Shown here: positions 1-64,000 of the stretch, piece after piece | How the letters are laid out: every line of letters begins with the position of its first letter | How positions within the stretch are numbered: position 1 is the first letter of the stretch | Translations under genes and position numbers: made by a program | Source of the DNA: Candidatus Chisholmbacteria bacterium RIFCSPHIGHO2_01_FULL_52_32 | Lineage (GTDB): Bacteria; Patescibacteriota; Microgenomatia; UBA1400; Chisholmbacteraceae | Assembly (NCBI GenBank): GCA_001816585.1 | Contig: MHCJ01000001.1 | Coordinates: 21,538-85,537, forward strand | Direction: 5' to 3' | DNA: 64,000 nt | Notes under the pieces: model-generated | Database searches by the model: none | The model's input: only the letters and a program-made list of their open reading frames with translations | Told to the model about the DNA's origin: nothing

Positions 1-1
1 T

Positions 2-763
2 GAGGAGTACAAAGATTTTGTCTGTCAGGCCAACGAGTGCCTCTCCGGCGTCACCGACACCACCTACTGCGCCTCGGGGGATGTCGACGGCTCCGAGCCT
101 TCCGCCATCCGCCGCTGTCCGTTCAGATACTGCCGGCTCTCGGCCTGCCAATCGTCGCCCTCGAGCCCCTCAGACGGAGAGTACTGCGTGCAAAACGCCC
201 GCCGCGATTGCGACATCTACGGCTGGGGCGTTTGTCAAAATGGCTCTTGGGTGTCCACCCTCTCGACGGGTAACAGCGGGGCCTGCTATCCAACCCCCTA
301 CATCACCAAGCGTTGCTCCGGCGGCATCGCCGGAGAGCCGGGTTCCGGCTCCTGGACTACTTTGCCAGGTGCAGCCGAGCAAGGCCGCTGTGAGGAGATG
401 TTAGTCCCCATCAAGATCGCCTTTACCCCCGGCTACGTCCTTACCTACACCCCCTACCTTCGCTCCATCTGGGAAAACACCGTCCACCAAGTCCAGTCGA
501 TCTTTACCCCCTTCCGCACCGAAATCGGCAAAGCCATCTACGATTGGCCGGGAGAATCCTTCATCGGCTATTCCTATTTCGATGACTTCGCCGAGGCCGG
601 TGCCCCGCCGGGAACCGTTCCCGGGAGCATGGCCAAGATCTACTTCCGCTACCTTGGCTACATCCACTGTGCCAAAGAAAACCTCTTAAACAAACTCTCT
701 CCCCTCCTCTACGACATCCCGTATGTCTACTACGATGCCCGCTGCAACGCAGAGCTGTGGTAA
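2..763 (+). CDS. hypothetical Cys-rich secreted-type protein, 5' partial (frame open to window edge)
   Basis: Frame-2 ORF is open from nt 2 (EEYKDFVCQANECLSG...) to TAA at 761-763. About 14 Cys; Gly/Ser/Thr/Tyr-rich. No catalytic motif recognised. Confidence 0.45.
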   Translation, partial: EEYKDFVCQANECLSGVTDTTYCASGDVDGSEPSAIRRCPFRYCRLSACQSSPSSPSDGEYCVQNARRDCDIYGWGVCQNGSWVSTLSTGNSGACYPTPYITKRCSGGIAGEPGSGSWTTLPGAAEQGRCEEMLVPIKIAFTPGYVLTYTPYLRSIWENTVHQVQSIFTPFRTEIGKAIYDWPGESFIGYSYFDDFAEAGAPPGTVPGSMAKIYFRYLGYIHCAKENLLNKLSPLLYDIPYVYYDARCNAELW

Positions 764-800
764 AACAGTTGTCAGTGAAAAGTCAAAAGTTGAAAGTATT
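764..800 (-). promoter_or_regulatory. inverted copy of the recurrent ACTTTTSACTTTT heptamer-repeat motif
   Basis: Reverse complement of 764-800 reads AATACTTTCAACTTTTGACTTTTCACTGACAACTGTT. This matches the direct motif copies at 1183, 7794, 12997, 19218 and 32568. Confidence 0.4.
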
Positions 801-808
801 GGAGAAAA

Positions 809-1174
809 GTGGACAACAAAACCTTTAGTGAGGAGCTAAAGCGTCGGATCTACCGATTCATCACCGATCTTGTGAAATTCACCGAAACACTTCCCAAAAA
901 CGATCCTTTGTCTCGAATCGCCACGAATCAATTGTTACGCAGCGGCACAAGCATCGGTGCCAACTATGTCGAGGCGATTGCCGGAAGTTCCAAAAAGGAT
1001 TTCGCCAACTTCCTCTCTCACTGCTTAAAGTCCGCAAACGAATCAAAGTTCTGGCTTGCCCTCCTCCGAGATACGGGAAAAGGTGCTAAGGACAAAATCA
1101 ATCAGTTGCTGAAAGAACTTATAGAGATATCAAAAATACTCGGAACCAGCGTGAAAACATTAAGAAGTAAATAA
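809..1174 (+). CDS. four-helix-bundle protein (23S rRNA intervening-sequence protein family, TIGR02436-like)
   Basis: GTG start. Motifs IGANYVEA and SKKDFANFLSHCLKSANESKFWLALLRD are typical of the family. 121 aa. Confidence 0.7.
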   Translation: MDNKTFSEELKRRIYRFITDLVKFTETLPKNDPLSRIATNQLLRSGTSIGANYVEAIAGSSKKDFANFLSHCLKSANESKFWLALLRDTGKGAKDKINQLLKELIEISKILGTSVKTLRSK

Positions 1175-1182
1175 TTCTATAG

Positions 1183-1203
1183 ACTTTTGACTTTTAACTG
1201 TGG
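1183..1203 (+). promoter_or_regulatory. recurrent upstream motif copy A (GACTTTTGACTTTTAACTGTG)
   Basis: Lies 12 nt upstream of ATG 1215. Shares ACTTTT(G/C)ACTTTTAACT with four other plus-strand upstream regions. Confidence 0.45.
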
Positions 1204-1214
1204 ACTGTTCTAGA

Positions 1215-2675
1215 ATGAATTCGATGCCGAAACTCCGTCTGCTTCCCAAAATCGTAAGCGTGGTCCTCCTGCTTCTCTTTTTCTCAACCGGCCTCGCCTA
1301 CGCCCAAGGCATCTGGTACGACCCTACCCCCGAAGAACACGCCACAGCCTTACAGGAGTGCGAGAGCGGCGAAGTCGGCTTGGAGTGCACCGTCCAAGCC
1401 ATTGTTTCCGGGGTCGGCAACTCCCTAGGATATGGTGGAGCAGGTGATCCCACCATAGCCCAAAAGCCAGGTGCCATCGGCTTCGCTGCCGCGATGATTG
1501 GAAAATTGATGGGTAACCTTCCCATCTCTTCCCACGACTACGTCCAGTATGTCGCAAGCAAGATGAACATCGCCCAACCCGCCTATGCCCAGGGGACAGG
1601 TTACTCTGTCCTCTCCCCCTTAATCCGGGTCTGGAGCGCATTCCGAAATATCGCCTACCTTGCCTATGTCTTGATCTTCATCTTTATCGGCTTTATGATC
1701 ATGTTCCGTGCCAAACTCGATCCCCAAACCGTAGTCAACGTCCAGAATTCCCTCCCCAAACTCGTCATCACCCTTCTCCTCATCACTTTCTCCTATGCCA
1801 TCGCCGGGTTTATGGTGGATCTCATCTACCTAGGTATTTATATTCTGATCGCCACGTTTGATTCAGCCGGCCTCCTCGGTGAACCGACGATTGCGTTAAA
1901 CCGCCTCCTCACCCAGAATCTCTTTGAGCTTGTCTTCAAGGCCGGGCTTTGGCGCCTGACGGCCAATGCCGCCCAGTCAGTGCAGGAACTGATTTCAAGT
2001 GCCTTGGCAAATTGGTCGATCGGCAAGTACCTCGGCTCAATCAGCGGCTGGTTGGCCCATGCGGTCTTCGTGATCGCTTTGCTCTTTGCCATGTTTAAGC
2101 TTTTCTTCCAACTGGGAATAGCCTACATTCAAATCATCCTGCAAACCATCTTCGCCCCCATCTTCATCCTCTTCAACGCTCTCCCGGGGTCCCAAAGTTT
2201 CAGCAGTTGGCTGCGCAATTTCCTTTCTAATATCCTTATCTTTCCGGCCGTTGCCACGCTCTTTCTCATTGCCGCCGTTCTCTTAGGCCCCTACCAACCC
2301 GGTCCGGGTAAACCTTCGGAAGATCCGTTCGACATCACCGCTCCCTTGATTCCTTCCGGCACTCCGTTCTGGATGCCCCCGTTCATCGGTCTAGCTGGAG
2401 GGGTGGATGCGGAGGCCATTCTCCAGTTAATCGGCTTCTTCTTCATTCTCTTTGCGCCGCAGATGGTTTCAACCTTACAGCAAGCCCTGAAAGCGAAACC
2501 GCTTCCTACCGGCGGCGTCTTTGCCCCGATCGCCGCCGGTGCCGGCATTGTTGGCGGTGCCCTCGGCGCTCCCGGAAGAGCCATTGGCGGAGTAGCCAGG
2601 GGAGTTGTGGGCGGATATGTTCAACAGAAAGGCGAAGCCCTCGGCGGAGAACTCTTCCCACCAAGAAGAAGATAA
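1215..2675 (+). CDS. polytopic membrane protein with signal peptide; possible VirB6/TrbL/PrgH-like T4SS channel component
   Basis: N-terminal signal peptide (LLPKIVSVVLLLLFFSTGLAYAQG). An ~150-aa extracytoplasmic domain is followed by at least 6 predicted TM helices and a Gly/Ala-rich C-terminal tail. Call rests on topology analogy only. Alternative starts are GTG 1200 and ATG 1224. Confidence 0.5.
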   Translation: MNSMPKLRLLPKIVSVVLLLLFFSTGLAYAQGIWYDPTPEEHATALQECESGEVGLECTVQAIVSGVGNSLGYGGAGDPTIAQKPGAIGFAAAMIGKLMGNLPISSHDYVQYVASKMNIAQPAYAQGTGYSVLSPLIRVWSAFRNIAYLAYVLIFIFIGFMIMFRAKLDPQTVVNVQNSLPKLVITLLLITFSYAIAGFMVDLIYLGIYILIATFDSAGLLGEPTIALNRLLTQNLFELVFKAGLWRLTANAAQSVQELISSALANWSIGKYLGSISGWLAHAVFVIALLFAMFKLFFQLGIAYIQIILQTIFAPIFILFNALPGSQSFSSWLRNFLSNILIFPAVATLFLIAAVLLGPYQPGPGKPSEDPFDITAPLIPSGTPFWMPPFIGLAGGVDAEAILQLIGFFFILFAPQMVSTLQQALKAKPLPTGGVFAPIAAGAGIVGGALGAPGRAIGGVARGVVGGYVQQKGEALGGELFPPRRR

Positions 2676-2692
2676 AAGGATCCACCGATCAC

Positions 2693-5600
2693 TCATTCGG
2701 AGAGAACATATTTCTGAAGATCCGCCATCCCGCGCTTCAATGCATCATAAACAATTGTCCCTCCTGCAAAAATGAGCCCGGGAACAGAATACTGATGCAG
2801 GTAGGAAAGGACGATATCCCGTTTCCTGGCATGCAGGAGCTTTTCAAGCGTTTTTGCACCATCCTCCCCAATGTACGGCCGCAGTTCCTGGACGAACCGC
2901 CACCGCTCCGCCGTTGACAAGCTCATCCCGCTCTTTCCGAACCGCCGCTGGGCAGCCGAGGAGGACTGGTTGAAAATCTTTATATCCCGCAGAGCTCCAA
3001 CCGGCCCCAGGAAAAACCCTCCGACAAATCCTAAGATTGACCCGAGCGGACCGAGCTGTTTCTTTAGGGCATACAGCTGTTTCCCCTCAACCCACGGGTC
3101 GGCCGTGTACATGTCGTTTAAGAAAACCCCTGCCAGCGAAGCGGTAATCTTCTGCCTATCTCCCTCCCCAAGATGCCCGAGCGCCTGCTTAACCTCAAGT
3201 AGCCCCTTGACAAATTCCTCGCGGCTCTGTGGGCTACCTTCCCGTGTTCCCGATAAACCCGCCGCAAGGTGAAAAATCCCCTCCGCTCCCTTACCTGCCA
3301 TCATTCCATCGATGAAACGCCTGGCATACATCCGCGGTCCTCCTGCTCCCCAATCGGTCTCCTCATGGAGAACATCATCGAGAAACGGCGCGTAGTTGAA
3401 CCGCATCCCCGCCAATTGCTCCGCAAGATCTCTTCTCTTCCCGCCATCCGTTGCCCCAAACGCCGTCAATCTCCCGATGAGCGCTTTCTCCTGATCATTA
3501 AAATTCTCATCTGGTAACAACCCGGGCACCTCCTTCATATTTAAAAGGTTCTCTATCAAAAAATCCTCATAATATTCTTCCTGCTTTTCCCGATCTAGAG
3601 GTCGTGCGCCATTACCGTCTTCCTCGCGGATCCTTTCATAGTACCCCTGCACCGCAGCCTCCTCCACCCGCCAGAGCTTCTTTTGAGTCTCCCTCCACCT
3701 ATCCCACACCTTCTTCTCCCACTTCTCACATTGCTTAGCCCATTCCTTCCGTGGCTCATCGAGATCTTTTTCCGTCTTGATTATTTTCTGCTCTCCTCCG
3801 ATCTCAACTGTGTCTCCAATCTTCATCGTAAACTCCTCCGGCCGGTCGAATTTCGTGTGGTCGGGATCCAGTTCATCCGCAATCATCCAAACGGGAAGCC
3901 GTACACCTTCCTGCCGAAAGACCTCTTCCTGTTTCCTCTCGTGCAAACGCCGATCTCTCTCAGCCTTGGTATACTGCGCCTTCTTCTCAATAAATTCCTT
4001 ATCGTGGTCATAGTCCTGATCAGCCAAAGCCCTGTTCGCAGCATACTTCTGAAACGCCTCCATTTCCCCCGCTTTACCTTGGAAAAAGACTCCCTGAAGC
4101 CTTCCATCTTTATCATGCGCCACTGACGGGAGTAGAGACAGTGTTCGCGAAGGCATCCGTTGCGGCACCTTCTCAAGTATTTTCGTCCGCTTTTCGAGCG
4201 CCTCCTTCTTCTCTTCCTTCTTATCGTCCGTAAAATCATCCGGATGTTTGGCGTTCGCCAGCTGTACCGACAGCGCCAGATCCATCCGCTCACGAAGCGC
4301 CTTGGTTGCAAGCAAAGATCGCCAAAAAGAAGAACTCCACTCCGAGCCAAAACCGAACAGGTTCTCGGGGCTGAACTTGCTCAAAAGCAGCTCATCCTGT
4401 TTGCCATGAAAGAACGCGGGCAACATCGCATTCATCTGCGACATCAACCGCTCCATGGTTTCAAGCGAATCCCCGTACTGGTCGAACCGGTCGGCAAGGA
4501 ACCGTACCGGGTTCATCGCCGTCAGGATCTTCTCAAATGGCGGGCTGTAAAGGTGGCCTAATTCATCGCGTTCCGGCAATCTTCCTTGAGCCGCATAGTC
4601 CGCCGTCCGCATATCGGCATTGGCGATCTTCAAAGCCAAGGCCGCCAACCGTTTTGCTTCCGTTTCATCAGGAGTTACTGGAAAACGCCCGCCCTCATCA
4701 CCCTCAAACGAGTGAAAAACCCTCCCTGCTTGGGAAAGCTTTAAAAGCTCCTCGGAAACGCTCTGAACAATGGAATCCGGCCCTCCTTCAAGCGAGAGCG
4801 CCTCAAAGGTCAATCTCCCCTTGTTTTTCGGATCGAAAAGTGTGCTTGCAGTTTCCTTCTCAACTAGCCGTAGTGCTACGCCCAAGCCTGGTTCCATCCG
4901 AACAATATGACTGCGGTCCCGGGAATGTCCCATGATCTCCGCACTCTTCGCAAGTTGCTCCAGATCCCCGCCGCTCTCCATGGTGACCGAGAGGTTGTGG
5001 AATAAGCGTCGCGCAACCCACCAACCCTGGTAGTCATAGTAATAACCCATCCCTCCGCCGCTCTTCACCTTTTCCAAAAACTCACCCCAAAGCTGCCAAT
5101 CCTCACTGGCGAAGTTGAACTGCTGTCGGGGATCGACCTCAGCTTCAGAAACAATTAGGTTGAAAATCCCGTCAACCGACTGCTTTGCCTGTCGCCGCTC
5201 AGCTTGCTGGTCCCTGGCCGCTTGAGTCAAAACCTCCCCATCTCTCTCCGTGGGTTTTCTCATCCGCCGGAACACCCCATCGTACTCAAGCTTCTTCATT
5301 TTCCCCAGCACTTCATAGAATCTCGGGCTATAAAGTCGCTGTGGCTCAAGAAATTTAAATGCATGCTCGCTATCCTTTCTGAATTGTTCCCTCTCTTTCT
5401 TGAACTCCCTCCCCAGCGTCTCAAGAAACTCGGGCGAGGGAACTTCATGTCTCTCCAGTATTTCATCAACCTGCGTTGCATACTTCTCCAGCTGATCGAT
5501 ATAACCCCCGAGCAAACGCACTGCCCGATGACCAACGGGAGCATGCTCAGAAGAAAGTTCTTGCACTTCCCGCTGAACATAACCCAACCTTGCCTTGGCA

Positions 5601-6325
5601 TAAGCAAGCTCACTGTCGAGATAGCCGAGAGTAAATCCTTCCTCTTCCTCAGGCTCCGCAGCCGCCTCAACCGACGGTCCCTTCATGCCTTCGGAGGGCC
5701 CTTCCGAAGGCCCAGGAATCTTCTCCGGCCTCTCAACAACGCCACCCTGTTCCGGTCGCGCTACCTCCTCGGCCGGCTTCCCTTCCGGCTTGGCTTCCTC
5801 AACCACCCCTCCCCTCAATAATCCTTCAAGCTCGAGAGACTCCCCCTTTGATAACTGTTTTGCTCCCAAAAGCCAAAGCATAACCTCAGCATCCGTTTTC
5901 GCCCCCGCCGCCCTTGCCGCCGCTATCAGTTCCTGGTACTTCTGTTCCTTAAACAGCTTCTGGATTTCCTTCCACAAGGTCCTGAGAATTGCCAACAGAA
6001 GTTTCCAAAGACCTGCCCGCTCTTTCTCGGGTATCTCCTCCCCTTTTTCTCTTTTCTTGAGGAACGCGAACAGCTGTTTGAGCTTCTCATCGGCAACTTC
6101 CGGCTTTGTCACCACTCCTTTTTCCTTGACCTTCTCCAGCGCTTCCTTGAAAAGCGCCTCCCGCATGTCCCAACTTTTGTCCACATCCTTGGCTTCAGCC
6201 GGAGGCTTCGGCTTCTCCGACCCACCACCGGAAGACCCCGCCGCCCGTCGCTCCGGCCTCTCCCTCCTGGGGGGCTTTCCTTGAGATTCCGGATTTTTCT
6301 TTAGTCCATCCTCATGCTCTGCCAT
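2693..6325 (-). CDS. large hypothetical protein (1210 aa), highly charged/coiled-coil-rich with a C-terminal hydrophobic Gly-rich segment
   Basis: Uninterrupted 3.6-kb ORF with a K/E/R-rich N-terminus and a GYYYDYQGWW motif. C-terminal segment LGPLGSILGFVGGFFLGPVGAL. No P-loop or other catalytic signature seen. Confidence 0.6.
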   Translation of the reverse strand: MAEHEDGLKKNPESQGKPPRRERPERRAAGSSGGGSEKPKPPAEAKDVDKSWDMREALFKEALEKVKEKGVVTKPEVADEKLKQLFAFLKKREKGEEIPEKERAGLWKLLLAILRTLWKEIQKLFKEQKYQELIAAARAAGAKTDAEVMLWLLGAKQLSKGESLELEGLLRGGVVEEAKPEGKPAEEVARPEQGGVVERPEKIPGPSEGPSEGMKGPSVEAAAEPEEEEGFTLGYLDSELAYAKARLGYVQREVQELSSEHAPVGHRAVRLLGGYIDQLEKYATQVDEILERHEVPSPEFLETLGREFKKEREQFRKDSEHAFKFLEPQRLYSPRFYEVLGKMKKLEYDGVFRRMRKPTERDGEVLTQAARDQQAERRQAKQSVDGIFNLIVSEAEVDPRQQFNFASEDWQLWGEFLEKVKSGGGMGYYYDYQGWWVARRLFHNLSVTMESGGDLEQLAKSAEIMGHSRDRSHIVRMEPGLGVALRLVEKETASTLFDPKNKGRLTFEALSLEGGPDSIVQSVSEELLKLSQAGRVFHSFEGDEGGRFPVTPDETEAKRLAALALKIANADMRTADYAAQGRLPERDELGHLYSPPFEKILTAMNPVRFLADRFDQYGDSLETMERLMSQMNAMLPAFFHGKQDELLLSKFSPENLFGFGSEWSSSFWRSLLATKALRERMDLALSVQLANAKHPDDFTDDKKEEKKEALEKRTKILEKVPQRMPSRTLSLLPSVAHDKDGRLQGVFFQGKAGEMEAFQKYAANRALADQDYDHDKEFIEKKAQYTKAERDRRLHERKQEEVFRQEGVRLPVWMIADELDPDHTKFDRPEEFTMKIGDTVEIGGEQKIIKTEKDLDEPRKEWAKQCEKWEKKVWDRWRETQKKLWRVEEAAVQGYYERIREEDGNGARPLDREKQEEYYEDFLIENLLNMKEVPGLLPDENFNDQEKALIGRLTAFGATDGGKRRDLAEQLAGMRFNYAPFLDDVLHEETDWGAGGPRMYARRFIDGMMAGKGAEGIFHLAAGLSGTREGSPQSREEFVKGLLEVKQALGHLGEGDRQKITASLAGVFLNDMYTADPWVEGKQLYALKKQLGPLGSILGFVGGFFLGPVGALRDIKIFNQSSSAAQRRFGKSGMSLSTAERWRFVQELRPYIGEDGAKTLEKLLHARKRDIVLSYLHQYSVPGLIFAGGTIVYDALKRGMADLQKYVLSE

Positions 6326-6428
6326 AGCTTTACTTTCATAGTACTACAAACACCAACGCTAAGTAATTTTCACCATTTTCCAGAGTTAAACGGTATTCTA
6401 CCACAAAAACTATAAAGGGTCAACCAGT

Positions 6429-6455
6429 ATTCAGTCTGCCAATGGCAGACTGAAT
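6429..6455. repeat. perfect 13-bp inverted repeat ATTCAGTCTGCCA-A-TGGCAGACTGAAT (operator-like palindrome or hairpin)
   Basis: Read directly. The arms 6429-6441 and 6443-6455 are exact reverse complements. Sits in the divergent intergenic region between the 1210-aa gene (start 6325) and the second four-helix-bundle gene. Confidence 0.7.
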
Positions 6456-6509
6456 CATTGTTATATTGCTACATTGAAACATTGCTGCTCTTTTTGTAAA
6501 GTTCCAATC

Positions 6510-6884
6510 ATGAAGAAGTATTTAAAGTTGAATGACATTAATTGCTATAAAAGGTCCCTGACGCTATCACAACATGTGTGGGAGATTGTGAATTCGTGGG
6601 AAAAGTTCGCCAAAAGCACTGTTGGTATCCAATATGTCAAAGCCATAGATTCAATTTCCGCAACGATTTCCGAAGGTTTCGGGCGCTTCTTTAAGAAAGA
6701 TAAGATCTTGTTTTACCGCTATAGCCTGGGTTCCGTAACTGAAGCTCTTGATTGGACCCAAAAATCCTGGAAGCGCAAACTCCTAACGAAAGTTCAATAT
6801 GAACATATCTTGAATGAACTTCAAGAACTTCCAAGGGAAATTCGCTATCTGATCAAATTCACAGGTGAAAAATTGAAGAAGTAA
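6510..6884 (+). CDS. four-helix-bundle protein (23S rRNA IVS protein family), second copy
   Basis: ATG at 6510 (MKKYLKLNDINCYKRSLTLSQHVWEIV...). Motifs GFGRFFKKDKILFYRYSLGSVTEALDW match the family. The ORF track's TTG start at 6474 is also possible. Confidence 0.65.
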   Translation: MKKYLKLNDINCYKRSLTLSQHVWEIVNSWEKFAKSTVGIQYVKAIDSISATISEGFGRFFKKDKILFYRYSLGSVTEALDWTQKSWKRKLLTKVQYEHILNELQELPREIRYLIKFTGEKLKK

Positions 6885-6935
6885 ATGAAGGCTCTCCCAG
6901 AAACAATTTAGCAATTTAACAATATAGCAATGGGG

Positions 6936-7238
6936 TTAAGCCGCTCCCGCGGCTTTCCTCGGCCTCCCTCCTCTCTTCCCATACTCCCTCGGAGTTAACA
7001 CAGAAGAAAAATGCGCGGATACTGCCTTCTCCGTGGTGAACCAAATCCACGGGAACCCTTTCTTTTTACTCTCCCTTCTCCGCTTCTCTCCCTCTATCTT
7101 TCCGGTGTTCAAGAGCCTGCGAATCCGATGTGTCGATCTCCCAACCTTCCTTGCCACCTCCGCCACCGAAAGCAACCCCTCCTTTTCCGGAGTCCTCACC
7201 GCTTCAACTGGTGGAGCTAAACCCTCTTTCTCCTCCAT
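6936..7238 (-). CDS. helix-turn-helix DNA-binding protein, excisionase/MerR-like
   Basis: LLSVAEVARKVGRSTHRIRRLLNTGKIEGEK is a typical HTH. Basic C-terminus. Start chosen at MEEKEG (7238); the longer ORF to 7286 is possible. Confidence 0.55.
   Translation of the reverse strand: MEEKEGLAPPVEAVRTPEKEGLLSVAEVARKVGRSTHRIRRLLNTGKIEGEKRRRESKKKGFPWIWFTTEKAVSAHFSSVLTPREYGKRGGRPRKAAGAA
6938..6955 (+). terminator. GC-rich hairpin AAGCCGC-TCCC-GCGGCTT downstream of the four-helix-bundle gene (no T-tract)
   Basis: 7-bp stem with a 4-nt loop. The same 16-mer AGCCGCTCCCGCGGCT forms the groEL terminator at 41059-41074. Overlaps the last codons of the convergent HTH gene. Confidence 0.35.
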
Positions 7239-7311
7239 AGCCGCAAGTATAGCAAAAGAGTGAAAGCGCAAAACATAAAAAGGCAAAAGGCAAAACTTCA
7301 GTTCAAGAGAG

Positions 7312-7350
7312 AATCATGTATTATGAATTATGAATCATGAATTATGAATG
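7312..7350. repeat. five tandem heptamers ATGTATT-ATGAATT-ATGAATC-ATGAATT-ATGAATG
   Basis: Read directly. Located immediately upstream (in its orientation) of the minus-strand HTH gene. Confidence 0.7.
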
Positions 7351-7793
7351 AGGAGCCCACGGAGATTTCTTCACCCTTTTGCAGCCGCCGCAGTTTCCCG
7401 AACGGAACATGAGCGGGAAACCAAAACTGACCTCTTTCCCTAAATCCCCTTTGAACGCAGCTACTCGAGAATGAAGTGAGCGAATTCCTTTAAAAAGTCA
7501 TCGACTGTCCGACGAAGGGTTTATCCCGAGGAGTTTGATGACATGGGATGAGCGAACAAGTTCCCGAGAGATCGTTCGCTGGGGTGCCCTTCTTTTGGAT
7601 ACTTTTCTCGGGCAAGCAAGAAAAGGATCAATCCATTTGTGTGCGCAAAGAAGCAACTGCCATTCTTGGACTGGCAAAGACGGCCCCAATTCTGTCTGGA
7701 GTATAAAATTTCTTTACCTAATCCATTTCCACCTGCTATGATGAGCAAAGAACCACAAAACCATCTCATCAACTTTTAACGTATTGCTCTTAA

Positions 7794-7827
7794 AACTTTG
7801 AACTTTTCATTTTGAACTTTAAACTAT
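7794..7827 (+). promoter_or_regulatory. recurrent upstream motif copy B (AACTTTGAACTTTTCATTTTGAACTTTAAACTAT)
   Basis: Ends 4 nt before ATG 7832. No Shine-Dalgarno follows. TTGAAC-N16-TAAACT resembles a -35/-10 pair, which would make the mRNA leaderless. Confidence 0.45.
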
Positions 7828-7831
7828 CTTT

Positions 7832-10675
7832 ATGCCCGACCAACCTCCGATAAAAGAGCCTCCGCCGACATCTCCGCCAATCTCGAAAGAAGGATCCCAG
7901 CCTCTCGAGAGCCGATTCCAAAACTACCTCACCCTCCGTCGCCATATTAATGACCAATTCCTCATCAACGCCTCGGCGAAGGCCTCGCCGTTCTTATCCT
8001 CCGAGGTCAACCCCGCCCTCACCCAAACTGCTGCACATATCATTGGCCAACGCGCCATCCGCTATCTCCCGGAAGGGGACATCACTCAACCCGACCTCAT
8101 TCAGGCTATCCTGGCCGCCCAAAATGAGCTTGCCGATCGCGAGGTCTGGTTTGCGGCAACCCTTCCCAATAAAACCGATCGGAAGATCCTCGCCGAAACC
8201 ATAAGCCTTACGATAAGTCCTTCGCAAGCCCAGGCCGCGGTCCAGGAAGAAGCCGCCTTTGCCCAAGCGACACTCGATGATCTTCCCGAAAAACAAACTG
8301 CCATAGCCCAGATCGAAGCGGAACTGGTCAATGCCGGTGTCGATCCCAAAAAAAGCAAAACCCTGGCAACCCAGTTGAACACCCGCTTCGAAACTTGGTC
8401 CGAAAGAAGCCAAGCCGCTACCCCCCCACCCGTCATCCATGCCTTCGTCCGTCAAGCCGTTGGGCGCAGGATTGAAAACACACAAAATCTCTCGGAACGG
8501 TTGGCTCAAAAAGACGGTTTACACCAACGCACCGAGGCGATTGGTCACAACGCGGACAAAGGCCTCTCCTCGATCAAAAAAGGCCTCAAGATCACCGGCA
8601 GATTCCCGACCTCTCCGGGACTGCAAAAGGTCGGCAGGGTCCTCAAAGCCGGGGATATTATCAGCCACCCATTCTTCTACGCCAGAAGAGCCATTACTTT
8701 CCCCTTCCGCTATCTCGGCAGACAGATTGCCAGGCCGATGGTAAAGTTCGCCAAACGCACCGCCATCAAAGTGACATCCTGGACCGTGAAAAGGGTGGCC
8801 GCCTTCCTCGTCAAGGTCGGCCTCGGTTCTCTGGTCCGCTATGCGGAAGAGCTCGCCCTCGCCGGTACAGGCTTCGGCCTCCCCCTCGCCATCGCCCAAG
8901 AGCTCTTCTTCATCGGAACCGGAAAGTTCTTCAAGACCGTTAAACGAATAGCCAATGACTATAAAGAAACCTTCCGTGAGGGTATGCGAAACCCGCTCCT
9001 GGGTAGTCTGAAGTTTATCGGAACAGTAGCTGATCACGGCAGTAGCGTGGTCTTCGGCTCAGCCGGAGCCGTCCTCGGTACAGTATCGGGCGTCGCGATC
9101 GGTGCCCTGATCGGCTCGGTCGTTCCGGTTGTGGGTACCATCATCGGCGGTATCATCGGCGGCATTGCCGGAGGCGTCTTCGGCGCCGGCGTTGGGGCGG
9201 ACTTCGGCTACAAGCTGCGCAAAAGAGTTGAGAAAATGCTCAAAGCCAGGCTTGTCCTCTACCTCCTCATGAAAGCTCTCATCGCGAAACTCACCGGTGT
9301 TGTCGTCGGCTTTGGCCTAGGCGGCGTGCTCGGCTTTTTGTTGTCGGGAGGAAACCCATTAGGAGCTGTCCTCGGCGGCCTGACCGGAGGCTTCATCGGA
9401 GCCAACGCCCCGCAAATCCTCCAAGCGGTCAAGAATTTCGTCCTCAATGCCTGGCAATCAGCCTCCGGGGCCTTCCAGTCCCTCACCGCCGGACCGGGGC
9501 TTGTTTCCCAAACCGTTTCTGGGGTCGGTAACCTTCTCGGGCAAATACCATCCACCATTGCCAAAGGCTTCAACACCGCCACCGGCTGGATCAGCGGAAC
9601 AACCGTCAACACCGCCGCCACCGCGGAAAGTATCGGCGGCCAGATATTAACGACCGGTCCCTCGGCAACCCTCGTAGCCACACCGATCGCCACGGTCGGC
9701 CTTGTCACGCTCTTCTCCCTTATTGCCTACTCAGTCTTAACCGCCGCCTTCTTCGTCCCCCCGACCGAAGTCACTCCATTTTATGACGATCCCTCAAGAT
9801 TTATAAAGATCAGAAAACAAGCTTGCGTTGCCGGTACAGCCCCATTTGGATGTACACAAAACCAAATGAACCTCCCCAACCCGACCGAACAAGGCCCCTA
9901 CACCATCACCTACACCATCACCGTTGAGGCAACCGACCGCACCCTCACCGCCGTCACCATCAAGGACGAGTACACCAGCTTCGGCCGGTACCAAAGCCCT
10001 ACCAAAGCCCCAGAGGCTCCGCCCGCTCCCCCAGCCAGAACCTGGGACGGGGGAATTGTCATCCAAAACGGGCGACCCTGGACAACCACCCTAACCGTAA
10101 GCATTCCCAAAGCCACTATCTGGGACGATGCCATCCTCACCAATACGGTCACCGTCACGGCCACCGTTGAAGGTTTCTCTGATGAAGTAACCAACTCTAA
10201 GTCAGTCACCCTCATCTTCGGCAACCCACCCTTCTGCCCTCCGAATGGAGATCCTCTCGACAATCCATATTCCGTATCCGGGTATAGATACCTGAATCCT
10301 CTTTTCCATACTGGAGTCGATATCACCAATGGCTTCGGCAACCCGATATATTCAACCTTCCCTTGCCAGGCGCAAGTGGTCTTTTCCGGCTGGGGCACTG
10401 GTGGTTTCGGCTACTTCGTTGCGTTGCAAAGCGGGACTTGGTTTGCCTTCTATCCCCACATGGCCACCGATCCAGATGTCGGTGTAGGCGATATTGTCGG
10501 ATTCGGCACCGTGCTTGGGGCAGTGGGCAGCACCGGTAACTCTAGCGGCCCCCATCTCCATTACGAGATTAGAGACGGCACAAAAGGTGCTGTAAATCCA
10601 GCCGATAACTATCAACCACCCCTCACTGTCAATCCCTGCGACTTTGGTATAAATCCAACGAATTCATGTAACTGA
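7832..10675 (+). CDS. large membrane protein with glycine-zipper TM region and C-terminal M23/LytM peptidase domain; putative T4SS-associated cell-wall hydrolase (VirB1/PrgK/TcpG analogue)
   Basis: 947 aa. Middle region has multiple GxxxG-rich TM helices (GAVLGTVSGVAIGALIGSVVPVVGTIIGGIIGGIAGGVFGAGVGA). A Thr-rich beta-repeat region follows. C-terminus carries the M23 motifs HTGVDI...GYFVALQSG...GSTGNSSGPHLHYEI. Confidence 0.7.
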   Translation: MPDQPPIKEPPPTSPPISKEGSQPLESRFQNYLTLRRHINDQFLINASAKASPFLSSEVNPALTQTAAHIIGQRAIRYLPEGDITQPDLIQAILAAQNELADREVWFAATLPNKTDRKILAETISLTISPSQAQAAVQEEAAFAQATLDDLPEKQTAIAQIEAELVNAGVDPKKSKTLATQLNTRFETWSERSQAATPPPVIHAFVRQAVGRRIENTQNLSERLAQKDGLHQRTEAIGHNADKGLSSIKKGLKITGRFPTSPGLQKVGRVLKAGDIISHPFFYARRAITFPFRYLGRQIARPMVKFAKRTAIKVTSWTVKRVAAFLVKVGLGSLVRYAEELALAGTGFGLPLAIAQELFFIGTGKFFKTVKRIANDYKETFREGMRNPLLGSLKFIGTVADHGSSVVFGSAGAVLGTVSGVAIGALIGSVVPVVGTIIGGIIGGIAGGVFGAGVGADFGYKLRKRVEKMLKARLVLYLLMKALIAKLTGVVVGFGLGGVLGFLLSGGNPLGAVLGGLTGGFIGANAPQILQAVKNFVLNAWQSASGAFQSLTAGPGLVSQTVSGVGNLLGQIPSTIAKGFNTATGWISGTTVNTAATAESIGGQILTTGPSATLVATPIATVGLVTLFSLIAYSVLTAAFFVPPTEVTPFYDDPSRFIKIRKQACVAGTAPFGCTQNQMNLPNPTEQGPYTITYTITVEATDRTLTAVTIKDEYTSFGRYQSPTKAPEAPPAPPARTWDGGIVIQNGRPWTTTLTVSIPKATIWDDAILTNTVTVTATVEGFSDEVTNSKSVTLIFGNPPFCPPNGDPLDNPYSVSGYRYLNPLFHTGVDITNGFGNPIYSTFPCQAQVVFSGWGTGGFGYFVALQSGTWFAFYPHMATDPDVGVGDIVGFGTVLGAVGSTGNSSGPHLHYEIRDGTKGAVNPADNYQPPLTVNPCDFGINPTNSCN

Positions 10676-10680
10676 AGGGG

Positions 10681-10686
10681 TATAAT
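10681..10686 (+). promoter_or_regulatory. TATAAT -10 box 8 nt upstream of ATG 10695 (would give a leaderless transcript)
   Basis: GGGGTATAATAAAAACCGATG read directly. Lies in the 19-nt gap after the upstream stop. Confidence 0.3.
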
Positions 10687-10694
10687 AAAAACCG

Positions 10695-11759
10695 ATGCAA
10701 TATCGTCTTTCACTCTCCACATTGAAAAGGATCCTCTCCGTAAAAACGGCTCTGTTAATCCTTCTCGTGATTATAATTTTCACCTTAATCGTAGTTATCC
10801 AAAGAGCGCGTCGGAAAGAAACACAACCTCCGGGGGTAAACCCCACATTCGGAGATATTCCTGCCCCAAAACCATCGTACGTTTCCCAGATGAAACCACC
10901 TCAATCAACCGAACTAACACCAGATGAGCAAATCAACCTCAGTGAAACTGCCACTGTCTTCCGACGCGCCTCAACCACACTGACCGATAAACAGGCCAGA
11001 GATATCGCACGTTCATTCGGAATCTCAGGAGAACCCCTGACCTCAAAAACCTCTGTAACATTCCGTGAGAATAACCGCGTGCTTATCGTCAGCTTCAAAA
11101 AAGGTTCGCTTTCATACTTCGAACCCTTGCAGGAGTATCTGAAAGACTTCAGACAGAAAGCCTTGGAAGATTATGCTCTGATTCTCCTCAAACAGCTTTA
11201 CCCCGGGGATCCGCTTTGGGCAAACCCAAAAGTCAAGACTGGTTTCTTCACCATCATTGAGATGCAAGACTTCAAACCCACTGCTCCAAATAAAGCCGAT
11301 CTTGCAATCGTCGATCTTTATCCCACAATCGAGGGACTAAGCATTGTTGGCCCCTTCGATCCCTTCGGACACACCGGAATGGTAAGTATACAATTCAATA
11401 AAAGAGACGGCAGCCTCGTGTTAAACGGCCTGCCAACAGGACTGAACACAGCCCAGGTTGGTACCTATCCGCTGAAGAGCCTTGACGCAGTCCAAGAGGA
11501 AATCAAGCTTGGCCAAGTAACGTTAACTGCCACCATTCCTGAAGGGCAAACCCCAAAAAGCGTGGACTGGGGACAAAACCTCGATCCAACCAAGGCTAGC
11601 TTTACTTCAATCGAACTGGTCTACTACTATGATCCCGATCCTAACGCTTTCCTTCAGCCTATATACCTTTTTTCCGGAAAAACCACCCTTACCGACGGAC
11701 GCCCCGCCAACATTTTCGCCATCCTCCCCGCCATCGACCCCCAATACCTCAAGCCCTAA
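10695..11759 (+). CDS. bitopic membrane-anchored protein (N-terminal TM, ~300-aa extracytoplasmic domain); possible VirB8/TcpC-like
   Basis: TM helix ALLILLVIIIFTLIVVI near the N-terminus. Size and topology resemble TcpC/VirB8-type proteins, but no motif-level support. Confidence 0.5.
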   Translation: MQYRLSLSTLKRILSVKTALLILLVIIIFTLIVVIQRARRKETQPPGVNPTFGDIPAPKPSYVSQMKPPQSTELTPDEQINLSETATVFRRASTTLTDKQARDIARSFGISGEPLTSKTSVTFRENNRVLIVSFKKGSLSYFEPLQEYLKDFRQKALEDYALILLKQLYPGDPLWANPKVKTGFFTIIEMQDFKPTAPNKADLAIVDLYPTIEGLSIVGPFDPFGHTGMVSIQFNKRDGSLVLNGLPTGLNTAQVGTYPLKSLDAVQEEIKLGQVTLTATIPEGQTPKSVDWGQNLDPTKASFTSIELVYYYDPDPNAFLQPIYLFSGKTTLTDGRPANIFAILPAIDPQYLKP

Positions 11760-11785
11760 ACCCCCTACCCTCAACCCTCTCCCCT

Positions 11786-11794
11786 TGCTATAAT
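11786..11794 (+). promoter_or_regulatory. extended -10 promoter TGcTATAAT
   Basis: TTGCTATAATG read directly. An imperfect hairpin follows (AAGGAGTAAGTG ... CACTTATTCCTT), ending just before ATG 11875. Confidence 0.35.
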
Positions 11795-11874
11795 GCCCTT
11801 GTGAGAAAGAGTAAGGAGTAAGTGTAAAGTCGTTAAAGACTTACCACCTATTCCTATTCACTTATTCCTTGTTT

Positions 11875-12978
11875 ATGGAACAGCACCCCGTCCCCCAGCA
11901 AATCTCCGCCTACCACTTTCGCTTGGTTGGCGACATGACCATCAAACAATTCGTCGAGCTTGCCGGCGGCATCGTCGTCGGCTGGGTCATCTACTCCCTC
12001 CCCGTCCACGCGATCCTCCGCTGGCCCCTGGTGATTTTCTCGGTGTTCGTCGGCATCGCCCTGGCCTTCCTCCCCTTTGAAGAGCGGCCTCTGGATCGCT
12101 GGTTTTTTGCCTTCATCAAAGCCATCTACTCCCCAACCCAGCTCCTCTGGAGAAAGGCGCCAATCGTTCCCGCCTTCTTCGAAGAAATACAGGTTTCCGC
12201 ACCATCCGCCGCGGAAGAAAGGAGCGGTGCTGACAAAACCAGGCTCCAAGAATACTTGGAAACCCTCCCGGCCCAAGGACCCATGACAAACATCGATAAA
12301 AAAGAGCTGCACTTCGTCTCGGACATCATGAAGCTCTATTTAGAAGTCCAACCCACCACCATCCAAGCCGTTCGTCCGGCTCGCCCGATCCTTGAGGAAG
12401 AACGCGTTCCTAAGGTAGCGGTCCGCAAGCTCAAAACCCCGCCGCTTGATCCCCGCGCGATTATGCGGGGCGAAATCATCATGCCCAAGCGCACTTCTGG
12501 TAAACCGAGGAAAATTCAGATTCCCAAATTCGAACCGATCGAGGTAGACAAGTTCGCGGGGGTCCTCCCCACCCCACCTTCTCCTATTTCCCCGCAGGAG
12601 ACCCCAGCCCTCGATTTGGGAGGAATTTCCCCGGCCGCCACCATCAGGCCGAAACAACCCCAAAGACCTTCCGTCCAGGCAAGCGTCCGCCCGGACCTCC
12701 CCATCCCAACTCCCCCGACCGAACCGAACGTCCTTGTTGGCATGGTGGTCGACAGAGAAGGGAATATTCTCGATAACACCATCGTGACAATCAGAACTAA
12801 GGAAGGAAATATCGCTCGTGCCCAGAAGACCAACAAAATCGGTCAATTCTTTATCATCACCCCCCTCGAAAACGGAACCTACGCGGTCGAAGTTGAGCGG
12901 GAGGGCTTCACCTTTGATATAATCAAAATCGAGCTTATCGGAAAACCGGTCCCGCCAATCGATATCCGCGCCAAATAA
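11875..12978 (+). CDS. VirB3/PrgI-like 2-TM protein fused to a C-terminal carboxypeptidase-regulatory-like (prealbumin-fold) domain
   Basis: N-terminal hairpin of two TM helices (GGIVVGWVIYSLPV...LVIFSVFVGIALAFLPF) sits immediately upstream of the VirB4 genes, as PrgI/VirB3 does. A Pro-rich linker follows. C-terminus VGMVVDREGNILDNTIVTIRTKEGN...GTYAVEVEREGFTF resembles a CarboxypepD_reg beta-sandwich. Confidence 0.5.
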   Translation: MEQHPVPQQISAYHFRLVGDMTIKQFVELAGGIVVGWVIYSLPVHAILRWPLVIFSVFVGIALAFLPFEERPLDRWFFAFIKAIYSPTQLLWRKAPIVPAFFEEIQVSAPSAAEERSGADKTRLQEYLETLPAQGPMTNIDKKELHFVSDIMKLYLEVQPTTIQAVRPARPILEEERVPKVAVRKLKTPPLDPRAIMRGEIIMPKRTSGKPRKIQIPKFEPIEVDKFAGVLPTPPSPISPQETPALDLGGISPAATIRPKQPQRPSVQASVRPDLPIPTPPTEPNVLVGMVVDREGNILDNTIVTIRTKEGNIARAQKTNKIGQFFIITPLENGTYAVEVEREGFTFDIIKIELIGKPVPPIDIRAK

Positions 12979-12996
12979 GCGAAAGGGTTAATTTTT

Positions 12997-13023
12997 AACT
13001 TTTCACTTTTAACTTTTAACTAT
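12997..13023 (+). promoter_or_regulatory. recurrent upstream motif copy C (AACTTTTCACTTTTAACTTTTAACTAT)
   Basis: Ends 4 nt before ATG 13028. No SD. Confidence 0.45.
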
Positions 13024-13027
13024 TTCC

Positions 13028-13978
13028 ATGGCTCCCGCCCCAATCCAAGCCTCAACCCAAGAACACCTCGAACTTGAGGATATCATCGACAATCTCATCA
13101 TTTTAAAAGACGGCTCTGCCGCCATGATTATCACCACGACGGCCGTCAACTTCGGTCTCCTCTCAGAATCAGAGCAGGACGCAACCATCTACGCCTACGC
13201 CGCGCTGTTGAACTCCCTCACCTTTCCCATCCAGGTCCTCATCCGCTCAAACCGAAAGGACATCACCGGCTACGAAAAGCTTCTCTCCGAGCAGGAAGCC
13301 CGGACTCCCAAGCCGGAGAACAAAGAGCGCATCCGAAAATATCGGGAGTTTATCCAAGAAACCGTCCGTCAACGGAATGTGCTGGACAAAAAGTTCTATA
13401 TCATCATTCCGTTCTCCGTGCTCGAACTGGGAGTGGCCAAATCCGCCTCAGCCATCGCCAAAGGCACCCGCCACACCCTTCCCTTTCCGAAGGACTACAT
13501 CGCCGGTCGAGCCAAGGTTGCCCTTGAACCAAAGCGCGACCACCTCCTTCACCAGCTAGCCAGGCTCGGTCTGCGCGCAAGGCAACTCACCACCAAAGAG
13601 CTGATTCAGCTCATGTTTGAAATCTACAATCCCGAAAGTGCCCAAGGACAGCTTCTCGCTCCTCCGGAGGAGTATCAAACTCCCCTTGTTCGAGCGGCCA
13701 TCGCTTTCCAGGAGCTCCCCCAAATCGAACCCCCCCAACCGCAACCGGCAAAACCGCCTTTCCAAGCCCCTCCTCCGCCCTTAAACCCATTACCGGGAAG
13801 TCAGCCTCAAGTAGTAAGAGAAAATCCTGGACTATCCCAATCCGGCCCCCAAATCACAAGGGAAAATGCCCCGCCTGCTCCCCCCCAAACAACAATCGGA
13901 GATTCAGGCTTTGAGAAACAAGCCCAATCGACCATCGATTCAGCGATGAGCGGTGTCAATGTGAAGGAGGAAGTCTAA
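13028..13978 (+). CDS. VirB4/TrbE N-terminal-domain protein with Pro-rich C-terminal tail (apparent N-terminal half of a split VirB4)
   Basis: LEDIIDNLIILKDGSAAMIITTTAVNFGLLSESEQDATIYAYAALLNSLTFPIQVLIRS follows the l.KDGs...fe..G.dle..s..E.......N.aL..L pattern of TraC/TrbE/VirB4 N-termini. Stop TAA 13976-13978 overlaps ATG 13978 of the next ORF (TAATG). Confidence 0.55.
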   Translation: MAPAPIQASTQEHLELEDIIDNLIILKDGSAAMIITTTAVNFGLLSESEQDATIYAYAALLNSLTFPIQVLIRSNRKDITGYEKLLSEQEARTPKPENKERIRKYREFIQETVRQRNVLDKKFYIIIPFSVLELGVAKSASAIAKGTRHTLPFPKDYIAGRAKVALEPKRDHLLHQLARLGLRARQLTTKELIQLMFEIYNPESAQGQLLAPPEEYQTPLVRAAIAFQELPQIEPPQPQPAKPPFQAPPPPLNPLPGSQPQVVRENPGLSQSGPQITRENAPPAPPQTTIGDSGFEKQAQSTIDSAMSGVNVKEEV

Positions 13979-15930
13979 TGCCCGCCCTCGACATCATCCA
14001 AAAAATCCTCCCTGGGGCAAAACCAAAAGAAGGCCCCCAAGTTTCCCAACCAGGGGCAACACCGGGGAAAAATCCCGTCACCTCCACAAAATCGCGGGCC
14101 GTCGCCCAAAAGCTCGGCACGGGCATGGTCTCCATTCAAGACATCATTGCTCCCGAATCAATTGATGTGGACTTTTCACACTTAAAAATCGGTAATGCCT
14201 ATGTCAGAACCCTCTTTGTCGCTGGCTACCCCAGGTTCGTCAGCGCCAATTGGTTGGCTCCCTTGATAAACTTCGAGCACTCTCTCGATGTATCAATGTT
14301 CATCTATCCTGTCGAGGGCCGCGAGGTCCTCGATGAGCTCAGGCGGAAAATTGGCGAGATGGAGGCGGAAATCGAATCAGATCTCAAGCGCGGTCATATC
14401 GCCGTGGTTGATACGGAAATAAAGCTTGCCGATGCCAAGGCTCTCCAAGAAGAGCTCGCCAAAGGGGCGGAGCGCTTTTTCCAGTTCGGACTCTACGCCA
14501 CCATCACGGCAGTAACACTCGACGAGCTCAGCTCCACCACCAGAAGGGTCCAATCGCTCCTGGGCTCTCTGCTCATCATTTCCAAATCCGCAACCCTCCA
14601 AATGGAGGAAGGCTTCAAAACCACCCTTCCCCTCGGTCAAGACCGCCTTGTGATTACCCGCAATATGGATACCACCTCCCTTGCCACAACCTTTCCCTTC
14701 ACGTCTTCCGAGCTTACCGCCAACGAAGGCATTATGTATGGAATAAACGAACACAACGATTCCCTCATTATCTTCGACCGATTTAGCCTGGAAAATGCCA
14801 ACATGGTCATTTTCGGGAAAAGCGGTTCAGGGAAAAGCTTCTTTGAGAAACTCGAAATCATGCGCTCCTTAATGTTCGGGGTCGAAGTGATCGTCATCGA
14901 TCCCGAAGAAGAATATCGCCGGCTCTGCGATGCCCTTGGGGGAACCTACATTGACTTTGGCTACAATGCACCGGCGAAAATCAACCCCTACGACCTCTCC
15001 GCAATCTACGAGGAAGGGGAAAACGAGCTTGGTCTAAAAATCCTCTCCCTCCATGGACTATTAAAGGTGATGCTTGGCGATGTAACACCGAACGAAGAGG
15101 CAATCCTCGACAGAGCCCTCATTGGCACGTACAAAGCCCGAGGTATCACCCCGGATCCCGCTACCCAACGGAACGAACCGCCACTCATGGAGGACCTCTA
15201 TAAGACACTCATTGGCATGGAGGAAGCCACGGCCAAAGGGCTTTCCGACAGGCTCGAGAAATATGTCAAAGGATCATTCAGAAGCTTCTTCGATCAACAG
15301 TCCAACGTCGACCTGAAGAATTCCCTCACGGTTTTCTCTCTCAAAGAGCTGGAGAACGAAACTCGCCCGATCATCATGTACATCATCCTCGACTACATCT
15401 GGACTAAAGTGAAACGGGATATGAAAAAGCGCCTGGTCGTCGTCGATGAAGCCTGGTACCTGATGAAAAACGCGGACTCGGCTACCTTCCTCTACTCAAT
15501 CGCGAAACGGGCCCGCAAATACTTCCTCGGCCTCACCACCATCACCCAAGACGTCGAAGATTTCCTTGGATCTGACTACGGACACGCAATTATCACCAAC
15601 TCCTCAATCCAGATCCTATTCAAGCAGTCATCGGCCGCCATCGAGCGTCTCGCCGAAGCCTTTTACCTCTCAGAGGGAGAAAAGCATCTCCTTTTGGCCG
15701 CTGATGTTGGCGAGGGATTGTTTTTTGCCGGGCAAAACCACGTAGCCATGCGCGTTGTCGCCTCATCCGAGGAACATCACCTCATCACCACCAAACCCCA
15801 AGAGCTTGTAGAGCTGGAAAGAGAAAAAGAAGAAACCTCCCCCCGAACGACCGCAGCAGTTCCCCGCCCGGGGGAACGGCCGACCCCAACCAACCCACAG
15901 CCCAAAGGGCCTCCCGCTACCAGCTACTAG
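13978..15930 (+). CDS. virB4: VirB4/TrbE/CagE-family T4SS ATPase (PrgJ/TcpF-like)
   Basis: Walker A IFGKSGSGKSFF; Walker B LVVVDEAWYL. Core region RTLFVAGYPRFVSANWLAPLINFEHSLDVSMFIYP matches the CagE_TrbE_VirB domain. 650 aa. Confidence 0.85.
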   Translation: MPALDIIQKILPGAKPKEGPQVSQPGATPGKNPVTSTKSRAVAQKLGTGMVSIQDIIAPESIDVDFSHLKIGNAYVRTLFVAGYPRFVSANWLAPLINFEHSLDVSMFIYPVEGREVLDELRRKIGEMEAEIESDLKRGHIAVVDTEIKLADAKALQEELAKGAERFFQFGLYATITAVTLDELSSTTRRVQSLLGSLLIISKSATLQMEEGFKTTLPLGQDRLVITRNMDTTSLATTFPFTSSELTANEGIMYGINEHNDSLIIFDRFSLENANMVIFGKSGSGKSFFEKLEIMRSLMFGVEVIVIDPEEEYRRLCDALGGTYIDFGYNAPAKINPYDLSAIYEEGENELGLKILSLHGLLKVMLGDVTPNEEAILDRALIGTYKARGITPDPATQRNEPPLMEDLYKTLIGMEEATAKGLSDRLEKYVKGSFRSFFDQQSNVDLKNSLTVFSLKELENETRPIIMYIILDYIWTKVKRDMKKRLVVVDEAWYLMKNADSATFLYSIAKRARKYFLGLTTITQDVEDFLGSDYGHAIITNSSIQILFKQSSAAIERLAEAFYLSEGEKHLLLAADVGEGLFFAGQNHVAMRVVASSEEHHLITTKPQELVELEREKEETSPRTTAAVPRPGERPTPTNPQPKGPPATSY

Positions 15931-15966
15931 TAGGGCACCAGGCACTCGTCGCCTGATACTCTATCC

Positions 15967-17115
15967 CTACTTCTGCACCCGAACGGGCATGATCAGATGA
16001 AAAAAAGCTTCCTTTTCAGAAGCAGGGCGGAACACCCCGGGATCCAATCCCCCATTCATTCCAAACACTATCTTCTCCGTCGGAAAAATGGACAAAAGCT
16101 CTAAAAGATACCGGCTGTTAAAAGCGATCTCGCCCTCCCCTCCGGAAAGAGAAATCTCAACCATGTTTTCGCCTTCACCATATGAAGGGGCGTTGGCAGA
16201 AATCGTCAGTCCGGTCTTCTGAAGCTTCCACTGAATGATGTTTGCGCTATCCCGAGCAAAAATCGCAGCCGCTCGAACTGCCCTGAGGAGGGACTCACGA
16301 TCGATGTTCGCCACAATCTTCTCCTCTTTGGGAATAACTTGAGAAAAGTTGGGGAAAGACCCCTCGATGAGCCGGGTTGTCACTTCCCCGTCGCCAAGGC
16401 GGAACATGAGAAGATTCTGTTCAGGAACGAGCCCAAAAGACACTTCGGAAGCGCCAAGCTCATCCGCCAAACGGTCGACATCCCGTAAAGCGCGTGCCGG
16501 GACAATCAATCCCTCTCCTACCACCTTTTTTAGTGCCTTCTGCCACTTCTCTCCTTTCTTTTCCGAATCGGATGAAAGCTGTACCACGCTCAAGCGATAG
16601 CCATCGGTAGCTACAAACTGTAGTCCATTCCCTTCAAGCCTCAGCAAAACGCCGGAGAGGACCGGCCGTGTCTCATCGGAGGATGCCGCAAACACAACCC
16701 TCTCCACTGCCTCCCGAAACGAAGAAACAGGGAGGGAAAACTCCCCGGTACCCGAAACTTGGCTTAAAGATGGAAACTCCATCGCAGGAATACCGGAAAG
16801 TCGGGCCCGATAGGAACCGCACTGGATCCGAAGCGATTCTCCCTCCAAAGACAGCTCAACCGGAGCCAGCGGAAAAGACGAAACAAGCTCACCAAAAACC
16901 TTCGCCGGAACCGTTATCGCTCCCTCTTTCTTTACCTTCGCCCCAATCCGAAGCTGAATCCCCAGACTTAAGTCCGTCGCAGCCAGCTGGAGGATTCCCT
17001 CTTTCGCTGTCAGCAGAACATTCGAAAGAATAGGCAGAGACGGTTTAGAAGAAACCGCATAGGCAACTGACGAGAGACCCTTAACGAGCTTATCCTGAAG
17101 AACTGAAACCTGCAT
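15967..17115 (-). CDS. dnaN: DNA polymerase III beta sliding clamp
   Basis: 382 aa with typical three-domain clamp sequence (LSNVLLTAKEGILQLAATDL...). Adjacent to dnaA. Confidence 0.9.
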   Translation of the reverse strand: MQVSVLQDKLVKGLSSVAYAVSSKPSLPILSNVLLTAKEGILQLAATDLSLGIQLRIGAKVKKEGAITVPAKVFGELVSSFPLAPVELSLEGESLRIQCGSYRARLSGIPAMEFPSLSQVSGTGEFSLPVSSFREAVERVVFAASSDETRPVLSGVLLRLEGNGLQFVATDGYRLSVVQLSSDSEKKGEKWQKALKKVVGEGLIVPARALRDVDRLADELGASEVSFGLVPEQNLLMFRLGDGEVTTRLIEGSFPNFSQVIPKEEKIVANIDRESLLRAVRAAAIFARDSANIIQWKLQKTGLTISANAPSYGEGENMVEISLSGGEGEIAFNSRYLLELLSIFPTEKIVFGMNGGLDPGVFRPASEKEAFFHLIMPVRVQK

Positions 17116-17288
17116 AATTCCCTCCTGAATAATGATTATAAACAGTTGTTCCGAAAGAAGATATCAACAAACATTAAAAGCCACCTTCCTCCGTCCTACT
17201 ACAGAGTATATATAGTAGTAAGAGTAGCAGGTGTTGAGGAAAAGTATAAAACTCACGACTCTCCCTCTGTTAGTTTCTTCATTCCTTC

Positions 17289-17355
17289 GTGTGCAAAAAA
17301 GGACCTGTTATTGTGGAAAAGATTGTGGAAAAAAGGGGATAGTTTGTGGAAAAAC
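17289..17355. promoter_or_regulatory. cluster of four DnaA-box variants (GTGTGCAAAA, TTGTGGAAAA x2, TTTGTGGAAAAA) in the dnaN-dnaA intergenic region
   Basis: Direct repeats of TGTGGAAAA, one mismatch from the TGTGGATAA consensus, spaced 13-20 nt. An AT-rich stretch (AGTATATATAGTAGTAAG, 17197-17215) lies nearby. Confidence 0.55.
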
Positions 17356-17421
17356 CGAAACCTCCCCGGGAGGTATCGTTCAAGGACAAGCCATGTCCGA
17401 GCCTGGAAAGAGCCAAGATAG

Positions 17422-18798
17422 CTAACCATATATTTTTTTACGAATAGTAGAAAGATCGATGCGCAAGGATTCGGAATCGGAAAGCTCGTTGCTGATTTTT
17501 TCGATGGCATGCATGACCGTAGTGTGATCGCGCCCCCCGAGAAGACCCCCAATTTCCTCAAGGGGAAGATGGTGGTCCATGCGAAGGATATACATCGCAA
17601 GGTGCCGCGGCCCAACATAGATCTTTAGCCGCTTTGGTCCCTCAAGGATGGAGGATTTGAGGTTGAAGTGAGCGGCAACGATATGAATAACCTCCTTGGG
17701 TCGTGCGGTCGGCCGCAAGCGAGCCTCTCGATCGTTAAGATTGGATAAAAGGCCGCGTACGAGCTCTTCGGAGATTGGCTGGTTACGAAGCCGTGCTTCA
17801 GAAACGAGACGGGTCAAAAACCCCTCGAGTTTACGGGCGCTCTCAACATTTGCAGAGATGAGCTTTGCCGCATCGATGGGAAGAGTAACATGAAGCGTTC
17901 TGGCTTTAATAAGAAGAATGGCGGTCCGGAGCTCAAAATTAGGTTGTTGAATATCGATAATCAAGCCTCCCTCAAAACGGCTTCGCAGCCGATCCTCAAG
18001 GCCATCAATCGCGTGAGGGGGTTGGTCTGAAACCAGAACAACCTGTCCCCCTTCGCGTTGAATGGCATTGAAGGTATGGAAAAATTCCTCCTGTACCGTG
18101 GCTTTCCCAGCGATGAACTGGATGTCATCGATGAAGAGAGCGCTTGCGCTGCGGTACTTTTTCTTGAAAGGATGGGTCTCTTTCCGCCGGATGGCCTCGA
18201 TGATTTCGTTGGTAAATTCTTCCCCAGTACAATAGATGAGGGAAAGGTCCGGATGGTCTTTGAGCATCACATGACAAATGGCCTGGGTGAGGTGGGTTTT
18301 CCCCACCCCGACACCCCCGTAAATATAGAGGAGATTGTAGGCTCGTCCGGGAGACTTTGCCACCGCCTGTGCCGCGGCATGGGCCATCTCATTTGAGGAA
18401 GAAACCGCAAATGTTTCGAAAGTAAAGTCCTCCCGAAGCCGGACCCGCAGGACAGCGTCATGGTAAAGCTGAGCGAAGGTATCTTCTGATCGAAAAAGGG
18501 GGGCAGCTTCAGAAATTGGGACAGACGGGGCAGCGGTGAAACTGGCAACGGTTAAGACCAGCTCATTGTTTTGTTTGGTGATGCGATCCAACGCCTCTTT
18601 TATCTGGCCGACGTAGCGTTCTTCAATGAATTGCTTGTGATATGCGCTTGAGCAGGCAATCTCGACGATCTGTCGGCCAACATCAACCTGTTGAACCCGT
18701 ACCAGGTGAGTCGGAGCCATCCACGTCATAAAATTACCGTGGGATAACGAGACTTCAAGGTCGGACAGAACAGTTTTCCACAATTGAGCTGTGGTCAT
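17422..18798 (-). CDS. dnaA: chromosomal replication initiator protein DnaA
   Basis: AAA+ motifs GGVGVGKTHL and LFIDDIQF; C-terminal DNA-binding domain (RDHTTVMHAIEKI). Start set at conserved MTTAQLWKTV (ATG 18796-18798). The longer ORF to 19116 would overlap rpmH. Confidence 0.9.
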   Translation of the reverse strand: MTTAQLWKTVLSDLEVSLSHGNFMTWMAPTHLVRVQQVDVGRQIVEIACSSAYHKQFIEERYVGQIKEALDRITKQNNELVLTVASFTAAPSVPISEAAPLFRSEDTFAQLYHDAVLRVRLREDFTFETFAVSSSNEMAHAAAQAVAKSPGRAYNLLYIYGGVGVGKTHLTQAICHVMLKDHPDLSLIYCTGEEFTNEIIEAIRRKETHPFKKKYRSASALFIDDIQFIAGKATVQEEFFHTFNAIQREGGQVVLVSDQPPHAIDGLEDRLRSRFEGGLIIDIQQPNFELRTAILLIKARTLHVTLPIDAAKLISANVESARKLEGFLTRLVSEARLRNQPISEELVRGLLSNLNDREARLRPTARPKEVIHIVAAHFNLKSSILEGPKRLKIYVGPRHLAMYILRMDHHLPLEEIGGLLGGRDHTTVMHAIEKISNELSDSESLRIDLSTIRKKIYG

Positions 18799-18886
18799 AG
18801 CAGTCAAGAGGCAGGGGAAAACCAGGTTAGTAACAGGCGGCCCTACAAAAGGGGAAGGAACCGCAAGCGTGAAGATCTTTGCAAGT

Positions 18887-18994
18887 TTTCCACAATTAGT
18901 CAACCCACAGATTCCCCAAAAGTGGAAAAAATAATGAGGCGCAAGCGGACGCGTACCCGCGCTATCGTCCGGTTCTTCAACCGACGTGGAAAAG
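18887..18994. promoter_or_regulatory. DnaA-box variants TTTTCCACAA (18887-18896), AGTGGAAAAA (18921-18930) and CGTGGAAAAG (18985-18994) in the dnaA-rpmH intergenic region; candidate oriC and dnaA promoter region
   Basis: Read directly. Same 9-mer core as the 17289-17355 cluster. Confidence 0.5.
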
Positions 18995-19006
18995 CGAAAC
19001 CGGGGG

Positions 19007-19015
19007 TGGTAGAAT
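19007..19015 (+). promoter_or_regulatory. extended -10 promoter TGgTAGAAT for rpmH
   Basis: GGTGGTAGAATACG lies 28 nt upstream of ATG 19043. SD-like AAAGGGG lies between. Confidence 0.45.
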
Positions 19016-19042
19016 ACGTTTAAACAGAGAAAGGGGCTGAAG

Positions 19043-19195
19043 ATGCCAAAAAGAACCTGGCAACCAAAAAAAAGAAAGCGGGCCAAAAAGCACGGCTTCC
19101 GAAACAGACAAAGCACAAAACAGGGAAGAAAGACGATGAAAAGAAGACGCGCGAAGGGAAGGAAAACGCTCGCAGTAGTGGTAAAGAGGCGATAG
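19043..19195 (+). CDS. rpmH: 50S ribosomal protein L34
   Basis: 50-aa [53 protein letters not shown]. Below the ORF-track length cutoff; found by manual translation. Sits in the canonical position upstream of rnpA. Confidence 0.85.
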
Positions 19196-19217
19196 CATCT
19201 TTATCTCCCCTCTCTGG

Positions 19218-19253
19218 AACTTTTCACTTTTCACTTTTAACTTTAAACTGTAT
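19218..19253 (+). promoter_or_regulatory. recurrent upstream motif copy D (AACTTTTCACTTTTCACTTTTAACTTTAAACTGTATT)
   Basis: Lies 9 nt upstream of ATG 19263 (rnpA). TTCACT-N16-TAAACT is promoter-like. Confidence 0.45.
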
Positions 19254-19262
19254 TCTTTCCCT

Positions 19263-19613
19263 ATGTTCCCAAAGCCAAACCGCCTAGAGCTCCGCTCTGA
19301 AATTGGCAGGCTGAAAAGCAGAGGCAAGCGCACGCAAGGGGAAATGATTGATCTTGTGGTGGCGCCAAGGGAGGAAAGCCTCTCCCCCCGCTTCGCCTGC
19401 ATCGTAACGAAAAAAATTGCCAAACAGGCAACCGAAAGAAACCGGGTGAAACGGCTTCTCCGCGCAGGTACTCGTGCGCTCCTCAAGGATATCAGAGGTG
19501 GGAGTGATGTCCTGATTATCGCGAAAGCACCCGCTGTAGGCAGAGGAGAAAAAAGGGTACAGGAAGAACTGCGCCGAACTCTGAAGAAAGCTGGCCTGAT
19601 AGAGGAAACCTAG
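19263..19613 (+). CDS. rnpA: ribonuclease P protein component
   Basis: RNR motif KQATERNRVKRLLRA. 116 aa. Confidence 0.85.
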   Translation: MFPKPNRLELRSEIGRLKSRGKRTQGEMIDLVVAPREESLSPRFACIVTKKIAKQATERNRVKRLLRAGTRALLKDIRGGSDVLIIAKAPAVGRGEKRVQEELRRTLKKAGLIEET

Positions 19614-19856
19614 ATGCTAAAATCCTTTGCACGCTCGCTCACTCGCCTCTATCAGAGAGCCGCGCCATACAGAAACGCCTTGGTAAAAATCATCAATCCT
19701 TCGGCAGAGAAGTCCTGTAGATTCACACCGACCTGCTCACAGTATATGTATGAGGCGATCGAAAGGTATGGTATAGTAAAAGGCATTCTTCTGGGAGGAA
19801 GAAGAATCCTGCGTTGCCATCCGTGGTCGGTTGGAGGCTACGACCCGGTGCCCTGA
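19614..19856 (+). CDS. yidD: membrane protein insertion efficiency factor YidD
   Basis: [10 protein letters not shown]...[13 protein letters not shown] hallmark. Confidence 0.85.
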
Positions 19857-19913
19857 AGAACAAGCAAAGCCAAGAAAAAACAGGGGGAGAACCTCGAATC
19901 GGGAAGACAGCAA

Positions 19914-20696
19914 ATGGAAATATTCAAAATCCTACTCTATCAACCATTGCTAAAGGGCTTAATTTTCCTCACGGGAATGTTTGCCGGGAGCTTCGGGGTG
20001 GCCATTATTGTCTTCACCTTTTTGATCCGAGCCATCCTCATTCCCCTCTCTCTTCCGGCCATGAAATCAGCAAAGAAGATGAAAGATTTAAAACCACACT
20101 TGGATGAGATAAAGAAACGTTTTGGGAATGACAAGAAAAGAGTCCAGATGGAACAACTCAATCTCTATAAGGAGCACGGGATAAACCCGGCCGCAGGGTG
20201 CATTCCCACCTTGGTGCAGTTTGCAGTACTCATCGCCATTTATCAGGTCTTCATCGACTTCATCGGGAAGGGGGCGGTGGATTCTCACACTGTCAATATG
20301 AGTTTTTTATGGATGGACCTCTCAAAGCCCGATCAATGGTATATCCTTCCGATATTTGCAGGCGTTTCACAGTTGGCGCTCTCCCAAATGCTCATGGCTG
20401 GAAAGGAACACCACGAACAGAAAGACCTCAAGCCCGCTGTCGTCAGTGAGGAAAAATCGAAAAGCGCGCCAACCAAACAGGAGGGTACCCAAGAAATGGC
20501 GGAGGCAATCCAACAGCAGATGCTGTATGTGATGCCGGTGATGACGGCCCTGATCGCTCTGAGGCTTCCTTCGGGGCTCGCGGTATATTGGGTAGCCACG
20601 ACGGTGTTCTCAATCATTCAGCAGTATGTCGTCAGTGGACCGGGCGGTCTGGCTACGGTGGTAGACAGGCTAAAAGGAGGGATTCGACATGGATGA
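19914..20696 (+). CDS. yidC: membrane protein insertase YidC/Oxa1 family
   Basis: LYQPLLKGL...AIIVFTFLIRAILIPLS...NPAAGCIPTLVQ motifs. 260 aa. Confidence 0.85.
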   Translation: MEIFKILLYQPLLKGLIFLTGMFAGSFGVAIIVFTFLIRAILIPLSLPAMKSAKKMKDLKPHLDEIKKRFGNDKKRVQMEQLNLYKEHGINPAAGCIPTLVQFAVLIAIYQVFIDFIGKGAVDSHTVNMSFLWMDLSKPDQWYILPIFAGVSQLALSQMLMAGKEHHEQKDLKPAVVSEEKSKSAPTKQEGTQEMAEAIQQQMLYVMPVMTALIALRLPSGLAVYWVATTVFSIIQQYVVSGPGGLATVVDRLKGGIRHG

Positions 20697-21204
20697 AAGG
20701 ACGCTGGCGGAGAACACCGCAAAAGAACTTTTGGAGAAACTGGGGTTTTCAAATGCCACGATTGCCACAACTGAGGATGAGGAAAAAAGGCTGAACATCC
20801 AGATTGACGTGGAACCCGAAGATTCAGGAATGCTGATTGGATTTCATGGGGAAACGCTTCAGGCGATGCAGTTGATTCTCTCCCAGATGATCTACAAACA
20901 GGCGGGACAATGGCGGACAATAACCGTAAACATTGGTGATTACCGGCAGAAGCGCCAACTTGCGTTGGAAAGCATGGCTGCAAATGCAGCCCAAAGGGTA
21001 AAGCTCACTGGCCTTAGCCTAACCTTGCCGTATCTCTCAAGTTATGAACGCCGCCTGATTCACCTCGCTATCTCCCAAGATCCGGGATTGGAAACCTTTT
21101 CTCAGGGAGAAGGGAAGGACCGCCGACTGGTAATTGCCCCGAAAAAGGATATGGTGAAGGAAGAACAACCCGAATCAGAAAACAACTCCAAACCGAATGC
21201 GTAA
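20689..21204 (+). CDS. jag: Jag/KhpB-family RNA-binding protein (KH + R3H domains)
   Basis: R3H motif YERRLIHLAI. Canonical position after yidC, with an 8-nt overlap. Confidence 0.75.
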   Translation: MDERTLAENTAKELLEKLGFSNATIATTEDEEKRLNIQIDVEPEDSGMLIGFHGETLQAMQLILSQMIYKQAGQWRTITVNIGDYRQKRQLALESMAANAAQRVKLTGLSLTLPYLSSYERRLIHLAISQDPGLETFSQGEGKDRRLVIAPKKDMVKEEQPESENNSKPNA

Positions 21205-22498
21205 AAAGCTTCTTTCCGTTGAGAGGGTAATCTTGGCGGCGCTGATCATCCTCTTACCCACCCAGACGGGAAAGCATTTCTGGCCAGCCTTCGCCTACAT
21301 CAACGGAATCCGCGTTGATTACCTCTCCCCGACCCTTTATTGCACGGATCTCCTGATCCTTGCCCTTGTCTTGATATGGGTCATGAGAAAGGGGCACGGA
21401 CACGGAAAAAAGCTGATGACCAAAAGAGGGGCAATCGGAATTGGATTAAGCCTGCTTTGTATTGGTCTAAACACCGCAGGCTCGACTAGACCATTCCTAA
21501 CCCTCTACGCCTGGGCGAAGCTGGGGATAGCCGCGTCCCTGTTCTGGTATGTCAAATCCGAAGCGGTCTCAATCTTGAAATCCGTACATTCCTTTCTTCC
21601 GATCGCCCTGACACTTTCATCCCTGCTCGCCATTGCTCAAACGGTAAAGCAGAGTTCGCTCGGAGGCCCCTGGTACTTGCTTGGAGAACGTTGGTTTTCG
21701 CTTGCAACGCCGGGAATAGCCACCACCCAAATATGGGGAAGATTATTTCTTAGGCCCTATGCCACATTTCCCCACCCCAACGCCCTCGCCGGCTTCATCC
21801 TCGCCTCCTTGCTCTTCATGCTGGGAGATAGCCGTAGACAGAAAACTATCTCTACAGGAACAATGGTTACCCTCGGTCTCAGTACTCTCGCAATTGCCCT
21901 GTCTTTCTCCCAATCTGCCTGGATCGTGACGCTTCTTGCCGCGGGCGTGCTGCTGGTAAGGAAATTTGGTAAAAAAGCCGTCCCCTTGCTGATTATCGCG
22001 GCACTCGTGTTCTTCTGGACAATGAAAGAATTTCCCTTGGAGAAGGATTCGATCCTTCTTCGCCAAATCGGTTCGAGGGCCGCGATAACGATGATCGAAA
22101 GCCACACAGCCCTGGGGGTCGGTTTAGGCAACTTTATTCCAAGCCTCGATTTCCTCGAGCCAAGAAAGTCTGTCATCCCGTCCCCCTTTCTTTTTTATCA
22201 GCCTGTCCATAATGTCTTTCTTCTTCTGGGTGCGGAAATCGGCCTCCTCGGTCTCGTAGGTTTCGTATGGCTTTTTGGAAAAGGTCTATCTGAAGCCAGC
22301 CGGAAGGGGATGATCGGGACGGCCTCTTCACTTGGCGTAATACTTCTGCTCGGTTTTGTCGATCATTATTGGATCACGCTTCAACAAACCCGACTGCTCT
22401 TTATAATCATTCTCGCCACCGCTTTTAGGACAACTCCCAAACAAAGTCTGCACCACCAGCCGAATGACAGAACCTTGCTAAAGTCTCATTCAAGATGA
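21197..22498 (+). CDS. O-antigen ligase (Wzy_C/WaaL) family membrane protein
   Basis: About 10 TM helices plus the signature LGVGLGNF....HNVFLLLGAEIGLLG (H-N...E-G..G). Confidence 0.6.
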   Translation: MRKKLLSVERVILAALIILLPTQTGKHFWPAFAYINGIRVDYLSPTLYCTDLLILALVLIWVMRKGHGHGKKLMTKRGAIGIGLSLLCIGLNTAGSTRPFLTLYAWAKLGIAASLFWYVKSEAVSILKSVHSFLPIALTLSSLLAIAQTVKQSSLGGPWYLLGERWFSLATPGIATTQIWGRLFLRPYATFPHPNALAGFILASLLFMLGDSRRQKTISTGTMVTLGLSTLAIALSFSQSAWIVTLLAAGVLLVRKFGKKAVPLLIIAALVFFWTMKEFPLEKDSILLRQIGSRAAITMIESHTALGVGLGNFIPSLDFLEPRKSVIPSPFLFYQPVHNVFLLLGAEIGLLGLVGFVWLFGKGLSEASRKGMIGTASSLGVILLLGFVDHYWITLQQTRLLFIIILATAFRTTPKQSLHHQPNDRTLLKSHSR

Positions 22499-22609
22499 TG
22501 CAGATGATTGCTCAAGCATTGAACACCGGGATAACAGAAGGCCGTATTCTTTTCTTGAGCGTAGTGATGGTGTTAAAATTAACACATCTCTGTATGGAAT
22601 GGGAGAGCG

Positions 22610-23107
22610 ATGAACAATAACACCAACCGGGAAAAAGATACCGAGTTTTCCATTTACTGTGACGGCGGGGCCCGTGGCAACCCGGGGCCGGCGGCAATTG
22701 GTTTTGTGGTCAGAGGCGCTGAAGGGAAACCGATGCACCGCGAAGCCCGCGAGATAGGAAAGGCAACCAACAACATGGCAGAATACCAAGCGGTTATCGC
22801 CGCACTTGAATGGCTTGCAAAGTATAAAACCACCAACAGCCTTCCAAGAGAAATAAGGGTTTTTCTCGACTCGCGCCTAGTAGTGAACCAGCTAAACGGG
22901 ATGTTTAGGGTAAAAGACGCAAAACTCAAAGGCTTGACTCTTCGAGTCAGGGAACTAGAGAGAGCTTCCGGTCTGACGGTAGGAAATGAAGAGTTGTTTG
23001 TTAGTAAACGGGAAAACGCAGTCTCCTATGAAGCAATTCCCCGCGAAATGAACACCGAAGCAGATAGTCTTGTCAACGCCGCCCTCGATAAACTTCCTAT
23101 ACCGTGA
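22610..23107 (+). CDS. rnhA: ribonuclease HI
   Basis: CDGGARGNPGPAAIGFV, NNMAEYQAVIAAL, DSRLVVNQ and EADSLVNAA motifs (DEDD catalytic residues). Confidence 0.8.
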   Translation: MNNNTNREKDTEFSIYCDGGARGNPGPAAIGFVVRGAEGKPMHREAREIGKATNNMAEYQAVIAALEWLAKYKTTNSLPREIRVFLDSRLVVNQLNGMFRVKDAKLKGLTLRVRELERASGLTVGNEELFVSKRENAVSYEAIPREMNTEADSLVNAALDKLPIP

Positions 23108-23468
23108 TCCCCTGACACACCGAAAAAGCCGAAAAGTTGAAAAATCGAGTCGCGAAAATCATTCGAGACAAACAACTTTAAGATGGTCTAAAACATAAAC
23201 ATTATGGGTTAAGAAAAAAGTGAGAATAAGACAGGCAAAGAAAAAAAGGGAACTCAAGCGAAGACATGTGAAAAGAAGTCATAACGAAAAAAGTGCGTAA
23301 CAAGGGGCAAAAAAGCCACCTCAACCAGACAAAGAAGAAATAGAAAAAGAGTAAGAAAGATAAAGACTAATCAGAAAAAGAATTCTCCAGGCCGTAGTGG
23401 GGAAGAACCCGAAACATTATTGCTCTGCCACACGCAATTGAGTAACATGAAAGTCAAAAGCAGGAACA

Positions 23469-26369
23469 ATGAAGGAAGAAGCATACGGAAAACCGCCTCC
23501 CAAAGTTGAAATTACGGACAGCCTTTCGATAGCGCTCGTTGTCTCAAGCGAAAGCTTTATCGGACCACGGCTTGCCGCGGAACTCCTTAAGCTTCCATTG
23601 AAAGTGATGTTCCTCGCACAAGGCGAAGCAGATGAAGTAAAGCATTTAGTTCCGAACGAACGCTTTGCGCTCATCCGGCAGGAAGATCTTTTCAGTCCGA
23701 AGAAAGATGAACTAACCATAAACTACATCTTTCATATTCACCAGGAAAATGGGGAAGTAGGACCAGCAAACAGCCAGCACGAACGGGAAGAGATACAAGA
23801 GATTGCTCGGAATAAACAAGCAAAATATGAAGAAATCCAAATCGCCGGCGGAGACAGGAACATCGCCAGTATCACTTCAGCTCTCGAAACGATCGAACCA
23901 AAAGAGGACAACGACAACCTCCGCTTGATCAAGGTGATAGACCCATACGGCCCCCGGATGCCATTGACAGGCGAAAGGTTCCTCGAAAAGTGTTTTCAGG
24001 GAATGAAACGGAAAGAGCTTGAAATTGTCGGAGAGGGATTAAACCCGCTCTACCCGCTGTTCGTATCGGATGCAGTGTCCGCACTCATCAAGGCCATGTT
24101 TAGCGAAAGCGCGGCAGGGAAAACCCTCATCATTGGAGGAGGAAGGGAGATCACAGCCCTCAATCTTGCCTACAAGCTTCGCGAAATGAACTTTCGCGAA
24201 ACCGGCGAGCTCGTTGCAATGAAGTTTATCAATGAACCAGACCGAAATGAAAATGAAGACGTCCTACTGTCACGCCGAGACCTGAAAGAAAAGTTGAGAG
24301 AAGCCCAAACAATCCTTGAATGGAAACCGCAAACAGAGCTCGAAGAAGGGTTGACTGAAACTCTCCGGGCAGTGAACCGGACACAACCAGAAGATACCGA
24401 GTCTCCGAAAGATACTAGCCAACCAAACAACCATAAGCGAAGACAGGAATTGAACTATCCACCAGACTTCCACGAGGGAATCAAAACTACCCTACGACCG
24501 TTGAAAAATGACAAAAGATGGAAAGTAGCAACACTCACAATGCTAGCCTTGATAATTGTGCCGCTCTTAATCCTCACACAAACAATCGGAGCGGGGATGC
24601 TCGCTTTGGCTCAAGCGACAAGGGAAGTCAAACAGGCAAACTTTTTAAGTTCCCAAAAAACCGCACAGAAGGCGACATCGCGTTTTGTACTGGCGAGACA
24701 GGAATTTCTCCTTATTGCATCGATCTTCCCAAATAAACTGAGACAAACCTCCCTCGCGCAAAGGATTGAAGAGGCGTTAACCGCAGGCGAGCTCCTCGCC
24801 CGAGCCGTAGAACATCTGGGTAAGACCGGAAGCTACGCGACGCAAACCAGAGACGTCATCCTGGGGAAGTCAGACAACCCGTTGGACGAGCAAATCGGGA
24901 AGATAGCTACCGAACTAAAGGAGCTTTTCATCAAGCTCTCTTTGATTGAAACGATCGTTGAGAATAATGCGGGAGGGAAACCAGGGATGTTGGTGGAGCC
25001 CCTCCAAGACGGTATAGAAACAATCAAAACCACGATTAAGGCAAGCAAGTCGCTAGTTCTTGATGCCCAAAAGCTCACCAATCTTTTGGGAAAGCTACTC
25101 ACACCTGGGGAAAAACAGACGTATCTCGTACTCCTCCAAAATAGTGCAGAATTACGCCCAACCGGAGGATTTATTGGGTCCTATGCCTTACTTGACTTTC
25201 AGGACGCCAAGCTCATGGGATTCACTGTTGAAGACGTCTATGTAGCGGATGGACAACTAAAAGGACACGTGGAGCCGCCCCCACCGATCAAGAAGTATTT
25301 GGGGGAGGGAGGCTGGTATCTACGGGATGCGAATTGGAATGCAGATTTCCCAACTTCGGCAAGACAGATAGAATGGTTCTTCGAAAAAGAAACTGGAACA
25401 AAGGTCGATGGAACAATTGCCATCAATCTTTATGTCGTGCGGGAATTCCTCCGCGCTCTTGGACCTGTGGAGCTGGTGGACTACCAGGCGACCATCACTC
25501 CGGATAATCTCTTTCAGATTGCGGAAACAACAAGCGAACTAAACAGCTTTCCTGGCACAACCCAAAAAAAGGACTTTCTTGGGAGTCTGTCAAGAAGTCT
25601 ATTTTTAAGGCTTCAAGAGGCTGACCCGAAGACGCTCATCCGGGTCACTCAAGCGCTCGTCACTTCTTTGGATCAAGGTCAACTGCTCATTACATCCCAT
25701 GATGGAGAAGCACAAAGAACCCTTCGCAATCTCGGTTGGGATGGCAGCTTACGGGAGGTAAACTGCAACCAGGGAGAGGGAGAAGAATCTTGTCATCCCA
25801 GCTTCTTTGCGATCAGCGAAGCGAATGTTGGGGTCAACAAGGCAAATTATTTTGTAGACAGGGCAATCACTCTGGCGCAACGCTTGCAAAGGGAACTCAC
25901 CCAAACGACCTTAACCGTTCGTTACCAGAATCACAGCCAAACGGAATCCTGGCCGGGAGGCACGTACAAGAACTATCTAAGGGTATATTTTGAGAAGGGC
26001 GGGAAAGCGGTTTCGGTTAAGGTAGATGGAGAGGAGGTAAGGCAAAACATAGACTTGGGCGTTGAGCAAGGTAAAATGGTCATCGGGTTCTTGGTTGACA
26101 TCCCCACCCAGAGCCAGAAGACGGTGGAAATCGTCTTCCAGACCGGCCCGCTCCTCATGAAAGATGGGATGGCCAAAGCAGTACTTCTGCTCCAAAAACA
26201 GCCTGGTACCCAGGATGATCCGCTGAGAGTTCAGCTCGTAAGTGAAGGGATGGCAGTGAAAAACTCAAATATTCCGTTAATGGTCACCGATCATACCGCG
26301 ACACTCACGCAAAACTTTTCAAGAGACATGAACTTGGTTGTTGAATTTGAGAAAGCCAAAGCAAAGTGA
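23469..26369 (+). CDS. DUF4012-domain membrane protein with N-terminal NAD-dependent epimerase-like region
   Basis: N-terminus has a degenerate Rossmann-like segment (ALVVSSESFIGPRLAAELL). A TM helix follows at about aa 350. C-terminal domain has QNSAELRPTGGFIGSYALLDFQD, characteristic of DUF4012. Confidence 0.6.
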   Translation: MKEEAYGKPPPKVEITDSLSIALVVSSESFIGPRLAAELLKLPLKVMFLAQGEADEVKHLVPNERFALIRQEDLFSPKKDELTINYIFHIHQENGEVGPANSQHEREEIQEIARNKQAKYEEIQIAGGDRNIASITSALETIEPKEDNDNLRLIKVIDPYGPRMPLTGERFLEKCFQGMKRKELEIVGEGLNPLYPLFVSDAVSALIKAMFSESAAGKTLIIGGGREITALNLAYKLREMNFRETGELVAMKFINEPDRNENEDVLLSRRDLKEKLREAQTILEWKPQTELEEGLTETLRAVNRTQPEDTESPKDTSQPNNHKRRQELNYPPDFHEGIKTTLRPLKNDKRWKVATLTMLALIIVPLLILTQTIGAGMLALAQATREVKQANFLSSQKTAQKATSRFVLARQEFLLIASIFPNKLRQTSLAQRIEEALTAGELLARAVEHLGKTGSYATQTRDVILGKSDNPLDEQIGKIATELKELFIKLSLIETIVENNAGGKPGMLVEPLQDGIETIKTTIKASKSLVLDAQKLTNLLGKLLTPGEKQTYLVLLQNSAELRPTGGFIGSYALLDFQDAKLMGFTVEDVYVADGQLKGHVEPPPPIKKYLGEGGWYLRDANWNADFPTSARQIEWFFEKETGTKVDGTIAINLYVVREFLRALGPVELVDYQATITPDNLFQIAETTSELNSFPGTTQKKDFLGSLSRSLFLRLQEADPKTLIRVTQALVTSLDQGQLLITSHDGEAQRTLRNLGWDGSLREVNCNQGEGEESCHPSFFAISEANVGVNKANYFVDRAITLAQRLQRELTQTTLTVRYQNHSQTESWPGGTYKNYLRVYFEKGGKAVSVKVDGEEVRQNIDLGVEQGKMVIGFLVDIPTQSQKTVEIVFQTGPLLMKDGMAKAVLLLQKQPGTQDDPLRVQLVSEGMAVKNSNIPLMVTDHTATLTQNFSRDMNLVVEFEKAKAK

Positions 26370-26404
26370 TAGAATGACACGTCCAAAGAAAGGCTAAGGC
26401 AATA

Positions 26405-27103
26405 ATGGCACAAGTAATGCTTCAGGCTCAAAAGAGACAAATTCTTGGGAGGAAAGTGAAAGCCCTTCGAAAAGCGGGAACGCTTCCCGCCAGCGTCTAT
26501 GGCAAAAAGGTGAAGTCCCTTCCGGTTCAAGTACAGGCCGTGGATTTTGACAAGGTGTTCGCCGCAACGGGCGAGACTGGAATTATTCAGTTAAAGATCG
26601 AGAAAGAGAAAGAAACACGCCCAGTCCTCGCCAAAAACCGACAGAAAGACCCCGTCACAGACAAAATCATCCACATCGACTTTCATCAGGTAGACTTGAA
26701 AGAAAAAGTAACGGTTGCAATCCCAATTGAAACAGCAGGGGAGTCTCCTGCTGTCAAGGAAAAGAGCGCCGTCCTCGTGATGGTATTGGACGAGGTAAAG
26801 GTTGAGGCCCTCCCGCAAGATCTTCCCGAAAAATTTGTGGTTGATATCTCCGGCCTGAAAGAGTTTAACGAAAGTATCCTCGTGAAGGATCTAAAAGTTG
26901 ATCGGCAGAAAGTCAAAATGCTCGCTGACGAGGGAGAAACGGTAGTAATGGTTCAGCAGCCCAAGGAAGAGGTTGAAAAACAACCACCTTCGGTCGAAGC
27001 AGAAGCGGTTCCCGTAGAAGGTGAAGCGGAAATCAAAACCCAGGGAGAAGGAAAGGAACCTCCCCAAGAGAAAAAAGAGGAGAATCAGAAAAAAGAAGGG
27101 TAA
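26405..27103 (+). CDS. rplY: 50S ribosomal protein L25/general stress protein Ctc
   Basis: GRKVKALRKAGTLPASVYG...DPVTDKIIHIDFHQV; acidic C-terminal extension. Confidence 0.8.
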   Translation: MAQVMLQAQKRQILGRKVKALRKAGTLPASVYGKKVKSLPVQVQAVDFDKVFAATGETGIIQLKIEKEKETRPVLAKNRQKDPVTDKIIHIDFHQVDLKEKVTVAIPIETAGESPAVKEKSAVLVMVLDEVKVEALPQDLPEKFVVDISGLKEFNESILVKDLKVDRQKVKMLADEGETVVMVQQPKEEVEKQPPSVEAEAVPVEGEAEIKTQGEGKEPPQEKKEENQKKEG

Positions 27104-27159
27104 TTGCATCAACTTCTCCAGGAAAACTCCTGTGTGCCGTGCCAAAAAGGAGCGCCAAG

Positions 27160-27690
27160 CTAGATTCCCATTCCTAAGAGAACCCCTATTTCTAAAACTT
27201 CCGGATGATTGGGATCAAGTTCCCGCGCCAGACGCCAATAGGAAGACGCAAGCTGCAAATCCGAGAGCCTGTAGGACTGAATCGCCATTCGAAGGTAGAG
27301 ATCGCGTGAACCGGGATAGCGGTTTACGACCTTCTTGAGGTTATCGATTTCTTGAGTGATAGTCCGCTCTGCAAAGACGAAAGTGCCAACCTCCTCAAAC
27401 CGACTGCTGATCCCGCGGATCGAAGGTTGAGAGCTGTTAAGAAGGGTGATGGCGCGGTCGAACTCTCTCCGAGCCAAACTGGTGTCTAAAGCTTCTGCGG
27501 CGAGTTCCGAGAGTCGAAGATGGGCGTTGGGGTCCCGTGGTCTCAAAAGCACAACCAATTTGGCACGCTCAAAGGTAGTAAGGGGAGACAGGATATTCAA
27601 AAGCCAAATAAAGAAGATAAGACCGACAAGCCCGACTTTTTTGACAGGGGGAAGAATGAAGCTGAGTTGGTTGAGGGTCTTTATTTCCAT
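27160..27690 (-). CDS. hypothetical membrane-anchored protein (TPR-like helical repeats)
   Basis: N-terminal TM (VGLVGLIFFIWLLNIL) followed by a helical repeat region. Confidence 0.4.
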   Translation of the reverse strand: MEIKTLNQLSFILPPVKKVGLVGLIFFIWLLNILSPLTTFERAKLVVLLRPRDPNAHLRLSELAAEALDTSLARREFDRAITLLNSSQPSIRGISSRFEEVGTFVFAERTITQEIDNLKKVVNRYPGSRDLYLRMAIQSYRLSDLQLASSYWRLARELDPNHPEVLEIGVLLGMGI

Positions 27691-27714
27691 AATTTCCTAT
27701 GATACCGTTATTCT

Positions 27715-28245
27715 GTGATGGATCAAGAAACAGAGAAAAACGACCCCTCTTTTTGGGAGAAGCCGAAAGGAAAGACATCGACCAATCAGGGATATAAGAT
27801 TGACAACCGACGAATAGAAAGCCTTAAACAAGGGTTTCTTTTTGGTATTTCCGCAAGCGACCTCTTTATTCTTCTTGCCGCTCTCCTGGCGGTCATTGTC
27901 CTCCAGGTGGGCCCAAAAGCTTTTGAAGCACTCGAGACTTCGTCCCAAATAACGGAAAATGGGAATGAAGAGGGGGCGGGTTTTGCGGCGCCCACGCTCC
28001 CACCAGGAGCACCACAGGATCAAGCGACGGAAAGTGGAACCGGGAAAGTAACTTCGGAAAAGGTGGTGTGCAAAACCCCGCGTCCAGAGGTTTGTACGCA
28101 GGAATGTCTGACGGGTCCACCGTACATCTGTGGATCAGGCGGAAGAGCGCATTGCAGCCCTTGCCAAGCGTGTGCGGATCCGAATGTCGCCTGGTACGTA
28201 CTTCAATCTACTCCGTGCGGGGAAGCAGTGAACCCTTCGCTCTAA
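27715..28245 (+). CDS. hypothetical membrane protein with Cys-rich C-terminal domain
   Basis: TM segment FLFGISASDLFILLAALLAVIVL. Eleven Cys in the last 70 aa. Confidence 0.4.
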   Translation: MMDQETEKNDPSFWEKPKGKTSTNQGYKIDNRRIESLKQGFLFGISASDLFILLAALLAVIVLQVGPKAFEALETSSQITENGNEEGAGFAAPTLPPGAPQDQATESGTGKVTSEKVVCKTPRPEVCTQECLTGPPYICGSGGRAHCSPCQACADPNVAWYVLQSTPCGEAVNPSL

Positions 28246-28372
28246 ATGGAGCCCCAGGGCAAGCCCGTGGTACCGTCTACAACGCCCCTCCGGGGCGACA
28301 TCCTGAGCGAAGAACCCACTGCTAAAGCGGTGGTCCGAGTCGAAGGATCGAAAACATAAACCACCCTGCCAG

Positions 28373-30592
28373 TCATGACCGCTGAATACGTTTTGGCCAG
28401 GCGGACGAAAGGAGAAGCTTGGATTTAAGGAGGCGCTTTCTTTGAGTGTCAGGAAGAGCCCGCGCCACCTCCTGATAGCAAGCTTCGCTGACGAAGGGAA
28501 CGAAAGGATGAAGGAGTTTTAAGAATATCACCAGTCCCTCAAGAAGTGCCCCAAAAGAGAGGCTGCCCTTTTTCTGCCGCTCGATGCAGTCGTCACAGAA
28601 CCAATGCCAAAATTCGTTATAGAGCCCCTCAGCCGCCCTCCCCAGTTGATAGGTCTCAAATTGTTGTGTTGTTTGCGAAATAAGCTGAGCCAAGTGGTCA
28701 AAATATGGTGTATCTTGGCCGGCCGCCTTGTACCGGATCGCCCCGTTTTCTGATTTCAGAGTAAGGAGAATGAAGCGAACCGCGTTCCAAATTTTGTTGG
28801 AAAAATTGCGATACCCGCGAATCCGATCATCCATCTGTGCCTTCGAGATAGACAGGTCGTTACCAGGATCCCTCCCGGCCAAGAGACCCATGCGCGTTGC
28901 ATCCGCGCCATACTTTTGAATCGTCTCCAGCGGATCAACTCCGTTCCCTTTGGATTTACTCATCTTTTGCCCCTTTTCGTCCCGTAGGACGCCATTGATA
29001 AGCGCGACCGTAAAGGGCACCTCACCGGAAAGATAGAGGCCAAACATGATCATCCGTGCTACCCATAAAAACAGGATCTCATAAGCGGTGTTCATGACCG
29101 AAGTCGGATAAAACAGCTCAAAATCACCCTTCTTGCTCGTCTTGAGTGTAGTAATCGGCCACTGACCGGAGGAAAACCAAGTGTCAAAGGTGTCTGGATC
29201 TTGCACAATATCCTTCCCGCCGCATCGAGGGCAGATGTCGGGCTTTCCGATGGAAACGATCGGGTCTTCCAGAGCATCGATCCTTGCCCGCGGGTCGCCC
29301 TCAAGGAGCAATCCAAACTCCGCCTTCGCAGCCGCAGTTTTTTGAGACTCCCGACAGTACCAGACTGGGAGTTGATGTCCCCACCAAATTTGCCTTGAGA
29401 TGGGCCAATCGCGCACATTCCGCATCCAGGAAAAGAACATCTTTGCAAACTTTTTGGGGATGATCGTTGTTTTTCCGTCCCTGACCGCTGAAACGGCAGC
29501 TTTGGTCAAGGAACCGACCTTCACGAACCACTGCCGCGAGACCAAAGGTTCAATTGTGGTTCCGCAGCGCTCACAACGAGCCACGGAATGCGTATAAGAA
29601 GAATCAACCTTTTCCACCATTCCACGCGCCTCCATATCTGCGACAACGCGTCTTCGTGCGTCTTGAGCCTTCATCCCTTGATAGGGGCCGGTCAGCTCGT
29701 TGAGCCTCCCGTCGAAGTCAATGACCGTTCGAACTTCAAGATGATGTCGTTGACCGATTTCCCAATCTACGGCATCGTGGCCAGGGGTAACCTTCACGAC
29801 ACCGGTCCCGAATTTTGGATCTACCGCCCGATCGGCAACGACCTGAAGGGTACGCGGTCCGAGCAGGGTTTCAAAGGTGAATTGCTTGTCGATGAATTTT
29901 TTGTAGCGCCGATCGTCGGGGTGCACGGCCAAAGCGGTATCCCCGAACTTCGTCTCTGGCCGTACCGTTGCCAAAGTAAACGGACCGTACTTAATATAAT
30001 AGAGTGGATCGGTCCGTTCTTCCCAGTCAAGCTCAAGCTCGGAGAGGGTGCTTCGGCATCGGGGGCACCAGTTGACAATCCGATACCCACGATAAACGAG
30101 ACCTTCATTGTACATCCGGATAAACGTTTCAAGCACAATCCGGGAAACCTGAGGATCCAAAGTGAACTTCTCCCTACTCCAATCACAACTGGCTCCCAGA
30201 GCCCGTAACTGTCCCTCCATGGTTGATTTATTTTGCATACAAAAGTCGAAGCAGGCTCGGTAGAAGGCCGCTCTCCCAAGCTCATAGCGAGTCTTTCCCG
30301 TATTCTTGAGTAAAGTTTTTTCAAAAGTCACTTGGGTTAAGATCCCCGCGTGATCCACACCGGGGAGCCACAAAGTAGCCTCTCCTTTCATTCGGTGGTA
30401 ACGGATGAGGGCATCAGAGACTGCCACAAAGGTGGCATGACCAAGGTGGAGCTCGCCATTCGCATTGGGAGGAGGCATGATGATGCAAAAAGGAGGCTTG
30501 GTTGAGTCCTTAGCCGGAGAGAAGGCCCCACTTTTCTCCCACAGGAGGTAGAGAGGCGCCTCATGGGTGGTATGGTTGTACCGCTTTTCCAT
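28373..30592 (-). CDS. valS: valine--tRNA ligase (compact form, 739 aa)
   Basis: HIGH motif PPPNANGELHLGHA; KMSKS motif KMSKSKGN. Editing-domain and anticodon-binding regions present. Lacks the long C-terminal coiled coil. Confidence 0.9.
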   Translation of the reverse strand: MEKRYNHTTHEAPLYLLWEKSGAFSPAKDSTKPPFCIIMPPPNANGELHLGHATFVAVSDALIRYHRMKGEATLWLPGVDHAGILTQVTFEKTLLKNTGKTRYELGRAAFYRACFDFCMQNKSTMEGQLRALGASCDWSREKFTLDPQVSRIVLETFIRMYNEGLVYRGYRIVNWCPRCRSTLSELELDWEERTDPLYYIKYGPFTLATVRPETKFGDTALAVHPDDRRYKKFIDKQFTFETLLGPRTLQVVADRAVDPKFGTGVVKVTPGHDAVDWEIGQRHHLEVRTVIDFDGRLNELTGPYQGMKAQDARRRVVADMEARGMVEKVDSSYTHSVARCERCGTTIEPLVSRQWFVKVGSLTKAAVSAVRDGKTTIIPKKFAKMFFSWMRNVRDWPISRQIWWGHQLPVWYCRESQKTAAAKAEFGLLLEGDPRARIDALEDPIVSIGKPDICPRCGGKDIVQDPDTFDTWFSSGQWPITTLKTSKKGDFELFYPTSVMNTAYEILFLWVARMIMFGLYLSGEVPFTVALINGVLRDEKGQKMSKSKGNGVDPLETIQKYGADATRMGLLAGRDPGNDLSISKAQMDDRIRGYRNFSNKIWNAVRFILLTLKSENGAIRYKAAGQDTPYFDHLAQLISQTTQQFETYQLGRAAEGLYNEFWHWFCDDCIERQKKGSLSFGALLEGLVIFLKLLHPFVPFVSEACYQEVARALPDTQRKRLLKSKLLLSSAWPKRIQRS

Positions 30593-30691
30593 GTCTCATA
30601 TTATAGCGAAGAACAAGACAGAAAACCCGCTAGATAGAGAGTGTCATTATCTCGCCGAAGTTTCCAAGCTGAGGATACAGCACAGAAGAGA

Positions 30692-32488
30692 TCAGACTCC
30701 AGTCCCTCGTAAAAACACGCTTTGCCACGGCCGGTAGACAGAATAGAAAGTTTTCTCAAACAGAAGAGTTCCATCCCGCTCGACACGATAGTCGAATTTT
30801 ACCTTTGCTCCCCAGGCTTTCCAGTCAACCTGCTTAAGTGTTCCCAAAGGTAAGGTCGGATCGTCTTGGTAGAGGTCGGGGGGCGGGGGAGTCACATCCC
30901 ACATCCGGTAATTCGAGATGGTTGCCGTTCTTGCATCGGAGGATCCGTAGATCTCAATAACTAAAAGGTTGCTTGCGGTATTGACGCTGGTTTGTATCAA
31001 AAGGTGTCCGGGCGTGTCGTTCAGGAAGGTAAAGTCGGTGGTGGGAGAAAAGACAGTAGCATCGAACCCTGCTTTACTGTTTTGTTCGTAGTAGCCGACC
31101 CGGTAGCTGTGGGCCCGCCGCGCCACGACAGGGAGTCCGGCATCCAAGACCGCACGGAACAGGGTTGTGGACACCTGACATACCCCCCCTCCATCATCCA
31201 GGATGGTTTGGCCATCTTTGATGATGTAGGCTTGTCGAAAGCCGGTTGCCGAAGAAACATCACCAACCCACCGGTTGAAAGAAAAAGTCTCCGAAGGAGG
31301 AATTAAAATACCATTGATCCGTGAGGCTGCCAGGGAAATGTTGTACTTCCGATTGGCGATGGACCCATTGAAAGTGGACAATCCTTCTCCGAGCTTTTCC
31401 CGGATTCCGAGGCTATTCACGTCTGCGGTGGTAATCGCAGGCTTGCTGACAGTAACAGGCAGGACAACCGAAATCTCCTTCTCCTCGCTGGAATCCAAAC
31501 TTAAAAAGGCATTTTGGAGCTGTTCGGTGGTTTCTCCGACCGGCAGCGAAAATCCCGGTTTTTCTGGCGAGAATTCGACAACGCGTCCTCCATCGAACCG
31601 AAAGGTAGCATTGGTAGGCGGTCGATTGATGCTCGACGCTAAACTTGCCGAATAGGAAGCAATTTTTTCTCGGTTGAAACCGCCATCAAAGGAGAGGAAA
31701 TGAACGAGGTCCAAATCGGAAAGCTCCCAGGTTTTCACCGGAGCCTCACCAGCTTCTGCAAATGAAAGCACCGCACGTTTACCGAGCAACTTCTCTGCGC
31801 GGGCCATGGTAAGGTTGATATCAAAACCCAGAGAGGCAGGCTCCGGAAGGATAGGGATTGTTATCGGTGATTGGGACAGGGAGGAGAAGCGCTCAAGGAT
31901 TTCTCGGCGGAAAGAGGAAACATCGACGGATTGACCAGCTTCTCCTGGCTCAACCACAATGCGCGAACCGGTTGTTGGGTCCGCTCGATCGAGGACGATG
32001 ATGGAAGGGGGAATGACCGGGACATCAAGCGCCGAAGCCACAGCCGAAAGCGAGGCTTCAAGGGCCTGATCATCGAAAGCGTACGAAAGAGGCAGGTCAA
32101 CCCCACGCAGGGATGCACGAAGGAACTCGGGGATGGTCAAAAGGGTATTCCGCCGACCGAACCAGAAAGCAGAAGCCACTGTTTCAGGGATCCCATAGCG
32201 CAACTTGATGTCGGACGGCAAAAGCAGGAATGTGCGATCTGAAAAGAGACTAACGGAAGCCGTAAGGAATGATTGCGTGCGTTGTTCAAGAAGAAGTGAC
32301 GCCTCCGAACGAGAAAGGTTTCCCACGGGGATGCCGGCAATGGAGATACCCGGAAAGATGCTTCCTCGCAGGAAAACTCCAATTGCGGTAAAAAGGAAGA
32401 AGAAGACAAACAATGGGAATGCGAAAAGACCGATTACGCGCATACGGAGTGTTTTTCGAAAAGGGGACCAAAACTGCTTAGTCGTCAT
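30692..32488 (-). CDS. VanW-family protein
   Basis: N-terminal TM. VanW-domain core GGGVCQVSTTLFRAVLDAGLPVV. Confidence 0.75.
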   Translation of the reverse strand: MTTKQFWSPFRKTLRMRVIGLFAFPLFVFFFLFTAIGVFLRGSIFPGISIAGIPVGNLSRSEASLLLEQRTQSFLTASVSLFSDRTFLLLPSDIKLRYGIPETVASAFWFGRRNTLLTIPEFLRASLRGVDLPLSYAFDDQALEASLSAVASALDVPVIPPSIIVLDRADPTTGSRIVVEPGEAGQSVDVSSFRREILERFSSLSQSPITIPILPEPASLGFDINLTMARAEKLLGKRAVLSFAEAGEAPVKTWELSDLDLVHFLSFDGGFNREKIASYSASLASSINRPPTNATFRFDGGRVVEFSPEKPGFSLPVGETTEQLQNAFLSLDSSEEKEISVVLPVTVSKPAITTADVNSLGIREKLGEGLSTFNGSIANRKYNISLAASRINGILIPPSETFSFNRWVGDVSSATGFRQAYIIKDGQTILDDGGGVCQVSTTLFRAVLDAGLPVVARRAHSYRVGYYEQNSKAGFDATVFSPTTDFTFLNDTPGHLLIQTSVNTASNLLVIEIYGSSDARTATISNYRMWDVTPPPPDLYQDDPTLPLGTLKQVDWKAWGAKVKFDYRVERDGTLLFEKTFYSVYRPWQSVFLRGTGV

Positions 32489-32567
32489 CTCGCTGAAATG
32501 ATAACATGCTTGCGCTGAAAGTTTACCAAGTGATATGATGAGTTCAATGTCGCAAAACTATGTCATA

Positions 32568-32605
32568 AACTTTGCACTTTTCACTTTAAACTTTTAACTG
32601 TTATT
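32568..32605 (+). promoter_or_regulatory. recurrent upstream motif copy E (AAACTTTGCACTTTTCACTTTAAACTTTTAACTGTTATT)
   Basis: Ends directly at ATG 32606. No SD. Confidence 0.45.
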
Positions 32606-34321
32606 ATGCCTGACCCGCAAGATAAAACACCCCCGCGCCTCACCCAGCCAAGCCTCACTGCACTTCCCAAAGAAGAACCTTCCCCGGGGAAGTTGGAAGA
32701 AACGATAGACAAACCCCAACCGGAACCGCGGACCCCGGAACCCCTCAAGAACTTCCCGCCCGAGGAAAGGCTGGGTAAATCGCAAGCCCCATGGGGAATG
32801 GGGGAGAGAAAAAAGGAAGAGGGAGAACCAACCCAACCCATAAAGGAGAATGCCAACCTGATGCCTCAAGAAACAAAGGTTGAGGTTGAAACGGGGGGGC
32901 CGATACAACCAATAGAAGCTCCCGCGCCTTACCAGCCTCCAGCAATTCAACCCATGGGGAATCTTGGAGATAGCTCTCCACCAACCGAAAGCCCAGAAGT
33001 AAAGCCTCCAAAGAGAGGAGAAGGGTTGAAAAAAATTCTGGTCCTACTCGCGGTGGCAATCCTCGCATTGGGGATGGGATTCTTGATAGTGGGTGTTCTC
33101 ATCCCAAGGCTTAAATCCCTGAAGGTGCCCGGCTTGCCAGGAAGAGAGGTGACCCTCAAATATTGGGGCCTGTGGGAAACCAGCGCAGCGATGGAGAGCC
33201 TGATAGCAGAATTCAACCAGGAACACCCCGAGATTAAAGTGGAATATGTCCAACAAAGCCACAAAGATTACAGAGAAAGGTTGCAATCTGCCATAGCCAG
33301 GGGTGAAGGCCCGGACATCTTCCGCTTTCACAGTACCTGGGTCCCGATGTTAAAGGACGACCTCGATGCGGTGCCTCCTGAAGCGTTTAACGCCGCCAGC
33401 TTTCAAGAGGTTTTCTATCCGGTGGTTGCAAAGGATCTTCGTCGTGGGGCAAACTTTGTTGGAATTCCCTTGGAAATCGACGGATTAGCCCTCTTCGTAA
33501 ACTCTCGCCTCCTCAAAGCAGCCGGGAAATCTCCTCCCACAACCTGGGAAGAACTAAGGCAAACCGCCTTTGATCTGACAATCAGGGATGCTTCGGGGCG
33601 TATCCAGACGGCCGGGGTTGCGCTTGGCACAACCAACAACATCGACCATTGGCCGGACATTTTGGCCCTCATGATGCTTCAGAATGGAGTCGATTTGACC
33701 GATCCCACAGACAAGCTTGCCGTAGATGCCCTCCTCTTCTACACCATCTACGCCAGATCGGATAAGGTCTGGGACGAATCGCAAGCAAATTCAACCCAAG
33801 CCTTTGCCTCGGAGAAAGTGGCGATGTATTTTGGACCATCGTGGAGGGTGCTCGACATGAAGGCGTTAAATCCGGAGTTGGAGTTCACCGTCCATCCCGT
33901 GCCACAGTTGCCCAATTCCAACATTACTTGGGCATCGTATTGGGTAGAAGGGGTCTCGGCAAAAAGCGAACAGAAAAATCAAGCCTGGGAATTTGTAAAG
34001 TTTCTCTCATCAAAGGAAACCTTGGAAAAGCTCTATGCCCAAGCGACAAAAGAGCGACCGATTGGGGAACCATACGCACGTACGGATATGAAGGATCTTC
34101 TCAAGGATGATCCCTACGTGGGAGCCTACATTCTTCAGGCGCCTGCCGCGAGGTCCTGGTATCTTTCTTCAGCCACACACGACAATGGGATAAACGACAG
34201 GATTATCAAGTACATGGAGGATGCGGTCAACGCGGTCAACGAAAAAGCCGACCCACAGCGCTCTCTCGATACTGCCTCCCAGGGCATTTCCCAAATTCTC
34301 TCCCAGTACGGGGTAAAATAG
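32606..34321 (+). CDS. extracellular solute-binding protein (ABC transporter family-1 SBP) with Pro-rich N-terminal region and membrane anchor
   Basis: TM helix ILVLLAVAILALGMGFLIVGVLI. SBP_bac_1-like sequence follows (LKYWGLWETSAAMESLIAEFNQEHPEIKVEYVQ...). Confidence 0.7.
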   Translation: MPDPQDKTPPRLTQPSLTALPKEEPSPGKLEETIDKPQPEPRTPEPLKNFPPEERLGKSQAPWGMGERKKEEGEPTQPIKENANLMPQETKVEVETGGPIQPIEAPAPYQPPAIQPMGNLGDSSPPTESPEVKPPKRGEGLKKILVLLAVAILALGMGFLIVGVLIPRLKSLKVPGLPGREVTLKYWGLWETSAAMESLIAEFNQEHPEIKVEYVQQSHKDYRERLQSAIARGEGPDIFRFHSTWVPMLKDDLDAVPPEAFNAASFQEVFYPVVAKDLRRGANFVGIPLEIDGLALFVNSRLLKAAGKSPPTTWEELRQTAFDLTIRDASGRIQTAGVALGTTNNIDHWPDILALMMLQNGVDLTDPTDKLAVDALLFYTIYARSDKVWDESQANSTQAFASEKVAMYFGPSWRVLDMKALNPELEFTVHPVPQLPNSNITWASYWVEGVSAKSEQKNQAWEFVKFLSSKETLEKLYAQATKERPIGEPYARTDMKDLLKDDPYVGAYILQAPAARSWYLSSATHDNGINDRIIKYMEDAVNAVNEKADPQRSLDTASQGISQILSQYGVK

Positions 34322-34396
34322 CTTCGGGGAACCTCAAGCCATAGAAGCCAACACTTGCTTGTCTGAAGCTTTGTAATCGGACCAGATCACGGCCGA

Positions 34397-35215
34397 TCAC
34401 CGACGACGGATCTTGGTAAGAAGTTGATCCCAGGGAGAATCCTCAATCTCAGAAGGCCAGTGCACCTTAGCAGTTGAGAAACCTGCAAACGCTGGCACGT
34501 TATCTCCCCGATGAACAATGACAGGAACGTCAACCTCAGCCATGGATATTGGGAGGTGATCAGGATTACAGGCATTGAAATACATCAGCCGGTAACGCGG
34601 CGATCCATCCGAGTTCGCCCGAGAGCTGATCTCCGGTATCAGTCGGTTGATATCAGAGGAAACTCCTTCACCGATGACATGGAGCTCTACTCTTCTAGTC
34701 TGGGGATTCCTGAAGGTTGCGCCATGAGCCAGGATGACTGCGATCAATCCTCCCTCGCGCGCTGTGTTAAGTAGAACCGAGAGAGCATCCCCGCCTTCCG
34801 AATCAACCCGCGCCGCGCTCTGCAGACGGAAGATTTCCTGACGGAGCGACAGTTCCACGATGTACCGGGGGACGGATCCTGTTCGCAGGATATCTGCTTT
34901 CTCCCTCTCGACGGATTCGGCACCTGCAATCTCCCGAGTTTGTCCTCCTCCAACCATCGCCTCAGGTGATGTATAGACGTCAAACACGATCACTGTATCA
35001 AGAAGTGTGGTACGTAGATTTTCTGCCCTGAAAAAGAGTCGGGAAGCGACATCAGCTGAACTGAAATCTGGAAAGGACAATCTGACCGGCTCATGCAAGT
35101 TTTCGACTTCTCTGATTCCCGTGAGGCTGAAATCAGCGAAGGCATCAGTGGGTGGCGCGAGTAAGCGGAGCCGGTCAGCCCTTGTGAATCCACTGGCATC
35201 TGGTCGTTCCCTCAT
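34397..35215 (-). CDS. hypothetical protein with caspase-like His/Cys dyad (possible C14/CHAT-type peptidase fold)
   Basis: Beta-strand-like hydrophobic runs (TVIVFDVYT, RYIVELSL). GGLIAVILAHGATF (His) lies about 50 aa before RLMYFNACNP (Cys). Spacing and context resemble caspase/CHAT catalytic dyads. Inference only. Confidence 0.45.
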   Translation of the reverse strand: MRERPDASGFTRADRLRLLAPPTDAFADFSLTGIREVENLHEPVRLSFPDFSSADVASRLFFRAENLRTTLLDTVIVFDVYTSPEAMVGGGQTREIAGAESVEREKADILRTGSVPRYIVELSLRQEIFRLQSAARVDSEGGDALSVLLNTAREGGLIAVILAHGATFRNPQTRRVELHVIGEGVSSDINRLIPEISSRANSDGSPRYRLMYFNACNPDHLPISMAEVDVPVIVHRGDNVPAFAGFSTAKVHWPSEIEDSPWDQLLTKIRRR

Positions 35216-35327
35216 GAGCGTATTCTATCATTCTTGTCGAGTATTCCATGGCTTTCTTCCATTTCGGGAACGGAAACCAACGTGCTTGCCCGCAGGGACA
35301 TCAAAGCGCTAAGATAGGCTGCAAACC

Positions 35328-36803
35328 ATGGCCAAAGACACAGACCTTCAGGACGCCATCCTTAAGACCCTCTGCTACGCGAATGTCTTCGATTACCCGC
35401 TGACCCTTGAGGAAATCACGCGCTGGATCATCGGACCGGTAGACGAGAGAAGGGTAAACGGAAGAGCAATCAACCATGCCCTAAAAAGAATAAGTCCCAA
35501 AATCAAACAGGCGAAGGGATACTATTATCTGAAAGGAAACGGCCGAACTGTTTCCCTAAGGAAGAAGAGAGAGCGGTATGCGAAGGAAAAGAGGGCAATT
35601 GCGACCAATGTAGGGAAATGGCTAAGCTACATTCCCTCTGTTCGGATGGTTTTGCTGACCGGAGCCTTAGCGATGGAGAATGCGGATAGGAACGACGACA
35701 TCGACCTTATGATCGTAACGAGGAGCAAACGCCTTTGGCTGACACGGCTTTTGGTTCTCGCCCTGGTTTCCCTGATCGCCGAAAGAAGGAAACCGACAAA
35801 CAGAACAAAAACTCAAACACAGGGGTTGAGAATGGAATTGTCATCTCTGAAGGATAAGGTCAAGAACAAAATCTGCCTGAACCTCTTCCTCGACGAAGAT
35901 GCCCTTGCTGTGCCGCCCGCAATGCGCAATCTCTACACGGCCCATGAGGTTGTGCAGGCAAAGGCGTTGGTGAGTAAAGACCACATCGCCGAGCGATTTC
36001 TGAAACAAAACACTTGGGTCAAACGCTATCTTCCGAAGGCGCTTGACGGTGAAGGCAGAGTCGGGAGGATCAAGCACGGGGGAAGGAAAAAAAGGGAAAC
36101 AGCGATGACGGCAGCTGGAGACATCCTCGAAGATATGGCATACAAAGTCCAGACAAAAGTCATGGAATCAAAGAGAACAACTGAAAAGATTGAGCCAAAC
36201 CGCGCCTTCTTCCACCCCCGGAACACCTCTGCCCTAGTCCTTGGGGAATATCGGAGACTGCTGAAGCGATATACCGCAGGGGAAAGAAAAGGGGAAGGGA
36301 ATGTGACAACAACAGTTTCAGAGGAAGAGTTGTCGGTACTTCGCTCAACCAAACTCAAAGGGAAAACCGTAGTCCTTGCAACCGGCGTCTTTGATATCCT
36401 CCATGCGGAACACCGGCAGTTCCTAAGGAAAGCGAAGAAAGAGGGAGATGTCCTCATCGTTGGCGTGGAGCCGGATGATCGTGTCAAGGCGCTCAAAGGA
36501 AAAGACCGGCCGGTGAAACAGGAAAACCTCCGCGCTAATTCGCTTGTTTCCCGAAACCTCGCCGATTACGTATTTGTCCTCCCGAACACGCTGGGGACAA
36601 GGAAGGGAAGGGAAGAGTTAATAAGGAGGCTGAAACCACAGATCTACGCCATCAGTTCCAGCACGCCGTTTCAAGCCGAAAAACAACGGGTGATGAAAAA
36701 ATTCAAGGGTGTGCTGAAGGTTGTTCATCCCTTCAATCCGAAGATTTCAACGACGCACCTCATTGAAGCCGCAACCAAAGGCGGGAAGAGATCCAAGCGG
36801 TAA
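35328..36803 (+). CDS. fusion protein: nucleotidyltransferase-like domain + cytidylyltransferase-family (HxGH) adenylyl/cytidylyltransferase domain
   Basis: LLTGALAMENADRNDDIDLMIV has a Pol-beta-type NTase G[SA]...D.D signature. C-terminus GKTVVLATGVFDILHAEHRQFLRKAKKEGDVLIVGV matches the TGxFDxxHxGH cytidylyltransferase/RfaE-II pattern. Confidence 0.55.
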   Translation: MAKDTDLQDAILKTLCYANVFDYPLTLEEITRWIIGPVDERRVNGRAINHALKRISPKIKQAKGYYYLKGNGRTVSLRKKRERYAKEKRAIATNVGKWLSYIPSVRMVLLTGALAMENADRNDDIDLMIVTRSKRLWLTRLLVLALVSLIAERRKPTNRTKTQTQGLRMELSSLKDKVKNKICLNLFLDEDALAVPPAMRNLYTAHEVVQAKALVSKDHIAERFLKQNTWVKRYLPKALDGEGRVGRIKHGGRKKRETAMTAAGDILEDMAYKVQTKVMESKRTTEKIEPNRAFFHPRNTSALVLGEYRRLLKRYTAGERKGEGNVTTTVSEEELSVLRSTKLKGKTVVLATGVFDILHAEHRQFLRKAKKEGDVLIVGVEPDDRVKALKGKDRPVKQENLRANSLVSRNLADYVFVLPNTLGTRKGREELIRRLKPQIYAISSSTPFQAEKQRVMKKFKGVLKVVHPFNPKISTTHLIEAATKGGKRSKR

Positions 36804-36873
36804 AACCACCGTGAATCCGGGATGCAAAACCAGGATTCGCGTCGGACTCGATAAGGATATAATGGGGTAAGGT

Positions 36874-37638
36874 ATGGGGCTGTTTACCCTACTAATCTAT
36901 CAGCCATTCCTCAATCTTCTTGTAGCCATTTACCTGGGGCTAAATTCGGTAACCGGTGGCAAGGCCGACATGGGGATAGCGGTGATTATCTTCACGGTTG
37001 CTCTTCGGATCATTCTCCTTCCGCTCTCCTTTGCCTCCGACCGGACGGAAGCCGAACGCCGGGAGATTGAGGAGAAAATAAAGGAAATAAAGAAAGTCTT
37101 TAGCACCGATCCGATACGCCAAAAGCAGGAAATCCGAAACCTCTTCAGGGGAAACCGAAGAGTCTTGTTCTCTGAAGGATTGAATCTTTCAATTCAAATT
37201 GCGGTTGCCCTCATGCTCTACAGAATCTTTGCCAAAGGTTTGGAAGGAGCCGACCTTCATCTCATCTATAGTTTCCTGCCAACAATCCGAGAGCCCTTTA
37301 ATCTGACATTTCTCGGGAAATACGATCTAGCCCATCCGAACCTATTCTTAAACTTCATCCAGTCTCTGGCTATTTTTTCGGTTGAATCGCTTTCGATGTT
37401 TACCTCACCTTTCCCGGTGACGAGGAAAGACATCATCCGTCTCCAGGTTTTCCTTCCGATTGTCTCATTCATGATTTTTGCCTACCTTCCCGCCGGAAAA
37501 AAGCTGTTTGTGATCACCACCCTCTGTTTCTCCATTGTCCTTATGCTGGCTCGTTCGGCCGTTCGCTTCGCCAAACGGATCGGTGGGCAACCTGGCCAGA
37601 AAGAAACACCAGCGACCCAAATGAGTGCCGGAAACTGA
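36874..37638 (+). CDS. YidC/Oxa1-family membrane insertase, second paralogue
   Basis: LIYQPFLNLLVAIY...IAVIIFTVALRIILLPLS parallels the N-terminus of the yidC at 19914. Five TM helices. Confidence 0.6.
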   Translation: MGLFTLLIYQPFLNLLVAIYLGLNSVTGGKADMGIAVIIFTVALRIILLPLSFASDRTEAERREIEEKIKEIKKVFSTDPIRQKQEIRNLFRGNRRVLFSEGLNLSIQIAVALMLYRIFAKGLEGADLHLIYSFLPTIREPFNLTFLGKYDLAHPNLFLNFIQSLAIFSVESLSMFTSPFPVTRKDIIRLQVFLPIVSFMIFAYLPAGKKLFVITTLCFSIVLMLARSAVRFAKRIGGQPGQKETPATQMSAGN

Positions 37639-37711
37639 AACAAACAGAAAAAGGGAGTAGAATAGAAATTCAGAGTATTACTACTTGTAACTTGTATTTT
37701 GTAACTTAGGT

Positions 37712-38320
37712 ATGGAATTTGATCGGCTCGTTGTCTCATTCCTCGTCGACGAGGTGGTCGGTGGATTTTTCATCTCCGTTCCTCCCGGACACATCGCCTG
37801 TCTCTACGATCGCGGAAGGGGAGTCCTTAAAAAGGTATGGGGGCCAGGTCTACACCTAAAAATCCCCTTTTGGCAAATCGCAAAGCTTTTCAACGCCCAA
37901 ATTCTGGAATACACGATAAAGGAGGACTTTGACCTCAACAATAAGGAGGGATTGGGGGATGAGCCGATCCGGACAACGACCAAGGATGGCTACTACATTC
38001 AAGTCGAAGGATCAATTTTGTTCAAACTCGACAAGAGTAAAGCTCCCGAACTTTGGGAAAGCATCGGCGAGAACTTCGTTTCCAAAGTAGTTCGCCCCAT
38101 TAGCCGTTCCCGAATCGCAGCGGTCTTTGCTAGCCTGTCCCTTGACCAGATAAAATCCTCAAGAACGCAGATCGAGAATATCCTGACCCAGGAGCTCAGT
38201 AAACACTTCAACCAGAAAGGCCTCATTTGTGAAGGCGCCCCGCTGTCTGAAGTAAAACTCCTGCACCAAGAGAAACCGAGTCAGAGCGGAGAAAACATTT
38301 TCGCCCAGGCAGGAAACTAG
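37712..38320 (+). CDS. SPFH/band-7 (HflC/K-like) domain protein
   Basis: N-terminal TM. PGHIACLYDRGRGVLKKVWGPGLHLKIPFWQ...IRTTTKDGYYIQVEGSILFKL matches SPFH. Confidence 0.6.
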   Translation: MEFDRLVVSFLVDEVVGGFFISVPPGHIACLYDRGRGVLKKVWGPGLHLKIPFWQIAKLFNAQILEYTIKEDFDLNNKEGLGDEPIRTTTKDGYYIQVEGSILFKLDKSKAPELWESIGENFVSKVVRPISRSRIAAVFASLSLDQIKSSRTQIENILTQELSKHFNQKGLICEGAPLSEVKLLHQEKPSQSGENIFAQAGN

Positions 38321-38795
38321 ACAGAATTATCTCCCAGAACCCCCGATCTCAAGTAGAACCGGACCCTTGGAAAAGGGGAGACATGATAGCGGAACAACAT
38401 CAGAAAGGACAGGTTGAATCGCCCGCTCAATATCCAGGTTATACCGGATAGAATAACTAATATATTAGAGATTTAAAGGTCGGGGAAGTGGTCGACAAGC
38501 AAAAAAGAATAAAACACAAAAAATCGACGTACTCTGGATTTCCGCTTGGATGAAATCACAAAAATACACAAAAAAGAACCAAGTTTTGACAAGCCTAAAA
38601 AAGACGGAAAAAGGCAACTTGGAATGAAAATCGTTCAGGGCGAAGGAAAACCAAATACAGACGAACAAAATGCGAAAAGAAAACATCTCTGGAGCTCTGG
38701 GGAGTAAAACAAACCCACAAGCCCCACTTCCCGACCAAAACAAGAAAGAATACCCGAAAGCTTCGCCTGGATGACCACAGAAACACAACCCAGGC

Positions 38796-38825
38796 TTGAC
38801 AAGGACTTGACAGGCTCTGTAAAAT
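38796..38825 (+). promoter_or_regulatory. sigma70-like promoter TTGACA-N18-TAAAAT upstream of groES
   Basis: TTGACA at 38796-38801; TAAAAT at 38820-38825. Read directly. Confidence 0.5.
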
Positions 38826-38850
38826 AGCACTCGTTATCAATTACTGATAA
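38824..38850 (+). promoter_or_regulatory. degenerate CIRCE-like element / inverted repeat (ATAGCACTC-N9-TACTGATAA; inner TTATCA-N5-TGATAA)
   Basis: Left half matches the CIRCE TTAGCACTC at 8/9; right half matches at 6/9. Lies immediately after the -10 of the groES promoter. Confidence 0.35.
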
Positions 38851-38893
38851 TCCGCGACGAAGTTAATAAGAGCATCGAAAGAGGAGGAAACCC

Positions 38894-39208
38894 ATGAACA
38901 AATCCCCAAAAACAGCCGTATCAAAACTTCAGCCGGCCCCCGGATATGTATTGGTCGAGCCCATGGAGGCGGAGACCAAAACGAAGACTGGTATCTATCT
39001 TCCCGATTCTCACGATGAAAAACCCCAAGAAGGAAAAGTCCTTTCCGTCGGTGCCACTTGGATTACCGAGCAAGGCGCCAAGATAGATGCCCCCTGCAGG
39101 AAAGGTCAAACCGTCATGTACAAAAAGTGGGGCGGAAATGAAGTCAAAATCGAAAACGTCGAGTACCAGTTCTTAAAATTCGAAGACATCTTAGCAGTAG
39201 TCAATTAA
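38894..39208 (+). CDS. groES: co-chaperonin GroES
   Basis: Strong SD (GAGGAGG) precedes. Sequence PAPGYVLVEP...KTGIYLPDS. Confidence 0.9.
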   Translation: MNKSPKTAVSKLQPAPGYVLVEPMEAETKTKTGIYLPDSHDEKPQEGKVLSVGATWITEQGAKIDAPCRKGQTVMYKKWGGNEVKIENVEYQFLKFEDILAVVN

Positions 39209-39277
39209 AGGAGGAAAAAGGCAGGAATTAAAGAAAAAAACCGACTTTTCATTTATTCTTTATTCCTTAACACTTAA

Positions 39278-40921
<1,644 letters not shown>

Positions 40922-41057
40922 GGAGCCCCGCTCTGCGGGGCGACGCAACCCCTCACATGAGCCCGAATTTCGAAACGGCTGAATAAGCAGTCTGCGAAAA
41001 TTCGAGCGAACTGTGTGGGGTAAAGCCCAAGAAGCAATTCAAGTCATCAAACAGAAG

Positions 41058-41081
41058 GAGCCGCTCCCGCGGCTCTTTTTT
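41058..41081 (+). terminator. rho-independent terminator GAGCCGC-TCCC-GCGGCTC + T6 after groEL
   Basis: 7-bp GC stem followed directly by TTTTTT. Confidence 0.7.
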
Positions 41082-41178
41082 ATAAACCAATCGAACCGCT
41101 CCTCTCTCCGAAATGAGAAAGGAATAACCAATAGAAGCGCTTATTGACATGATTAGTAGTGTATAGTCAAGTGTAATC

Positions 41179-41361
41179 ATGGTTAACCCAAGAACAAAAA
41201 CTCGAAGAATTGAGCTCATATTTACCGACCTCGACGCGGATCTTGCTGATGCACAAAATGAAGATCAAAAGTCGCTGAGGCAAGTACAAAAAGAGCTTCA
41301 AAAAGCAAGGACGAGCCTATGGCAGCTCGCTGCACAGCAGCACGCTTACTACAGTATCTAA
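41179..41361 (+). CDS. small hypothetical protein (60 aa, predicted helical)
   Basis: Isolated ORF in a 340-nt gap. TTGACA lies upstream at 41143. Weak support. Confidence 0.3.
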   Translation: MVNPRTKTRRIELIFTDLDADLADAQNEDQKSLRQVQKELQKARTSLWQLAAQQHAYYSI

Positions 41362-41420
41362 GAAGCCTTCAATAACCCCCTCTTCCCCTATCTAGAAGAG
41401 TACAGTGCTACAATCGAACC

Positions 41421-42143
41421 ATGAAAGTAAAGGAATGCACCTTCAGCTCAGGAGGCGAACGCATTGACGGAACCATCTATTTCCCGGAAGGAAAAGGAAA
41501 ATTTCCAGGGGTGGTGATCTACCACGGGCTAGGAAGCAGAAAAGATCGTTATACTGATCGGGCGCAAGTTCTTGCGAAAAATGGAATTGTCACCCTCAAC
41601 TTCAGCTTCCGTGGCTGCGGCAAGAGCGGAGGTGATTTTAAAGTTCAAACAGTAAGAAACGGTATGCAGGACGCGCTCTCGGGATTTGACCATCTCACGA
41701 GTTACACTGAGATCGATAAGGAGAAAATCGGCGTCTATGGCGGCAGCTCCGGAGGATATCTGGCAGCGCTTATCACAGAAAAGCGTCCGGTGAAATCGCT
41801 AATCCTCTCCGCCCCGGCCATCTATAAAGATGAATGGTGGGACCGGAGCGCGGAAAGTATCGCCTACGAGACTTCGGAATACAGGCACAGTGGAGAAAAT
41901 TTCAATACAAAAGCAATAACAGCGATAAAAAACTACCCAGGAAGTCTACTTGTCATAAAGCACGAAAAAGATGAAGTGATCCCGGAGAGAGTAACTAACG
42001 CATATTTTAATCAGGCAACGAGTGTTCAAAAGAAAAAAATGCACGTGATCAAAAACGCCAAACACTCCCTCCATGATCAAAAATTTAGGAACGAATCAAA
42101 TAAAATAACCGCAGAATGGTTTAAAGAAACTTTAGTATCATGA
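41421..42143 (+). CDS. alpha/beta hydrolase (dienelactone-hydrolase/S9-like)
   Basis: Nucleophile elbow GGSSGG. YHGLGSRKD and Asp/His positions appear near the C-terminus. Confidence 0.65.
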   Translation: MKVKECTFSSGGERIDGTIYFPEGKGKFPGVVIYHGLGSRKDRYTDRAQVLAKNGIVTLNFSFRGCGKSGGDFKVQTVRNGMQDALSGFDHLTSYTEIDKEKIGVYGGSSGGYLAALITEKRPVKSLILSAPAIYKDEWWDRSAESIAYETSEYRHSGENFNTKAITAIKNYPGSLLVIKHEKDEVIPERVTNAYFNQATSVQKKKMHVIKNAKHSLHDQKFRNESNKITAEWFKETLVS

Positions 42144-42616
42144 AGCCAACGAAGACCGACTCCGACTTTATCAAACTAGCTATTAAACAAGCACAGGAAT
42201 CTGTTGATCGAGGTGGATTCCCTGCTGGTGCGGTTGTCGTCAAAGACGGAAAAGTGATTGCAAAAGGATTGAGTCTGGGCTTTCAGCTCAATGATCCCAC
42301 CGGTCACGCCGAAACGGATGCCATCCGAAAATCCTGTAAAAGATTAAAAACGAATAATCTCAGTGGTGCGGTGATATATGCCTCGCTTCAACCATGTCTG
42401 ATGTGCTTTTCGGTTACCAACTGGGCGGGTATTTCCAAAATTGTCTACGGGTGCAAGAAAATCAAGGAAATGGTTACAAAACACTATTATGAGGGCGCAA
42501 CGGACATCATCAAAGTGAACCAAAACAATACGAGAAAAATTGAATTGAATTACGTTCCCGATTTTGAAAAAGAATCTTTGGAAGTAGTAAGAATGTGGGA
42601 AGATCAAAGGAAATGA
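42140..42616 (+). CDS. nucleoside/tRNA deaminase, cytidine/deoxycytidylate deaminase family
   Basis: Zinc motifs HAETDAI and PCLMC. ATGA start/stop overlap with the upstream gene. Confidence 0.7.
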   Translation: MKPTKTDSDFIKLAIKQAQESVDRGGFPAGAVVVKDGKVIAKGLSLGFQLNDPTGHAETDAIRKSCKRLKTNNLSGAVIYASLQPCLMCFSVTNWAGISKIVYGCKKIKEMVTKHYYEGATDIIKVNQNNTRKIELNYVPDFEKESLEVVRMWEDQRK

Positions 42617-42691
42617 AAAACGCCCTCATGTAAACTCTCCCCTCCCCCGAGTGATTCAAAACACTCTCGCATGTTATAATGATATGTAATC

Positions 42692-42994
42692 ATGCGCAGG
42701 CTCTTATCCCTAAAAGACGTAATCTTCATCATCTCCCTCTCCATCATCTTATCTCAAATTTCCTGGTGGGTATTGTTTACCACCAAGAAAGCTCATACCC
42801 TGTTGAATCCCGCAATCGCCCAGTCTCTGGAAAGCGCCCAAACCGTCACCATCGCTTCCCTCCCCTCAAATCTCATCCTTCCCCTGATTGCCTATTTTCC
42901 CTTCTGGTCGATGGCATTCACCTTCCTCCGCATCTTCATCAATCTCGAAAAACGCCGCTCCATGGGGTCTCCTATCCAACAGCAGACACTTTAA
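42692..42994 (+). CDS. small hypothetical membrane protein
   Basis: Two or three hydrophobic helices. TTATAAT -10 at 42674-42680. Confidence 0.4.
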   Translation: MRRLLSLKDVIFIISLSIILSQISWWVLFTTKKAHTLLNPAIAQSLESAQTVTIASLPSNLILPLIAYFPFWSMAFTFLRIFINLEKRRSMGSPIQQQTL

Positions 42995-43018
42995 AAAAAC
43001 AATAGTTGAGGTGATAGA

Positions 43019-43750
43019 ATGATGGAACCAATGGAGAAACCAAAGTACGAGAGAATCTTGGTGAAACTGGGAGGCGAAGCCCTGTTGGGAGATCGGCACT
43101 ACGGGATTGATATTGAAGCCACCAAAGAGGTTGCAAACCAGATAAAACAGGTCCATGAGCTGGGCGTTCAGATTGCCCTCACCATCGGCGCGGGAAACAT
43201 CTTCCGCGGTCTTTCTGGAGAAAAGCGAGGCCTCGATAGGGCAACCGCAGATTACATGGGGATGGTGGCAACCGTCATTAATGCCCTTGCGCTCCAAGAT
43301 GCACTGGAAAAGATAGGGGTTGACACCAGGGTTCAGACGGCAATCGAAATGAAGTCCGTCGCCGAGCCATACATCCGCAGACGGGCAATTCGACACATGG
43401 AAAAAGGCAGGGTGGTGATCCTTGCCGCGGGGGTTGGAAGCCCGTACTTTACGACCGACAGTGGAGCGGCCTTACGAGCCTTAGAGCTGAAATGTGAAAT
43501 ACTCTTGAAGGCAACCAAAGTGGATGGGGTCTACGACAAAGATCCGCTGAAGTACAAGGATGCCAAGCGGTTCAAAACCTTAAAGTACATCGATGCGATC
43601 AAGGAAGAAGGAATCCAAATTATGGATACGGCTGCCCTCTCTCTCTGCATGGAAAACAAACTTCCCATCGTGGTATTTAACCTCCGAAGGACCGAAAACC
43701 TCAAGAAAGTGGTTTTGGGAGAGGACATCGGTACCCGAGTCGAAACCTAA
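43019..43750 (+). CDS. pyrH: UMP kinase
   Basis: ILVKLGGEAL...TIGAGNIFRG motifs. Confidence 0.85.
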   Translation: MMEPMEKPKYERILVKLGGEALLGDRHYGIDIEATKEVANQIKQVHELGVQIALTIGAGNIFRGLSGEKRGLDRATADYMGMVATVINALALQDALEKIGVDTRVQTAIEMKSVAEPYIRRRAIRHMEKGRVVILAAGVGSPYFTTDSGAALRALELKCEILLKATKVDGVYDKDPLKYKDAKRFKTLKYIDAIKEEGIQIMDTAALSLCMENKLPIVVFNLRRTENLKKVVLGEDIGTRVET

Positions 43751-44442
43751 TAGCCCAGCAGTGGCTGGGGATCAGTGACTTTTCCTTCTTTGTAGATCTC
43801 AAGGTGGAGATGGGGACCAGTACTTGTTCCCGTTATACCAACTTCGGCAATCACGGTTTCTTGGTCAACGGAGTCTCCCTCCTCGACAAAAACACGCTTG
43901 ACATGGGCATAGAGGGACGAGTAACCGTCAGCATGCCCAACAACTAAAGCGGTGCCGTACCCAAAACGGCTCTGGAAAACCCCTGTAACCACCCCAGCAG
44001 TAATCGGTCGGATGGAGGATCCAAGCGGCGAACGCATATCAACGCCAGGGTGGAATTGGCGGAATCCTTGAGAAACATCGAGGGTCGCAAGCGGCAGTTG
44101 GAATCGACGACTTGTGGCGGTGACCACAGGCTGGGAGAAAACCAAGGTCGGCTCCGGTAAGGAGGAGGAAGAGGCGAAGGGAGAAGAAGCGGAAACCGGC
44201 CCGCCAAAAAAACCCGCCAGCAGCACGCAAGCAACCAAATTGAGCCCGAACACTCCCCGGAGGCGATGGTGTTCGAACCAAGGCCGCAAGAACTTTGAAA
44301 TGGGATGGCTTTTCCGGGTTTTAGGCAGTACTACCACTTGAGACATGCGGTGATAAAGAACGAACAAGCCCTCCCCTATCCGTTGTTTGAAGGTCCGCCC
44401 AGTAGACAGAAAACCCGAAACAAGATGCTGGAAAGATTGCAT
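43747..44442 (-). CDS. M23-family peptidase (membrane anchored)
   Basis: HPGVDM...GHADGYSSLYAHV...GITGTSTGPHLHLEI motifs. Confidence 0.8.
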   Translation of the reverse strand: MQSFQHLVSGFLSTGRTFKQRIGEGLFVLYHRMSQVVVLPKTRKSHPISKFLRPWFEHHRLRGVFGLNLVACVLLAGFFGGPVSASSPFASSSSLPEPTLVFSQPVVTATSRRFQLPLATLDVSQGFRQFHPGVDMRSPLGSSIRPITAGVVTGVFQSRFGYGTALVVGHADGYSSLYAHVKRVFVEEGDSVDQETVIAEVGITGTSTGPHLHLEIYKEGKVTDPQPLLGY

Positions 44443-44652
44443 AACGCGGCTTTATTCAGGCCGCAAAGTGTAACCTGGCGAGCCACGTTCGACGTCGCCG
44501 CTTAAAAGAGGAAAACCTACCCTTTGGGTAGGCAATAAAAAACCACCATCTGGTGGAATGTCGCAATTGTAACAAAAAAAAAGACAAAGTCAAGCAAAGG
44601 GCAAAACAAGGAAGCCAGCGACAAAGTAAACCTATGGTACACTGATGAAGAT

Positions 44653-45654
44653 ATGCGAACGCTCAAGGACCTCAAGGTTGAAGGGAAAACGGTATTGCTC
44701 CGGACCGATTACGATGTGCCGCTGAAACAGGGAAAGGTTCAAGACGATACGCGCATTCGGGCTTCCCTTCCCACCATCACCTTCCTGCTCGACCGAGGCG
44801 TGAAAGCAATCAGCATCCTTTGCCACCTCGATCGTCCGGGAGGAAGGGTAGTCGAAGCTCTCAAGGTGGAACCTGTCCTGTCCCGTTTACGGTCGCTCCT
44901 TCCCCAGGGAGCATTGGTAGAAGTCAGAGAAAACCTTCGTTTTCATCCTGGCGAAGAGGCAAACAGCCTGGATTTTGCCAAACAACTCGCAGGTTACGGA
45001 GAGCTGTTCGTAAACGACGCCTTTGCCGCTTCCCACCGGTCTCATGCCTCAATTGTGAGCCTCCCGAAACTACTGCCTTGTTCAATCGGCCTCCAATTTG
45101 AGAAGGAGCTTCTTACCTTATCCAAAGTGCGCGAGCATCCGAGAAGGCCTCTTGTAGCAGTCATTGGTGGAGCAAAGCTTGAGACGAAGCTGCCGCTCAT
45201 TGAGAAGCTCGCCGAAATTGCGGATGAGGTGTTGGTAGGAGGAAAACTTGCCCAAGAGATCGGCAACGCCTGTTCCCCGAAGGCAATGGCTTGTATCTCG
45301 GTTGCGAAGCTGACCAAAGACGGGAAAGATATTACCAAAGAGTCTGCTTTCTCCTTTGCCCAAAAAATCGAAACAGCAGGAACGGTTTTTTGGAATGGCC
45401 CAATGGGAGTCTTTGAAGAACCGGCCCATGACCTTGGTACCAAGATCATTGCCCAAGCAATAAACGCCGCCCCCGGCTTTACAGTCATCGGCGGTGGCGA
45501 TACCGAAGCCGCAGCCACGAAGTTCAAAGCGGAAGAAGGGGTGGATCACATTTCTTTGGGCGGCGGCGCAATGTTACAATATGTAGCTAACGGGACACTG
45601 GTCGGTCTAACAGCGATCGAAGAAAGAGGTGAGGATGGTCAAAGCGGCAATTAA
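44653..45654 (+). CDS. pgk: phosphoglycerate kinase (compact, 333 aa)
   Basis: LLRTDYDVP...DDTRI and AFAASHRSHAS motifs; C-terminal GGGD. Confidence 0.8.
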   Translation: MRTLKDLKVEGKTVLLRTDYDVPLKQGKVQDDTRIRASLPTITFLLDRGVKAISILCHLDRPGGRVVEALKVEPVLSRLRSLLPQGALVEVRENLRFHPGEEANSLDFAKQLAGYGELFVNDAFAASHRSHASIVSLPKLLPCSIGLQFEKELLTLSKVREHPRRPLVAVIGGAKLETKLPLIEKLAEIADEVLVGGKLAQEIGNACSPKAMACISVAKLTKDGKDITKESAFSFAQKIETAGTVFWNGPMGVFEEPAHDLGTKIIAQAINAAPGFTVIGGGDTEAAATKFKAEEGVDHISLGGGAMLQYVANGTLVGLTAIEERGEDGQSGN

Positions 45655-46690
45655 CGGCTTTGGTCGGATCGGAAGAATAACCCTCAGGGTCTGGCTGAAA
45701 CGGATGGATCTTCAGGAACAACTCGATGTAGTTGCCATCAATACCTCGGGTTCGATGCCCGTATCAGGCTGGGCGCATCTGTTGAAGTACGATACCGCCT
45801 ACGGTCCTCTGGAGGATGAAGTCCAAATGCAAGAAGTGAACCAGCCTGAAGCAGTGACAGACAAAAACCCCCTGCTTGGCTACTTCATCGTAAAAGAGAA
45901 GAAAATTCCCCTCCTGGCCCAGAAGGATCCAGCCAAGCTGCCCTGGGAAACATACCAGGTCGACGTCGCCATTGAATCAACCGGTGTATTTACGTCCAAA
46001 GAGTTAGCCTCAGCCCACCTAAGGGCCGGAGCAAGAAAAGTACTCATTTCAGCCCCGAGCAAGGGTGAAGGGGTGGGAACCTTTGTGTTGGGGGTTAATC
46101 AGTATCGGGGTGAAGGAGATATTATTGATAATGCTTCCTGTACGACCAATTGCGTAGCCCCGGTCGTTGCGGTCCTCAATGAGAACTTCGGCGTCAGGAA
46201 AGCGAGCCTGACAACCATTCATGCCTACACGGATGATCAAAGGCTGCAGGACAATTCGCATAAGGACTTGCGTAGAGCCAGGGCTGCATCCCAGAACATT
46301 ATTCCCACAACAACCGGAGCAGCCATCGCAACCACCAAAACAATCCCCGATATCAGGGGAATGTTCGACGGGATAGCCATCAGGGTGCCAGTAAACGTTG
46401 GGTCCATCTCCGATGTCGTTTGCCTTGTCAATCGCAAGGTAACCGTGGATGAGGTCAAACGGGCTTTTCAAGAGGCTGCCAAGACACGCTTCAAGAACAT
46501 CATAGCGGTAACGGACGAGCCGCTTGTTTCAAGCGACATTATTGGTCGCTCCGAATCCGCCATTGTCGATCTTCCCTTTACGCAAGTGATAGATGGCGAC
46601 CTGGTCAAAATCCTCGCCTGGTATGATAACGAATGGGGGTATTCAAACCGTCTTTTGGAGCAAGCGGTAAAGGTAGGAGAAACGCAGTAA
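45635..46690 (+). CDS. gap: glyceraldehyde-3-phosphate dehydrogenase
   Basis: NGFGRIGR and active site SCTTNCVAP. SD GAGGTGAGG precedes ATG 45635. Overlaps the pgk 3' end by 20 nt. Confidence 0.9.
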   Translation: MVKAAINGFGRIGRITLRVWLKRMDLQEQLDVVAINTSGSMPVSGWAHLLKYDTAYGPLEDEVQMQEVNQPEAVTDKNPLLGYFIVKEKKIPLLAQKDPAKLPWETYQVDVAIESTGVFTSKELASAHLRAGARKVLISAPSKGEGVGTFVLGVNQYRGEGDIIDNASCTTNCVAPVVAVLNENFGVRKASLTTIHAYTDDQRLQDNSHKDLRRARAASQNIIPTTTGAAIATTKTIPDIRGMFDGIAIRVPVNVGSISDVVCLVNRKVTVDEVKRAFQEAAKTRFKNIIAVTDEPLVSSDIIGRSESAIVDLPFTQVIDGDLVKILAWYDNEWGYSNRLLEQAVKVGETQ

Positions 46691-46720
46691 CATCTTCAAT
46701 TGACGAAATCCCAAATCTTG

Positions 46721-46794
46721 AGGCCGGAGCGGGATTCGCACCCGCGAATAGTGGTTTTGCAGACCACCGCGTTGGACTACTTCGCCATCCGGCC
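46721..46794 (-). tRNA. tRNA-Cys (anticodon GCA)
   Basis: Reverse complement gives GGCCGGA...TCCGGCC acceptor stem (7 bp), anticodon stem GUGGU/ACCAC with loop CUGCAAA, T-arm GCGGG-UGCGAAU-CCCGC, and discriminator U. CCA is not encoded. Confidence 0.7.
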
Positions 46795-46908
46795 AGGCTA
46801 GAGGAATTATAGCAAATGGATAGCAAAACCACGACTAAAAAAGGAGTATAACGCAACCTCCCCCCTCTTCTGAGAAGAAGAAAGGGGGTTGTCCCAGAGA
46901 GCGATTTT

Positions 46909-46917
46909 TGCTATTAT
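46909..46917 (+). promoter_or_regulatory. extended -10 TGcTATTAT upstream of PEGA lipoprotein gene
   Basis: TTTTTGCTATTATAAG lies about 10 nt before ATG 46928. Confidence 0.35.
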
Positions 46918-46927
46918 AAGCGCCACG

Positions 46928-47833
46928 ATGGCGCGCAAACTTCTTTTCTTAGGTATTATCGGCCTTATCCTTGCAGGGTGTTCCCTTCCCAGTCTGAGGA
47001 AGGCAAATGCGGCCCTGCAAATTACCACAAACGCAAAAGCAGATGTTTTTGTGGACGGCGAAAAAATCGGTGAAACGCCGCTCAAAAACGAAAAACTGCA
47101 GGCCAAAGAGTATACGGTGCGGCTCGTTCCCAAAGAAGGAGAGGCTGAGCCATGGGAGGTAAAAGTGACGCTTGAGGAAAAGACAACCACGGCCATTTCC
47201 TATGATTTTGGCAGCGGGCAGGATACCTCAAGCGGGTCTATTTTATCGCTTGAACCATTGGTAAACAAGAAAGCGGTGGAAGTGACGGTAGTTTCAATTC
47301 CAGATAACGCTTCGGTGAACTTCGATGGCCAGCCCAAAGGGTTTACCCCACTCCAGGTGAAGGATGCCTCAGCCGGAGACCACACGCTCGCGGTCCAGGC
47401 CCCGGGATACTCAAGAAGGCAAGTTGAGGTAAAAACCGTTGAGGGGTATCGTCTGACGGTCGAAGTTCACCTTGCCAAGGAAATGCTCACCATCGAAGAA
47501 TCAAGCCCCAGCGCACAACCATTGACGCCAACCCCTACCCCAACCGGAGCCAAAACAGACAAACAAACCAAAGCCCCGACCACGACAACGGAAAAACCCG
47601 CCTCGCCATCGGCAACGCCGGAGAGACCCTACGTCGAAATTCTCGATACGCCGACAGGATGGCTGAGGGTTCGCTCCTCCCCATCAACAAGCGAGGATAA
47701 CGAAATTGCCAGGGTAAATCCCAAAGAAACCTACCCCTATGTGGAATCAAACGACGCAGGCTGGATAAAGATCCGTCTCCCCGACGGAAAGACCGGTTGG
47801 ATCTCAGGAAGGTACGCGAAAATCTACAAGTGA
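46928..47833 (+). CDS. lipoprotein with two PEGA domains and C-terminal SH3b domain
   Basis: Lipobox ILAGCS. PEGA-like VFVDGEKIGETPL and VNFDGQPKGFTPLQV. SH3b-like GWLRVRSSPS...AGWIKIRLPDGKTGWISGRY. Confidence 0.6.
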   Translation: MARKLLFLGIIGLILAGCSLPSLRKANAALQITTNAKADVFVDGEKIGETPLKNEKLQAKEYTVRLVPKEGEAEPWEVKVTLEEKTTTAISYDFGSGQDTSSGSILSLEPLVNKKAVEVTVVSIPDNASVNFDGQPKGFTPLQVKDASAGDHTLAVQAPGYSRRQVEVKTVEGYRLTVEVHLAKEMLTIEESSPSAQPLTPTPTPTGAKTDKQTKAPTTTTEKPASPSATPERPYVEILDTPTGWLRVRSSPSTSEDNEIARVNPKETYPYVESNDAGWIKIRLPDGKTGWISGRYAKIYK

Positions 47834-47863
47834 GACGCTCTCCTTTTCCTCTTCAAACCAACC

Positions 47864-48802
47864 TCAACCGATTCCGTAGATGATGGTCACGACCAGAACA
47901 CCCCAAAGGAGTACCGCCGCAAGAAGCGGGGTATCGGAAACAAGGATTTTATCGGGACTCTCTCCTTCGTTACGTTCATAAATAAGTTGCAAGTAACGCA
48001 TCACTCCATAGACGACAATCGGAACCGTGATCATCAACCACTTTTGTGCGACAAAGGTATGGGGAAGCTCGGCGAGGAAACCAACCACCCGCGGCCGGGT
48101 GAGAACGGGCTGCGGTTGCAGGAAAGTAAACAGGGCATACGTAATCCAGGTGGTATTGGCAAACATACTCGTGTAAACATCTAAAAGTCTCTGACTGTAG
48201 CCAACCAATGTGGCACGATGGCTGTCAAGAACTTCGCCACGGCCCACAAGAAGGGTCCGCTCGCTTTGGCGTTTACCAACGGCCAGGAACAGCGACAGCG
48301 AAATCACGGTGAAAAGAAACCAGACATTCATGTGAGCATCAACGACAACCGCCCCGGCGTACACGCGAATGATAAAGCCCGTGGCAATGGCCAAAAGATC
48401 CAGGATGGGGACGCGTTTGATCCACAAGCTGTAGAGGATGTGAAGGAGAAGGTAGGCAAAGGAAAACAGAAAGAAGAAAAAGGAAAGCTGTCGTGCCAGG
48501 GTAAGAGCAATAAAAAAACCGAAAACCGCCAGAAAAAGCGCGACGGAGACGGGGAATTTACCAGAAGCAATTGGTCGGTGGCGTTTGTAAGGGTGCCGCC
48601 GATCCAAAGGAGCATCAACGACATCGTTAAAGAGGTAAACGGACGACGTCAAAAACGAAAAAATGGAAAACGCGTAGACGACGCGAAGAAAGGAATCAAA
48701 AGCAAAGAGTTGACCGGAAAAAATGAGGGCGGCAAATAACGCGAAGTTCTTTAACCATTGCCGCGGTCGGGCGCTCTTAAGAACAAAAAGAAGTTGAGCC
48801 AT
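47864..48802 (-). CDS. UbiA-family prenyl/phosphoribosyl transferase (decaprenyl-phosphate 5-phosphoribosyltransferase-like)
   Basis: RPRQWLKN; NDVVDAPLDRRHPYKRHRPIASG (NDxxDxxxD). 8-9 TM helices. Confidence 0.65.
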   Translation of the reverse strand: MAQLLFVLKSARPRQWLKNFALFAALIFSGQLFAFDSFLRVVYAFSIFSFLTSSVYLFNDVVDAPLDRRHPYKRHRPIASGKFPVSVALFLAVFGFFIALTLARQLSFFFFLFSFAYLLLHILYSLWIKRVPILDLLAIATGFIIRVYAGAVVVDAHMNVWFLFTVISLSLFLAVGKRQSERTLLVGRGEVLDSHRATLVGYSQRLLDVYTSMFANTTWITYALFTFLQPQPVLTRPRVVGFLAELPHTFVAQKWLMITVPIVVYGVMRYLQLIYERNEGESPDKILVSDTPLLAAVLLWGVLVVTIIYGIG

Positions 48803-49845
48803 AACAACACTCCCCCAACGATCACGGCAAGTGTCACGATTGTATACAATTTCTGTTGGGCATTCAATTGAAGAGCCAGGATCCCCAAAACAGCGCTGAC
48901 GATCCAGTAGAAGATCGCAATCCGCGGCTTACTCCACCCAAAATCGAGCAAGAGATGGTGAAAATGGCCGCGGTCACCCCAAACCGGAGATCGGCCGCTG
49001 GCAAGCCGACGCAGGATAGTATAGACGGCATCCGCCATCGGGATACCCAGAACAAGGATGGCCGTTGCCACCTTTGCTCCGGAAAGTATTGCCAAGATGG
49101 CCAAAAGATATCCCGCAAGCGACCCCCCTCCATACCCTGGCATAATTTTTTGGGGGAACCAATTCCAGGGCAAGAACCCAAGATAGGCGCCGGCGGTGAT
49201 GGCAGCAAGGATAGAAACTCCCCATTGGGTAACGTCTTCCGTAAACCGAAGCGAAAGAGCTGCAATGACGATGGCCGCGACCACCACGATCCCAGGAAGT
49301 TGACCATCAACGCCTTTTGACCAGTTCACGATATTCATACTCCACACGATCCAAAGCAGGGCAAAAAGATCAGAAAGGAGCCAAATGGAGCGGTCACCGA
49401 AGAAATAGAACGTAATCCGGGGCCAATCCAAATGCAGGATTCCACCGAAAGGATTAGTGATAAACGCAATCCCGATTCCGCTGCCAACGACGCTGAATGC
49501 GGCTAAAAAACCAAAACCAAGACGCAGGTAAGGATTGAGATCGAGGCGATCATCCAATAAACCAACGATGGTGAGAAGAAGTCCTCCAAAAAGAATGCCA
49601 AACGAGTGTTTATCAAAACCAAGAAAGATAAGCGATGAGAGAAAGACCGCCGAATAAATCGCAAGACCTCCTCCTCGTGGCGTGGGATAAGTATGAACCA
49701 CCTTAGGATGGCGGCGTAAGGCAGGATCATCGAGCCAGCCAAGGCGAAGGTAGACCGCCCGGACGAGGAAGGTAGCGAGAAAGGAAAAAAGGAATGAAAC
49801 GATAAGTGGAAGGAAGAAAAGCCGTGACAAGAGCGATGGAAACAT
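48751..49845 (-). CDS. glycosyltransferase family 4, MraY/WecA-like polyprenyl-phosphate sugar-1-phosphate transferase
   Basis: Polytopic with GLLDDRLDLNPYLRL. Typical MraY/WecA cytoplasmic loop motifs. Confidence 0.7.
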   Translation of the reverse strand: MFPSLLSRLFFLPLIVSFLFSFLATFLVRAVYLRLGWLDDPALRRHPKVVHTYPTPRGGGLAIYSAVFLSSLIFLGFDKHSFGILFGGLLLTIVGLLDDRLDLNPYLRLGFGFLAAFSVVGSGIGIAFITNPFGGILHLDWPRITFYFFGDRSIWLLSDLFALLWIVWSMNIVNWSKGVDGQLPGIVVVAAIVIAALSLRFTEDVTQWGVSILAAITAGAYLGFLPWNWFPQKIMPGYGGGSLAGYLLAILAILSGAKVATAILVLGIPMADAVYTILRRLASGRSPVWGDRGHFHHLLLDFGWSKPRIAIFYWIVSAVLGILALQLNAQQKLYTIVTLAVIVGGVLLWLNFFLFLRAPDRGNG

Positions 49846-49867
49846 ACTAAGACCACAAATGACAAAA

Positions 49868-50416
49868 CTAGGTAATAAGTAAGATCACCCGGAAAACCGA
49901 GACGTCAATCAACAGGAGCGTTAAGCTTAAGCCGCAAAGGAGGATGCGCGCCAACAGCTGTTCGGATGGAAAAAGAAAGGCGGCAAGGATGCTTGTGGAG
50001 ATGACAAGAAAAAGGGTCAAGAACAGAAGCACAAACAGAAAGCTTGAGGGAACAAGTTGAGCCACACCCCATGGTCTGGAATAAGCCAGGGGAATCTGAG
50101 GGGGAATACGCCAGAAAGAAACCCCGACAACCAGGAGAAGAAGGAAAAAGAAGAACAGAGAGAGTCGAAGGGAACGTCCCCCGATGCGATCACGCCAAAC
50201 AAGGTACAAGGAGTCCTGGGTGGTGTTCTGCGAAGGCTGTCCGAAACCTTCTCCGAGCCGCGCCTGCATGGGATAAAGTATAGCATAGCAGGTTGAAATC
50301 CGTGCGGAAAAAAGAGGGAAGTAGAAACGAAAGAGACCGAAGGATTCAATGGCCGACCTGCGCCTGAGTGTCTGGTAATCGCCGATAAAGAGAAGCTCCC
50401 TCAATGGTTGTTTCAA
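49868..50416 (-). CDS. hypothetical polytopic membrane protein
   Basis: Several hydrophobic helices. Start uncertain because it overlaps the 3' end of the upstream GT39 gene. Confidence 0.35.
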   Translation of the reverse strand: MKQPLRELLFIGDYQTLRRRSAIESFGLFRFYFPLFSARISTCYAILYPMQARLGEGFGQPSQNTTQDSLYLVWRDRIGGRSLRLSLFFFFLLLLVVGVSFWRIPPQIPLAYSRPWGVAQLVPSSFLFVLLFLTLFLVISTSILAAFLFPSEQLLARILLCGLSLTLLLIDVSVFRVILLIT

Positions 50417-51881
50417 GAATATAGTATTTTACAAGATACGACTTCAATTGAGTAAACCGATCAAGATCTTCAATCACAATAATGTACGGGGGAGGTGACT
50501 CCTGAATGGCGATAATCGTTTCATCGAATGCGCGAAAATCAAAGATATGATAGGAGACCGCATAACGTCCAACCGGGAGTCGTTCGGAGAGTGCATAGAT
50601 AGAGGGCTCAGTTCCCCAGACAAAGATCCGATCCGAAGCAAATGTATGTTGAGTGATATAGGAAGAGATCAGATAATTACGGCGTACCCCGAAAGAATCA
50701 AGGTACCCATCCCAACCTATTCTACCGGTAGCATAGCGGATGAAATTGCGATAATAGGGAAAGGTAGGATAATACCAGAAACGATTTTCAATGTATGCCA
50801 AGAGTAACAAGGTAAACAGCATGGCCGCCAGAAGACGGACCAGAAAGAAACGTTCGGAATAAACAAGCGTTATCAAAAAAACCGCCGCCGCCAATGGCTC
50901 AAGAAGATAGTGTGGGTAGGGACGGCTTGAGAGGAGCGCACCGTACATCGAAAAGACAGCCCAAAGTGAGACAAAGCGAACCGCCATAGAAAGCTTCGAA
51001 GAAAAGAGGAACAGAAAAACAGTAACTCCCAGTACAACAGCACCGCGCCAAATCAATGGGTTGGTGAAGACCCCCTCTCCCCCACTCCGCCAAGAAGACA
51101 CGTACCCGACGTTCTGGAGAAGCGCTGCAGAAACATAGGGTTCAAAAGCCCCAAGCCAAGAATAATAGGCGATGCTCAAAAGAACGGGAAGGACAAATCC
51201 GGAAACCATAGCCAAGAAAGGAAGGGAAAGCATTCGCCGAACCAAAACCCGAACCCGGAAAGATGGCTCGACAAAAAAACACCAAAACAACAACAGGCTG
51301 AAGAAGTCAAACAGGATGGGGATCTTAAAAAGAAAGCTGACAGCAAATGACAACCCAATAGAAAAAGGAATAAGCGGCCGATGATTTGTGGAAGGGACGG
51401 TCAGGAAACGGTAGAACAAAAAGAAACCAATAATGGCCGGAACAATCATGAAGTTTTCGCCGTTGGCAATGTTACCTTCCAAAGTTGGGAGAGTGGAAAA
51501 GACACCAAAAACCGCTGTAGCGATGAAAACCGCAACCCGGTTTTTGTCAAACAGAAGTTCCGCAAGTTTCCAGAAAAAGATAACCCCAAACGTATGGAAA
51601 ACAAGCAGAATGAACCGAAACCAAAACAGACTACCCGCAACCGCCGCTACAAGATAGAGAAGTGGAGGTTTGTTGTCATGAATGTCGCGATAGAGGACAA
51701 GGCCTTTACGGACGGCCTGGCCGAGCGTGAGATAGATTTCTTCATCGGCATACCGATGCGGCTCAACCAGCGAAGGGATCCGGAGGACGAAGATAAAAAG
51801 GAAAAGTACAATGAGCGCACGGTATTTTGCAATGAATATGGCAATCTTGTGAGCAAGAGATTGCGGCCCGGCGTTATTCAT
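50346..51881 (-). CDS. GT-C fold glycosyltransferase family 39/ArnT-like (PMT_2)
   Basis: N-terminal YADEEIYLTLGQAVRKGLVLYRDIHDNKPPLLYL (DE..Y...KPPL signature) plus many TM helices. Confidence 0.7.
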   Translation of the reverse strand: MNNAGPQSLAHKIAIFIAKYRALIVLFLFIFVLRIPSLVEPHRYADEEIYLTLGQAVRKGLVLYRDIHDNKPPLLYLVAAVAGSLFWFRFILLVFHTFGVIFFWKLAELLFDKNRVAVFIATAVFGVFSTLPTLEGNIANGENFMIVPAIIGFFLFYRFLTVPSTNHRPLIPFSIGLSFAVSFLFKIPILFDFFSLLLFWCFFVEPSFRVRVLVRRMLSLPFLAMVSGFVLPVLLSIAYYSWLGAFEPYVSAALLQNVGYVSSWRSGGEGVFTNPLIWRGAVVLGVTVFLFLFSSKLSMAVRFVSLWAVFSMYGALLSSRPYPHYLLEPLAAAVFLITLVYSERFFLVRLLAAMLFTLLLLAYIENRFWYYPTFPYYRNFIRYATGRIGWDGYLDSFGVRRNYLISSYITQHTFASDRIFVWGTEPSIYALSERLPVGRYAVSYHIFDFRAFDETIIAIQESPPPYIIVIEDLDRFTQLKSYLVKYYILETTIEGASLYRRLPDTQAQVGH

Positions 51882-51942
51882 TGTTTCATTGTTTCATGGT
51901 TTCATTGAACAATACAACAATGGAACAATATAACAGTTGTAG

Positions 51943-53487
51943 TTATACCTTCTCCGTGACACGGTATTCAATATACCGCCCGAGCATAAGTCTGGTATGG
52001 GCATCAATGCCAGGAAGAGCGCTAAAGAAAAACCCAACAACTGGAAGAAGAATAAATTCAAACGGCTGAAACAGACGTCGAAGCAGAGAAATCCCTTGTT
52101 CTCGTGGCGGCCGTTGTCGGGCGTCTATAAAAAGGATAACCACCAGGGAGATGAGGGAAAGCGTCAGAATGAATGAGGAAACTTGGGGTAAAGTTTTCCC
52201 GAGGATTGTGCGGGAGAAGTTCGGATTGATGAGTGGAGGAAGGAGAGCCCCAAGGGTAATGGCAAACCAGTTGACAGGCCAAAGGAAGTGATCTTCAAGT
52301 ACACCAAGGACGCGAAACGTCTTATCCCAAAACGATATCCGTTTGGCAGTCAGCCAATGACGGATAATATAGGGATCATCAGAAACGCCCCAGGCCCAGC
52401 GTTTCACCTGCTCGTACTGATTGACCATCGTTTTCCAATAGCTGGTGGATTCTGCGGCATCGGCATAGACGGGTAAGAACAACGATTCCGTCTCAACACC
52501 ACCCTTAAAATGGAAATAAGCCTTGAAGAAAAGTCGATAATCCTCAGGGATAACATCGACATCCCAGTATCCTATTTCATGGGCAAGTCGCATGCTGGTT
52601 GAGTATGTAGAAAAGTTGATCAGTCGGTCTTGGCGGATTAAAAGGGAAGTTTGGACAACACTCCAAATTGTGGCAAGAACACGAATCGGAGCAGGAACCC
52701 GCCAAATGTTGTTGTAAAAGACAATCGCAGCTTGCCAGATGCGGCGGTAACGCCTTGGGTGGTCTAAAAATGCATAGGTAAGGGCTGCCAAATAGTGAGG
52801 ATGGAGGACCGCATCCGCATCTTCGCTGGTGACGGTGAGGTAATTGATGTCAAAACCCCGTCGATCAACCAATTCGCGCTTGGCAAACTTTGCAGCCCAG
52901 GAAGTATTGGATGATTTTCCCGCAACCTCACCGGAAAGCTTCGGGTGAAAAGTGATAAGGAAAGAGGAAAAGACTCCATCAAATACATCGCGCAGATGTT
53001 CTGCCTTTTTGTAAGCAGTCTCCCCTTCACGTTCTTCGAATGAGACAACAACATCGATTTGCCGTTTAGGAAACGTTTGTCGCCGAAGGCCTTCAAGGGT
53101 TCGTCGCAAGGTATGAAGCGGTTCTTTGAATGTAGGGATAATAACAAGATGGTGAACCCGTCTCCAGTCCGGAAAAAGGGAAAGTTCACCCATCCAGTCG
53201 AATGAGAGGGCGGCCTGAATACGGAAGTGTGCAAAAACGGCCAAGAGTGCAGTAGAGACCGAACGATAGAGCCAGTAGACATCAAAGGCCAAAACGTAGT
53301 ATGCAACTGCGATGGGGAAAAAAAAGGATCCCCAAAAAGGAAAAAGGATGAGCGACCAAGAAAAAAGGCCCGGAACGACCTCGAGAAGCCGGAAGTGCTT
53401 TCGCAAAAGAGAAGCTTGCTGCCGAGGAGAACTGCTCATAATTGAAAAAGGAAAAATCACCTCATTGATATAGAGGAATTGTATCAA
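51943..53487 (-). CDS. membrane-embedded processive family-2 glycosyltransferase (cellulose/chitin-synthase-like)
   Basis: DAD and EDYRL motifs; QYEQVKRWAWG (QxxRW). N- and C-terminal TM helices. Confidence 0.7.
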   Translation of the reverse strand: MIQFLYINEVIFPFSIMSSSPRQQASLLRKHFRLLEVVPGLFSWSLILFPFWGSFFFPIAVAYYVLAFDVYWLYRSVSTALLAVFAHFRIQAALSFDWMGELSLFPDWRRVHHLVIIPTFKEPLHTLRRTLEGLRRQTFPKRQIDVVVSFEEREGETAYKKAEHLRDVFDGVFSSFLITFHPKLSGEVAGKSSNTSWAAKFAKRELVDRRGFDINYLTVTSEDADAVLHPHYLAALTYAFLDHPRRYRRIWQAAIVFYNNIWRVPAPIRVLATIWSVVQTSLLIRQDRLINFSTYSTSMRLAHEIGYWDVDVIPEDYRLFFKAYFHFKGGVETESLFLPVYADAAESTSYWKTMVNQYEQVKRWAWGVSDDPYIIRHWLTAKRISFWDKTFRVLGVLEDHFLWPVNWFAITLGALLPPLINPNFSRTILGKTLPQVSSFILTLSLISLVVILFIDARQRPPREQGISLLRRLFQPFEFILLPVVGFFFSALPGIDAHTRLMLGRYIEYRVTEKV

Positions 53488-54908
53488 AGGTGAGGGAAAA
53501 AGGGATTCTGAGCCAGGATCTTGGGACCGGCGAACCGGGCGAGGATTTTTGCTGAAGTATCCGGAAGAAATGGTTGGAGTTCAAAGCCAACCTGTCGGAG
53601 ACTGCCGATAAGCGCAGTCAAGACCTTACGGAGACTCATTCCGGACAAAGTCCACGGCCGATTACGATCAATCGTGTGGTTAAGTGTAGATACACTTTTC
53701 CATATCTCCGAAAGAGCCAAATCAAGTCGATAGTCCTCGAGATGCTTTTTCACTTGAAGCCGAAAATGAAGTGGCGGTGAAGCTGGGAACGAAAACCCGC
53801 TGCGCTGCGCAAGCGTTGCAATCCGTGACACTAAATTCCCAAGTCCGTTTGACAAATCGGAAGTATAAAGCTCCTCAAACCGTCGAAGAGTGAAATCGCC
53901 ATCATCGAGGGTAGGTATCTCACGCAGTAAAAAGTATCGAACTGCATCGAGTCCGTAGGTATTTAAAAGCCAATACGGATCAATAACGTTACCGATGGTT
54001 TTGCTCATTTTATGTCCCCCAATGGTAATGAAGCCATGGACCAAAAGCGCTTTCGGGAGCGGCAGTTTGGCAGAAAGAAGGATGGCTGGCCAGTAAACAG
54101 CGTGGAAGCGGATGATGTCCTTACCGATGATATGGAGGTCAGCAGGCCACCATGCTTTCCATAAGCGCTCATCATATCCGTAACCAACTCCCGTCATATA
54201 AATAGCAAGAGCATCGAACCAAACGTATATCTTTTGGCCATCATCTCCAGGGATAGGAACCCCTACCCCACGAGCCCGTTCATTGCTCCGGGAGATGCTG
54301 AAATCCTCAAGCCCCATACGGACAAAAGACAAAATTTCCCGCCTCCGTTTTTGTGGGAAGATTCGCAGGGTATCGGAAGTAATGAGGTCTTCAATCTGGT
54401 GTTGGTATTTGGAGAGTCGGAAAAAATAGTTTTCTTCCTCTATCCGTTCGGGAAACGTGTTATGATCCGGACATTTTCCATCGAGAAGATCCTTTTTACG
54501 CTTAAAGCTTTCGCACCCGACGCAATAAAGTCCAACGTAGCGTTTTTTATAGATGTCTCCGGAGCGAAGGCAACGATTCCACAACAATTGGACACCGGGC
54601 CAATGGAATGTTTGATCGGTACCGCGACGAAACACATCGAGGGAAACGCCCAACAATCCATAAAAGTCTCGGAAGATATCCGAATATTTTTTAAGAAACA
54701 CGGAAGGAGAAAGTTCCTCTTTCTCTGCAGCCTGGACATTCTTCAGAGCGTTTTCATCAGCTCCTGATCCCAAAAAGACCCCGTCTCCCAAAAGCTCATG
54801 GTAACGTTGGATACAATCGGCAATGACGTACTCCTGCGCATGACCCAGATGAGGCCTGGCATTAACATACGGAATTGCACTGGTCAGATAAAACTTCCTT
54901 CTTCGCAT
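53484..54908 (-). CDS. metG: methionine--tRNA ligase (compact)
   Basis: AIPYVNARPHLGHA (HIGH) and GGHKMSKTIGN (KMSKS). Start set at MRRRKFYLT (ATG 54906-54908). The ORF-track extension to 55049 is probably untranslated. Confidence 0.85.
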   Translation of the reverse strand: MRRRKFYLTSAIPYVNARPHLGHAQEYVIADCIQRYHELLGDGVFLGSGADENALKNVQAAEKEELSPSVFLKKYSDIFRDFYGLLGVSLDVFRRGTDQTFHWPGVQLLWNRCLRSGDIYKKRYVGLYCVGCESFKRKKDLLDGKCPDHNTFPERIEEENYFFRLSKYQHQIEDLITSDTLRIFPQKRRREILSFVRMGLEDFSISRSNERARGVGVPIPGDDGQKIYVWFDALAIYMTGVGYGYDERLWKAWWPADLHIIGKDIIRFHAVYWPAILLSAKLPLPKALLVHGFITIGGHKMSKTIGNVIDPYWLLNTYGLDAVRYFLLREIPTLDDGDFTLRRFEELYTSDLSNGLGNLVSRIATLAQRSGFSFPASPPLHFRLQVKKHLEDYRLDLALSEIWKSVSTLNHTIDRNRPWTLSGMSLRKVLTALIGSLRQVGFELQPFLPDTSAKILARFAGPKILAQNPFFPHL

Positions 54909-55003
54909 ACGAAACTCTAGACAGGAAAGGGTACGGAAGTATTGTAACAGAAGTTCATCTGAACGAGCTAAAGAGAGAGAAACTGAAAAAAGAAAGCTCA
55001 AAG

Positions 55004-55366
55004 TTAAGAGGAGAATGATTGAAACAATCGGCGAATCCTCTTGGCCCATTGATCAGCCCACTCTTCCGCCTTGACTTTGGTAAGGGCAAGCTGAACACCG
55101 GGGTTGCCCATCCTAAGCGCTACAGCAGCGACCGTTGCGGAAGATACCTTCAGCATCTCCCGGATGTTTTCGTAGCTTCTCCCTTTTTCTAAAAAAGTAG
55201 CGATGGCAAAACGCTTCGCCAAAGCCACACGCTCGGTCTCGGTTAAAAGGTCTGAAAGCACCACTTTAACCTCATGGGGTGTTCGGAGATCTGCCAAAGT
55301 CTGATAGAAGACGGAGAACACCTGCTGTTCGAGGATAGCATTGAGTTTCCGGTCAGAAATCTGCAT
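55004..55366 (-). CDS. TrpR-like YerC/YecD-family DNA-binding protein
   Basis: LLTETERVALAKRFAIATFLEKGRSYENIREMLKVSSATVAAV matches the YerC/YecD pattern. Confidence 0.6.
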   Translation of the reverse strand: MQISDRKLNAILEQQVFSVFYQTLADLRTPHEVKVVLSDLLTETERVALAKRFAIATFLEKGRSYENIREMLKVSSATVAAVALRMGNPGVQLALTKVKAEEWADQWAKRIRRLFQSFSS

Positions 55367-55435
55367 AAGAAGCAGCGATTTAATTGAATAAACTCAGTCT
55401 GTGTATAACATGGAAATCTTTGTCTTGTCAATCGA

Positions 55436-55774
55436 TCAATGTGGCCGAGCTGACAAAGCCAGTTCGAAAAAGACAAGAAAACTGAAGAGAAGAATAGCAT
55501 TCAGGAGATGTCCCAAACCCAAGACTCGAAGAGCCAGAAAAACAATCACACCAAAAGAAAGGAGGAATCCGCGACGAGTGTGAGCAAAAAGAAGAGAGGC
55601 GGTAAGAAAAAGAGCCAGCCACAAAGAAAGGAAAAAGGGCAAATAGGTTCCGTGAAAAAGCCAGTCGCGAACGAGCTCAGGGTCAACAAAAAAAATGAAA
55701 AAGCCCACGACACCCCAGAAAAGAAGGGCAAAAAAAAGAGCGGGCAGAAAGTTTCTCCTTCGTATGGTAGGCAT
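55436..55774 (-). CDS. small hypothetical membrane protein
   Basis: Three predicted TM helices. Start set at MPTIRRR; the longer ORF to 55909 is possible. Confidence 0.35.
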   Translation of the reverse strand: MPTIRRRNFLPALFFALLFWGVVGFFIFFVDPELVRDWLFHGTYLPFFLSLWLALFLTASLLFAHTRRGFLLSFGVIVFLALRVLGLGHLLNAILLFSFLVFFELALSARPH

Positions 55775-55956
55775 TAAAAGACATTCTAGCTGATCGGAAA
55801 CCGGAAAGCGAAGACGTGACATAAAAAAAGATCCGGAAGATAGACAGACGACAGAGAAAGTTTTACAATGGCCAGGCAACAGCCCAGTAAAATCGGGCAA
55901 GAAACACACCCGCTCGATAGTCGAAGTAAACCGAGGAAAAAAAGAAACAAGTTAAA

Positions 55957-56991
55957 ATGCCAAGAGAAATCTATCTTCTTGCAACCATAATGATTGTGGG
56001 GTTTGCGATTTCGGTATGGTATATCGTAGCCAAGCTTGAAAGCCTGAGAAAAGAGAAAGAGGATACCACCCTTCTCGAGTGGGCCAAAGCAACTCAAAAG
56101 GACATCAAAGACCTCCAAAATGTTCTCGCAGAGAGCCTTCAGCGCTCGAACCAAAACATTACCGAGACGCTCTTAAAGAGCTCCCACTCCCTGAATCAAC
56201 GGCTGGATAAAGCAGCGGAGGTGATCGGCGAACTGAAAAAAGAAGCAGGCCAATTTTCCACGATCTCTCAGTCAATGCGCGACCTCCAGGCTTTTCTTCA
56301 AAGTCCAAAACTCCGCGGCAACATCGGCGAGCAAGTACTCAATGACTTAATTAGCCAAATCTTCCCAAAGAAATCATTCCATCTTCAATACACCTTCAAA
56401 TCAGGAAATACGGTAGACGCCGCCATCCGAACGGATGCCGGCATCATTCCCATTGACTCGAAATTCCCTCTGGAGAACTTTCAAAGAATGGTGGTCGGAG
56501 AAACAAAAGAAGATCGCCAAACCGCCAAGAGAGAGTTTCACAAGGACATCCGCCGCCATATCGATGACATTGCAAGAAAATACATCCTGCCTGAAGAAGG
56601 GACGATGGATTTTGCCTTGATGTACCTTCCGAGCGAACCGGTGTACTACGAGATTGTGAACGAAACGGCCACCACGGACTATGCCCGTCAAAAACGCGTC
56701 TACCCGGTTTCTCCCACCACCCTCTATGCCCATCTGCAAATGATTCTTCTTTCATTTGAAGGAAAAAAAATCGAGTCCAGAGCCAAAGAAATCTTTGTAC
56801 TCCTTCGAGCTATTCAGAAAGATTATGAAAAAGTCGACAGCCATCTCGGAACACTCGGCAACCATATCACCAATACCTACAACAAATTCTCGGAGGTGAC
56901 AAGCGCCTTCACGCGCATGGGACATAAATTGACTTCCACACGGACCTTGGAGAAGAAAAGAGAATCTCAGCCGCCGCTCCTTCAGGAATAG
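55957..56991 (+). CDS. rmuC: DNA recombination protein RmuC
   Basis: N-terminal TM and coiled coil. RmuC core LQSPKLRGNIGEQVL...IPIDSKFPLENF. Confidence 0.8.
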   Translation: MPREIYLLATIMIVGFAISVWYIVAKLESLRKEKEDTTLLEWAKATQKDIKDLQNVLAESLQRSNQNITETLLKSSHSLNQRLDKAAEVIGELKKEAGQFSTISQSMRDLQAFLQSPKLRGNIGEQVLNDLISQIFPKKSFHLQYTFKSGNTVDAAIRTDAGIIPIDSKFPLENFQRMVVGETKEDRQTAKREFHKDIRRHIDDIARKYILPEEGTMDFALMYLPSEPVYYEIVNETATTDYARQKRVYPVSPTTLYAHLQMILLSFEGKKIESRAKEIFVLLRAIQKDYEKVDSHLGTLGNHITNTYNKFSEVTSAFTRMGHKLTSTRTLEKKRESQPPLLQE

Positions 56992-57014
56992 ACAAAAAAG
57001 ACGACCCCCAACGC

Positions 57015-59912
57015 ATGGCAGAAAACATCAGTTTGAATAGACAGCAGAAAATTGCGATCAATCACAACCAGGGACCACTCCTGATTATTGCCGGGGCCGG
57101 TACGGGCAAAACAACGGTAATTACTGAAAGAATAAAAAGACTCATCACCAAGGGGCGTGCAAAACCGGCCGAAATTCTCGCCTTGACCTTTACCGAAAAA
57201 GCCGCCCGTGAAATGGAAGAGCGAATTGATATCGCCATGCCCTACGGGTATGTTCAGATGTGGGTCGCAACCTTCCACGCTTTTTGTGATAGGCTCTTAA
57301 GAGCTGAGGCAATCAATATTGGACTGGACTCCTCCTTCCGCCTATTAACCGAAGCGGAATCGCTGCTTTTTCTTCGTCGTCGTTTGTTCGATTTCGCCCT
57401 GGACTACTTTCGTCCCCACGGAAATCCGACGAAATTTCTTCAGGGGATACTGGAACACTTTAATAGATTGAAGGATGAAGATGTGAGCAGCCAGCAGTAC
57501 AAAACCTATGCAGAAAGCTTAGCAAAAAAAGATACTGAAGAGCGAAAGAAAACCCTTGAACTTGCCTTAGCCTACGAAACATATGAACGACTCAAAGTGA
57601 AGGAAGGGATCATGGATTTTGCGGATCTTATCTCAAATACTCTCAAACTCTTGCGCACGAGAAGGAATATTCTTGCAATGTACCAGAAACAATTTAACTA
57701 TATTCTCGTTGACGAATTCCAGGATACCAACATTGCCCAAAACGAGATAGCGATGCTGCTCGCGGGAAAGCGAGCCAACCTCACCTGCGTCTGTGATGAC
57801 GATCAGGCTATCTACAGATGGAGAGGCGCCGCCGTTTCGAACATCATCCAATTCAAAAAACGTTTTCCGAATGCGAAAATCATCTCCCTTACCCGCAACT
57901 ATCGCTCGACCCAAGAGATCCTCGACCGCTCCTATGATCTCATTCAGCACAACAATCCTGATCGTTTGGAGGTTAAAGAGAGAATCAACAAGAAATTGAT
58001 AAGCTATAAAGGAAAACGGGGCGAGAAAATACGATTTCTGTTCACTAACCGGGTTGAAGACGAAGCAGAGTCAGTAGGCAAAGAAATACAACACTTAATA
58101 AAAAGGAAAGCATACGACTGGAAAGACATTGCCATCCTTGTTCGAGCCAACAATCATGCCGAGCCGTTTATCCGGACGTTAATCCGGAAAGGAATTCCGT
58201 TCCAATTTCTCGGTCCCGGACAACTCTTCCGCCAGGAAGAAGTCAAAGATCTCATCGCCTATTTGAAGCTTTTGGCAAACTATGAAGATTCGGTGGCGAT
58301 GTATCGTATGCTCACAATGAAGATATTCGATCTGAGTCCGAGGGACTTTGCAGCTCTGAGGGTGTATGCAAAGAAGACAAACACATCGCTCTTTGAGGCC
58401 TGTGAAATCATTGCAAAAAAATCTCCAGTCGTCGAAAAACGACCATCCGTTACGATATCTCAGGAAGGGAGGACGAAGATTGACAACCTGATGACAATGA
58501 TTCACCGGCACCTTCGCCTTCTTCCGAAAGAGACCGCCGGCCAAATTCTCTATTACTTTCTGGAAGATAGCGGACTCCTAAGGGAGATTTCTGACTATAA
58601 AACACCACAGGAAGAACAGCAGGCTCAGAACCTCGCGAAGTTCTTTGATAAATTAAAGACTTTTGAAGCCGAACACGATGACGCCTCGGTGGAAGCTGTT
58701 CTTGATTGGATAACGATGAAGATGGAACTTGGAGAGTCGCCATTGGCTGCGGACACGGATTGGACAGAGGAGAATCGCGTTAATATCCTCACCGTCCATT
58801 CCGCCAAAGGGCTGGAATTCCCGGTGATATTCCTCACTAATCTCGTTTCTGAACGGTTTCCGACCCGGGAACGGAAAGAGAGAATACCGATTCCCGAAAA
58901 ATTAATAAAAGAGATCCTTCCCGAAGGAGACGCCCATGAACAGGAAGAAAGGAGACTTTTTTATGTTGGAATGACACGCGCAAAAGAGAACTTGTACATG
59001 ACTGCCGCAAAGTTCTATGCCGAAGGAAAACGACAGAAGCACATCAGCCCTTTTGTGGTAGAAGCACTGGGTATTAAAGAAGAAATCCTCAAAACACAAG
59101 GACAGCTCCTCAGTGGTGATCAACCGCTCTTCATTGATTGGAAAAAAGAAGCATCTCCGAAAGAGAGAAAATCGCCAACACAGGTAGACAGCCTTTCATT
59201 CTCGCAGATTGAGACTTTTAAGACTTGTCCGCTCCAATACCGCTATCGGTACCTCCTTCGGATTCCCGTCCCGCAATCGCATGCCCAATCTTTTGGAACC
59301 AGCATCCACGATGCCTTGGCAGACTTTTATACGCTCCACAAAGGAGGAAGTAAGCCGACTAAAAAAGATCTGCTCAAAGCCCTGAAGAAACGCTGGCAAA
59401 GCCCAGGGTATGCCGGGAGCCTTCATGAGAAAAAAGCCTATGCCAAAGCAAAAAAAATGCTTTCCGACTATTTCGACACCGCCTATGACCCAAAGGAAAA
59501 AGTTCTTACGGTCGAAGAACCATTTAAGGTCCGTATTGAACCACAGCTTTGGCTAACCGGCCGCATTGATCGCCTAAACGCGGAGGGTCAAGGAAAAGTT
59601 GAGATCATCGATTACAAAACTGGAAAAGTCCCGAGTCAGAAAGAGGTTGAAACTTCACTCCAAATGACGATTTATGCGCTTGCCGCTACGCAAGGCGCAT
59701 ACGCAATTAGACCGCAAGGAATAGAGCTGTCCTTTTTCTATCTCGATGCGAAAAAGAAGATGACCACCCACCGCTCCCAAAGCGACATTGCCAAAGCCAG
59801 CCAAACAATCGGAAAAATCAAGGAGGCGATCGAATCGTCAGATTTCAATCCAACGCCCGGAAAGTGGTGCGATTTTTGCGACTTTCGATTGCTTTGCCCA
59901 GCATGGCGATAG
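57015..59912 (+). CDS. UvrD/PcrA-family ATP-dependent DNA helicase with C-terminal PD-(D/E)xK Cas4/AddB-like Fe-S nuclease domain
   Basis: Walker A AGAGTGKTT. UvrD motifs (DEFQDTN, TRNYRST, VGMTRAK). C-terminus RIDRL...IIDYKTGK plus the Cys cluster C..WCDFCDFRLLCP. Confidence 0.8.
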   Translation: MAENISLNRQQKIAINHNQGPLLIIAGAGTGKTTVITERIKRLITKGRAKPAEILALTFTEKAAREMEERIDIAMPYGYVQMWVATFHAFCDRLLRAEAINIGLDSSFRLLTEAESLLFLRRRLFDFALDYFRPHGNPTKFLQGILEHFNRLKDEDVSSQQYKTYAESLAKKDTEERKKTLELALAYETYERLKVKEGIMDFADLISNTLKLLRTRRNILAMYQKQFNYILVDEFQDTNIAQNEIAMLLAGKRANLTCVCDDDQAIYRWRGAAVSNIIQFKKRFPNAKIISLTRNYRSTQEILDRSYDLIQHNNPDRLEVKERINKKLISYKGKRGEKIRFLFTNRVEDEAESVGKEIQHLIKRKAYDWKDIAILVRANNHAEPFIRTLIRKGIPFQFLGPGQLFRQEEVKDLIAYLKLLANYEDSVAMYRMLTMKIFDLSPRDFAALRVYAKKTNTSLFEACEIIAKKSPVVEKRPSVTISQEGRTKIDNLMTMIHRHLRLLPKETAGQILYYFLEDSGLLREISDYKTPQEEQQAQNLAKFFDKLKTFEAEHDDASVEAVLDWITMKMELGESPLAADTDWTEENRVNILTVHSAKGLEFPVIFLTNLVSERFPTRERKERIPIPEKLIKEILPEGDAHEQEERRLFYVGMTRAKENLYMTAAKFYAEGKRQKHISPFVVEALGIKEEILKTQGQLLSGDQPLFIDWKKEASPKERKSPTQVDSLSFSQIETFKTCPLQYRYRYLLRIPVPQSHAQSFGTSIHDALADFYTLHKGGSKPTKKDLLKALKKRWQSPGYAGSLHEKKAYAKAKKMLSDYFDTAYDPKEKVLTVEEPFKVRIEPQLWLTGRIDRLNAEGQGKVEIIDYKTGKVPSQKEVETSLQMTIYALAATQGAYAIRPQGIELSFFYLDAKKKMTTHRSQSDIAKASQTIGKIKEAIESSDFNPTPGKWCDFCDFRLLCPAWR

Positions 59913-61444
59913 AACCAGCGCAATTCAAACAGAATCTGATTAATGTGGTCATATTCATTTGTGGAGCCGCAACCCTTATTGTTGAAGTGACCGCCATAAG
60001 ACTCCTCTCCCCCTATTTCGGAGCGACGCTCTTCAACCTCTCAAGCATAATATCGGTCATCATGATCGCCCTGGCAATCGGATATTGGCTGGGTGGGAAG
60101 TTCGCGGATCAAAAACCCTCACCCACTCTTCTGTATGGTATTGTCCTTGTCTCCGGAACTGAAGTTCTTCTGCTGAACATGTTAAGCATCTTTCTCCTTC
60201 CGATTTTGGGGGGAAAGCTGGATCTTATGGCAGGACCTCTCCTCGCCTCCCTGATGTTATTTTTTCTGCCAACGCTCTTTCTCGGGATGGTTTCGCCGAT
60301 TGCAATAAGGATCCAGACCAAGGGAATAAACACAGTTGGAGAAACAGCCGGAAGGGTTTTCTTCTTCGGCACTGCAGGGAGTGTTGTGGGGAGCCTAGGG
60401 GCTGGATTCATCTTCATCCCTCATTTTCCCGTCTCAAAGATCATCGCTGGAACCGGAATAGTGCTTGTTGCAGTCGGACTCGCAGGCATCTCAAGAAGCC
60501 TGAAGACAAAAGCGCTGCGAAAGATTGGAGTGCTGATGCTAATACTGGGAGTGCTATCGGGAACAGTGAAACCGGTAAGGACTGAGCCGGACACGCTTGT
60601 GGAAGAAGATTCGATGTATCAGCACATTAAGATTATCAAAACGCAATTTCAGGGAGGAGAAGGGCTCCTGTTGATGCTCGACAAGACCTTTGCCGGCGCA
60701 CGCTACCTTGATTCAGACGAATTGCCGTTTCCCTACACGCGTTACCACGAGCTCTACGTCCTCGCAAATAAACAAGCCAAACGGTTTCTTTATCTCGGTG
60801 GAGGCACGTACGTGATACCGAAAAAGCTGCTTGCCGAACGAAAAGACGAACTAGAAGTGGTGGCGGTCGAAATCGACCCCCGACTGCCCGAACTTGCAAG
60901 ACTGTATTTCAGTCTCACTGACGACCCCCGATTAAAACTCGTAACGGCTGACGCCAGAAAGTTCCTTTCGGGAAATCTGGGATGTTATGACATGATCTTT
61001 GTTGACGTGTTCAGTATGGATTTTGCGCTGCCCCCGCATTTGGCAACAGCAGAATTTTTCAAGATAATTGAGAAACACCTTTGTCAAAGGGGCACAATCG
61101 TGATGAATATTGCGACCTCGATTGAAAATAAAGTTCCGTCATTCGGACTCTCGATTGTAAAGACCTTCCGTCATGTGTTCCCCAATGGGGAAGTCATTGC
61201 CACAAGGCCAACTGAGCTTTCCGGTTTACAGAACATGCTGCTCTGGGGTGTGAAAGATAAAACCTGGAAATTCGATGCAGCCAACCCAGAGATTCGAAAC
61301 TCCAAAACGACAGAGATCAGAGATATTGCATGGCATCGAGTTGATCTCTCCCGATTTGATCTCGCACCCCACAAAATATTTACGGACGATTACGCTCCGG
61401 TGGAATTCTTCGCCGCGAAGATGACAAAACAATTAAGAAAATAG
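59903..61444 (+). CDS. fused membrane domain/spermidine-synthase-like (polyamine aminopropyltransferase fold) protein
   Basis: About 7 TM helices followed by LYLGGGTY...VVAVEIDP...MIFVDVF (class I MTase/spermidine synthase-like). ATG 59903 overlaps the helicase stop by 10 nt. Confidence 0.65.
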   Translation: MAIEPAQFKQNLINVVIFICGAATLIVEVTAIRLLSPYFGATLFNLSSIISVIMIALAIGYWLGGKFADQKPSPTLLYGIVLVSGTEVLLLNMLSIFLLPILGGKLDLMAGPLLASLMLFFLPTLFLGMVSPIAIRIQTKGINTVGETAGRVFFFGTAGSVVGSLGAGFIFIPHFPVSKIIAGTGIVLVAVGLAGISRSLKTKALRKIGVLMLILGVLSGTVKPVRTEPDTLVEEDSMYQHIKIIKTQFQGGEGLLLMLDKTFAGARYLDSDELPFPYTRYHELYVLANKQAKRFLYLGGGTYVIPKKLLAERKDELEVVAVEIDPRLPELARLYFSLTDDPRLKLVTADARKFLSGNLGCYDMIFVDVFSMDFALPPHLATAEFFKIIEKHLCQRGTIVMNIATSIENKVPSFGLSIVKTFRHVFPNGEVIATRPTELSGLQNMLLWGVKDKTWKFDAANPEIRNSKTTEIRDIAWHRVDLSRFDLAPHKIFTDDYAPVEFFAAKMTKQLRK

Positions 61445-62335
61445 AGGGAGAGAAAAACGGGTGAAGGAGCCGGGGTAGACAATCTCCTTTCCCCCGAACT
61501 TCTGCTTAAACTGCGAAAAACCCTTCCATCGTCGAAGACCAGGGAAGCGTTGGTCATAGACACCCTCGAGGTCAAAAGCCGTACACCCGCGCCGTTTTGC
61601 CTCAAGGATTGCTTCCCAAACAACCAAATAGCCAGCCAAACGTGGTCGCCCCAAAGGCGAGACACAAGCAAAGTAATACGAAGCGGATTTGTTATGGACA
61701 AGAATGAGGGATGCCGCGAGAAGCTGGCCTTTCCCGGTATAGGTACAAACAAAGAACGAGTCGCTCCCAAAAGCCGCGAGAAGCTTCTGAAAGTTTGATA
61801 CAGAAAAGACAAAACCTCTCCCGTAGGTTTTCCAAAATGAGTAAAATTGCGCACGCTGAGCCTCGTCTTGGGGATCAAGAACACGGAAACGGCAGGAATG
61901 AAGGGTCTTCCGAATACTCGTCCGCGCATCCTTCTTGAAGGTGCGAAACAAATCCTTCGGAGATTGTCGAAGATCAATTTGTAATGTCCGCGTGGGGAGC
62001 ATTGGAATCGAAGCCTGGCGATAGCCATGCTGCTGAAAAATTGCCGCAACTTCAGAAACAGAAAGACCGCGGATGATCCGAGGCTCAATAGCAATAAAGA
62101 CGGCCCGGTGCGCTCGACATAGTCGATCAACGGCCCGAAAATCCGGCAGAGAGGACCGCTGAATTTTCATGACTGAAAAGGGAAGGAGGGGCAACTTCTT
62201 GATGTAGACAAAGGTGGAGGGTCGCCGATGGGAATGGGGTTGACGCGGGAAAGAAAAAGGCGGGACCTTCCCGACGATCCACCCACAGGAAGCCATGTAC
62301 GACGCGTACGCGGGAGTTTGCCGAAGATCAGTCAT
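61433..62335 (-). CDS. FemAB-family peptidoglycan bridge aminoacyltransferase (GNAT fold), copy 2
   Basis: Start set at MTDLRQTPAYASYMASCGWIV. FemAB-like C-terminus GYLVVWEAILEAKRRGCTAFDLEGV. The ORF-track extension overlaps the upstream paralogue. Confidence 0.6.
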   Translation of the reverse strand: MTDLRQTPAYASYMASCGWIVGKVPPFSFPRQPHSHRRPSTFVYIKKLPLLPFSVMKIQRSSLPDFRAVDRLCRAHRAVFIAIEPRIIRGLSVSEVAAIFQQHGYRQASIPMLPTRTLQIDLRQSPKDLFRTFKKDARTSIRKTLHSCRFRVLDPQDEAQRAQFYSFWKTYGRGFVFSVSNFQKLLAAFGSDSFFVCTYTGKGQLLAASLILVHNKSASYYFACVSPLGRPRLAGYLVVWEAILEAKRRGCTAFDLEGVYDQRFPGLRRWKGFSQFKQKFGGKEIVYPGSFTRFSLPLFS

Positions 62336-63347
62336 GAAACCTTGCTGCAAACCGCAACCACTTCCAGCGAAGGTCGTCAGCGAAACGAAACAGGGAGTAG
62401 ACTTGCGGATTGACAACCAAATCAAAAGAACCCACGAACTCAACCAACTCCCCTCCATATCCCTCTTTGAAGCGGTGGAACCCGTACCAAGGGTCCTTCG
62501 GGTCAGGATTGGGGCCCAGCGCCCCCCACAGATCAAAGGTCCGGCACCCCTGAAGCTTCCCGAAGCGCATCGCCTCCCACATCATGAGGTTTGAGGCCAT
62601 CAGGTCGCGGTGTTCGCTCGATGAAGCACCATAAGGGTAGTAGATGACATCCTTAAAAGTAAAAACAATCCAGGCAACAAGAATCTGGTCTTTCCAAGTC
62701 GCGGTCAGAAGATGGGCAATACCCGCAGGACGGAGAATCCCCCACATCTGTCGATGATACACTTCATCATGGGTATAGAATCGTTGGCGTTTTGCCGTTT
62801 CAAACGTCAACCGAAGGTATTCTTCAAACGCCGCATCGCTGTTATCCTCAACCACCGTTACCCCGTACCGTTGGGCGACGCGGATGTTGTAGCGTGTTTT
62901 CGGCTTCATCGCCGCCAAAAGCTCCTCCTCGCTCTTAGTTAGATTAACCCTGAATGTATGAGGGGTAAAAATTGGTTTTCCCTTGCGCAGGTCGAAAGTT
63001 CGGGAAAGCTCGGCCAGCGAAGATTCCCCCTCCCCCTTCGGGATGTTGGGTTCTAACTTCACAAAAACCGCATTCTTCCTCTTGCCCAACTCAAGCAGTG
63101 CCTCAAGCATCCGTTTATCAGGGAGGGATCCCTTCGGAAAGTAGCCGATCTGAAAAGAAGTACTGGGAATCGAGTGAAACGTCAGCTGAAAAGCAGACGT
63201 AAGTCGTTGTGTTTGATAGAAGCCCAATCGAACCACCGTGGCCGCAGTACGCTCTTTAAATTCTCCCCACTCCCAACTCTGTACTGGATGGGAGACTAAA
63301 GAATGATACGTGTCTTTTTCATCAATTCTTACTTCCCGCACAACCAT
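62328..63347 (-). CDS. FemAB-family peptidoglycan bridge aminoacyltransferase, copy 1
   Basis: QSWEWGEFK N-terminal motif; SNLMMWEAMRFGKLQGCRTFDLWGA C-terminal motif. Start set at MVVREVRIDEK. Confidence 0.65.
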   Translation of the reverse strand: MVVREVRIDEKDTYHSLVSHPVQSWEWGEFKERTAATVVRLGFYQTQRLTSAFQLTFHSIPSTSFQIGYFPKGSLPDKRMLEALLELGKRKNAVFVKLEPNIPKGEGESSLAELSRTFDLRKGKPIFTPHTFRVNLTKSEEELLAAMKPKTRYNIRVAQRYGVTVVEDNSDAAFEEYLRLTFETAKRQRFYTHDEVYHRQMWGILRPAGIAHLLTATWKDQILVAWIVFTFKDVIYYPYGASSSEHRDLMASNLMMWEAMRFGKLQGCRTFDLWGALGPNPDPKDPWYGFHRFKEGYGGELVEFVGSFDLVVNPQVYSLFRFADDLRWKWLRFAARFHD

Positions 63348-63390
63348 AACGATGTTTGATTTTACCTGCTTATAGATGTTGCTTAAATTT

Positions 63391-64000
63391 TTACAGTTTT
63401 TCAAAGAAAAACTTGTAATAAGGCATGAAGAAAATTGTGGTGGTATTAATTTGTTGTCTCATCGCTTTTCCTAAATGGACAATATACCCTCTTTGAGGTT
63501 TGTATTTATCAATAAAGCTTCGAAAGGAGCGAGTTAATTCTGGCTTTGCTAAATCTTTATACTTAACTTCAATCGGGATAACTTTCTTACCACTGTTAAC
63601 AACAAAATCAACTTCAGCTTTGTCTTTAGTCCTCCAAAAGAGGATTCGAGAAGCAGTGTCTGTAGTTTTTTGTTTAATGATGTTAAAAACAAAATTCTCA
63701 AAAGCTGGGCCCGCATCATGAGGGCGTGTTACTGTACCAAAAATGCCCAAAGAGTAGTTTCTCATTCCCAAGTCGTAGAAATAAAACACTGGCGACTTAG
63801 TAATTTCCTTTCGGATATTTGTAAAAAAGGGTGTCACTTTTTCCACAATAAAAGTATTCTGTAAATACCAAAGATATTTTTTAACCGTAGCCACAGATAT
63901 GCCCAAAGTTGATGAAATTTCAGCAGTATTCACTAAATTGCCTATCTGTGAGGCAACGATCCGAACTAAAGAAGTAAAATCTTCAGATTTTTGTACCCCT
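63391..64000 (-). CDS. AAA+ ATPase C-terminal region with DUF4143 domain (COG1373-type), 5' end beyond window
   Basis: FYFYDLGMRNYSLG...ENFVFNIIKQ...EVDFVV...VIPIEVKY matches DUF4143. Frame stays open to nt 64000. The coding region is markedly AT-rich compared with the rest of the window. Confidence 0.65.
   Translation of the reverse strand, partial: GVQKSEDFTSLVRIVASQIGNLVNTAEISSTLGISVATVKKYLWYLQNTFIVEKVTPFFTNIRKEITKSPVFYFYDLGMRNYSLGIFGTVTRPHDAGPAFENFVFNIIKQKTTDTASRILFWRTKDKAEVDFVVNSGKKVIPIEVKYKDLAKPELTRSFRSFIDKYKPQRGYIVHLGKAMRQQINTTTIFFMPYYKFFFEKL

What the first reader, a model, noticed from the sequence alone, without database searches (positions are those of the whole stretch)
1183..15930. 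Origin-proximal Gram-positive-type (VirB4/PrgJ/TcpF-like) type IV secretion module with no relaxase or coupling ATPase in the window
Between about 1.2 and 15.9 kb the plus strand carries, in order: a polytopic VirB6-like membrane protein (1215..2675); a 947-aa glycine-zipper membrane protein ending in an M23 peptidase (a VirB1/PrgK/TcpG-like wall hydrolase); a bitopic TcpC/VirB8-sized protein; a 2-TM VirB3/PrgI-like protein; and a VirB4 ATPase with Walker A/B. This is the minimal monoderm T4SS set (VirB1/3/4/6/8 analogues). No VirD4, relaxase or nic-site protein is seen in the window. The block therefore looks like a non-conjugative secretion or contact apparatus, not an ICE. It sits about 2 kb from dnaN-dnaA, i.e. 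in core chromosome. Similar systems have been implicated in host attachment and epibiosis in reduced-genome bacteria. The oppositely oriented 1210-aa protein and the two IVS-type four-helix-bundle genes sit inside the block and could encode substrates or accessory factors.
Basis: partly seen in the sequence, partly recalled or inferred. Interest (0 to 1): 0.75.

Follow-up and report, generated by a model that had tools for sequence, protein, structure and literature searches.

The report
Known Patescibacteria type IV secretion locus
This is the chromosomal, origin-adjacent type IV secretion gene cluster typical of ultra-small Patescibacteria (here a Chisholmbacteria genome); it is real and correctly spotted, but this kind of system, its lack of a relaxase and its position next to dnaA/dnaN were published in 2023-2025.

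Summary
The window comes from Candidatus Chisholmbacteria (Microgenomatia, Patescibacteria).

**Confirmed components**
- VirB4 is a CD1110-type ATPase (E 6e-120).
- PrgI/VirB3 scores above the Pfam cut-off.
- The 947-aa membrane protein ends in a catalytically intact M23 peptidase.
- The polytopic protein has a VirB6 fold: the top five Foldseek hits are TrwI/VirB6.
- No relaxase or coupling protein lies in the window or in 10 kb to its left.
- dnaN starts 36 bp after VirB4.

**Corrections**
- VirB4 is split. Gene 13028-13978 is a TrsD-type N-terminal piece.
- The module runs about 4.6 kb past the left edge of the window. That stretch holds seven VirB2-type pilin genes and the start of a 662-aa secreted protein.

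**Novelty**
All the main points are published: the MPF-FATA ancestry, TrsD, pilin arrays, the missing relaxase and the dnaA proximity (PMC12102498, PMC10633639). Chisholmbacteria genomes are in that dataset.

**Small additions from this work**
- The M23 hydrolase and the YycI-like protein form a conserved two-gene cassette.
- VirB6 is paired tail-to-tail with a hypervariable, highly charged protein, 719-1448 aa in the related loci (1210 aa here).
- A promoter-like element occurs only inside this module.

The parts
1..763 (+). C-terminal part of a 662-aa secreted, cysteine-rich protein. The gene starts 1225 bp left of the window and follows the seven-gene pilin array.
   Evidence: L001 7561-9549; signal-peptide-like N-terminus. 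No Pfam or PDB sequence hit.
809..1174 (+). IVS-type four-helix-bundle gene (PF05635/TIGR02436). It is bracketed by a 40-nt imperfect inverted repeat at 761-800 and 1173-1212.
1176..1208 (+). Heptad-repeat (ACTTTTN)n promoter/leader-like motif ending 7 nt before the VirB6-like start codon.
1215..2675 (+). VirB6/TrbL-like polytopic channel protein (486 aa).
2693..6325 (-). 1210-aa protein: highly charged, nearly cysteine-free, no signal peptide, hydrophobic C-terminal segments. It is convergent with VirB6, with stops 17 bp apart. Function unknown.
6510..6884 (+). Second IVS-type four-helix-bundle gene.
6936..7238 (-). Small ORF with a weak HTH_17-type helix-turn-helix (E 0.0013, below cut-off). 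Possible local regulator.
7795..7820 (+). Heptad-repeat motif ending 12 nt before the start codon of the 947-aa gene.
7832..10675 (+). 947-aa multi-pass glycine-zipper membrane protein with a C-terminal M23 peptidoglycan endopeptidase. It fills the VirB1 role and is the first gene of a conserved two-gene cassette.
10695..11759 (+). 354-aa bitopic protein with a YycH/YycI-like fold. Second gene of the cassette. Not a VirB8/TcpC fold.
11754..11804 (+). Module-specific C-rich element CCCTAAACCCCCTACCCTC followed by TGCTATAAT (extended -10-like), upstream of PrgI. Copies also lie upstream of pil1, pil5 and the 662-aa gene.
11875..12978 (+). PrgI/VirB3-like 2-TM protein with a C-terminal CarboxypepD_reg beta-sandwich.
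12991..13023 (+). Heptad-repeat motif ending 5 nt before the TrsD start codon.
13028..13978 (+). TrsD-like protein, the detached N-terminal domain of VirB4, with a proline-rich tail. Its stop overlaps the VirB4 ATG.
   Evidence: matches positions 18-121 of the CD1110 model and 105-233 of VirB4_plasma. Present in 74/80 loci.
13978..15930 (+). VirB4 ATPase of the CD1110/MPF-FATA type, with Walker A and B motifs.
15967..17115 (-). dnaN (context; convergent with VirB4).
17310..17353 (.). Cluster of three DnaA-box-like TTTTCCACA sites between dnaA and dnaN. Two more lie at 18774-18894, upstream of dnaA.

Best explanation
This is the core-chromosome type IV secretion system of the 'Patescibacteria clade', a lineage descended from monoderm MPF-FATA conjugation machines, in a Candidatus Chisholmbacteria (Microgenomatia) genome.

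Parts (shown):
- A split VirB4 motor (TrsD plus VirB4).
- The PrgI/VirB3 membrane adaptor.
- A VirB6-fold channel protein.
- A large membrane-anchored M23 peptidoglycan endopeptidase, encoded as a cassette with a YycH/YycI-fold bitopic protein.
- Just outside the window, seven divergent VirB2-type pilins and a secreted cysteine-rich protein.

Mechanism (inferred):
- VirB4, docked by PrgI and TrsD, energises assembly of a VirB6 channel and a VirB2-type pilus or tube.
- The M23 enzyme opens the wall locally. Its YycI-like partner positions or regulates it.
- The apparatus contacts a host bacterium and moves macromolecules (proteins or nucleic acids). It does not mobilise its own DNA, because no relaxase, oriT protein or local coupling ATPase accompanies it.
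- The module has its own promoter-like elements, and an ECF sigma gene is divergent from the pilin array.
- The module is transcribed towards the nearby origin.
For: Identity of the parts.

Organism. P0005 is 100% identical and is named Candidatus Chisholmbacteria RIFCSPLOWO2_01_FULL.

Conserved synteny in 80 Microgenomatia loci:
- PrgI in 70 of 80.
- TrsD in 74 of 80.
- dnaN within 10 kb in 61 of 80.
- The 3' end of VirB4 faces dnaN/dnaA in 60 of those 61.

Other points:
- The hydrolase plus YycI-like cassette is present in 25 of 27 loci, with gaps of -37 to +77 bp.
- The module extends to the left with pilins.
- No relaxase, T4CP or integrase was found.
- The module-specific promoter-like element has four copies, all inside the module.

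Literature:
- PMC12102498 describes the same architecture, the lack of a relaxase and the dnaA proximity. Its dataset includes three Chisholmbacteria genomes, all VirB4-positive.
- PMC10633639 shows that the equivalent cluster is essential for epibiotic growth of Southlakia epibionticum.
Against: - Function has never been tested in Microgenomatia. No host, substrate or direction of transport is known.
- VirB6 fails the Pfam cut-off on sequence, and its TM-scores to TrwI are low (0.23-0.41).
- A T4CP or relaxase elsewhere in the 1.2-Mb genome could not be searched for.
- Linkage of the 1210-aa protein, the 662-aa protein and the IVS genes to the machine rests on position alone.
- The membrane orientation of the YycI-like protein is not determined.
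Confidence: 0.85

Rival explanations
1. The same machine works mainly as an importer. It would be a Ced-like uptake system that pulls host nucleic acids or other macromolecules into a cell that cannot make nucleotides, rather than exporting effectors.
For: - VirB4 gives weak hits to the archaeal DNA-import ATPases CedB (E 1.9e-14) and CedD (E 1.5e-8), far below their cut-offs.
- There is no relaxase or local T4CP, so no classical export substrate pathway is evident.
- A 2026 preprint links T4SS-like tubes and VirB4 monophyly with acquisition of host RNA in this phylum.
Against: - The CedB/CedD scores (53 and 34 bits) are tiny beside the CD1110 match (402 bits).
- No CedA-type proteins were recognised.
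- In S. epibionticum, loss of comEC abolished competence but not viability. As the review reads it, T4SS essentiality is therefore not explained by the DNA-uptake route through ComEC (PMC12857230).
- Direction of transport cannot be read from sequence.
Confidence: 0.2
2. The block is a decayed integrative conjugative element or plasmid remnant that has lost its relaxase and coupling protein.
For: - The closest non-Patescibacteria family for VirB4 is the CD1110 ICE type.
- A small ORF (6936-7238) has a weak excisionase-type HTH_17 hit (E 0.0013).
Against: - The PrgI-TrsD-VirB4 order and the dnaN neighbourhood are conserved across 60-74 of 80 Microgenomatia loci at only 56-72% VirB4 identity. 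That pattern fits long vertical inheritance.
- There is no integrase, no flanking tRNA and no direct repeats.
- GC content and GC skew match the flanking housekeeping genes.
- All ORFs are intact.
Confidence: 0.03
3. The block is not one system. The M23 hydrolase/YycI-like cassette and the 1210-aa protein would be general cell-envelope or housekeeping genes that merely lie next to a smaller T4SS core (pilins, VirB6, PrgI, TrsD, VirB4).
For: - YycH/YycI-fold proteins are known as regulators of cell-wall homeostasis, not as T4SS parts.
- The cassette changes position relative to the core, lying upstream of PrgI or downstream of VirB4.
- The 1210-aa protein has no detectable family.
- The window holds a second M23 gene elsewhere, at 43747-44442.
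Against: - In 33 of 80 loci a member of the 354-aa family lies within about 7.5 kb of VirB4, always on the VirB4 strand.
- 15 of 17 VirB6 genes are followed tail-to-tail by a large charged ORF.
- In S. epibionticum, the large peptidase and lysozyme genes next to virB4 are essential, like the T4SS core.
Confidence: 0.15

Closest known systems
Patescibacteria-clade T4SS, e.g. Southlakia epibionticum ML1 SEML1_0004-0019 (Wang et al. 2023, PMC10633639; survey by Quinonero-Coronel et al. 2025, PMC12102498)
   Same: - Split TrsD+VirB4, PrgI, a VirB6-like protein and an array of divergent PF18895 pilins (six in ML1, seven here).
- A large membrane protein with a C-terminal peptidoglycan peptidase.
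- No relaxase or local T4CP.
- Placed beside dnaA-dnaN and transcribed towards them.
   Different: - VirB6 here is short (486 aa, against 1088 aa with helical-repeat domains in ML1). It is paired with a separate, convergent 1210-aa charged protein.
- The bitopic partner is YycH/YycI-like, not the NTF2-like SEML1_0012.
- The hydrolase cassette lies upstream of PrgI rather than downstream of VirB4.
- Two IVS-type genes are inserted.
- No functional data exist for this lineage.
MPF-FATA conjugative T4SSs of Firmicutes (CTn2/CD1110 type; pGO1/pSK41 TrsC-TrsD-TrsE; pCF10 PrgH-PrgI-PrgJ-PrgK-PrgL)
   Same: - VirB4 scores above the CD1110 family cut-off.
- A separate TrsD-type gene precedes VirB4, as in pGO1.
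- PrgI/VirB3 and VirB6 analogues are present, together with a membrane-anchored wall hydrolase.
- There are no outer-membrane core components.
   Different: - No relaxase, T4CP, oriT or surface adhesin.
- VirB2-type pilins are present, which Gram-positive systems lack.
- The hydrolase is M23, not SLT/CHAP.
- No VirB8/TcpC-fold protein was recognised.
- The location is chromosomal and core, not on a mobile element.
YycH/YycI accessory proteins of the WalRK system (PDB 2FGT, 2O3O) and the uncharacterised EUBREC_2869 (5COZ)
   Different: - No sequence similarity (no Pfam or PDB sequence hit).
- No histidine kinase nearby.
- Here it is encoded immediately after, and often overlapping, a membrane M23 hydrolase inside a T4SS cluster.
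Archaeal Ced DNA-import system (CedA/CedB)
   Same: A VirB4-family ATPase working without a relaxase, and a possible import function in a monoderm envelope.
   Different: Only weak sub-threshold similarity (CedB 53 bits against a cut-off of 700). No CedA-like proteins were recognised. Pilins, PrgI and VirB6 are of bacterial type.

Membership tests
Patescibacteria-clade / MPF-FATA-derived T4SS | VirB4-family ATPase with intact Walker motifs, closest to MPF-FATA types | tested here: met
   NCBIfam conju_CD1110 at 401.7 bits (cut-off 325) and P-loop_TraG E 1.4e-31. The motifs can be read.
Patescibacteria-clade / MPF-FATA-derived T4SS | VirB4 branches inside the monophyletic Patescibacteria clade | not tested
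   No tree was built. All 80 best genomic relatives (56-72% identity) are Patescibacteria-type loci, though several records carry wrong names.
Patescibacteria-clade / MPF-FATA-derived T4SS | Separate TrsD-type gene (VirB4 N-terminal homologue) directly upstream of virB4 | tested here: met
   13028-13978 matches CD1110 model positions 18-121 and VirB4 matches 183-734, so the two are colinear. The TrsD model itself scores only 22 bits against a cut-off of 200. The split is conserved in 74/80 loci.
Patescibacteria-clade / MPF-FATA-derived T4SS | VirB3/PrgI-type 2-TM protein | tested here: met
   PF12666 at 31.9 bits against a cut-off of 27. Present in 70/80 loci.
Patescibacteria-clade / MPF-FATA-derived T4SS | VirB6/TrbL polytopic protein | tested here: met
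Patescibacteria-clade / MPF-FATA-derived T4SS | Array of VirB2-type pilins (PF18895) | tested here: met
   All seven genes left of the window hit PF18895, five of them above the cut-off.
Patescibacteria-clade / MPF-FATA-derived T4SS | Associated peptidoglycan hydrolase (VirB1 role) | tested here: met
   Peptidase_M23 E 1.9e-17 with HxxxD and HxH motifs. This is an analogue of VirB1, not a homologue.
Patescibacteria-clade / MPF-FATA-derived T4SS | No relaxase near virB4; location near dnaA/dnaN | tested here: met
   dnaN lies 36 bp from VirB4.
Conjugative element (ICE or plasmid) | MOB relaxase and type IV coupling protein | tested here: not met
   None in the 64-kb window or in the 10-kb left flank. 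The rest of the genome could not be tested with these tools.
Conjugative element (ICE or plasmid) | Integrase with att repeats, or a replicon | tested here: not met
   No integrase, no flanking tRNA and no border repeats.
VirB8 / TcpC / PrgL (NTF2-like bitopic T4SS protein), for 10695-11759 | NTF2-like VirB8 fold after an N-terminal TM helix | tested here: not met
YycH/YycI family, for 10695-11759 | Fold similarity and bitopic architecture | tested here: met
YycH/YycI family, for 10695-11759 | Sequence-family membership and association with a WalK-type kinase | tested here: not met
   None of the 71 family members has a Pfam hit. No histidine kinase is in the neighbourhood.

The most novel reading that the evidence does not exclude
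Microgenomatia T4SS loci may carry two conserved but undescribed accessory units.

1. A membrane M23 hydrolase translationally coupled to a YycH/YycI-fold bitopic protein. This protein would take the place of VirB8/TcpC as the extracytoplasmic scaffold or hydrolase regulator.
2. A VirB6 gene locked tail-to-tail with a hypervariable, highly charged, tail-anchored cytoplasmic protein of about 1,100-1,300 aa. Its extreme divergence would mark it as a host-specificity factor, a substrate or a cytoplasmic docking platform that replaces the missing coupling protein.
Probability: 0.3. Interest if true: 0.5.

Novelty: already known. Interest (0 to 1): 0.27.

Why it matters
The Patescibacteria T4SS is the first T4SS shown to be essential for the growth of the bacterium that carries it. 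It is a leading candidate for how these ultra-small epibionts exploit their hosts, so correct annotation of its parts matters.

This locus adds no new kind of system. It does offer a well-assembled Microgenomatia example with three testable leads:
- A protein family with a confidently modelled YycH/YycI fold (463 cluster representatives) sits where a VirB8 would be expected.
- A giant, fast-evolving protein is linked to VirB6.
- The module has its own promoter-like element and a divergent ECF sigma gene, which could define its regulon.

Tried and rejected
- **DGR idea.** The IVS-type genes are Avd-like, so I looked for a diversity-generating retroelement. No TR/VR-type repeat pairs were found and no reverse transcriptase among the scanned ORFs. 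Rejected.
- **IVS genes as core T4SS parts.** They occur in only 5 of 80 related loci. Rejected.
- **Structured RNA in the 6.9-7.8 kb gap.** No Rfam hit at E <= 0.1 in 1-22 kb.
- **The 1210-aa protein as a cryptic coupling ATPase.** There is no conserved Walker A in 18 positional counterparts, and no Pfam or PDB hits.
- **Uniting the positional counterparts into one family.** Iterative HMM searches did not merge the subgroups. Only one hhalign pair reached 85% probability.
- **Phase variation through the heptanucleotide repeats.** Three independent assemblies show identical gene spacing, so there is no evidence for it.
- **Foreign origin suggested by the strong negative GC skew.** The skew continues into the housekeeping genes to the left, so it is a property of the replichore.
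- **AFDB fold search.** The library was unavailable.
Full report
**What is in the sequence**

All are on the + strand unless marked.

| Coordinates | Product |
|---|---|
| 809-1174 | IVS-type four-helix-bundle protein |
| 1215-2675 | polytopic protein, 486 aa |
| 2693-6325 (-) | 1210-aa protein |
| 6474/6510-6884 | second IVS-type protein |
| 6936-7238 (-) | small ORF with a weak HTH |
| 7832-10675 | 947-aa membrane protein |
| 10695-11759 | bitopic protein, 354 aa |
| 11875-12978 | 2-TM protein |
| 13978-15930 | VirB4 |

dnaN (15967-17115, -) begins 36 bp after the VirB4 stop, and dnaA follows. Three lines of evidence place the origin 1.2-3.3 kb from the end of the module:
- DnaA-box-like TTTTCCACA sites cluster at 17312-17353 and 18774-18894.
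- Cumulative GC skew bottoms out at 16-18 kb.
- rnpA, yidC and jag follow on the other side.

**Family tests**

- **VirB4.** It scores 401.7 bits on the NCBIfam CD1110 family model (cut-off 325). The TcpF model gives only 26 bits, so "CD1110/MPF-FATA type" is the accurate label.
- **TrsD.** The 316-aa protein matches the N-terminal region of VirB4 models (CD1110 positions 18-121, VirB4_plasma 105-233) and weakly the TrsD/TraD model. VirB4 proper covers positions 183-734, and its ATG overlaps the upstream stop. VirB4 is therefore naturally split, as in pGO1. The split is present in 74 of 80 related loci.
- **PrgI.** It passes the Pfam threshold and carries a C-terminal beta-sandwich.
- **The 947-aa protein.** It has a glycine-zipper membrane region and a C-terminal M23 domain (E 1.9e-17) with both metal-binding motifs intact.

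**The "VirB8/TcpC-like" protein is something else**

The family is large: 463 cluster representatives at E <= 0.001. It has no Pfam or PDB sequence match. A high-confidence model (pLDDT 93.9) aligns best with these structures:

**The module is cut by the window**

Exact-match contigs (a 178-kb JGI contig and a 98-kb ENA contig) show what lies to the left:
- The ORF fragment at 188-763 is the end of a 662-aa secreted, cysteine-rich protein.
- That gene is preceded by seven small genes, all of which hit PF18895 T4SS_pilin.
- A divergent ECF sigma factor gene lies beyond them.
- Further left are ordinary genes (NUDIX, GHMP kinase) with no relaxase, T4CP or integrase.

Among the 48 window ORFs scanned, which include all non-shadow ORFs of about 200 aa or more, nothing resembles a relaxase, VirD4 or integrase. 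The rest of the window is CPR-type housekeeping.

**Organism and conservation**

The VirB6-like protein is 100% identical to a protein of Candidatus Chisholmbacteria RIFCSPLOWO2_01_FULL. A genome scan with VirB4 returned 80 loci, essentially all Microgenomatia-type, although many records carry wrong names. Across those loci:
- PrgI-TrsD-VirB4 is the invariant core.
- dnaN lies within 10 kb in 61 of 80.
- In 60 of those 61, the 3' end of VirB4 points at dnaN/dnaA.

The strong negative GC skew (-0.15 to -0.34) continues into the housekeeping genes to the left. It is a replichore signal, and the T4SS genes are transcribed towards the origin, head-on to replication. The published S. epibionticum coordinates show the same orientation.

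**Two conserved accessory arrangements**

1. **Hydrolase cassette.** In 25 of 27 loci with a full-length member of the 354-aa family, the gene immediately upstream on the same strand is a large multi-pass protein (600-1610 aa). Gaps run from -37 to +77 bp, and an M23 domain is detectable in 18 of the 27. This cassette sits either upstream of PrgI or downstream of VirB4.
2. **VirB6 and a giant charged protein.** In 15 of 17 loci with a detectable VirB6-like gene, it is followed tail-to-tail (gap -7 to +65 bp) by an ORF with these properties:
   - 719-1448 aa long;
   - 28-36% charged residues;
   - almost no cysteine;
   - no signal peptide;
   - often a hydrophobic segment near the C-terminus.

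   These proteins diverge so fast that only one pair of subgroups is linked, by profile-profile comparison (85% probability). The window protein has two detectable homologues among 5.8 billion clusters. They have no Pfam or PDB match and no conserved P-loop. Their role is unknown. I treat them as positionally conserved partners of VirB6.

**Regulatory features**

- A 19-nt C-rich element (CCCTAAACCCCCTACCCTC), followed by an extended -10-like TGnTAnnnT, occurs upstream of pil1, pil5, the 662-aa gene and PrgI. It is absent from the other 48 kb of the window, against 0.01-0.02 matches expected by chance.
- Heptad repeats (ACTTTTN)3-4 end 5-12 nt before the start codons of the VirB6-like gene, the 947-aa gene, TrsD, rnpA and an SBP gene. 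There are 17 matches against 0.49 expected.

**Comparison with the literature**

Wang et al. 2023 (PMC10633639) showed the equivalent cluster in S. epibionticum. It is essential, has pilins, lacks a relaxase and coupling protein, and sits beside dnaA-dnaN.

Quinonero-Coronel et al. 2025 (PMC12102498) surveyed 3,035 genomes and reported:
- the MPF-FATA-nested Patescibacteria VirB4 clade;
- TrsD as the commonest partner;
- PrgI;
- scarce VirB6 and VirB8 detection in Microgenomatia;
- M23-bearing VirB1 substitutes;
- pilin arrays of 2-11 genes;
- relaxases in only 103 genomes;
- T4CP genes common but rarely near virB4;
- enrichment of dnaA/dnaN near virB4.

Three Chisholmbacteria genomes are in their dataset, all VirB4-positive. 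A 2025 review repeats these points. The finding as written is therefore already known.

**Verdict**

- VirB4 is split.
- The bitopic protein is not VirB8.
- The pilins and part of the module lie outside the window.

The absence of a T4CP holds only locally. The incremental observations (the hydrolase/YycI-like cassette, the VirB6-linked giant protein, the module-specific promoter-like element and the head-on orientation) are modest leads, not a new kind of system.

Noticed in passing
window 772-797(-), 1176-1208, 7279-7297(-), 7795-7820, 12991-13023, 19219-19251, 32569-32601: Heptanucleotide repeats (ACTTTTN)3-4 lie directly upstream of start codons, ending 5-12 nt before the ATG where a gene follows. 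There are 17 matches against 0.49 expected. The TTGACT/TTCACT and TAAACT/TTAACT hexamers inside them look like -35 and -10 boxes, which would give leaderless or near-leaderless mRNAs. Several other genes have TATAAT 7-9 nt before the ATG (p354, the tRNA synthetase at 30592, the small HTH ORF).
   Followed up: partly
L001 7299-7542 (left of the window, between pilin 7 and the 662-aa gene); also L001 5016-5055 and window 7311-7349: Long intergenic arrays of degenerate heptanucleotide tandem repeats (GCTATTN/GCTCTCN; TAATTCA/GAATTAT). Three independent assemblies show the same gene spacing, so there is no sign of repeat-number variation.
   Followed up: partly
window 761-800 and 1173-1212: A 40-nt imperfect inverted repeat (78% complementary) brackets the first IVS-type four-helix-bundle gene exactly. 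This recalls the stem that flanks such ORFs in 23S rRNA intervening sequences. The arms are inverted copies of the heptad motif. The two IVS-type genes are the only ones in the 64 kb.
   Followed up: partly
window 1-16000 versus 19000-64000; L001 1-21461: GC skew is strongly negative (-0.13 to -0.34) left of the origin but only about 0 to +0.1 to the right, so the two replichores are markedly asymmetric. AT skew is strongly positive on the right (up to +0.39).
   Followed up: no
loci L007-L086: Many Microgenomatia-type contigs that carry this T4SS are deposited under implausible names (uncultured Pseudomonadales or Gammaproteobacteria, Nevskiaceae, Candidatus Methanoperedens). This points to mislabelled or contaminated MAG records.
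   Followed up: no
L001 3460-4014 (-), about 4.8 kb left of the window start: An ECF-type sigma-70 gene is divergently transcribed from the first pilin gene. It is followed by small unannotated ORFs that could be its anti-sigma factor. It is a candidate regulator of the module-specific promoter-like element.
   Followed up: no
window 43747-44442 (-): A second, small (231 aa) stand-alone M23 peptidase lies far from the T4SS block.
   Followed up: no
window 19914-20696 and 36874-37638: Two YidC/60KD_IMP-type insertase genes lie within 17 kb of each other. The second has the Pfam hit. The first is inferred from position and sequence only.
   Followed up: no
window 61433-63404 (-): Two adjacent FemAB-family genes have predicted ORFs that overlap by about 200 bp, so one start codon is probably mis-set. 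They suggest a peptidoglycan cross-bridge pathway.
   Followed up: no
S. epibionticum ML1 coordinates and 60 of 61 related loci: The T4SS core operon is always oriented so that it is transcribed towards dnaA/dnaN, head-on to replication if oriC is beside dnaA. The published survey discusses proximity (gene dosage). In the sections I read, it does not discuss orientation.
   Followed up: partly

Follow-up and report, generated by a model that had tools for sequence, protein, structure and literature searches.

A large, fast-diverging, predicted helical protein encoded opposite virB6 in the T4SS clusters of Chisholmbacteria, and its possible export toward a host cell

Introduction

Few machines have been shown to be indispensable to Patescibacteria living as epibionts; the T4SS is one of them, and two reports describe its cargo as completely unknown (PMC11665869, PMC10633639). 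The patescibacterial T4SS is described in two papers as derived from MPF-FATA and as having neither a relaxase nor a nearby coupling protein (Quinonero-Coronel et al. 2025, PMC12102498; Wang et al. 2023, PMC10633639); with a third, these papers present it as essential in Southlakia, its substrate being unknown (PMC12102498; PMC10633639; PMC11665869). The 2025 survey reports VirB6 to be scarce in Microgenomatia because of its divergence (PMC12102498). Among the described proteins that we compare are SEML1_0011 and SEML1_0013 of Southlakia epibionticum, given as about 1000 aa long, with ARM-like helical domains, and essential in Tn-seq (PMC10633639).

Here we analyse a stretch of 64,000 nucleotides (the window) from Candidatus Chisholmbacteria bacterium RIFCSPHIGHO2_01_FULL_52_32 (GCA_001816585.1, MHCJ01000001.1:21538-85537); Chisholmbacteria are ultra-small CPR bacteria. 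The window carries a T4SS cluster with an ORF at 2693..6325 on the minus strand that we label BIG, a name used also for its protein. BIG is linked to the machine as tightly as the core subunits are, but evolves like a host-interaction factor. This makes it a leading candidate for the T4SS cargo, for a host-contact factor or for a host-specificity determinant, or else a candidate new cytoplasmic subunit replacing the missing coupling protein.

Results

The window shares with the patescibacterial T4SS cluster, as two papers present it, TrsD-like and VirB4 proteins, PrgI/VirB3, a VirB6-like protein, a large M23 hydrolase and adjacency to dnaA/dnaN (PMC12102498; PMC10633639). The TrsD-like protein is separate from VirB4, no relaxase is present, and pilin arrays are found in relatives. 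Unlike this locus, the cluster in the accessible parts of both papers is described with neither BIG nor a variable slot convergent with virB6 (PMC12102498; PMC10633639).

The divergent T4SS operon on the plus strand (7832..15930; domain matches and TM prediction) encodes an M23 hydrolase with three TM segments (7832-10675), a 354-aa bitopic protein, a PrgI/VirB3-like protein, a TrsD-like protein and the VirB4 ATPase. The dnaN and dnaA genes adjoin the cluster on the minus strand (15967..19116), so that it lies by the replication origin. At the other end a VirB6-like gene (1200..2675, plus strand), with a weak TrbL match, encodes a polytopic membrane protein with a signal sequence and about eight TM segments; it converges with BIG across a gap of 17 nt. 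All non-ATPase genes of the cluster other than BIG encode TM or signal-bearing proteins. No coupling protein (T4CP) was found in the cluster or among the large ORFs of the window that were tested, and no integrase or element boundaries were seen within the window.

Upstream of BIG, and co-directional with it, lies a small HTH_17/excisionase-like gene (6936..7238, minus strand; its ATG at 7238 gives 100 aa) that is kept there in every core-family locus. A promoter-like site, TTGACC-17-TG-TAGAAT (6395..6423, minus strand; consensus match only), precedes the BIG start codon by about 70 nt, with a perfect palindrome of 12-bp stem directly upstream of it (6429..6455). Two genes on the plus strand match the 23S_rRNA_IVP four-helix bundle: one between the HTH gene and BIG (6474..6884), whose presence and orientation differ among relatives, and one beyond the VirB6-like gene (809-1174). 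The domain matches of the neighbours agree with the original prediction, made from the sequence of the window, that BIG lies between the VirB6-like gene and the HTH/M23 genes. That prediction also had BIG transcribed against its neighbours, which holds for the VirB6-like gene but not for the HTH gene, a conserved co-directional pairing, and flanked by the two four-helix-bundle genes, of which one is directly adjacent and the other lies past virB6.

The BIG ORF starts with ATG and encodes 1210 aa, with 33% charged residues (E 11.7%, K 8.3%, R 7.4%) and a single Cys. It had been predicted as a highly charged 1210-aa ORF, and the ORF call, the composition and a deposited protein with 100% identity (P0027; OGY19057.1 / OGY19652.1 / UniRef100_A0A1G1VV46) bear this out; the record reads “hypothetical protein” of Ca. 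Chisholmbacteria, present on 8 contigs. Judging by its sequence, BIG is a genuine gene and not a chance ORF, because full-length homologs at 25-42% identity are found in nine other assemblies. It has no match in Pfam, NCBIfam, PHROGs or PADLOC, and none among PDB sequences with either a single-sequence query or a 12-sequence profile; the 27 family members gave only scattered single matches in Pfam, which we treated as noise.

When 1.84 billion proteins were searched exhaustively with HMMER, 26 relatives of BIG were returned, all Microgenomatia-type and none annotated, and lengths in the family range from 824 to 1850 aa. Word-index searches (single sequence, 3-sequence profile and 27-sequence profile) found 2-3 proteins only, a scan of GTDB genomes with BIG motifs gave no match, and a metagenome scan re-found only locus L001. 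The closest homolog shares about 40% identity with BIG, with saturation at synonymous sites. The earlier description of BIG as an orphan thus fits the two relatives of the fast searches, but not the 26 clusters of the exhaustive one, which are all unannotated.

All 11 genomic contexts examined are chromosomal, dnaA/dnaN-adjacent patescibacterial T4SS clusters (VirB4/TrsD/PrgI/hydrolase/VirB6/pilin-array) in which BIG converges with the gene in the VirB6 position, at spacings from a 4-nt overlap (L011) up to 51 nt. VirB2-like pilin arrays were seen in relatives L002, L004, L006, L010 and L011; the window ends before that region. The convergence persists where the hydrolase has moved and where the HTH gene has given way to a flavokinase-like or Trans_reg_C gene, and an ECF sigma factor gene is found at the cluster edge in relatives. 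These contexts make the predicted placement of BIG within a T4SS-like block much stronger. The family was found in every Chisholmbacteria-type T4SS cluster examined, which answers the proposed check of co-occurrence with the VirB4 cluster. As to the two findings named in advance as speaking against the prediction, homology to a housekeeping family was not seen, but other Microgenomatia that keep the T4SS had no recognisable homolog.

Between the same pairs of genomes, identity is 25-42% for BIG, 77-92% for VirB4, 57-83% for PrgI, 46-61% for VirB6 and 58-66% for DnaN; BIG is the fastest-evolving gene of its T4SS cluster. Across Microgenomatia, 51 of 80 loci have a convergent pair, its median gap about 16 nt, with a large, charged, signal-less protein encoded opposite VirB6. 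In all 51 of these slot loci the VirB6 partners are homologs; the slot protein matches BIG in one. Comparisons of BIG with the other slot families by hmmsearch, jackhmmer and hhalign were negative, including five loci that share gene order and a similar ORF size: hhalign gave at most 0.5% probability, against 100% for the BIG core and its distant relatives. Sister lineages fill the slot with large proteins unrelated to BIG at the sequence level. Across Microgenomatia the position is conserved and its content hypervariable.

Along the protein, the N-terminal region of about 49 aa (6179..6325) is charged, acidic, rich in Pro, Gly, Glu and Lys, and predicted to be disordered (pLDDT <50 at model residues 1-39); it starts MAEHEDGLKKNPES, a start kept in close homologs. 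A low-confidence acidic/Pro-rich linker (aa ~173-230; 5636..5809) is weakly conserved, with many indels. A first conserved core (aa ~390-690; 4256..5158) is the stretch most fully occupied in the alignment and is modelled with the highest pLDDT (70-93). It includes the aromatic motif GYYYDYQGWW (aa 427-436; 5018..5047; family consensus YYEYQSWW), as had been noted at the outset, and five of its residues (Y429, Y432, Q433, W435 and W436) do not vary among the three closest homologs. A second core (aa ~960-1170; 2816..3448) is the portion common to the most distant relatives. The family alignment defines in it a FLDDVLHEETDWG motif (aa 981-993; 3347..3385) and, over 12 family members, at least 90% conservation of D984, G996, R1002, R1003 and D1006. 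The nearly invariant AQRRFGK motif follows (aa 1125-1131; 2933..2953). The string AQRRFGKS (1125-1132) matches the P-loop expression [AG]xxxxGK[ST] and was rejected as such: the last residue is E/D in homologs, and no NTPase family in Pfam or NCBIfam matches BIG, in line with the original reading that there is no P-loop.

BIG has two hydrophobic segments, a strong one and a weak one, which lie at the C-terminal end, and no N-terminal TM. The strong one is the Gly-rich segment LGSILGFVGGFFLGPVGAL (aa 1094-1112; 2990..3046; mean Kyte-Doolittle hydropathy, KD, 1.76 in BIG), weakly hydrophobic in the family average and poorly conserved. This is the segment first predicted; a second, missed at that stage, is a moderately hydrophobic helix (aa ~1171-1198; 2732..2815; hydropathy and model), whose hydrophobic part at aa 1171-1189 is more conserved family-wide than the Gly-rich segment and is the one hydrophobic peak that the family as a whole retains (mean KD about 1.06). 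No Sec signal peptide, lipobox, LPXTG or other cell-wall anchor, or beta-rich domain was found in BIG, and no DNA-binding, sensor or signalling domain in Pfam or NCBIfam searches of BIG or Pfam searches of the family. Nor did BIG contain a recognisable T4SS translocation signal, none being defined for monoderm/patescibacterial T4SSs.

An AlphaFold2 (AF2) model built on a 3-sequence MSA had a pLDDT of 38 and was discarded. The model used, from a 12-sequence MSA, is nearly all alpha-helical and of moderate confidence (pLDDT 67, pTM 0.64). Foldseek with the whole chain of this moderate-confidence model found nothing significant in PDB or BFVD. The top matches, in whole-chain comparison only, were the exportin- and cohesin-type solenoids CRM1 and SA2 (E at least 0.12, TM at most 0.13); generic solenoid and tape-measure matches were discarded as evidence. 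BIG adds a protein family with a predicted fold that appears unmatched among solved structures.

Discussion

Our best reading is that BIG may be the Chisholmbacteria version of a dedicated, quickly diversifying companion protein of the patescibacterial T4SS. As to its role, we tentatively put forward export as a dedicated host-interaction protein, well short of confidence. After synthesis in the cytoplasm, BIG would be brought to the VirB4/VirB6 channel, and the T4SS would export it toward the host cell, where its C-terminal hydrophobic and Gly-rich helices would enter a membrane and its helical body would contact or act on host components. Selection driven by the host could account both for so extreme a divergence and for the replacement from lineage to lineage.

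Several features speak for export. The linkage to the T4SS is tight and exclusive (11/11 contexts), and BIG has no Sec signal and an acidic, disordered N-terminus. Its divergence is the highest in the cluster, with the slot protein apparently replaced while VirB6 stays homologous. Slot proteins are alike in charge, in having few strong TM segments and in their acidic N-termini. BIG probably forms its own small transcription unit, with a separate promoter-like site and the HTH gene upstream, and its conserved C-terminal helix is only moderately hydrophobic. Krampen et al. reportedly found in 2018 that T3SS/T4SS substrates which carry TM segments and escape SRP targeting typically show such moderate hydrophobicity. 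BIG combines three marks of a membrane-inserting T4SS effector (no Sec signal, T4SS linkage, moderately hydrophobic segment(s)); by analogy it may be likened to T3SS/T4SS TM effectors, a functional class and not a family, the export of BIG being only predicted.

A suggestive parallel is CagA of Helicobacter pylori, a signal-less, mostly helical, fast-evolving, target-membrane-associated protein of about 1200 aa that is the single dedicated translocated substrate of its T4SS island. BIG, equally signal-less, T4SS-linked, fast-evolving, predicted to be helical and similar in length, is comparable by analogy; however, it has no sequence or fold similarity to CagA, and the CagA system is diderm and has both a coupling protein and a chaperone of its own.

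Against export stand the absence of a coupling protein from the cluster and the tested large ORFs of the window, the lack of a recognisable T4SS translocation signal in BIG, and the poor conservation of the Gly-rich hydrophobic segment; the AF2 model, too, is of moderate confidence and was compared as a whole chain. Moreover, a structural subunit would equally show a fixed position and universal presence, and helical solenoid scaffolds may evolve fast without host pressure.

In the main rival reading, BIG would be a T4SS subunit with a structural or gating role in the cytoplasm, a membrane-tethered alpha-solenoid docking on VirB4/TrsD/VirB6 and substituting for the missing coupling protein as substrate receptor or adaptor; we regard this as possible but doubtful. 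A signal-less protein with an all-alpha, solenoid-like model suits such a role (the exportin- and cohesin-type Foldseek neighbours are insignificant), as do its unvarying position by virB6 in every cluster of the lineage, the conserved C-terminal hydrophobic helix and the missing T4CP. So do the two essential Southlakia T4SS proteins of about 1000 aa, which pair membrane with ARM-like helical domains (PMC10633639). SEML1_0011 and SEML1_0013 resemble BIG in being large, helical, unannotated and encoded beside PrgI, VirB6 and pilins in a T4SS cluster. Their descriptions set BIG apart, however: they are polytopic, with VirB6/ABC-permease-like domains fused to the helical ones, and share a strand with the apparatus genes, whereas BIG has no polytopic domain and is a separate, convergent gene. 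The type IV coupling protein with its adaptor platform (VirD4/DotL-DotM-IcmSW), extended VirB6 and the hydrophilic domains of F-TraG illustrate a cytoplasmic or membrane-proximal location at the channel entrance, where BIG could in principle fill the missing T4CP role, but BIG has no NTPase domain, N-terminal TM or polytopic VirB6 domain.

The subunit role also has to accommodate partners far more conserved than BIG (VirB4 77-92% and VirB6 46-61% vs 25-42%), a slot protein without detectable homology to BIG in sister lineages (1/51 matching) despite a homologous VirB6 (51/51), family lengths of 824 to 1850 aa, and transcription apart from both apparatus operons. Between large scaffold and secreted effector, two of the three roles proposed originally, the comparisons tilt toward a host-interaction protein that is exported.

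Three identities within the machine are not supported. As a type IV coupling protein (VirD4/TcpA), BIG would need the FtsK/HerA-type NTPase domain with Walker A/B motifs and the N-terminal TM that it does not have. It does not fit VirB6/TrbL or an extended VirB6, having fewer than five TM segments, with two C-terminal hydrophobic segments only, and the VirB6-like gene as its neighbour (1200-2675). Nor do the 26 relatives speak for a split extended VirB6: none is polytopic, P0010 having a single hydrophobic segment.

It is improbable, in our view, that BIG and the HTH gene make up a cytoplasmic module that is regulatory or otherwise independent of the T4SS and simply located in the cluster, such as a sensor/regulator of T4SS/pilin expression or an origin-proximal chromosome-associated protein. 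The co-directional small HTH_17/excisionase-like gene, the promoter-like site with its palindrome as a possible operator, the ECF sigma factor gene at the cluster edge in relatives and the adjoining dnaA/dnaN are consistent with it; but the convergence with virB6 holds in 11/11 contexts, even where the HTH gene is replaced and the hydrolase moved, BIG has no DNA-binding, sensor or signalling domain, and 1210 aa with extreme divergence would be unusual in a regulator.

We think it likewise improbable that BIG processes DNA as a novel, unrecognisable protein, a T4SS substrate akin to relaxases and paired with a small excisionase-like accessory. The T4SS substrates known as relaxases are large and signal-less, more variable than mating-pair-formation genes and often preceded by small HTH/RHH accessory genes, and BIG has invariant polar residues (DD..HEE, RR..D, AQRRFG). 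Very different relaxases may await discovery in Patescibacteria, according to the 2025 survey (PMC12102498). Yet BIG matched no domain or motif of the HUH, Rep_trans, tyrosine-recombinase, PD-(D/E)XK, primase or helicase kind, none of the 27 family members has a relaxase (MOB) catalytic domain, and the PDB profile search gave no match. The all-alpha model differs from known relaxase folds, the cluster lies on the chromosome by the origin, neither an integrase nor element boundaries were seen within the window, and the HTH partner is not kept in distant relatives.

A T4SS surface adhesin analogous to PrgB, adhesin being a role proposed originally and one left vacant in that no PrgB-like adhesin is reported in Patescibacteria (PMC12102498), is compatible with the large size and rapid evolution but has next to no probability: BIG has no signal peptide, lipobox, LPXTG wall anchor or beta-rich domain or repeats, and is helical and 33% charged, with an acidic, disordered N-terminus.

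Returning to export, a broader form of it strikes us as rather unlikely: BIG and the unrelated slot proteins would be the cargo of the essential patescibacterial T4SS, one diversifying giant helical protein per lineage, recognised by a short acidic N-terminal tag, passing through VirB4/VirB6 and anchored in the host envelope by C-terminal helices, where it would set up the nutrient-extracting contact or keep it open. Were this true, the slot would be the genomic determinant of episymbiont host specificity.

Charged residues make up 26-38% of the slot proteins, in which strong TM segments are nearly absent. A C-terminal motif common to slot families was looked for and not found. The slot proteins begin with acidic N-termini (median net charge -2 vs +1, p = 6e-16), which gives a lead only on a candidate translocation signal. 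They are also enriched in M[PAS][DE] starts, a motif defined post hoc from the same data, and at the family level the enrichment is modest (11/20 vs 9/49). The synteny itself offers a rule for hundreds of uncultured genomes, by which a large reverse-strand ORF abutting virB6 may be taken as the equivalent of BIG.

A large charged protein encoded convergently with virB6

The 3.6-kb open reading frame (ORF) proposed from the sequence alone is real: one ATG-initiated frame on the minus strand, at window positions 2693..6325, encodes a protein of 1210 aa, here called BIG. It is 100% identical to a deposited "hypothetical protein" of Candidatus Chisholmbacteria MAGs (OGY19057.1, OGY19652.1, UniRef100_A0A1G1VV46). 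The charge richness attributed to it is borne out by its composition (E 11.7%, K 8.3%, R 7.4%, with a single Cys); the GYYYDYQGWW motif lies at aa 427-436 and is mostly invariant in the closest homologues, and the Gly-rich hydrophobic segment at aa 1094-1112. The original prediction had counted one C-terminal hydrophobic segment, which is present, but it overlooked another hydrophobic helix, a weaker one at aa ~1171-1198, which is the sole hydrophobic peak conserved on the BIG-family average. No Sec signal was found. Among the large products of the cluster, every one except BIG is an ATPase, a membrane protein or a signal-bearing protein. The supposed lack of a P-loop was upheld: the pattern [AG]xxxxGK[ST] matches once (AQRRFGKS, aa 1125-1132), and we rejected a Walker A reading of this match since the homologues have E or D after GK and no NTPase model matches.

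Full-length BIG is present on 8 contigs, and a 465-aa form (P0003) on 1. The latter comes from ENA ERZ27254844, an independent assembly whose strain is essentially the same (1 mismatch over 4290 nt); there, TGA replaces GGA at codon 466 (Gly466; window 4928-4930, position 4104 of locus L005). This TGA may represent a genuine allele that abolishes function, or an error of assembly.

Gene neighbourhood

Next to BIG, in convergent orientation and separated from it by 17 nt (window 2676-2692), is a VirB6-like gene (1200-2675, +) with a weak TrbL match, a signal sequence and about 8 TM segments. It is preceded by a 23S_rRNA_IVP four-helix-bundle (IVP) gene (809-1174, +) and, at the left edge of the window, by a 191-aa ORF rich in Cys, Gly and Tyr (188-763, +), which had no family match and may be the C-terminal part of a gene of ~340-376 aa conserved ahead of virB6 in relatives. 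On the other side of BIG lie a second IVP gene (6474-6884, +) and a 100-aa HTH_17/excisionase-like gene on the minus strand, whose true start is likely the ATG at 7238. The divergent operon beyond consists, in order, of an M23 hydrolase (7832-10675, 3 TM), a 354-aa bitopic protein, a PrgI/VirB3-like protein, a TrsD-like protein and VirB4. VirB4 is split into the TrsD-like 316-aa protein (13028-13978) and a 650-aa ATPase (13978-15930), with the TrsD stop codon and the ATPase start sharing 1 nt, in line with the TrsD/VirB4 pairing reported for Patescibacteria. After VirB4 come dnaN and dnaA on the minus strand, and the GC skew levels off at about 16-18 kb. The other large window ORFs tested were housekeeping genes (YidC, ValRS, GroEL, PGK, GAPDH, MetRS, AddA-like helicase-nuclease), and neither a relaxase nor a coupling protein was found among the large ORFs tested.

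The cluster corresponds to the MPF-FATA-derived T4SS that has been described for Patescibacteria, chromosomal and close to the origin, with split TrsD/VirB4, PrgI, VirB6, VirB2 pilin arrays and no relaxase (PMC12102498). The surrounding T4SS is already known.

A promoter-like site (TTGACC-17-TG-TAGAAT), strong by consensus match only, lies about 70 nt upstream of BIG. Directly upstream of its -35 element, between the divergent IVP and BIG starts, lies the perfect palindrome ATTCAGTCTGCCA ATG GCAGACTGAAT (window 6429-6455; 12-bp stem), which may serve the HTH protein as an operator or terminate transcription in both directions.

The BIG family

A word-index search of 5.8 billion proteins yielded only two full-length homologues of BIG, with ~40% identity. 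When 1.84 billion cluster representatives were searched exhaustively with an HMMER profile, 26 matched at E <= 1e-3, 12 of them <= 1e-10, the weaker ones being confirmed as true relatives by local jackhmmer and hhalign (core versus distant members: probability 100%, E 2e-41). Family members are 824-1850 aa long; in the longest (P0007, P0010) the added length is N-terminal to two conserved cores, at aa ~390-690 and ~960-1170 of BIG; near-invariant residues of the second core are D984, G996, R1002, R1003, D1006, S1123, Q1126 and G1130. Pfam gave no consistent domain in any member, and the T4SS surveys, in the portions consulted, do not discuss the family.

AF2 with a 3-sequence MSA was unusable (pLDDT 38). 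With 12 family members, residues 11-1210 were modelled at mean pLDDT 67 and pTM 0.64 (621 residues >=70) as an all-alpha protein of about 49 helices with three tiny beta-hairpins; confidence is moderate, falling low over the C-terminal hydrophobic elements, including the moderately hydrophobic helix that follows the cores, and aa ~1-49 and ~173-230 are disordered. Foldseek searches with the whole chain found nothing significant in PDB (best E 0.12, TM <= 0.13, CRM1 and SA2 solenoids), and searches with the model found nothing significant in BFVD (best E 7e-3, TM 0.08, long helical phage proteins). The family is unannotated and, in these searches, without recognisable fold relatives.

BIG is a genuine, conserved, T4SS-linked gene. 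Genomic contexts were examined for 11 of the 26 HMMER matches, covering core (L001, L002, L004, L006, L007, L008) and distant members (L009, L010, L011, L092, L093), and the BIG-family gene occupied the same position in 11/11. It is always convergent with a ~490-550-aa gene in the VirB6 position, the two overlapping by 4 nt in L011 and lying at most 51 nt apart, and where the contig reaches, the cluster includes VirB4, TrsD, PrgI, a large hydrolase and <=7 T4SS_pilin genes. Core-family loci have a ~100-aa HTH gene ahead of BIG on the same strand; in the window genome this conserved pair is split by an IVP gene. Among distant members the preceding gene varies: L092 has a divergent Trans_reg_C gene, and L010 (8517-8936) and L011 (401-847) have, in place of the HTH gene and on the same strand, a flavokinase-fold (PF01687) gene of 139-148 aa. 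The 4-nt overlap of this gene with the start of the BIG-like gene in L010 points to translational coupling, and perhaps to a chaperone or adaptor function for its product.

Across seven genome pairs, BIG shares 25-42% identity, compared with 77-92% for VirB4, 64-82% for TrsD, 57-83% for PrgI, 46-61% for VirB6, 58-66% for DnaN, 28-59% for the M23 hydrolase and 34-55% for the 354-aa protein. By these identities, BIG is the fastest-evolving gene of the cluster or tied for fastest; only the two extracytoplasmic proteins, the M23 hydrolase and the 354-aa protein, come near it in divergence.

A hypervariable slot across Microgenomatia

A GTDB scan anchored on the PrgI-like protein provided 80 loci (L012-L091), the closest from Chisholmbacteria; where record titles are informative, they name Microgenomatia-type Patescibacteria (Chisholm-, Woese-, Collier-, Blackburn-, Beckwith- and Shapirobacteria). 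With mechanically called ORFs and starts, 51/80 had a convergent pair, in which a 400-700-aa ORF on the (+) strand is followed by a 469-1186-aa ORF on the (-) strand (median gap about 16 nt); many of the loci without a pair are cut short upstream of PrgI. The (+) partner is homologous to the VirB6-like protein of the window in 51/51 (single-sequence phmmer, E <= 2e-20, Z = 1e6). The (-) ORFs, which occupy what we call the slot, fall into about 20 BLAST-unlinked groups. BIG matches only 1/51 (in L012), and its family profile only three Chisholmbacteria-type loci. While hhalign links a few slot groups to one another (97.8%, 99% and 95% probability), it gave no link between BIG and other slot groups (<=0.4%), nor between BIG and five loci with identical gene order and similar ORF size (<=0.5%). 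As judged by these comparisons, BIG sits in a conserved slot with hypervariable content, which appears to be a new observation.

The close convergent arrangement is kept across deep divergence: over the relatives (L001-L011, L092, L093) and the 51 GTDB loci, the two genes lie about 0-50 nt apart, with a median near 16 nt and, in one case, an overlap of 4 nt. Such a spacer has no space for separate intergenic terminators, so transcripts from both sides probably overlap.

Slot proteins are alike in character, with 26-38% charged residues and acidic N-termini (median net charge -2 vs +1, p = 6e-16); none has a signal peptide and almost none a strong TM segment. Sequence-unrelated members (L012-L091) frequently begin with M-[P/A/S]-[D/E] followed by an acidic stretch rich in Pro, Glu, Gly and Asn (e.g. 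MPDGMSPEK, MPEGNMPVEN, MAEHEDGLKKNPES). The M[PAS][DE] start, a motif defined post hoc after data inspection and only a lead, occurs in 30/54 slot proteins vs 22/546 control ORFs, and in 11/20 vs 9/49 at the family level, an enrichment over same-locus ORFs that is strong per sequence and modest per family. The shared N-terminus may be a recognition tag or a remnant of common ancestry.

Possible roles of BIG

Every functional statement on BIG draws on comparative genomics and a moderate-confidence model, in organisms that are uncultured. We tentatively favour the possibility that BIG is a dedicated host-interaction protein that the T4SS exports after its synthesis in the cytoplasm and whose C-terminus would insert into a membrane. 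Export would explain a machine-like linkage combined with cargo-like evolution, which is hard to account for otherwise, in a T4SS type that has no known substrate and lacks conjugation functions (PMC12102498, PMC10633639, PMC11665869).

The main rival, which we regard as somewhat less likely, is that BIG is a membrane-tethered cytoplasmic scaffold or adaptor standing in for the missing coupling protein. The architecture of BIG fits this role, as do the ARM-like helical domains in the essential Southlakia proteins SEML1_0011 and 0013 (the T4SS itself is described as essential in Southlakia; PMC12102498, PMC10633639); the conservation gap between BIG and VirB4 and VirB6 argues against it. A regulator, a relaxase-like protein and the adhesin of the original prediction are minor readings.

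Other features of the clusters

The IVP (TIGR02436) genes differ in number, place and orientation across the T4SS clusters: two in the window, one each in L001 (9351-9728) and L004 (15189-15518), none in L002 and L006-L008; L005 has one at 2150-2524. By this distribution they resemble insertions that are mobile or dispensable. In L001, the closest relative, the T4SS operon contains a ParE/PhD toxin-antitoxin pair (4169-4689) between the PrgI-like and ~355-aa genes, which is missing from the window. Many public MAG records among the scan loci (L015-L028 and others), with clearly patescibacterial T4SS, dnaN and dnaA, bear titles such as 'uncultured Gammaproteobacteria', 'Pseudomonadales', 'Bathyarchaeia' or 'Nevskiaceae'; these records are probably mislabelled taxonomically. 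Finally, an ECF-type sigma-70 gene (L004 21250-21867; L006 21496-22059; L011 10195-10839) is conserved just past the seven-gene T4SS_pilin array and divergent from it, in a region beyond the window, and could encode a regulator dedicated to the pilin/VirB6 operon.

Follow-up and report, generated by a model that had tools for sequence, protein, structure and literature searches.

VirB4, the signature ATPase and motor of type IV secretion systems (T4SSs), is to our knowledge the one component that all of them share, and in the 64,000-nt stretch of DNA analysed here (the window) its parts are carried by two consecutive forward-strand genes, ORF1 (13028..13978, 316 aa) and ORF2 (13978..15930, 650 aa). 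Is this a genuinely split, two-subunit VirB4, a single gene that a frameshift or a premature stop has recently disrupted, or one product completed by recoding? The original prediction had named all three. Its account of the junction itself, two ORFs joined by a TAATG overlap, was confirmed in coordinates, stop and start: ORF1 ends with TAA at 13976-13978 and ORF2 begins with ATG at 13978-13980, giving a 1-nt stop/start overlap (13976..13980, forward strand) and placing ORF2 in the -1 frame relative to ORF1. A Shine-Dalgarno (SD) sequence for ORF2, AAGGAGG (13964..13970, forward strand), lies within the end of ORF1, 7 nt upstream of the ATG.

ORF2 encodes a VirB4 without its first N-terminal module. 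As had been anticipated, it opens with a low-complexity leader of 48 aa (residues 1-48), followed by the VirB4 core, which begins with IAPESIDVDF/RTLFVAGYPRF; the second half of the N-terminal domain (residues ~49-246), an ATPase domain (residues 247-603) and a low-complexity C-tail complete the protein. The Walker A motif GKSGSGKS (residues 280-287; 14815..14838, forward strand) and the Walker B motif VVVDEAW (residues 487-493; 15436..15456, forward strand) can both be read in the sequence. Residues 49-591 match positions 183-734 of the 752 positions of NCBIfam conju_CD1110 (NF045971) with an E-value of 6e-120, above the curated cut-off of this model (401.7 bits versus 325), and further matches are found to Pfam P-loop_TraG (110 bits versus a cut-off of 25.8), AAA_10 and DUF87. 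The ATPase domain also matches the C-terminal domain of Thermoanaerobacter VirB4 (PDB 4ag5; E 1e-45). ORF2 has no counterpart of CD1110 positions 1 to ~180 and hence no complete N-terminal domain; the absent part is encoded by ORF1, and a search of ORF2 with the ORF1-family HMM found nothing (E=1).

The folded core of ORF1 (residues 12-205; 13061..13642, forward strand) is an alpha/beta domain whose counterpart in fused VirB4 proteins is their initial stretch of ~180 residues. It is predicted by AF2 with pLDDT values mostly of 75-98, and in the PDB Foldseek ranks TrwK/VirB4 chains as its closest matches (with probabilities reaching 1.00 over ~187 columns, at a marginal E of 3e-3). Profile searches align ORF1 residues 11-127 with VirB4_plasma positions 105-233 (E 4e-7) and residues 26-129 with conju_CD1110 positions 18-121 (E 6e-3), so placing ORF1 on the N-terminal part of VirB4. 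We regard the protein as a stand-alone, TrsD-like VirB4 N-terminal module, probably of Pfam PF26593 ('TraC-like'); a precomputed PF26593 match exists for the identical 316-aa sequence but carries the flag 'weak', the family was not among the matches of the Pfam scan run here, and it is annotated on the ORF1 homologues P0001-P0120. A full-text literature search for 'PF26593' returned no mention of it. Against NCBIfam NF041427 (TrsD/TraD), ORF1 scores below the cut-off (22 bits versus 200), with E 1e-4 over residues 14-64 only, and phmmer of ORF1 against PDB sequences yielded low-complexity noise only.

Beyond the core, ORF1 continues into the Pro-rich, low-complexity tail that had been noticed earlier, a Pro/Gln-rich region of low pLDDT, predicted to be disordered (residues 206-294; 13643..13909, forward strand), in which 23 of 89 residues (26%) are proline. 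The tail is lineage-variable, its length in homologues ranging from 13 to 190 aa with a median of 34 and reaching ~500 aa in some. It is followed by a short C-terminal helix predicted in the AF2 model, FEKQAQSTIDSAM (residues 295-307; 13910..13948, forward strand), which fits a QxxID-type motif common to many long-tailed homologues and visible as conserved columns at the end of the family alignment. Co-occurrence of this motif with the N-terminal motif of ORF2 is not significant (Fisher p=0.12).

Aligned to full-length VirB4 profiles, ORF1 and ORF2 cover consecutive, non-overlapping stretches, ORF1 the first ~180 positions and ORF2 the rest. One-piece proteins show the same arrangement. In the fused 754-aa VirB4 of Carboxydocella, the ORF1-family HMM matches residues 11-182 (E 3e-24, calculated against a small database) and the ORF2-family HMM residues 184-747; in a fused Rubrobacter protein the corresponding matches lie at 116-244 and 376-978. 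These alignments place the breakpoint midway through the VirB4 N-terminal domain, not at the boundary between this domain and the ATPase. The earlier division into an N-domain ORF and an ATPase ORF therefore holds in that both are parts of VirB4, but not in where the protein is cut, since ORF2 retains N-domain residues ~49-246. The CD1110 family of Bacillota ICEs, CTH_10029 of Carboxydocella pCCELLA01 and R388 TrwK have the domain content and order of ORF1 plus ORF2, yet each is a single polypeptide, whereas the chain in the window is broken ~200 residues into the N-domain and carries low-complexity extensions on both new ends. The VirB3-VirB4 fusion proteins mentioned by Quinonero-Coronel et al. 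(2025, Microb Genom, PMC12102498) illustrate that the chain of VirB3, N-module and motor can be divided differently among genes; they represent the opposite direction to the fission seen in the window, which has no such fusion.

A two-gene VirB4 might simply reflect damage. The two ORFs do not share a reading frame and overlap by 1 nt, and the ORF1 tail contains C7 homopolymers at 13730 and 13880; such traces could stem from one virB4 gene that was recently broken by a frameshift or nonsense mutation, or misassembled at a single base. However, a stop codon in the ORF2 frame at 13912-13914 means that an indel at either C7 run cannot fuse the ORFs, and no homopolymer occurs in the sole permissive interval, 13915-13975. 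ORF2 has a canonical SD and ATG in place. The identical junction is present in independent JGI and ENA assemblies, which differ elsewhere by a few SNPs, and no sign of a single-base error was found. A search of related genomes, the closest being Chisholmbacteria/Microgenomates MAGs, found the split in all 77 evaluable species-level Patescibacteria loci, with many different junctions. Homologues of ORF1 form 2,610 clusters, of which the best 120 are all 225-385 aa long, and at 50% identity the family has 2,902 representatives in which the domain is always N-terminal; the cores of these thousands of stand-alone homologues are strongly conserved. The best 120 ORF2 homologues are correspondingly 597-722 aa long and lack the N-module. 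Damage or error in a single virB4 gene is accordingly so improbable that we set it aside.

Programmed ribosomal frameshifting or another form of recoding at TAATG, which would yield a fused VirB4 besides or instead of the separate products, fares hardly better and is very improbable. The ORFs do overlap in a -1 relation, and fused VirB4 proteins are known in other lineages, but ORF2 possesses its own SD and ATG, and 13900-13976 holds no slippery heptamer of the X_XXY_YYZ type. Junctions among the 77 related loci show all three frame relations, with overlaps of 1-29 nt and gaps of up to 395 nt, which argues that there is no conserved recoding signal. What the overlap and the strong SD make plausible, judged from sequence, is coupling of ORF2 translation to ORF1 termination. 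The TAATG geometry recurs in 7 other related loci and a 4-nt ATGA overlap in 21, and upstream of ORF2, 25 of 69 related loci carry an SD-like 4-mer, compared with 9% of random 15-mers. Because many junctions are gaps and the SD-like motif is present in just those 25 of 69 relatives, termination-reinitiation coupling is not conserved. Of the three explanations raised at the outset, a genuinely split two-subunit VirB4 is thus the one that the complementary profile matches and the conserved split favour.

The split extends beyond the close relatives of the window. The order PrgI/VirB3, N-module and short VirB4 is also found in Staphylococcus pSK41 and in Pontibacillus and Miltoncostaea plasmids, and the breakpoint is identical across all split systems examined. 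In pSK41/pGO1, TrsC (VirB3-like), TrsD (227 aa) and TrsE (672 aa) follow one another in exactly the order of the window. ORF1 residues 8-201 are collinear with pSK41 TrsD residues 32-216, although the homology is very remote (hhalign of the ORF1-family alignment: probability 74%, E 3e-5, 178 columns, 22% identity). The ORF2 HMM covers pSK41 TrsE from residue 7; the two proteins thus align practically from the start of TrsE, indicating that pSK41 and the window share the breakpoint. Differences are that pSK41 TrsD, unlike ORF1, lacks a Pro-rich tail, and that pSK41 is a plasmid conjugation system with a relaxase and a coupling protein, whereas the locus in the window is chromosomal and origin-adjacent. 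The counterparts of TrsD and TrsE in pIP501 are TraD and TraE. The pELF 'TraD', considered as a counterpart of the N-module, was rejected as a VirD4-type protein; functional data on the N-module were not found in the pNP40 and pIP501 papers, and in the body of the Guglielmini 2014 paper TrsD does not come up by name. Collectively, these comparisons show that the VirB4 split is real, old and widespread in Patescibacteria and some Gram-positive plasmids.

This two-gene VirB4 belongs to a kind already described. Quinonero-Coronel et al. identified TrsD as a remote homologue of the VirB4 N-terminus and as the commonest T4SS component of Patescibacteria, reporting 2,272 homologues, 1,664 of which adjoin virB4 (PMC12102498). 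Patescibacterial trsD genes lie mostly beside virB4 and near dnaA/dnaN; in Gracilibacteria they do not adjoin virB4 (PMC12102498). TrsD is essential in Ca. Southlakia epibionticum (PMC12102498). In the sole genetically tested Patescibacteria species, the T4SS is required for epibiotic growth. Lineage and gene pair agree with the window and nothing substantive differs. That work does not spell out that the N-segment is missing from the partner VirB4, nor does it describe re-fused variants; both are added here.

The candidate re-fused variant comes from within the split clade. P0293, a fused 787-aa protein found on three contigs (P0244 is 79% identical to it), falls beside the split loci L066 and L072, and between its N-module core and the conserved IAPxSIxVDF sequence that opens the ATPase half lie ~15 residues. 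From its sequence and position it looks like a secondary re-fusion. An AF2 model of P0293, built from an alignment that included both half-families as partial rows, has moderate global confidence (pTM 0.57), with the N-module less confident than in ORF1 alone; compared with TrwK, this pTM 0.57 model agrees in domain order over ~830 columns at an RMSD of ~25 Å.

That RMSD, at this model confidence, leaves some room for another reading, in which ORF1 descends from the VirB4 N-terminus but acts outside the protomer as an independent TrsD-type accessory, such as an assembly factor, regulator or substrate adaptor. TrsD has been given no function in the literature, the tails are highly variable, and the genes are sometimes unlinked: in one related locus (L082) the N-module has no ATPase within 4 kb, which, together with the unlinked TrsD of Gracilibacteria (PMC12102498), shows that strict 1:1 coupling is not universal. 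Nevertheless, ORF2 and TrsE lack precisely the segment that ORF1 and TrsD supply, which a mere lookalike of the N-terminus would not predict. Moreover, the breakpoint stays constant across the split systems examined, and fused relatives, one of them nested in the split clade, join the halves directly and in the same order. An accessory outside the protomer is on balance unlikely, and we consider it highly probable that an ancient fission of the VirB4 gene gave rise to ORF1 and ORF2, whose products would reassemble into a complete VirB4.

The gene neighbourhood marks this as a T4SS locus close to the replication origin, in a Chisholmbacteria-like member of Patescibacteria. The apparent operon is preceded by a promoter-like site (7713-7742), a consensus match only, and its first gene (7832..10675, forward strand) encodes a protein of 947 aa whose middle is rich in Gly-zipper and TM segments and whose C-terminus carries an M23 peptidase domain (Pfam Peptidase_M23, residues 825-923, E 2e-17); this is probably the T4SS cell-wall hydrolase, in a VirB1-like role, and M23 proteins flank virB4 in related loci too. 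The next gene (10695..11759, forward strand) encodes a protein of 354 aa that has a hydrophobic segment at its N-terminus and matches no Pfam or NCBIfam family; it is a conserved neighbour, kept in independent assemblies. Immediately upstream of ORF1 lies the gene for a PrgI-family (VirB3-like) membrane protein (11869..12978, forward strand; in the public annotation the gene begins with the ATG at 11875), which matches Pfam PrgI above the cut-off (residues 7-91, E 2e-7) and bears a long C-terminal extension with a CarboxypepD_reg-like beta-sandwich (residues 289-348, E 8e-6). PrgI, ORF1 and ORF2 thus follow one another as VirB3-like protein, N-module and N-truncated VirB4, the order of a split system. 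On the reverse strand downstream lie dnaN (15967-17115), recognised from its ORF translation and from DNA_pol3_beta Pfam matches on an identical gene, and dnaA (17422-19116), recognised from its ORF translation. The same surroundings, with PrgI/VirB3 upstream, an M23 peptidase, and dnaN, dnaA, rpmH and rnpA nearby, are described for patescibacterial TrsD-VirB4 pairs (PMC12102498).

How might the two halves work together? ORF1 and ORF2 would be translated from one mRNA in roughly equal amounts, with ORF2 initiation coupled through TAATG and the SD, and the two polypeptides would then associate non-covalently, rebuilding a complete VirB4 protomer. In the R388 structure the VirB4 N-domain is wrapped by VirB3, and VirB4 dimerises via its N-domains (PMC9259494). 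The ORF1 module would supply part of the surface that VirB3 wraps and that makes these N-domain contacts, and would in this way connect the motor, ORF2, with PrgI/VirB3 in the membrane. Neither the Pro-rich tail nor the ORF2 leader would be a conserved functional element; both would be flexible extensions that vary with lineage.

A further idea, which we consider unlikely, is that the fission is adaptive, a detachable VirB3-binding N-half allowing the ATPase ring to attach to the membrane platform and come off it again. The N-half would be tethered by the disordered tails, the ORF1 QxxID helix and a MKLPFLKKKK-like N-terminal motif of ORF2, and N-module stoichiometry could differ, as may be compared with the VirB4central and VirB4outside subunits of R388. 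If true, the T4SSs of monoderms and Patescibacteria would gain a regulated assembly step that is absent from one-piece VirB4 proteins. Irrespective of this, the 'hypothetical' ORF1/TrsD family would be the opening half of the N-domain that the shortened VirB4 proteins lack, which suggests that this extremely common protein, so far without an assigned function, structurally bridges VirB3/PrgI and the motor, and recognising the split keeps such loci from being annotated as pseudogenes or frameshifts.

ORF1 (window 13028-13978, + strand, 316 aa), which encodes a stand-alone VirB4 N-terminal module, and the downstream ORF2 (13978-15930, + strand, 650 aa) meet in a 1-nt TAATG overlap, the TAA stop of ORF1 occupying 13976-13978 and the ATG of ORF2 starting at 13978, in the -1 frame relative to ORF1. 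The original prediction had described both ORFs and their overlap accurately. A canonical Shine-Dalgarno (SD) sequence, AAGGAGG (13964-13970, + strand), lies 7 nt before the ORF2 ATG, the nearest upstream stop in the ORF2 frame is at 13912-13914, and no terminator-like or promoter-like site is found on the + strand at the junction. Because the overlap is accompanied by a strong SD, translational coupling of ORF2 to ORF1 is likely in the window. Coupling is not a conserved requirement: an SD-like motif stands ahead of ORF2 in 25 of the 69 relatives, versus a 9% background, and many of the relatives' junctions are gaps.

Profile matches identify ORF2 as VirB4. It matches the full-length VirB4 family profile conju_CD1110 (NCBIfam) with an E-value of 6e-120 and 401.7 bits (cut-off 325), yet spans only profile positions 183-734 of 752, and its matches to VirB4_plasma (293-893 of 894) and TIGR00929 VirB4_CagE (239-724 of 792) likewise begin well inside the profiles. 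Pfam detects P-loop_TraG, AAA_10 and DUF87, and ORF2 residues 247-603 align with the C-terminal domain of a Thermoanaerobacter VirB4 (4ag5; E 1e-45). A 48-aa low-complexity leader is followed by a conserved IAPESIDVDF...RTLFVAGYPRF block, Walker A (280-287) and Walker B (487-493).

ORF1 matches the front that is absent from ORF2, at VirB4_plasma 105-233 (E 4e-7) and CD1110 18-121 (E 6e-3), in agreement with its proposed relation to VirB4 N-terminal regions, while its match to the stand-alone TrsD/TraD family (E 1e-4) is far under the family cut-off. HMMs were built from 120 homologues each of ORF1 and ORF2, the resulting E-values referring to a tiny database. In the fused VirB4 (754 aa) encoded by Carboxydocella plasmid pCCELLA01, the ORF1 HMM matches residues 11-182 and the ORF2 HMM 184-747, adjoining without overlap; in a fused 1,344-aa Rubrobacter protein, the two match 116-244 and 376-978, respectively. 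Run against ORF2, the ORF1 HMM gives no match (E=1, tiny database). Given these side-by-side matches and the lack of an ORF1 HMM match in ORF2, ORF1 is the piece missing from ORF2, not an extra copy of an ORF2 segment. The AF2 model of ORF1 contains a confident alpha/beta fold (~12-205), a disordered tail and a short helix (295-307), and its best Foldseek PDB matches are nine chains of TrwK, the VirB4 of the R388 type IV secretion system (T4SS), with probability up to 1.00 over ~187 columns and a marginal E-value of 3e-3. The VirB4 N-terminal domain comprises residues 15-400 in TrwK (PMC9259494), and by these alignments the break lies in the middle of this domain, not at its border with the ATPase. 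The proposed division into an N-domain ORF and an ATPase ORF thus holds in that both are VirB4 parts, but the border sits mid N-domain, the ORF2 match starting at CD1110 position 183.

The split recurs throughout the relatives. ORF1 homologues form 2,610 clusters at E<=1e-3, of which the best 120, from Chisholmbacteria, Microgenomates, Pacebacteria and other Patescibacteria, all measure 225-385 aa and nearly all carry PF26593, a family named "TraC-like" that exists both as a separate protein and as the N-terminal part of fused VirB4s (P0241, P0244). The best 120 ORF2 homologues are 597-722 aa and lack this tag. An exhaustive profile search of the N-module returned 2,902 representatives at 50% identity (1,421 at E<=1e-10), with the domain at the extreme N-terminus in all of them. 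Across species-representative genomes, 387 relatives were detected and 80 loci returned; the N-module and ATPase are separate ORFs in all 77 evaluable loci. With start codons set heuristically as those nearest to the upstream stop, the junctions comprise 21 ATGA (4-nt) overlaps, 8 TAATG overlaps including that of the window, other overlaps of 7 to 29 nt, and gaps of 1 to 395 nt, in all three frame relations. This split in every evaluable locus, with varied junctions, rejects the recent frameshift or nonsense disruption that had been offered as an alternative. As for an assembly error, the exact 316-aa ORF1 occurs on no fewer than 24 contigs belonging to several projects, and the junction is identical in JGI 3300002502 and three ENA assemblies, with flanks varying by a few SNPs. 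A single-base error rejoining the ORFs could fall only in 13915-13975, which holds no homopolymer, and the stop closing the ORF2 frame comes after the C7 runs at 13730 and 13880; an assembly error is therefore rejected. Programmed recoding, also suggested originally, is dismissed as well because 13915-13975 holds no slippery heptamer and relatives use every frame relation. Supported by the 77 split loci and by profile complementarity, a conserved two-gene VirB4 is, in our judgment, almost certainly what the window encodes, in line with the first of the options originally offered, a genuinely split VirB4.

The same architecture is found in other systems. In pSK41, genes for TrsC (VirB3-like, 135 aa), TrsD (227 aa) and TrsE (672 aa) follow one another; TrsD aligns with the whole ORF1 core (ORF1 8-201 to TrsD 32-216; hhalign probability 74%, E 3e-5), and the alignment of TrsE with the ORF2 family starts at residue 7 (E 2e-63). 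From plasmids, tblastn recovered two further split systems, in Miltoncostaea oceani (Actinomycetota; PrgI, a protein of 337 aa and a DUF87 ATPase of 661 aa, in that order) and Pontibacillus (Bacillota; 116-aa and 274-aa proteins, a 621-aa CD1110 VirB4, then an M23 peptidase), as well as the fused forms of Carboxydocella and Rubrobacter. By these alignments, Patescibacteria, Staphylococcus (pSK41), Pontibacillus and Miltoncostaea share one breakpoint. In Microgenomates bacterium ADurb.Bin219 the genes are unlinked, the N-module gene having no VirB4 ATPase within 4 kb on either side.

Fused variants also occur inside the split clade. P0293 (L086:4001-6364; L087:877-3240), found on three contigs from two sample sets, is a single 787-aa chain with the N-module at 4-204 and the ATPase at 427-732, in the usual context of PrgI, VirB4, M23 and dnaN; it shares 79% identity with the fused P0244 (829 aa). 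A neighbour-joining tree built on the ATPase part pairs P0293 with split locus L066 (84% identity) as its sister, with split L072 next, and secondary re-fusion is the simplest reading. About 15 residues join the N-module core of P0293 to the IAPxSIxVDF block, with neither tail nor leader. Such a natural fusion is evidence that the two polypeptides function as one unit with the ORF1 C-terminus near the ORF2 N-terminus, and suggests that a covalent chain can do without the low-complexity extensions. A model of the fused relative (pLDDT 75.8, pTM 0.57) follows the order of full-length TrwK across ~830 aligned columns (E 8e-25), though with an RMSD of ~25 Å.

The extensions themselves vary. Proline makes up 26% of ORF1 residues 206-294, and several homologues, P0325, P0318 and P0314 among them, carry huge Q/N/P/T/S-rich low-complexity tails on the N-module that lack any Pfam domain and bring the total to as much as 715 aa. 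A short conserved helix motif, xQxxIDxxh (window 13910-13948; columns ~388-400 of the ORF1 homologue alignment), closes many ORF1 homologues after the variable Pro-rich tail; it is missing from short-tailed homologues and P0293 and might be a docking peptide. ORF2 homologues from L005-L084 recurrently begin with M-[KN]-L-P-F-[FL]-K-K-K-K, which 43 of 69 loci have in the form [hydrophobic]P[hydrophobic] and the window as the variant MPALDIIQKILPGAKPK (13978-14010); the two motifs show no significant association (p=0.12).

Seven of 69 related VirB4 genes (L015, L024, L040, L041, L057, L064 and L081; 1172-1265 aa) carry a ~580-aa insertion right after Walker A that ends in an intein C-terminus-like ...FVHN|SYLVKLE (HN, then +1 Ser), probably a P-loop intein with a homing-endonuclease-sized insert; ORF2 lacks it. 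The window's VirB3-like PrgI (11869-12978) is unusually long, 367-369 aa versus ~120 aa in the plasmid systems compared; it contains a Pro-rich linker and, at its C-terminus, a CarboxypepD_reg-like beta-sandwich. In the window's lineage the M23-peptidase gene (7832-10675) precedes PrgI, but in others (compared: L002, L003, L086) it directly follows virB4, so locus gene order has been rearranged between clades. Two PF05635 ("23S rRNA-intervening sequence protein") genes (809-1174 and 6474-6884, both + strand; E 2e-19 and 2e-18) flank a 1,210-aa ORF without a family match (2693-6325, - strand). Many loci clearly of Patescibacteria type (L009-L019, L013, L077 and others) sit in public MAG records labelled "uncultured Gammaproteobacteria/Pseudomonadales bacterium", "Bathyarchaeia archaeon" or "Clostridia bacterium"; these labels are probably placeholders or reflect mis-binning.

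The T4SS of Patescibacteria was described by Quinonero-Coronel et al. 2025 (PMC12102498). There, TrsD, remotely homologous to the VirB4 N-terminus, is the commonest T4SS component (2,272 homologues, 1,664 adjoining virB4). It proved essential for Ca. Southlakia epibionticum ML1 and belongs to a locus often beside dnaA, dnaN, rnpA and rpmH. The window context is identical (dnaN 15967-17115, dnaA 17422-19116, then rpmH, rnpA, yidD and yidC), and because both context and gene pair match that description, the two-gene arrangement is already known. The text consulted makes no explicit statement that the partner VirB4 lacks the TrsD-equivalent segment, making the split a complementary fission, that pSK41 and other monoderm systems share the breakpoint, or that the split clade includes re-fused variants; these points are modest refinements, not a new kind of system.

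Complementarity of ORF1 and ORF2, their same-order alignment, their two-gene conservation and their operon position right after the VirB3-like PrgI gene are established. In the R388 structure, the VirB4 N-domain is wrapped by VirB3, and the VirB4 dimer makes contacts through its N-domains (PMC9259494). By analogy, ORF1 would bind ORF2, restoring the VirB4 N-domain, and would help link the ORF2 motor to PrgI in the membrane; we regard such physical reassembly of the two halves as quite probable.
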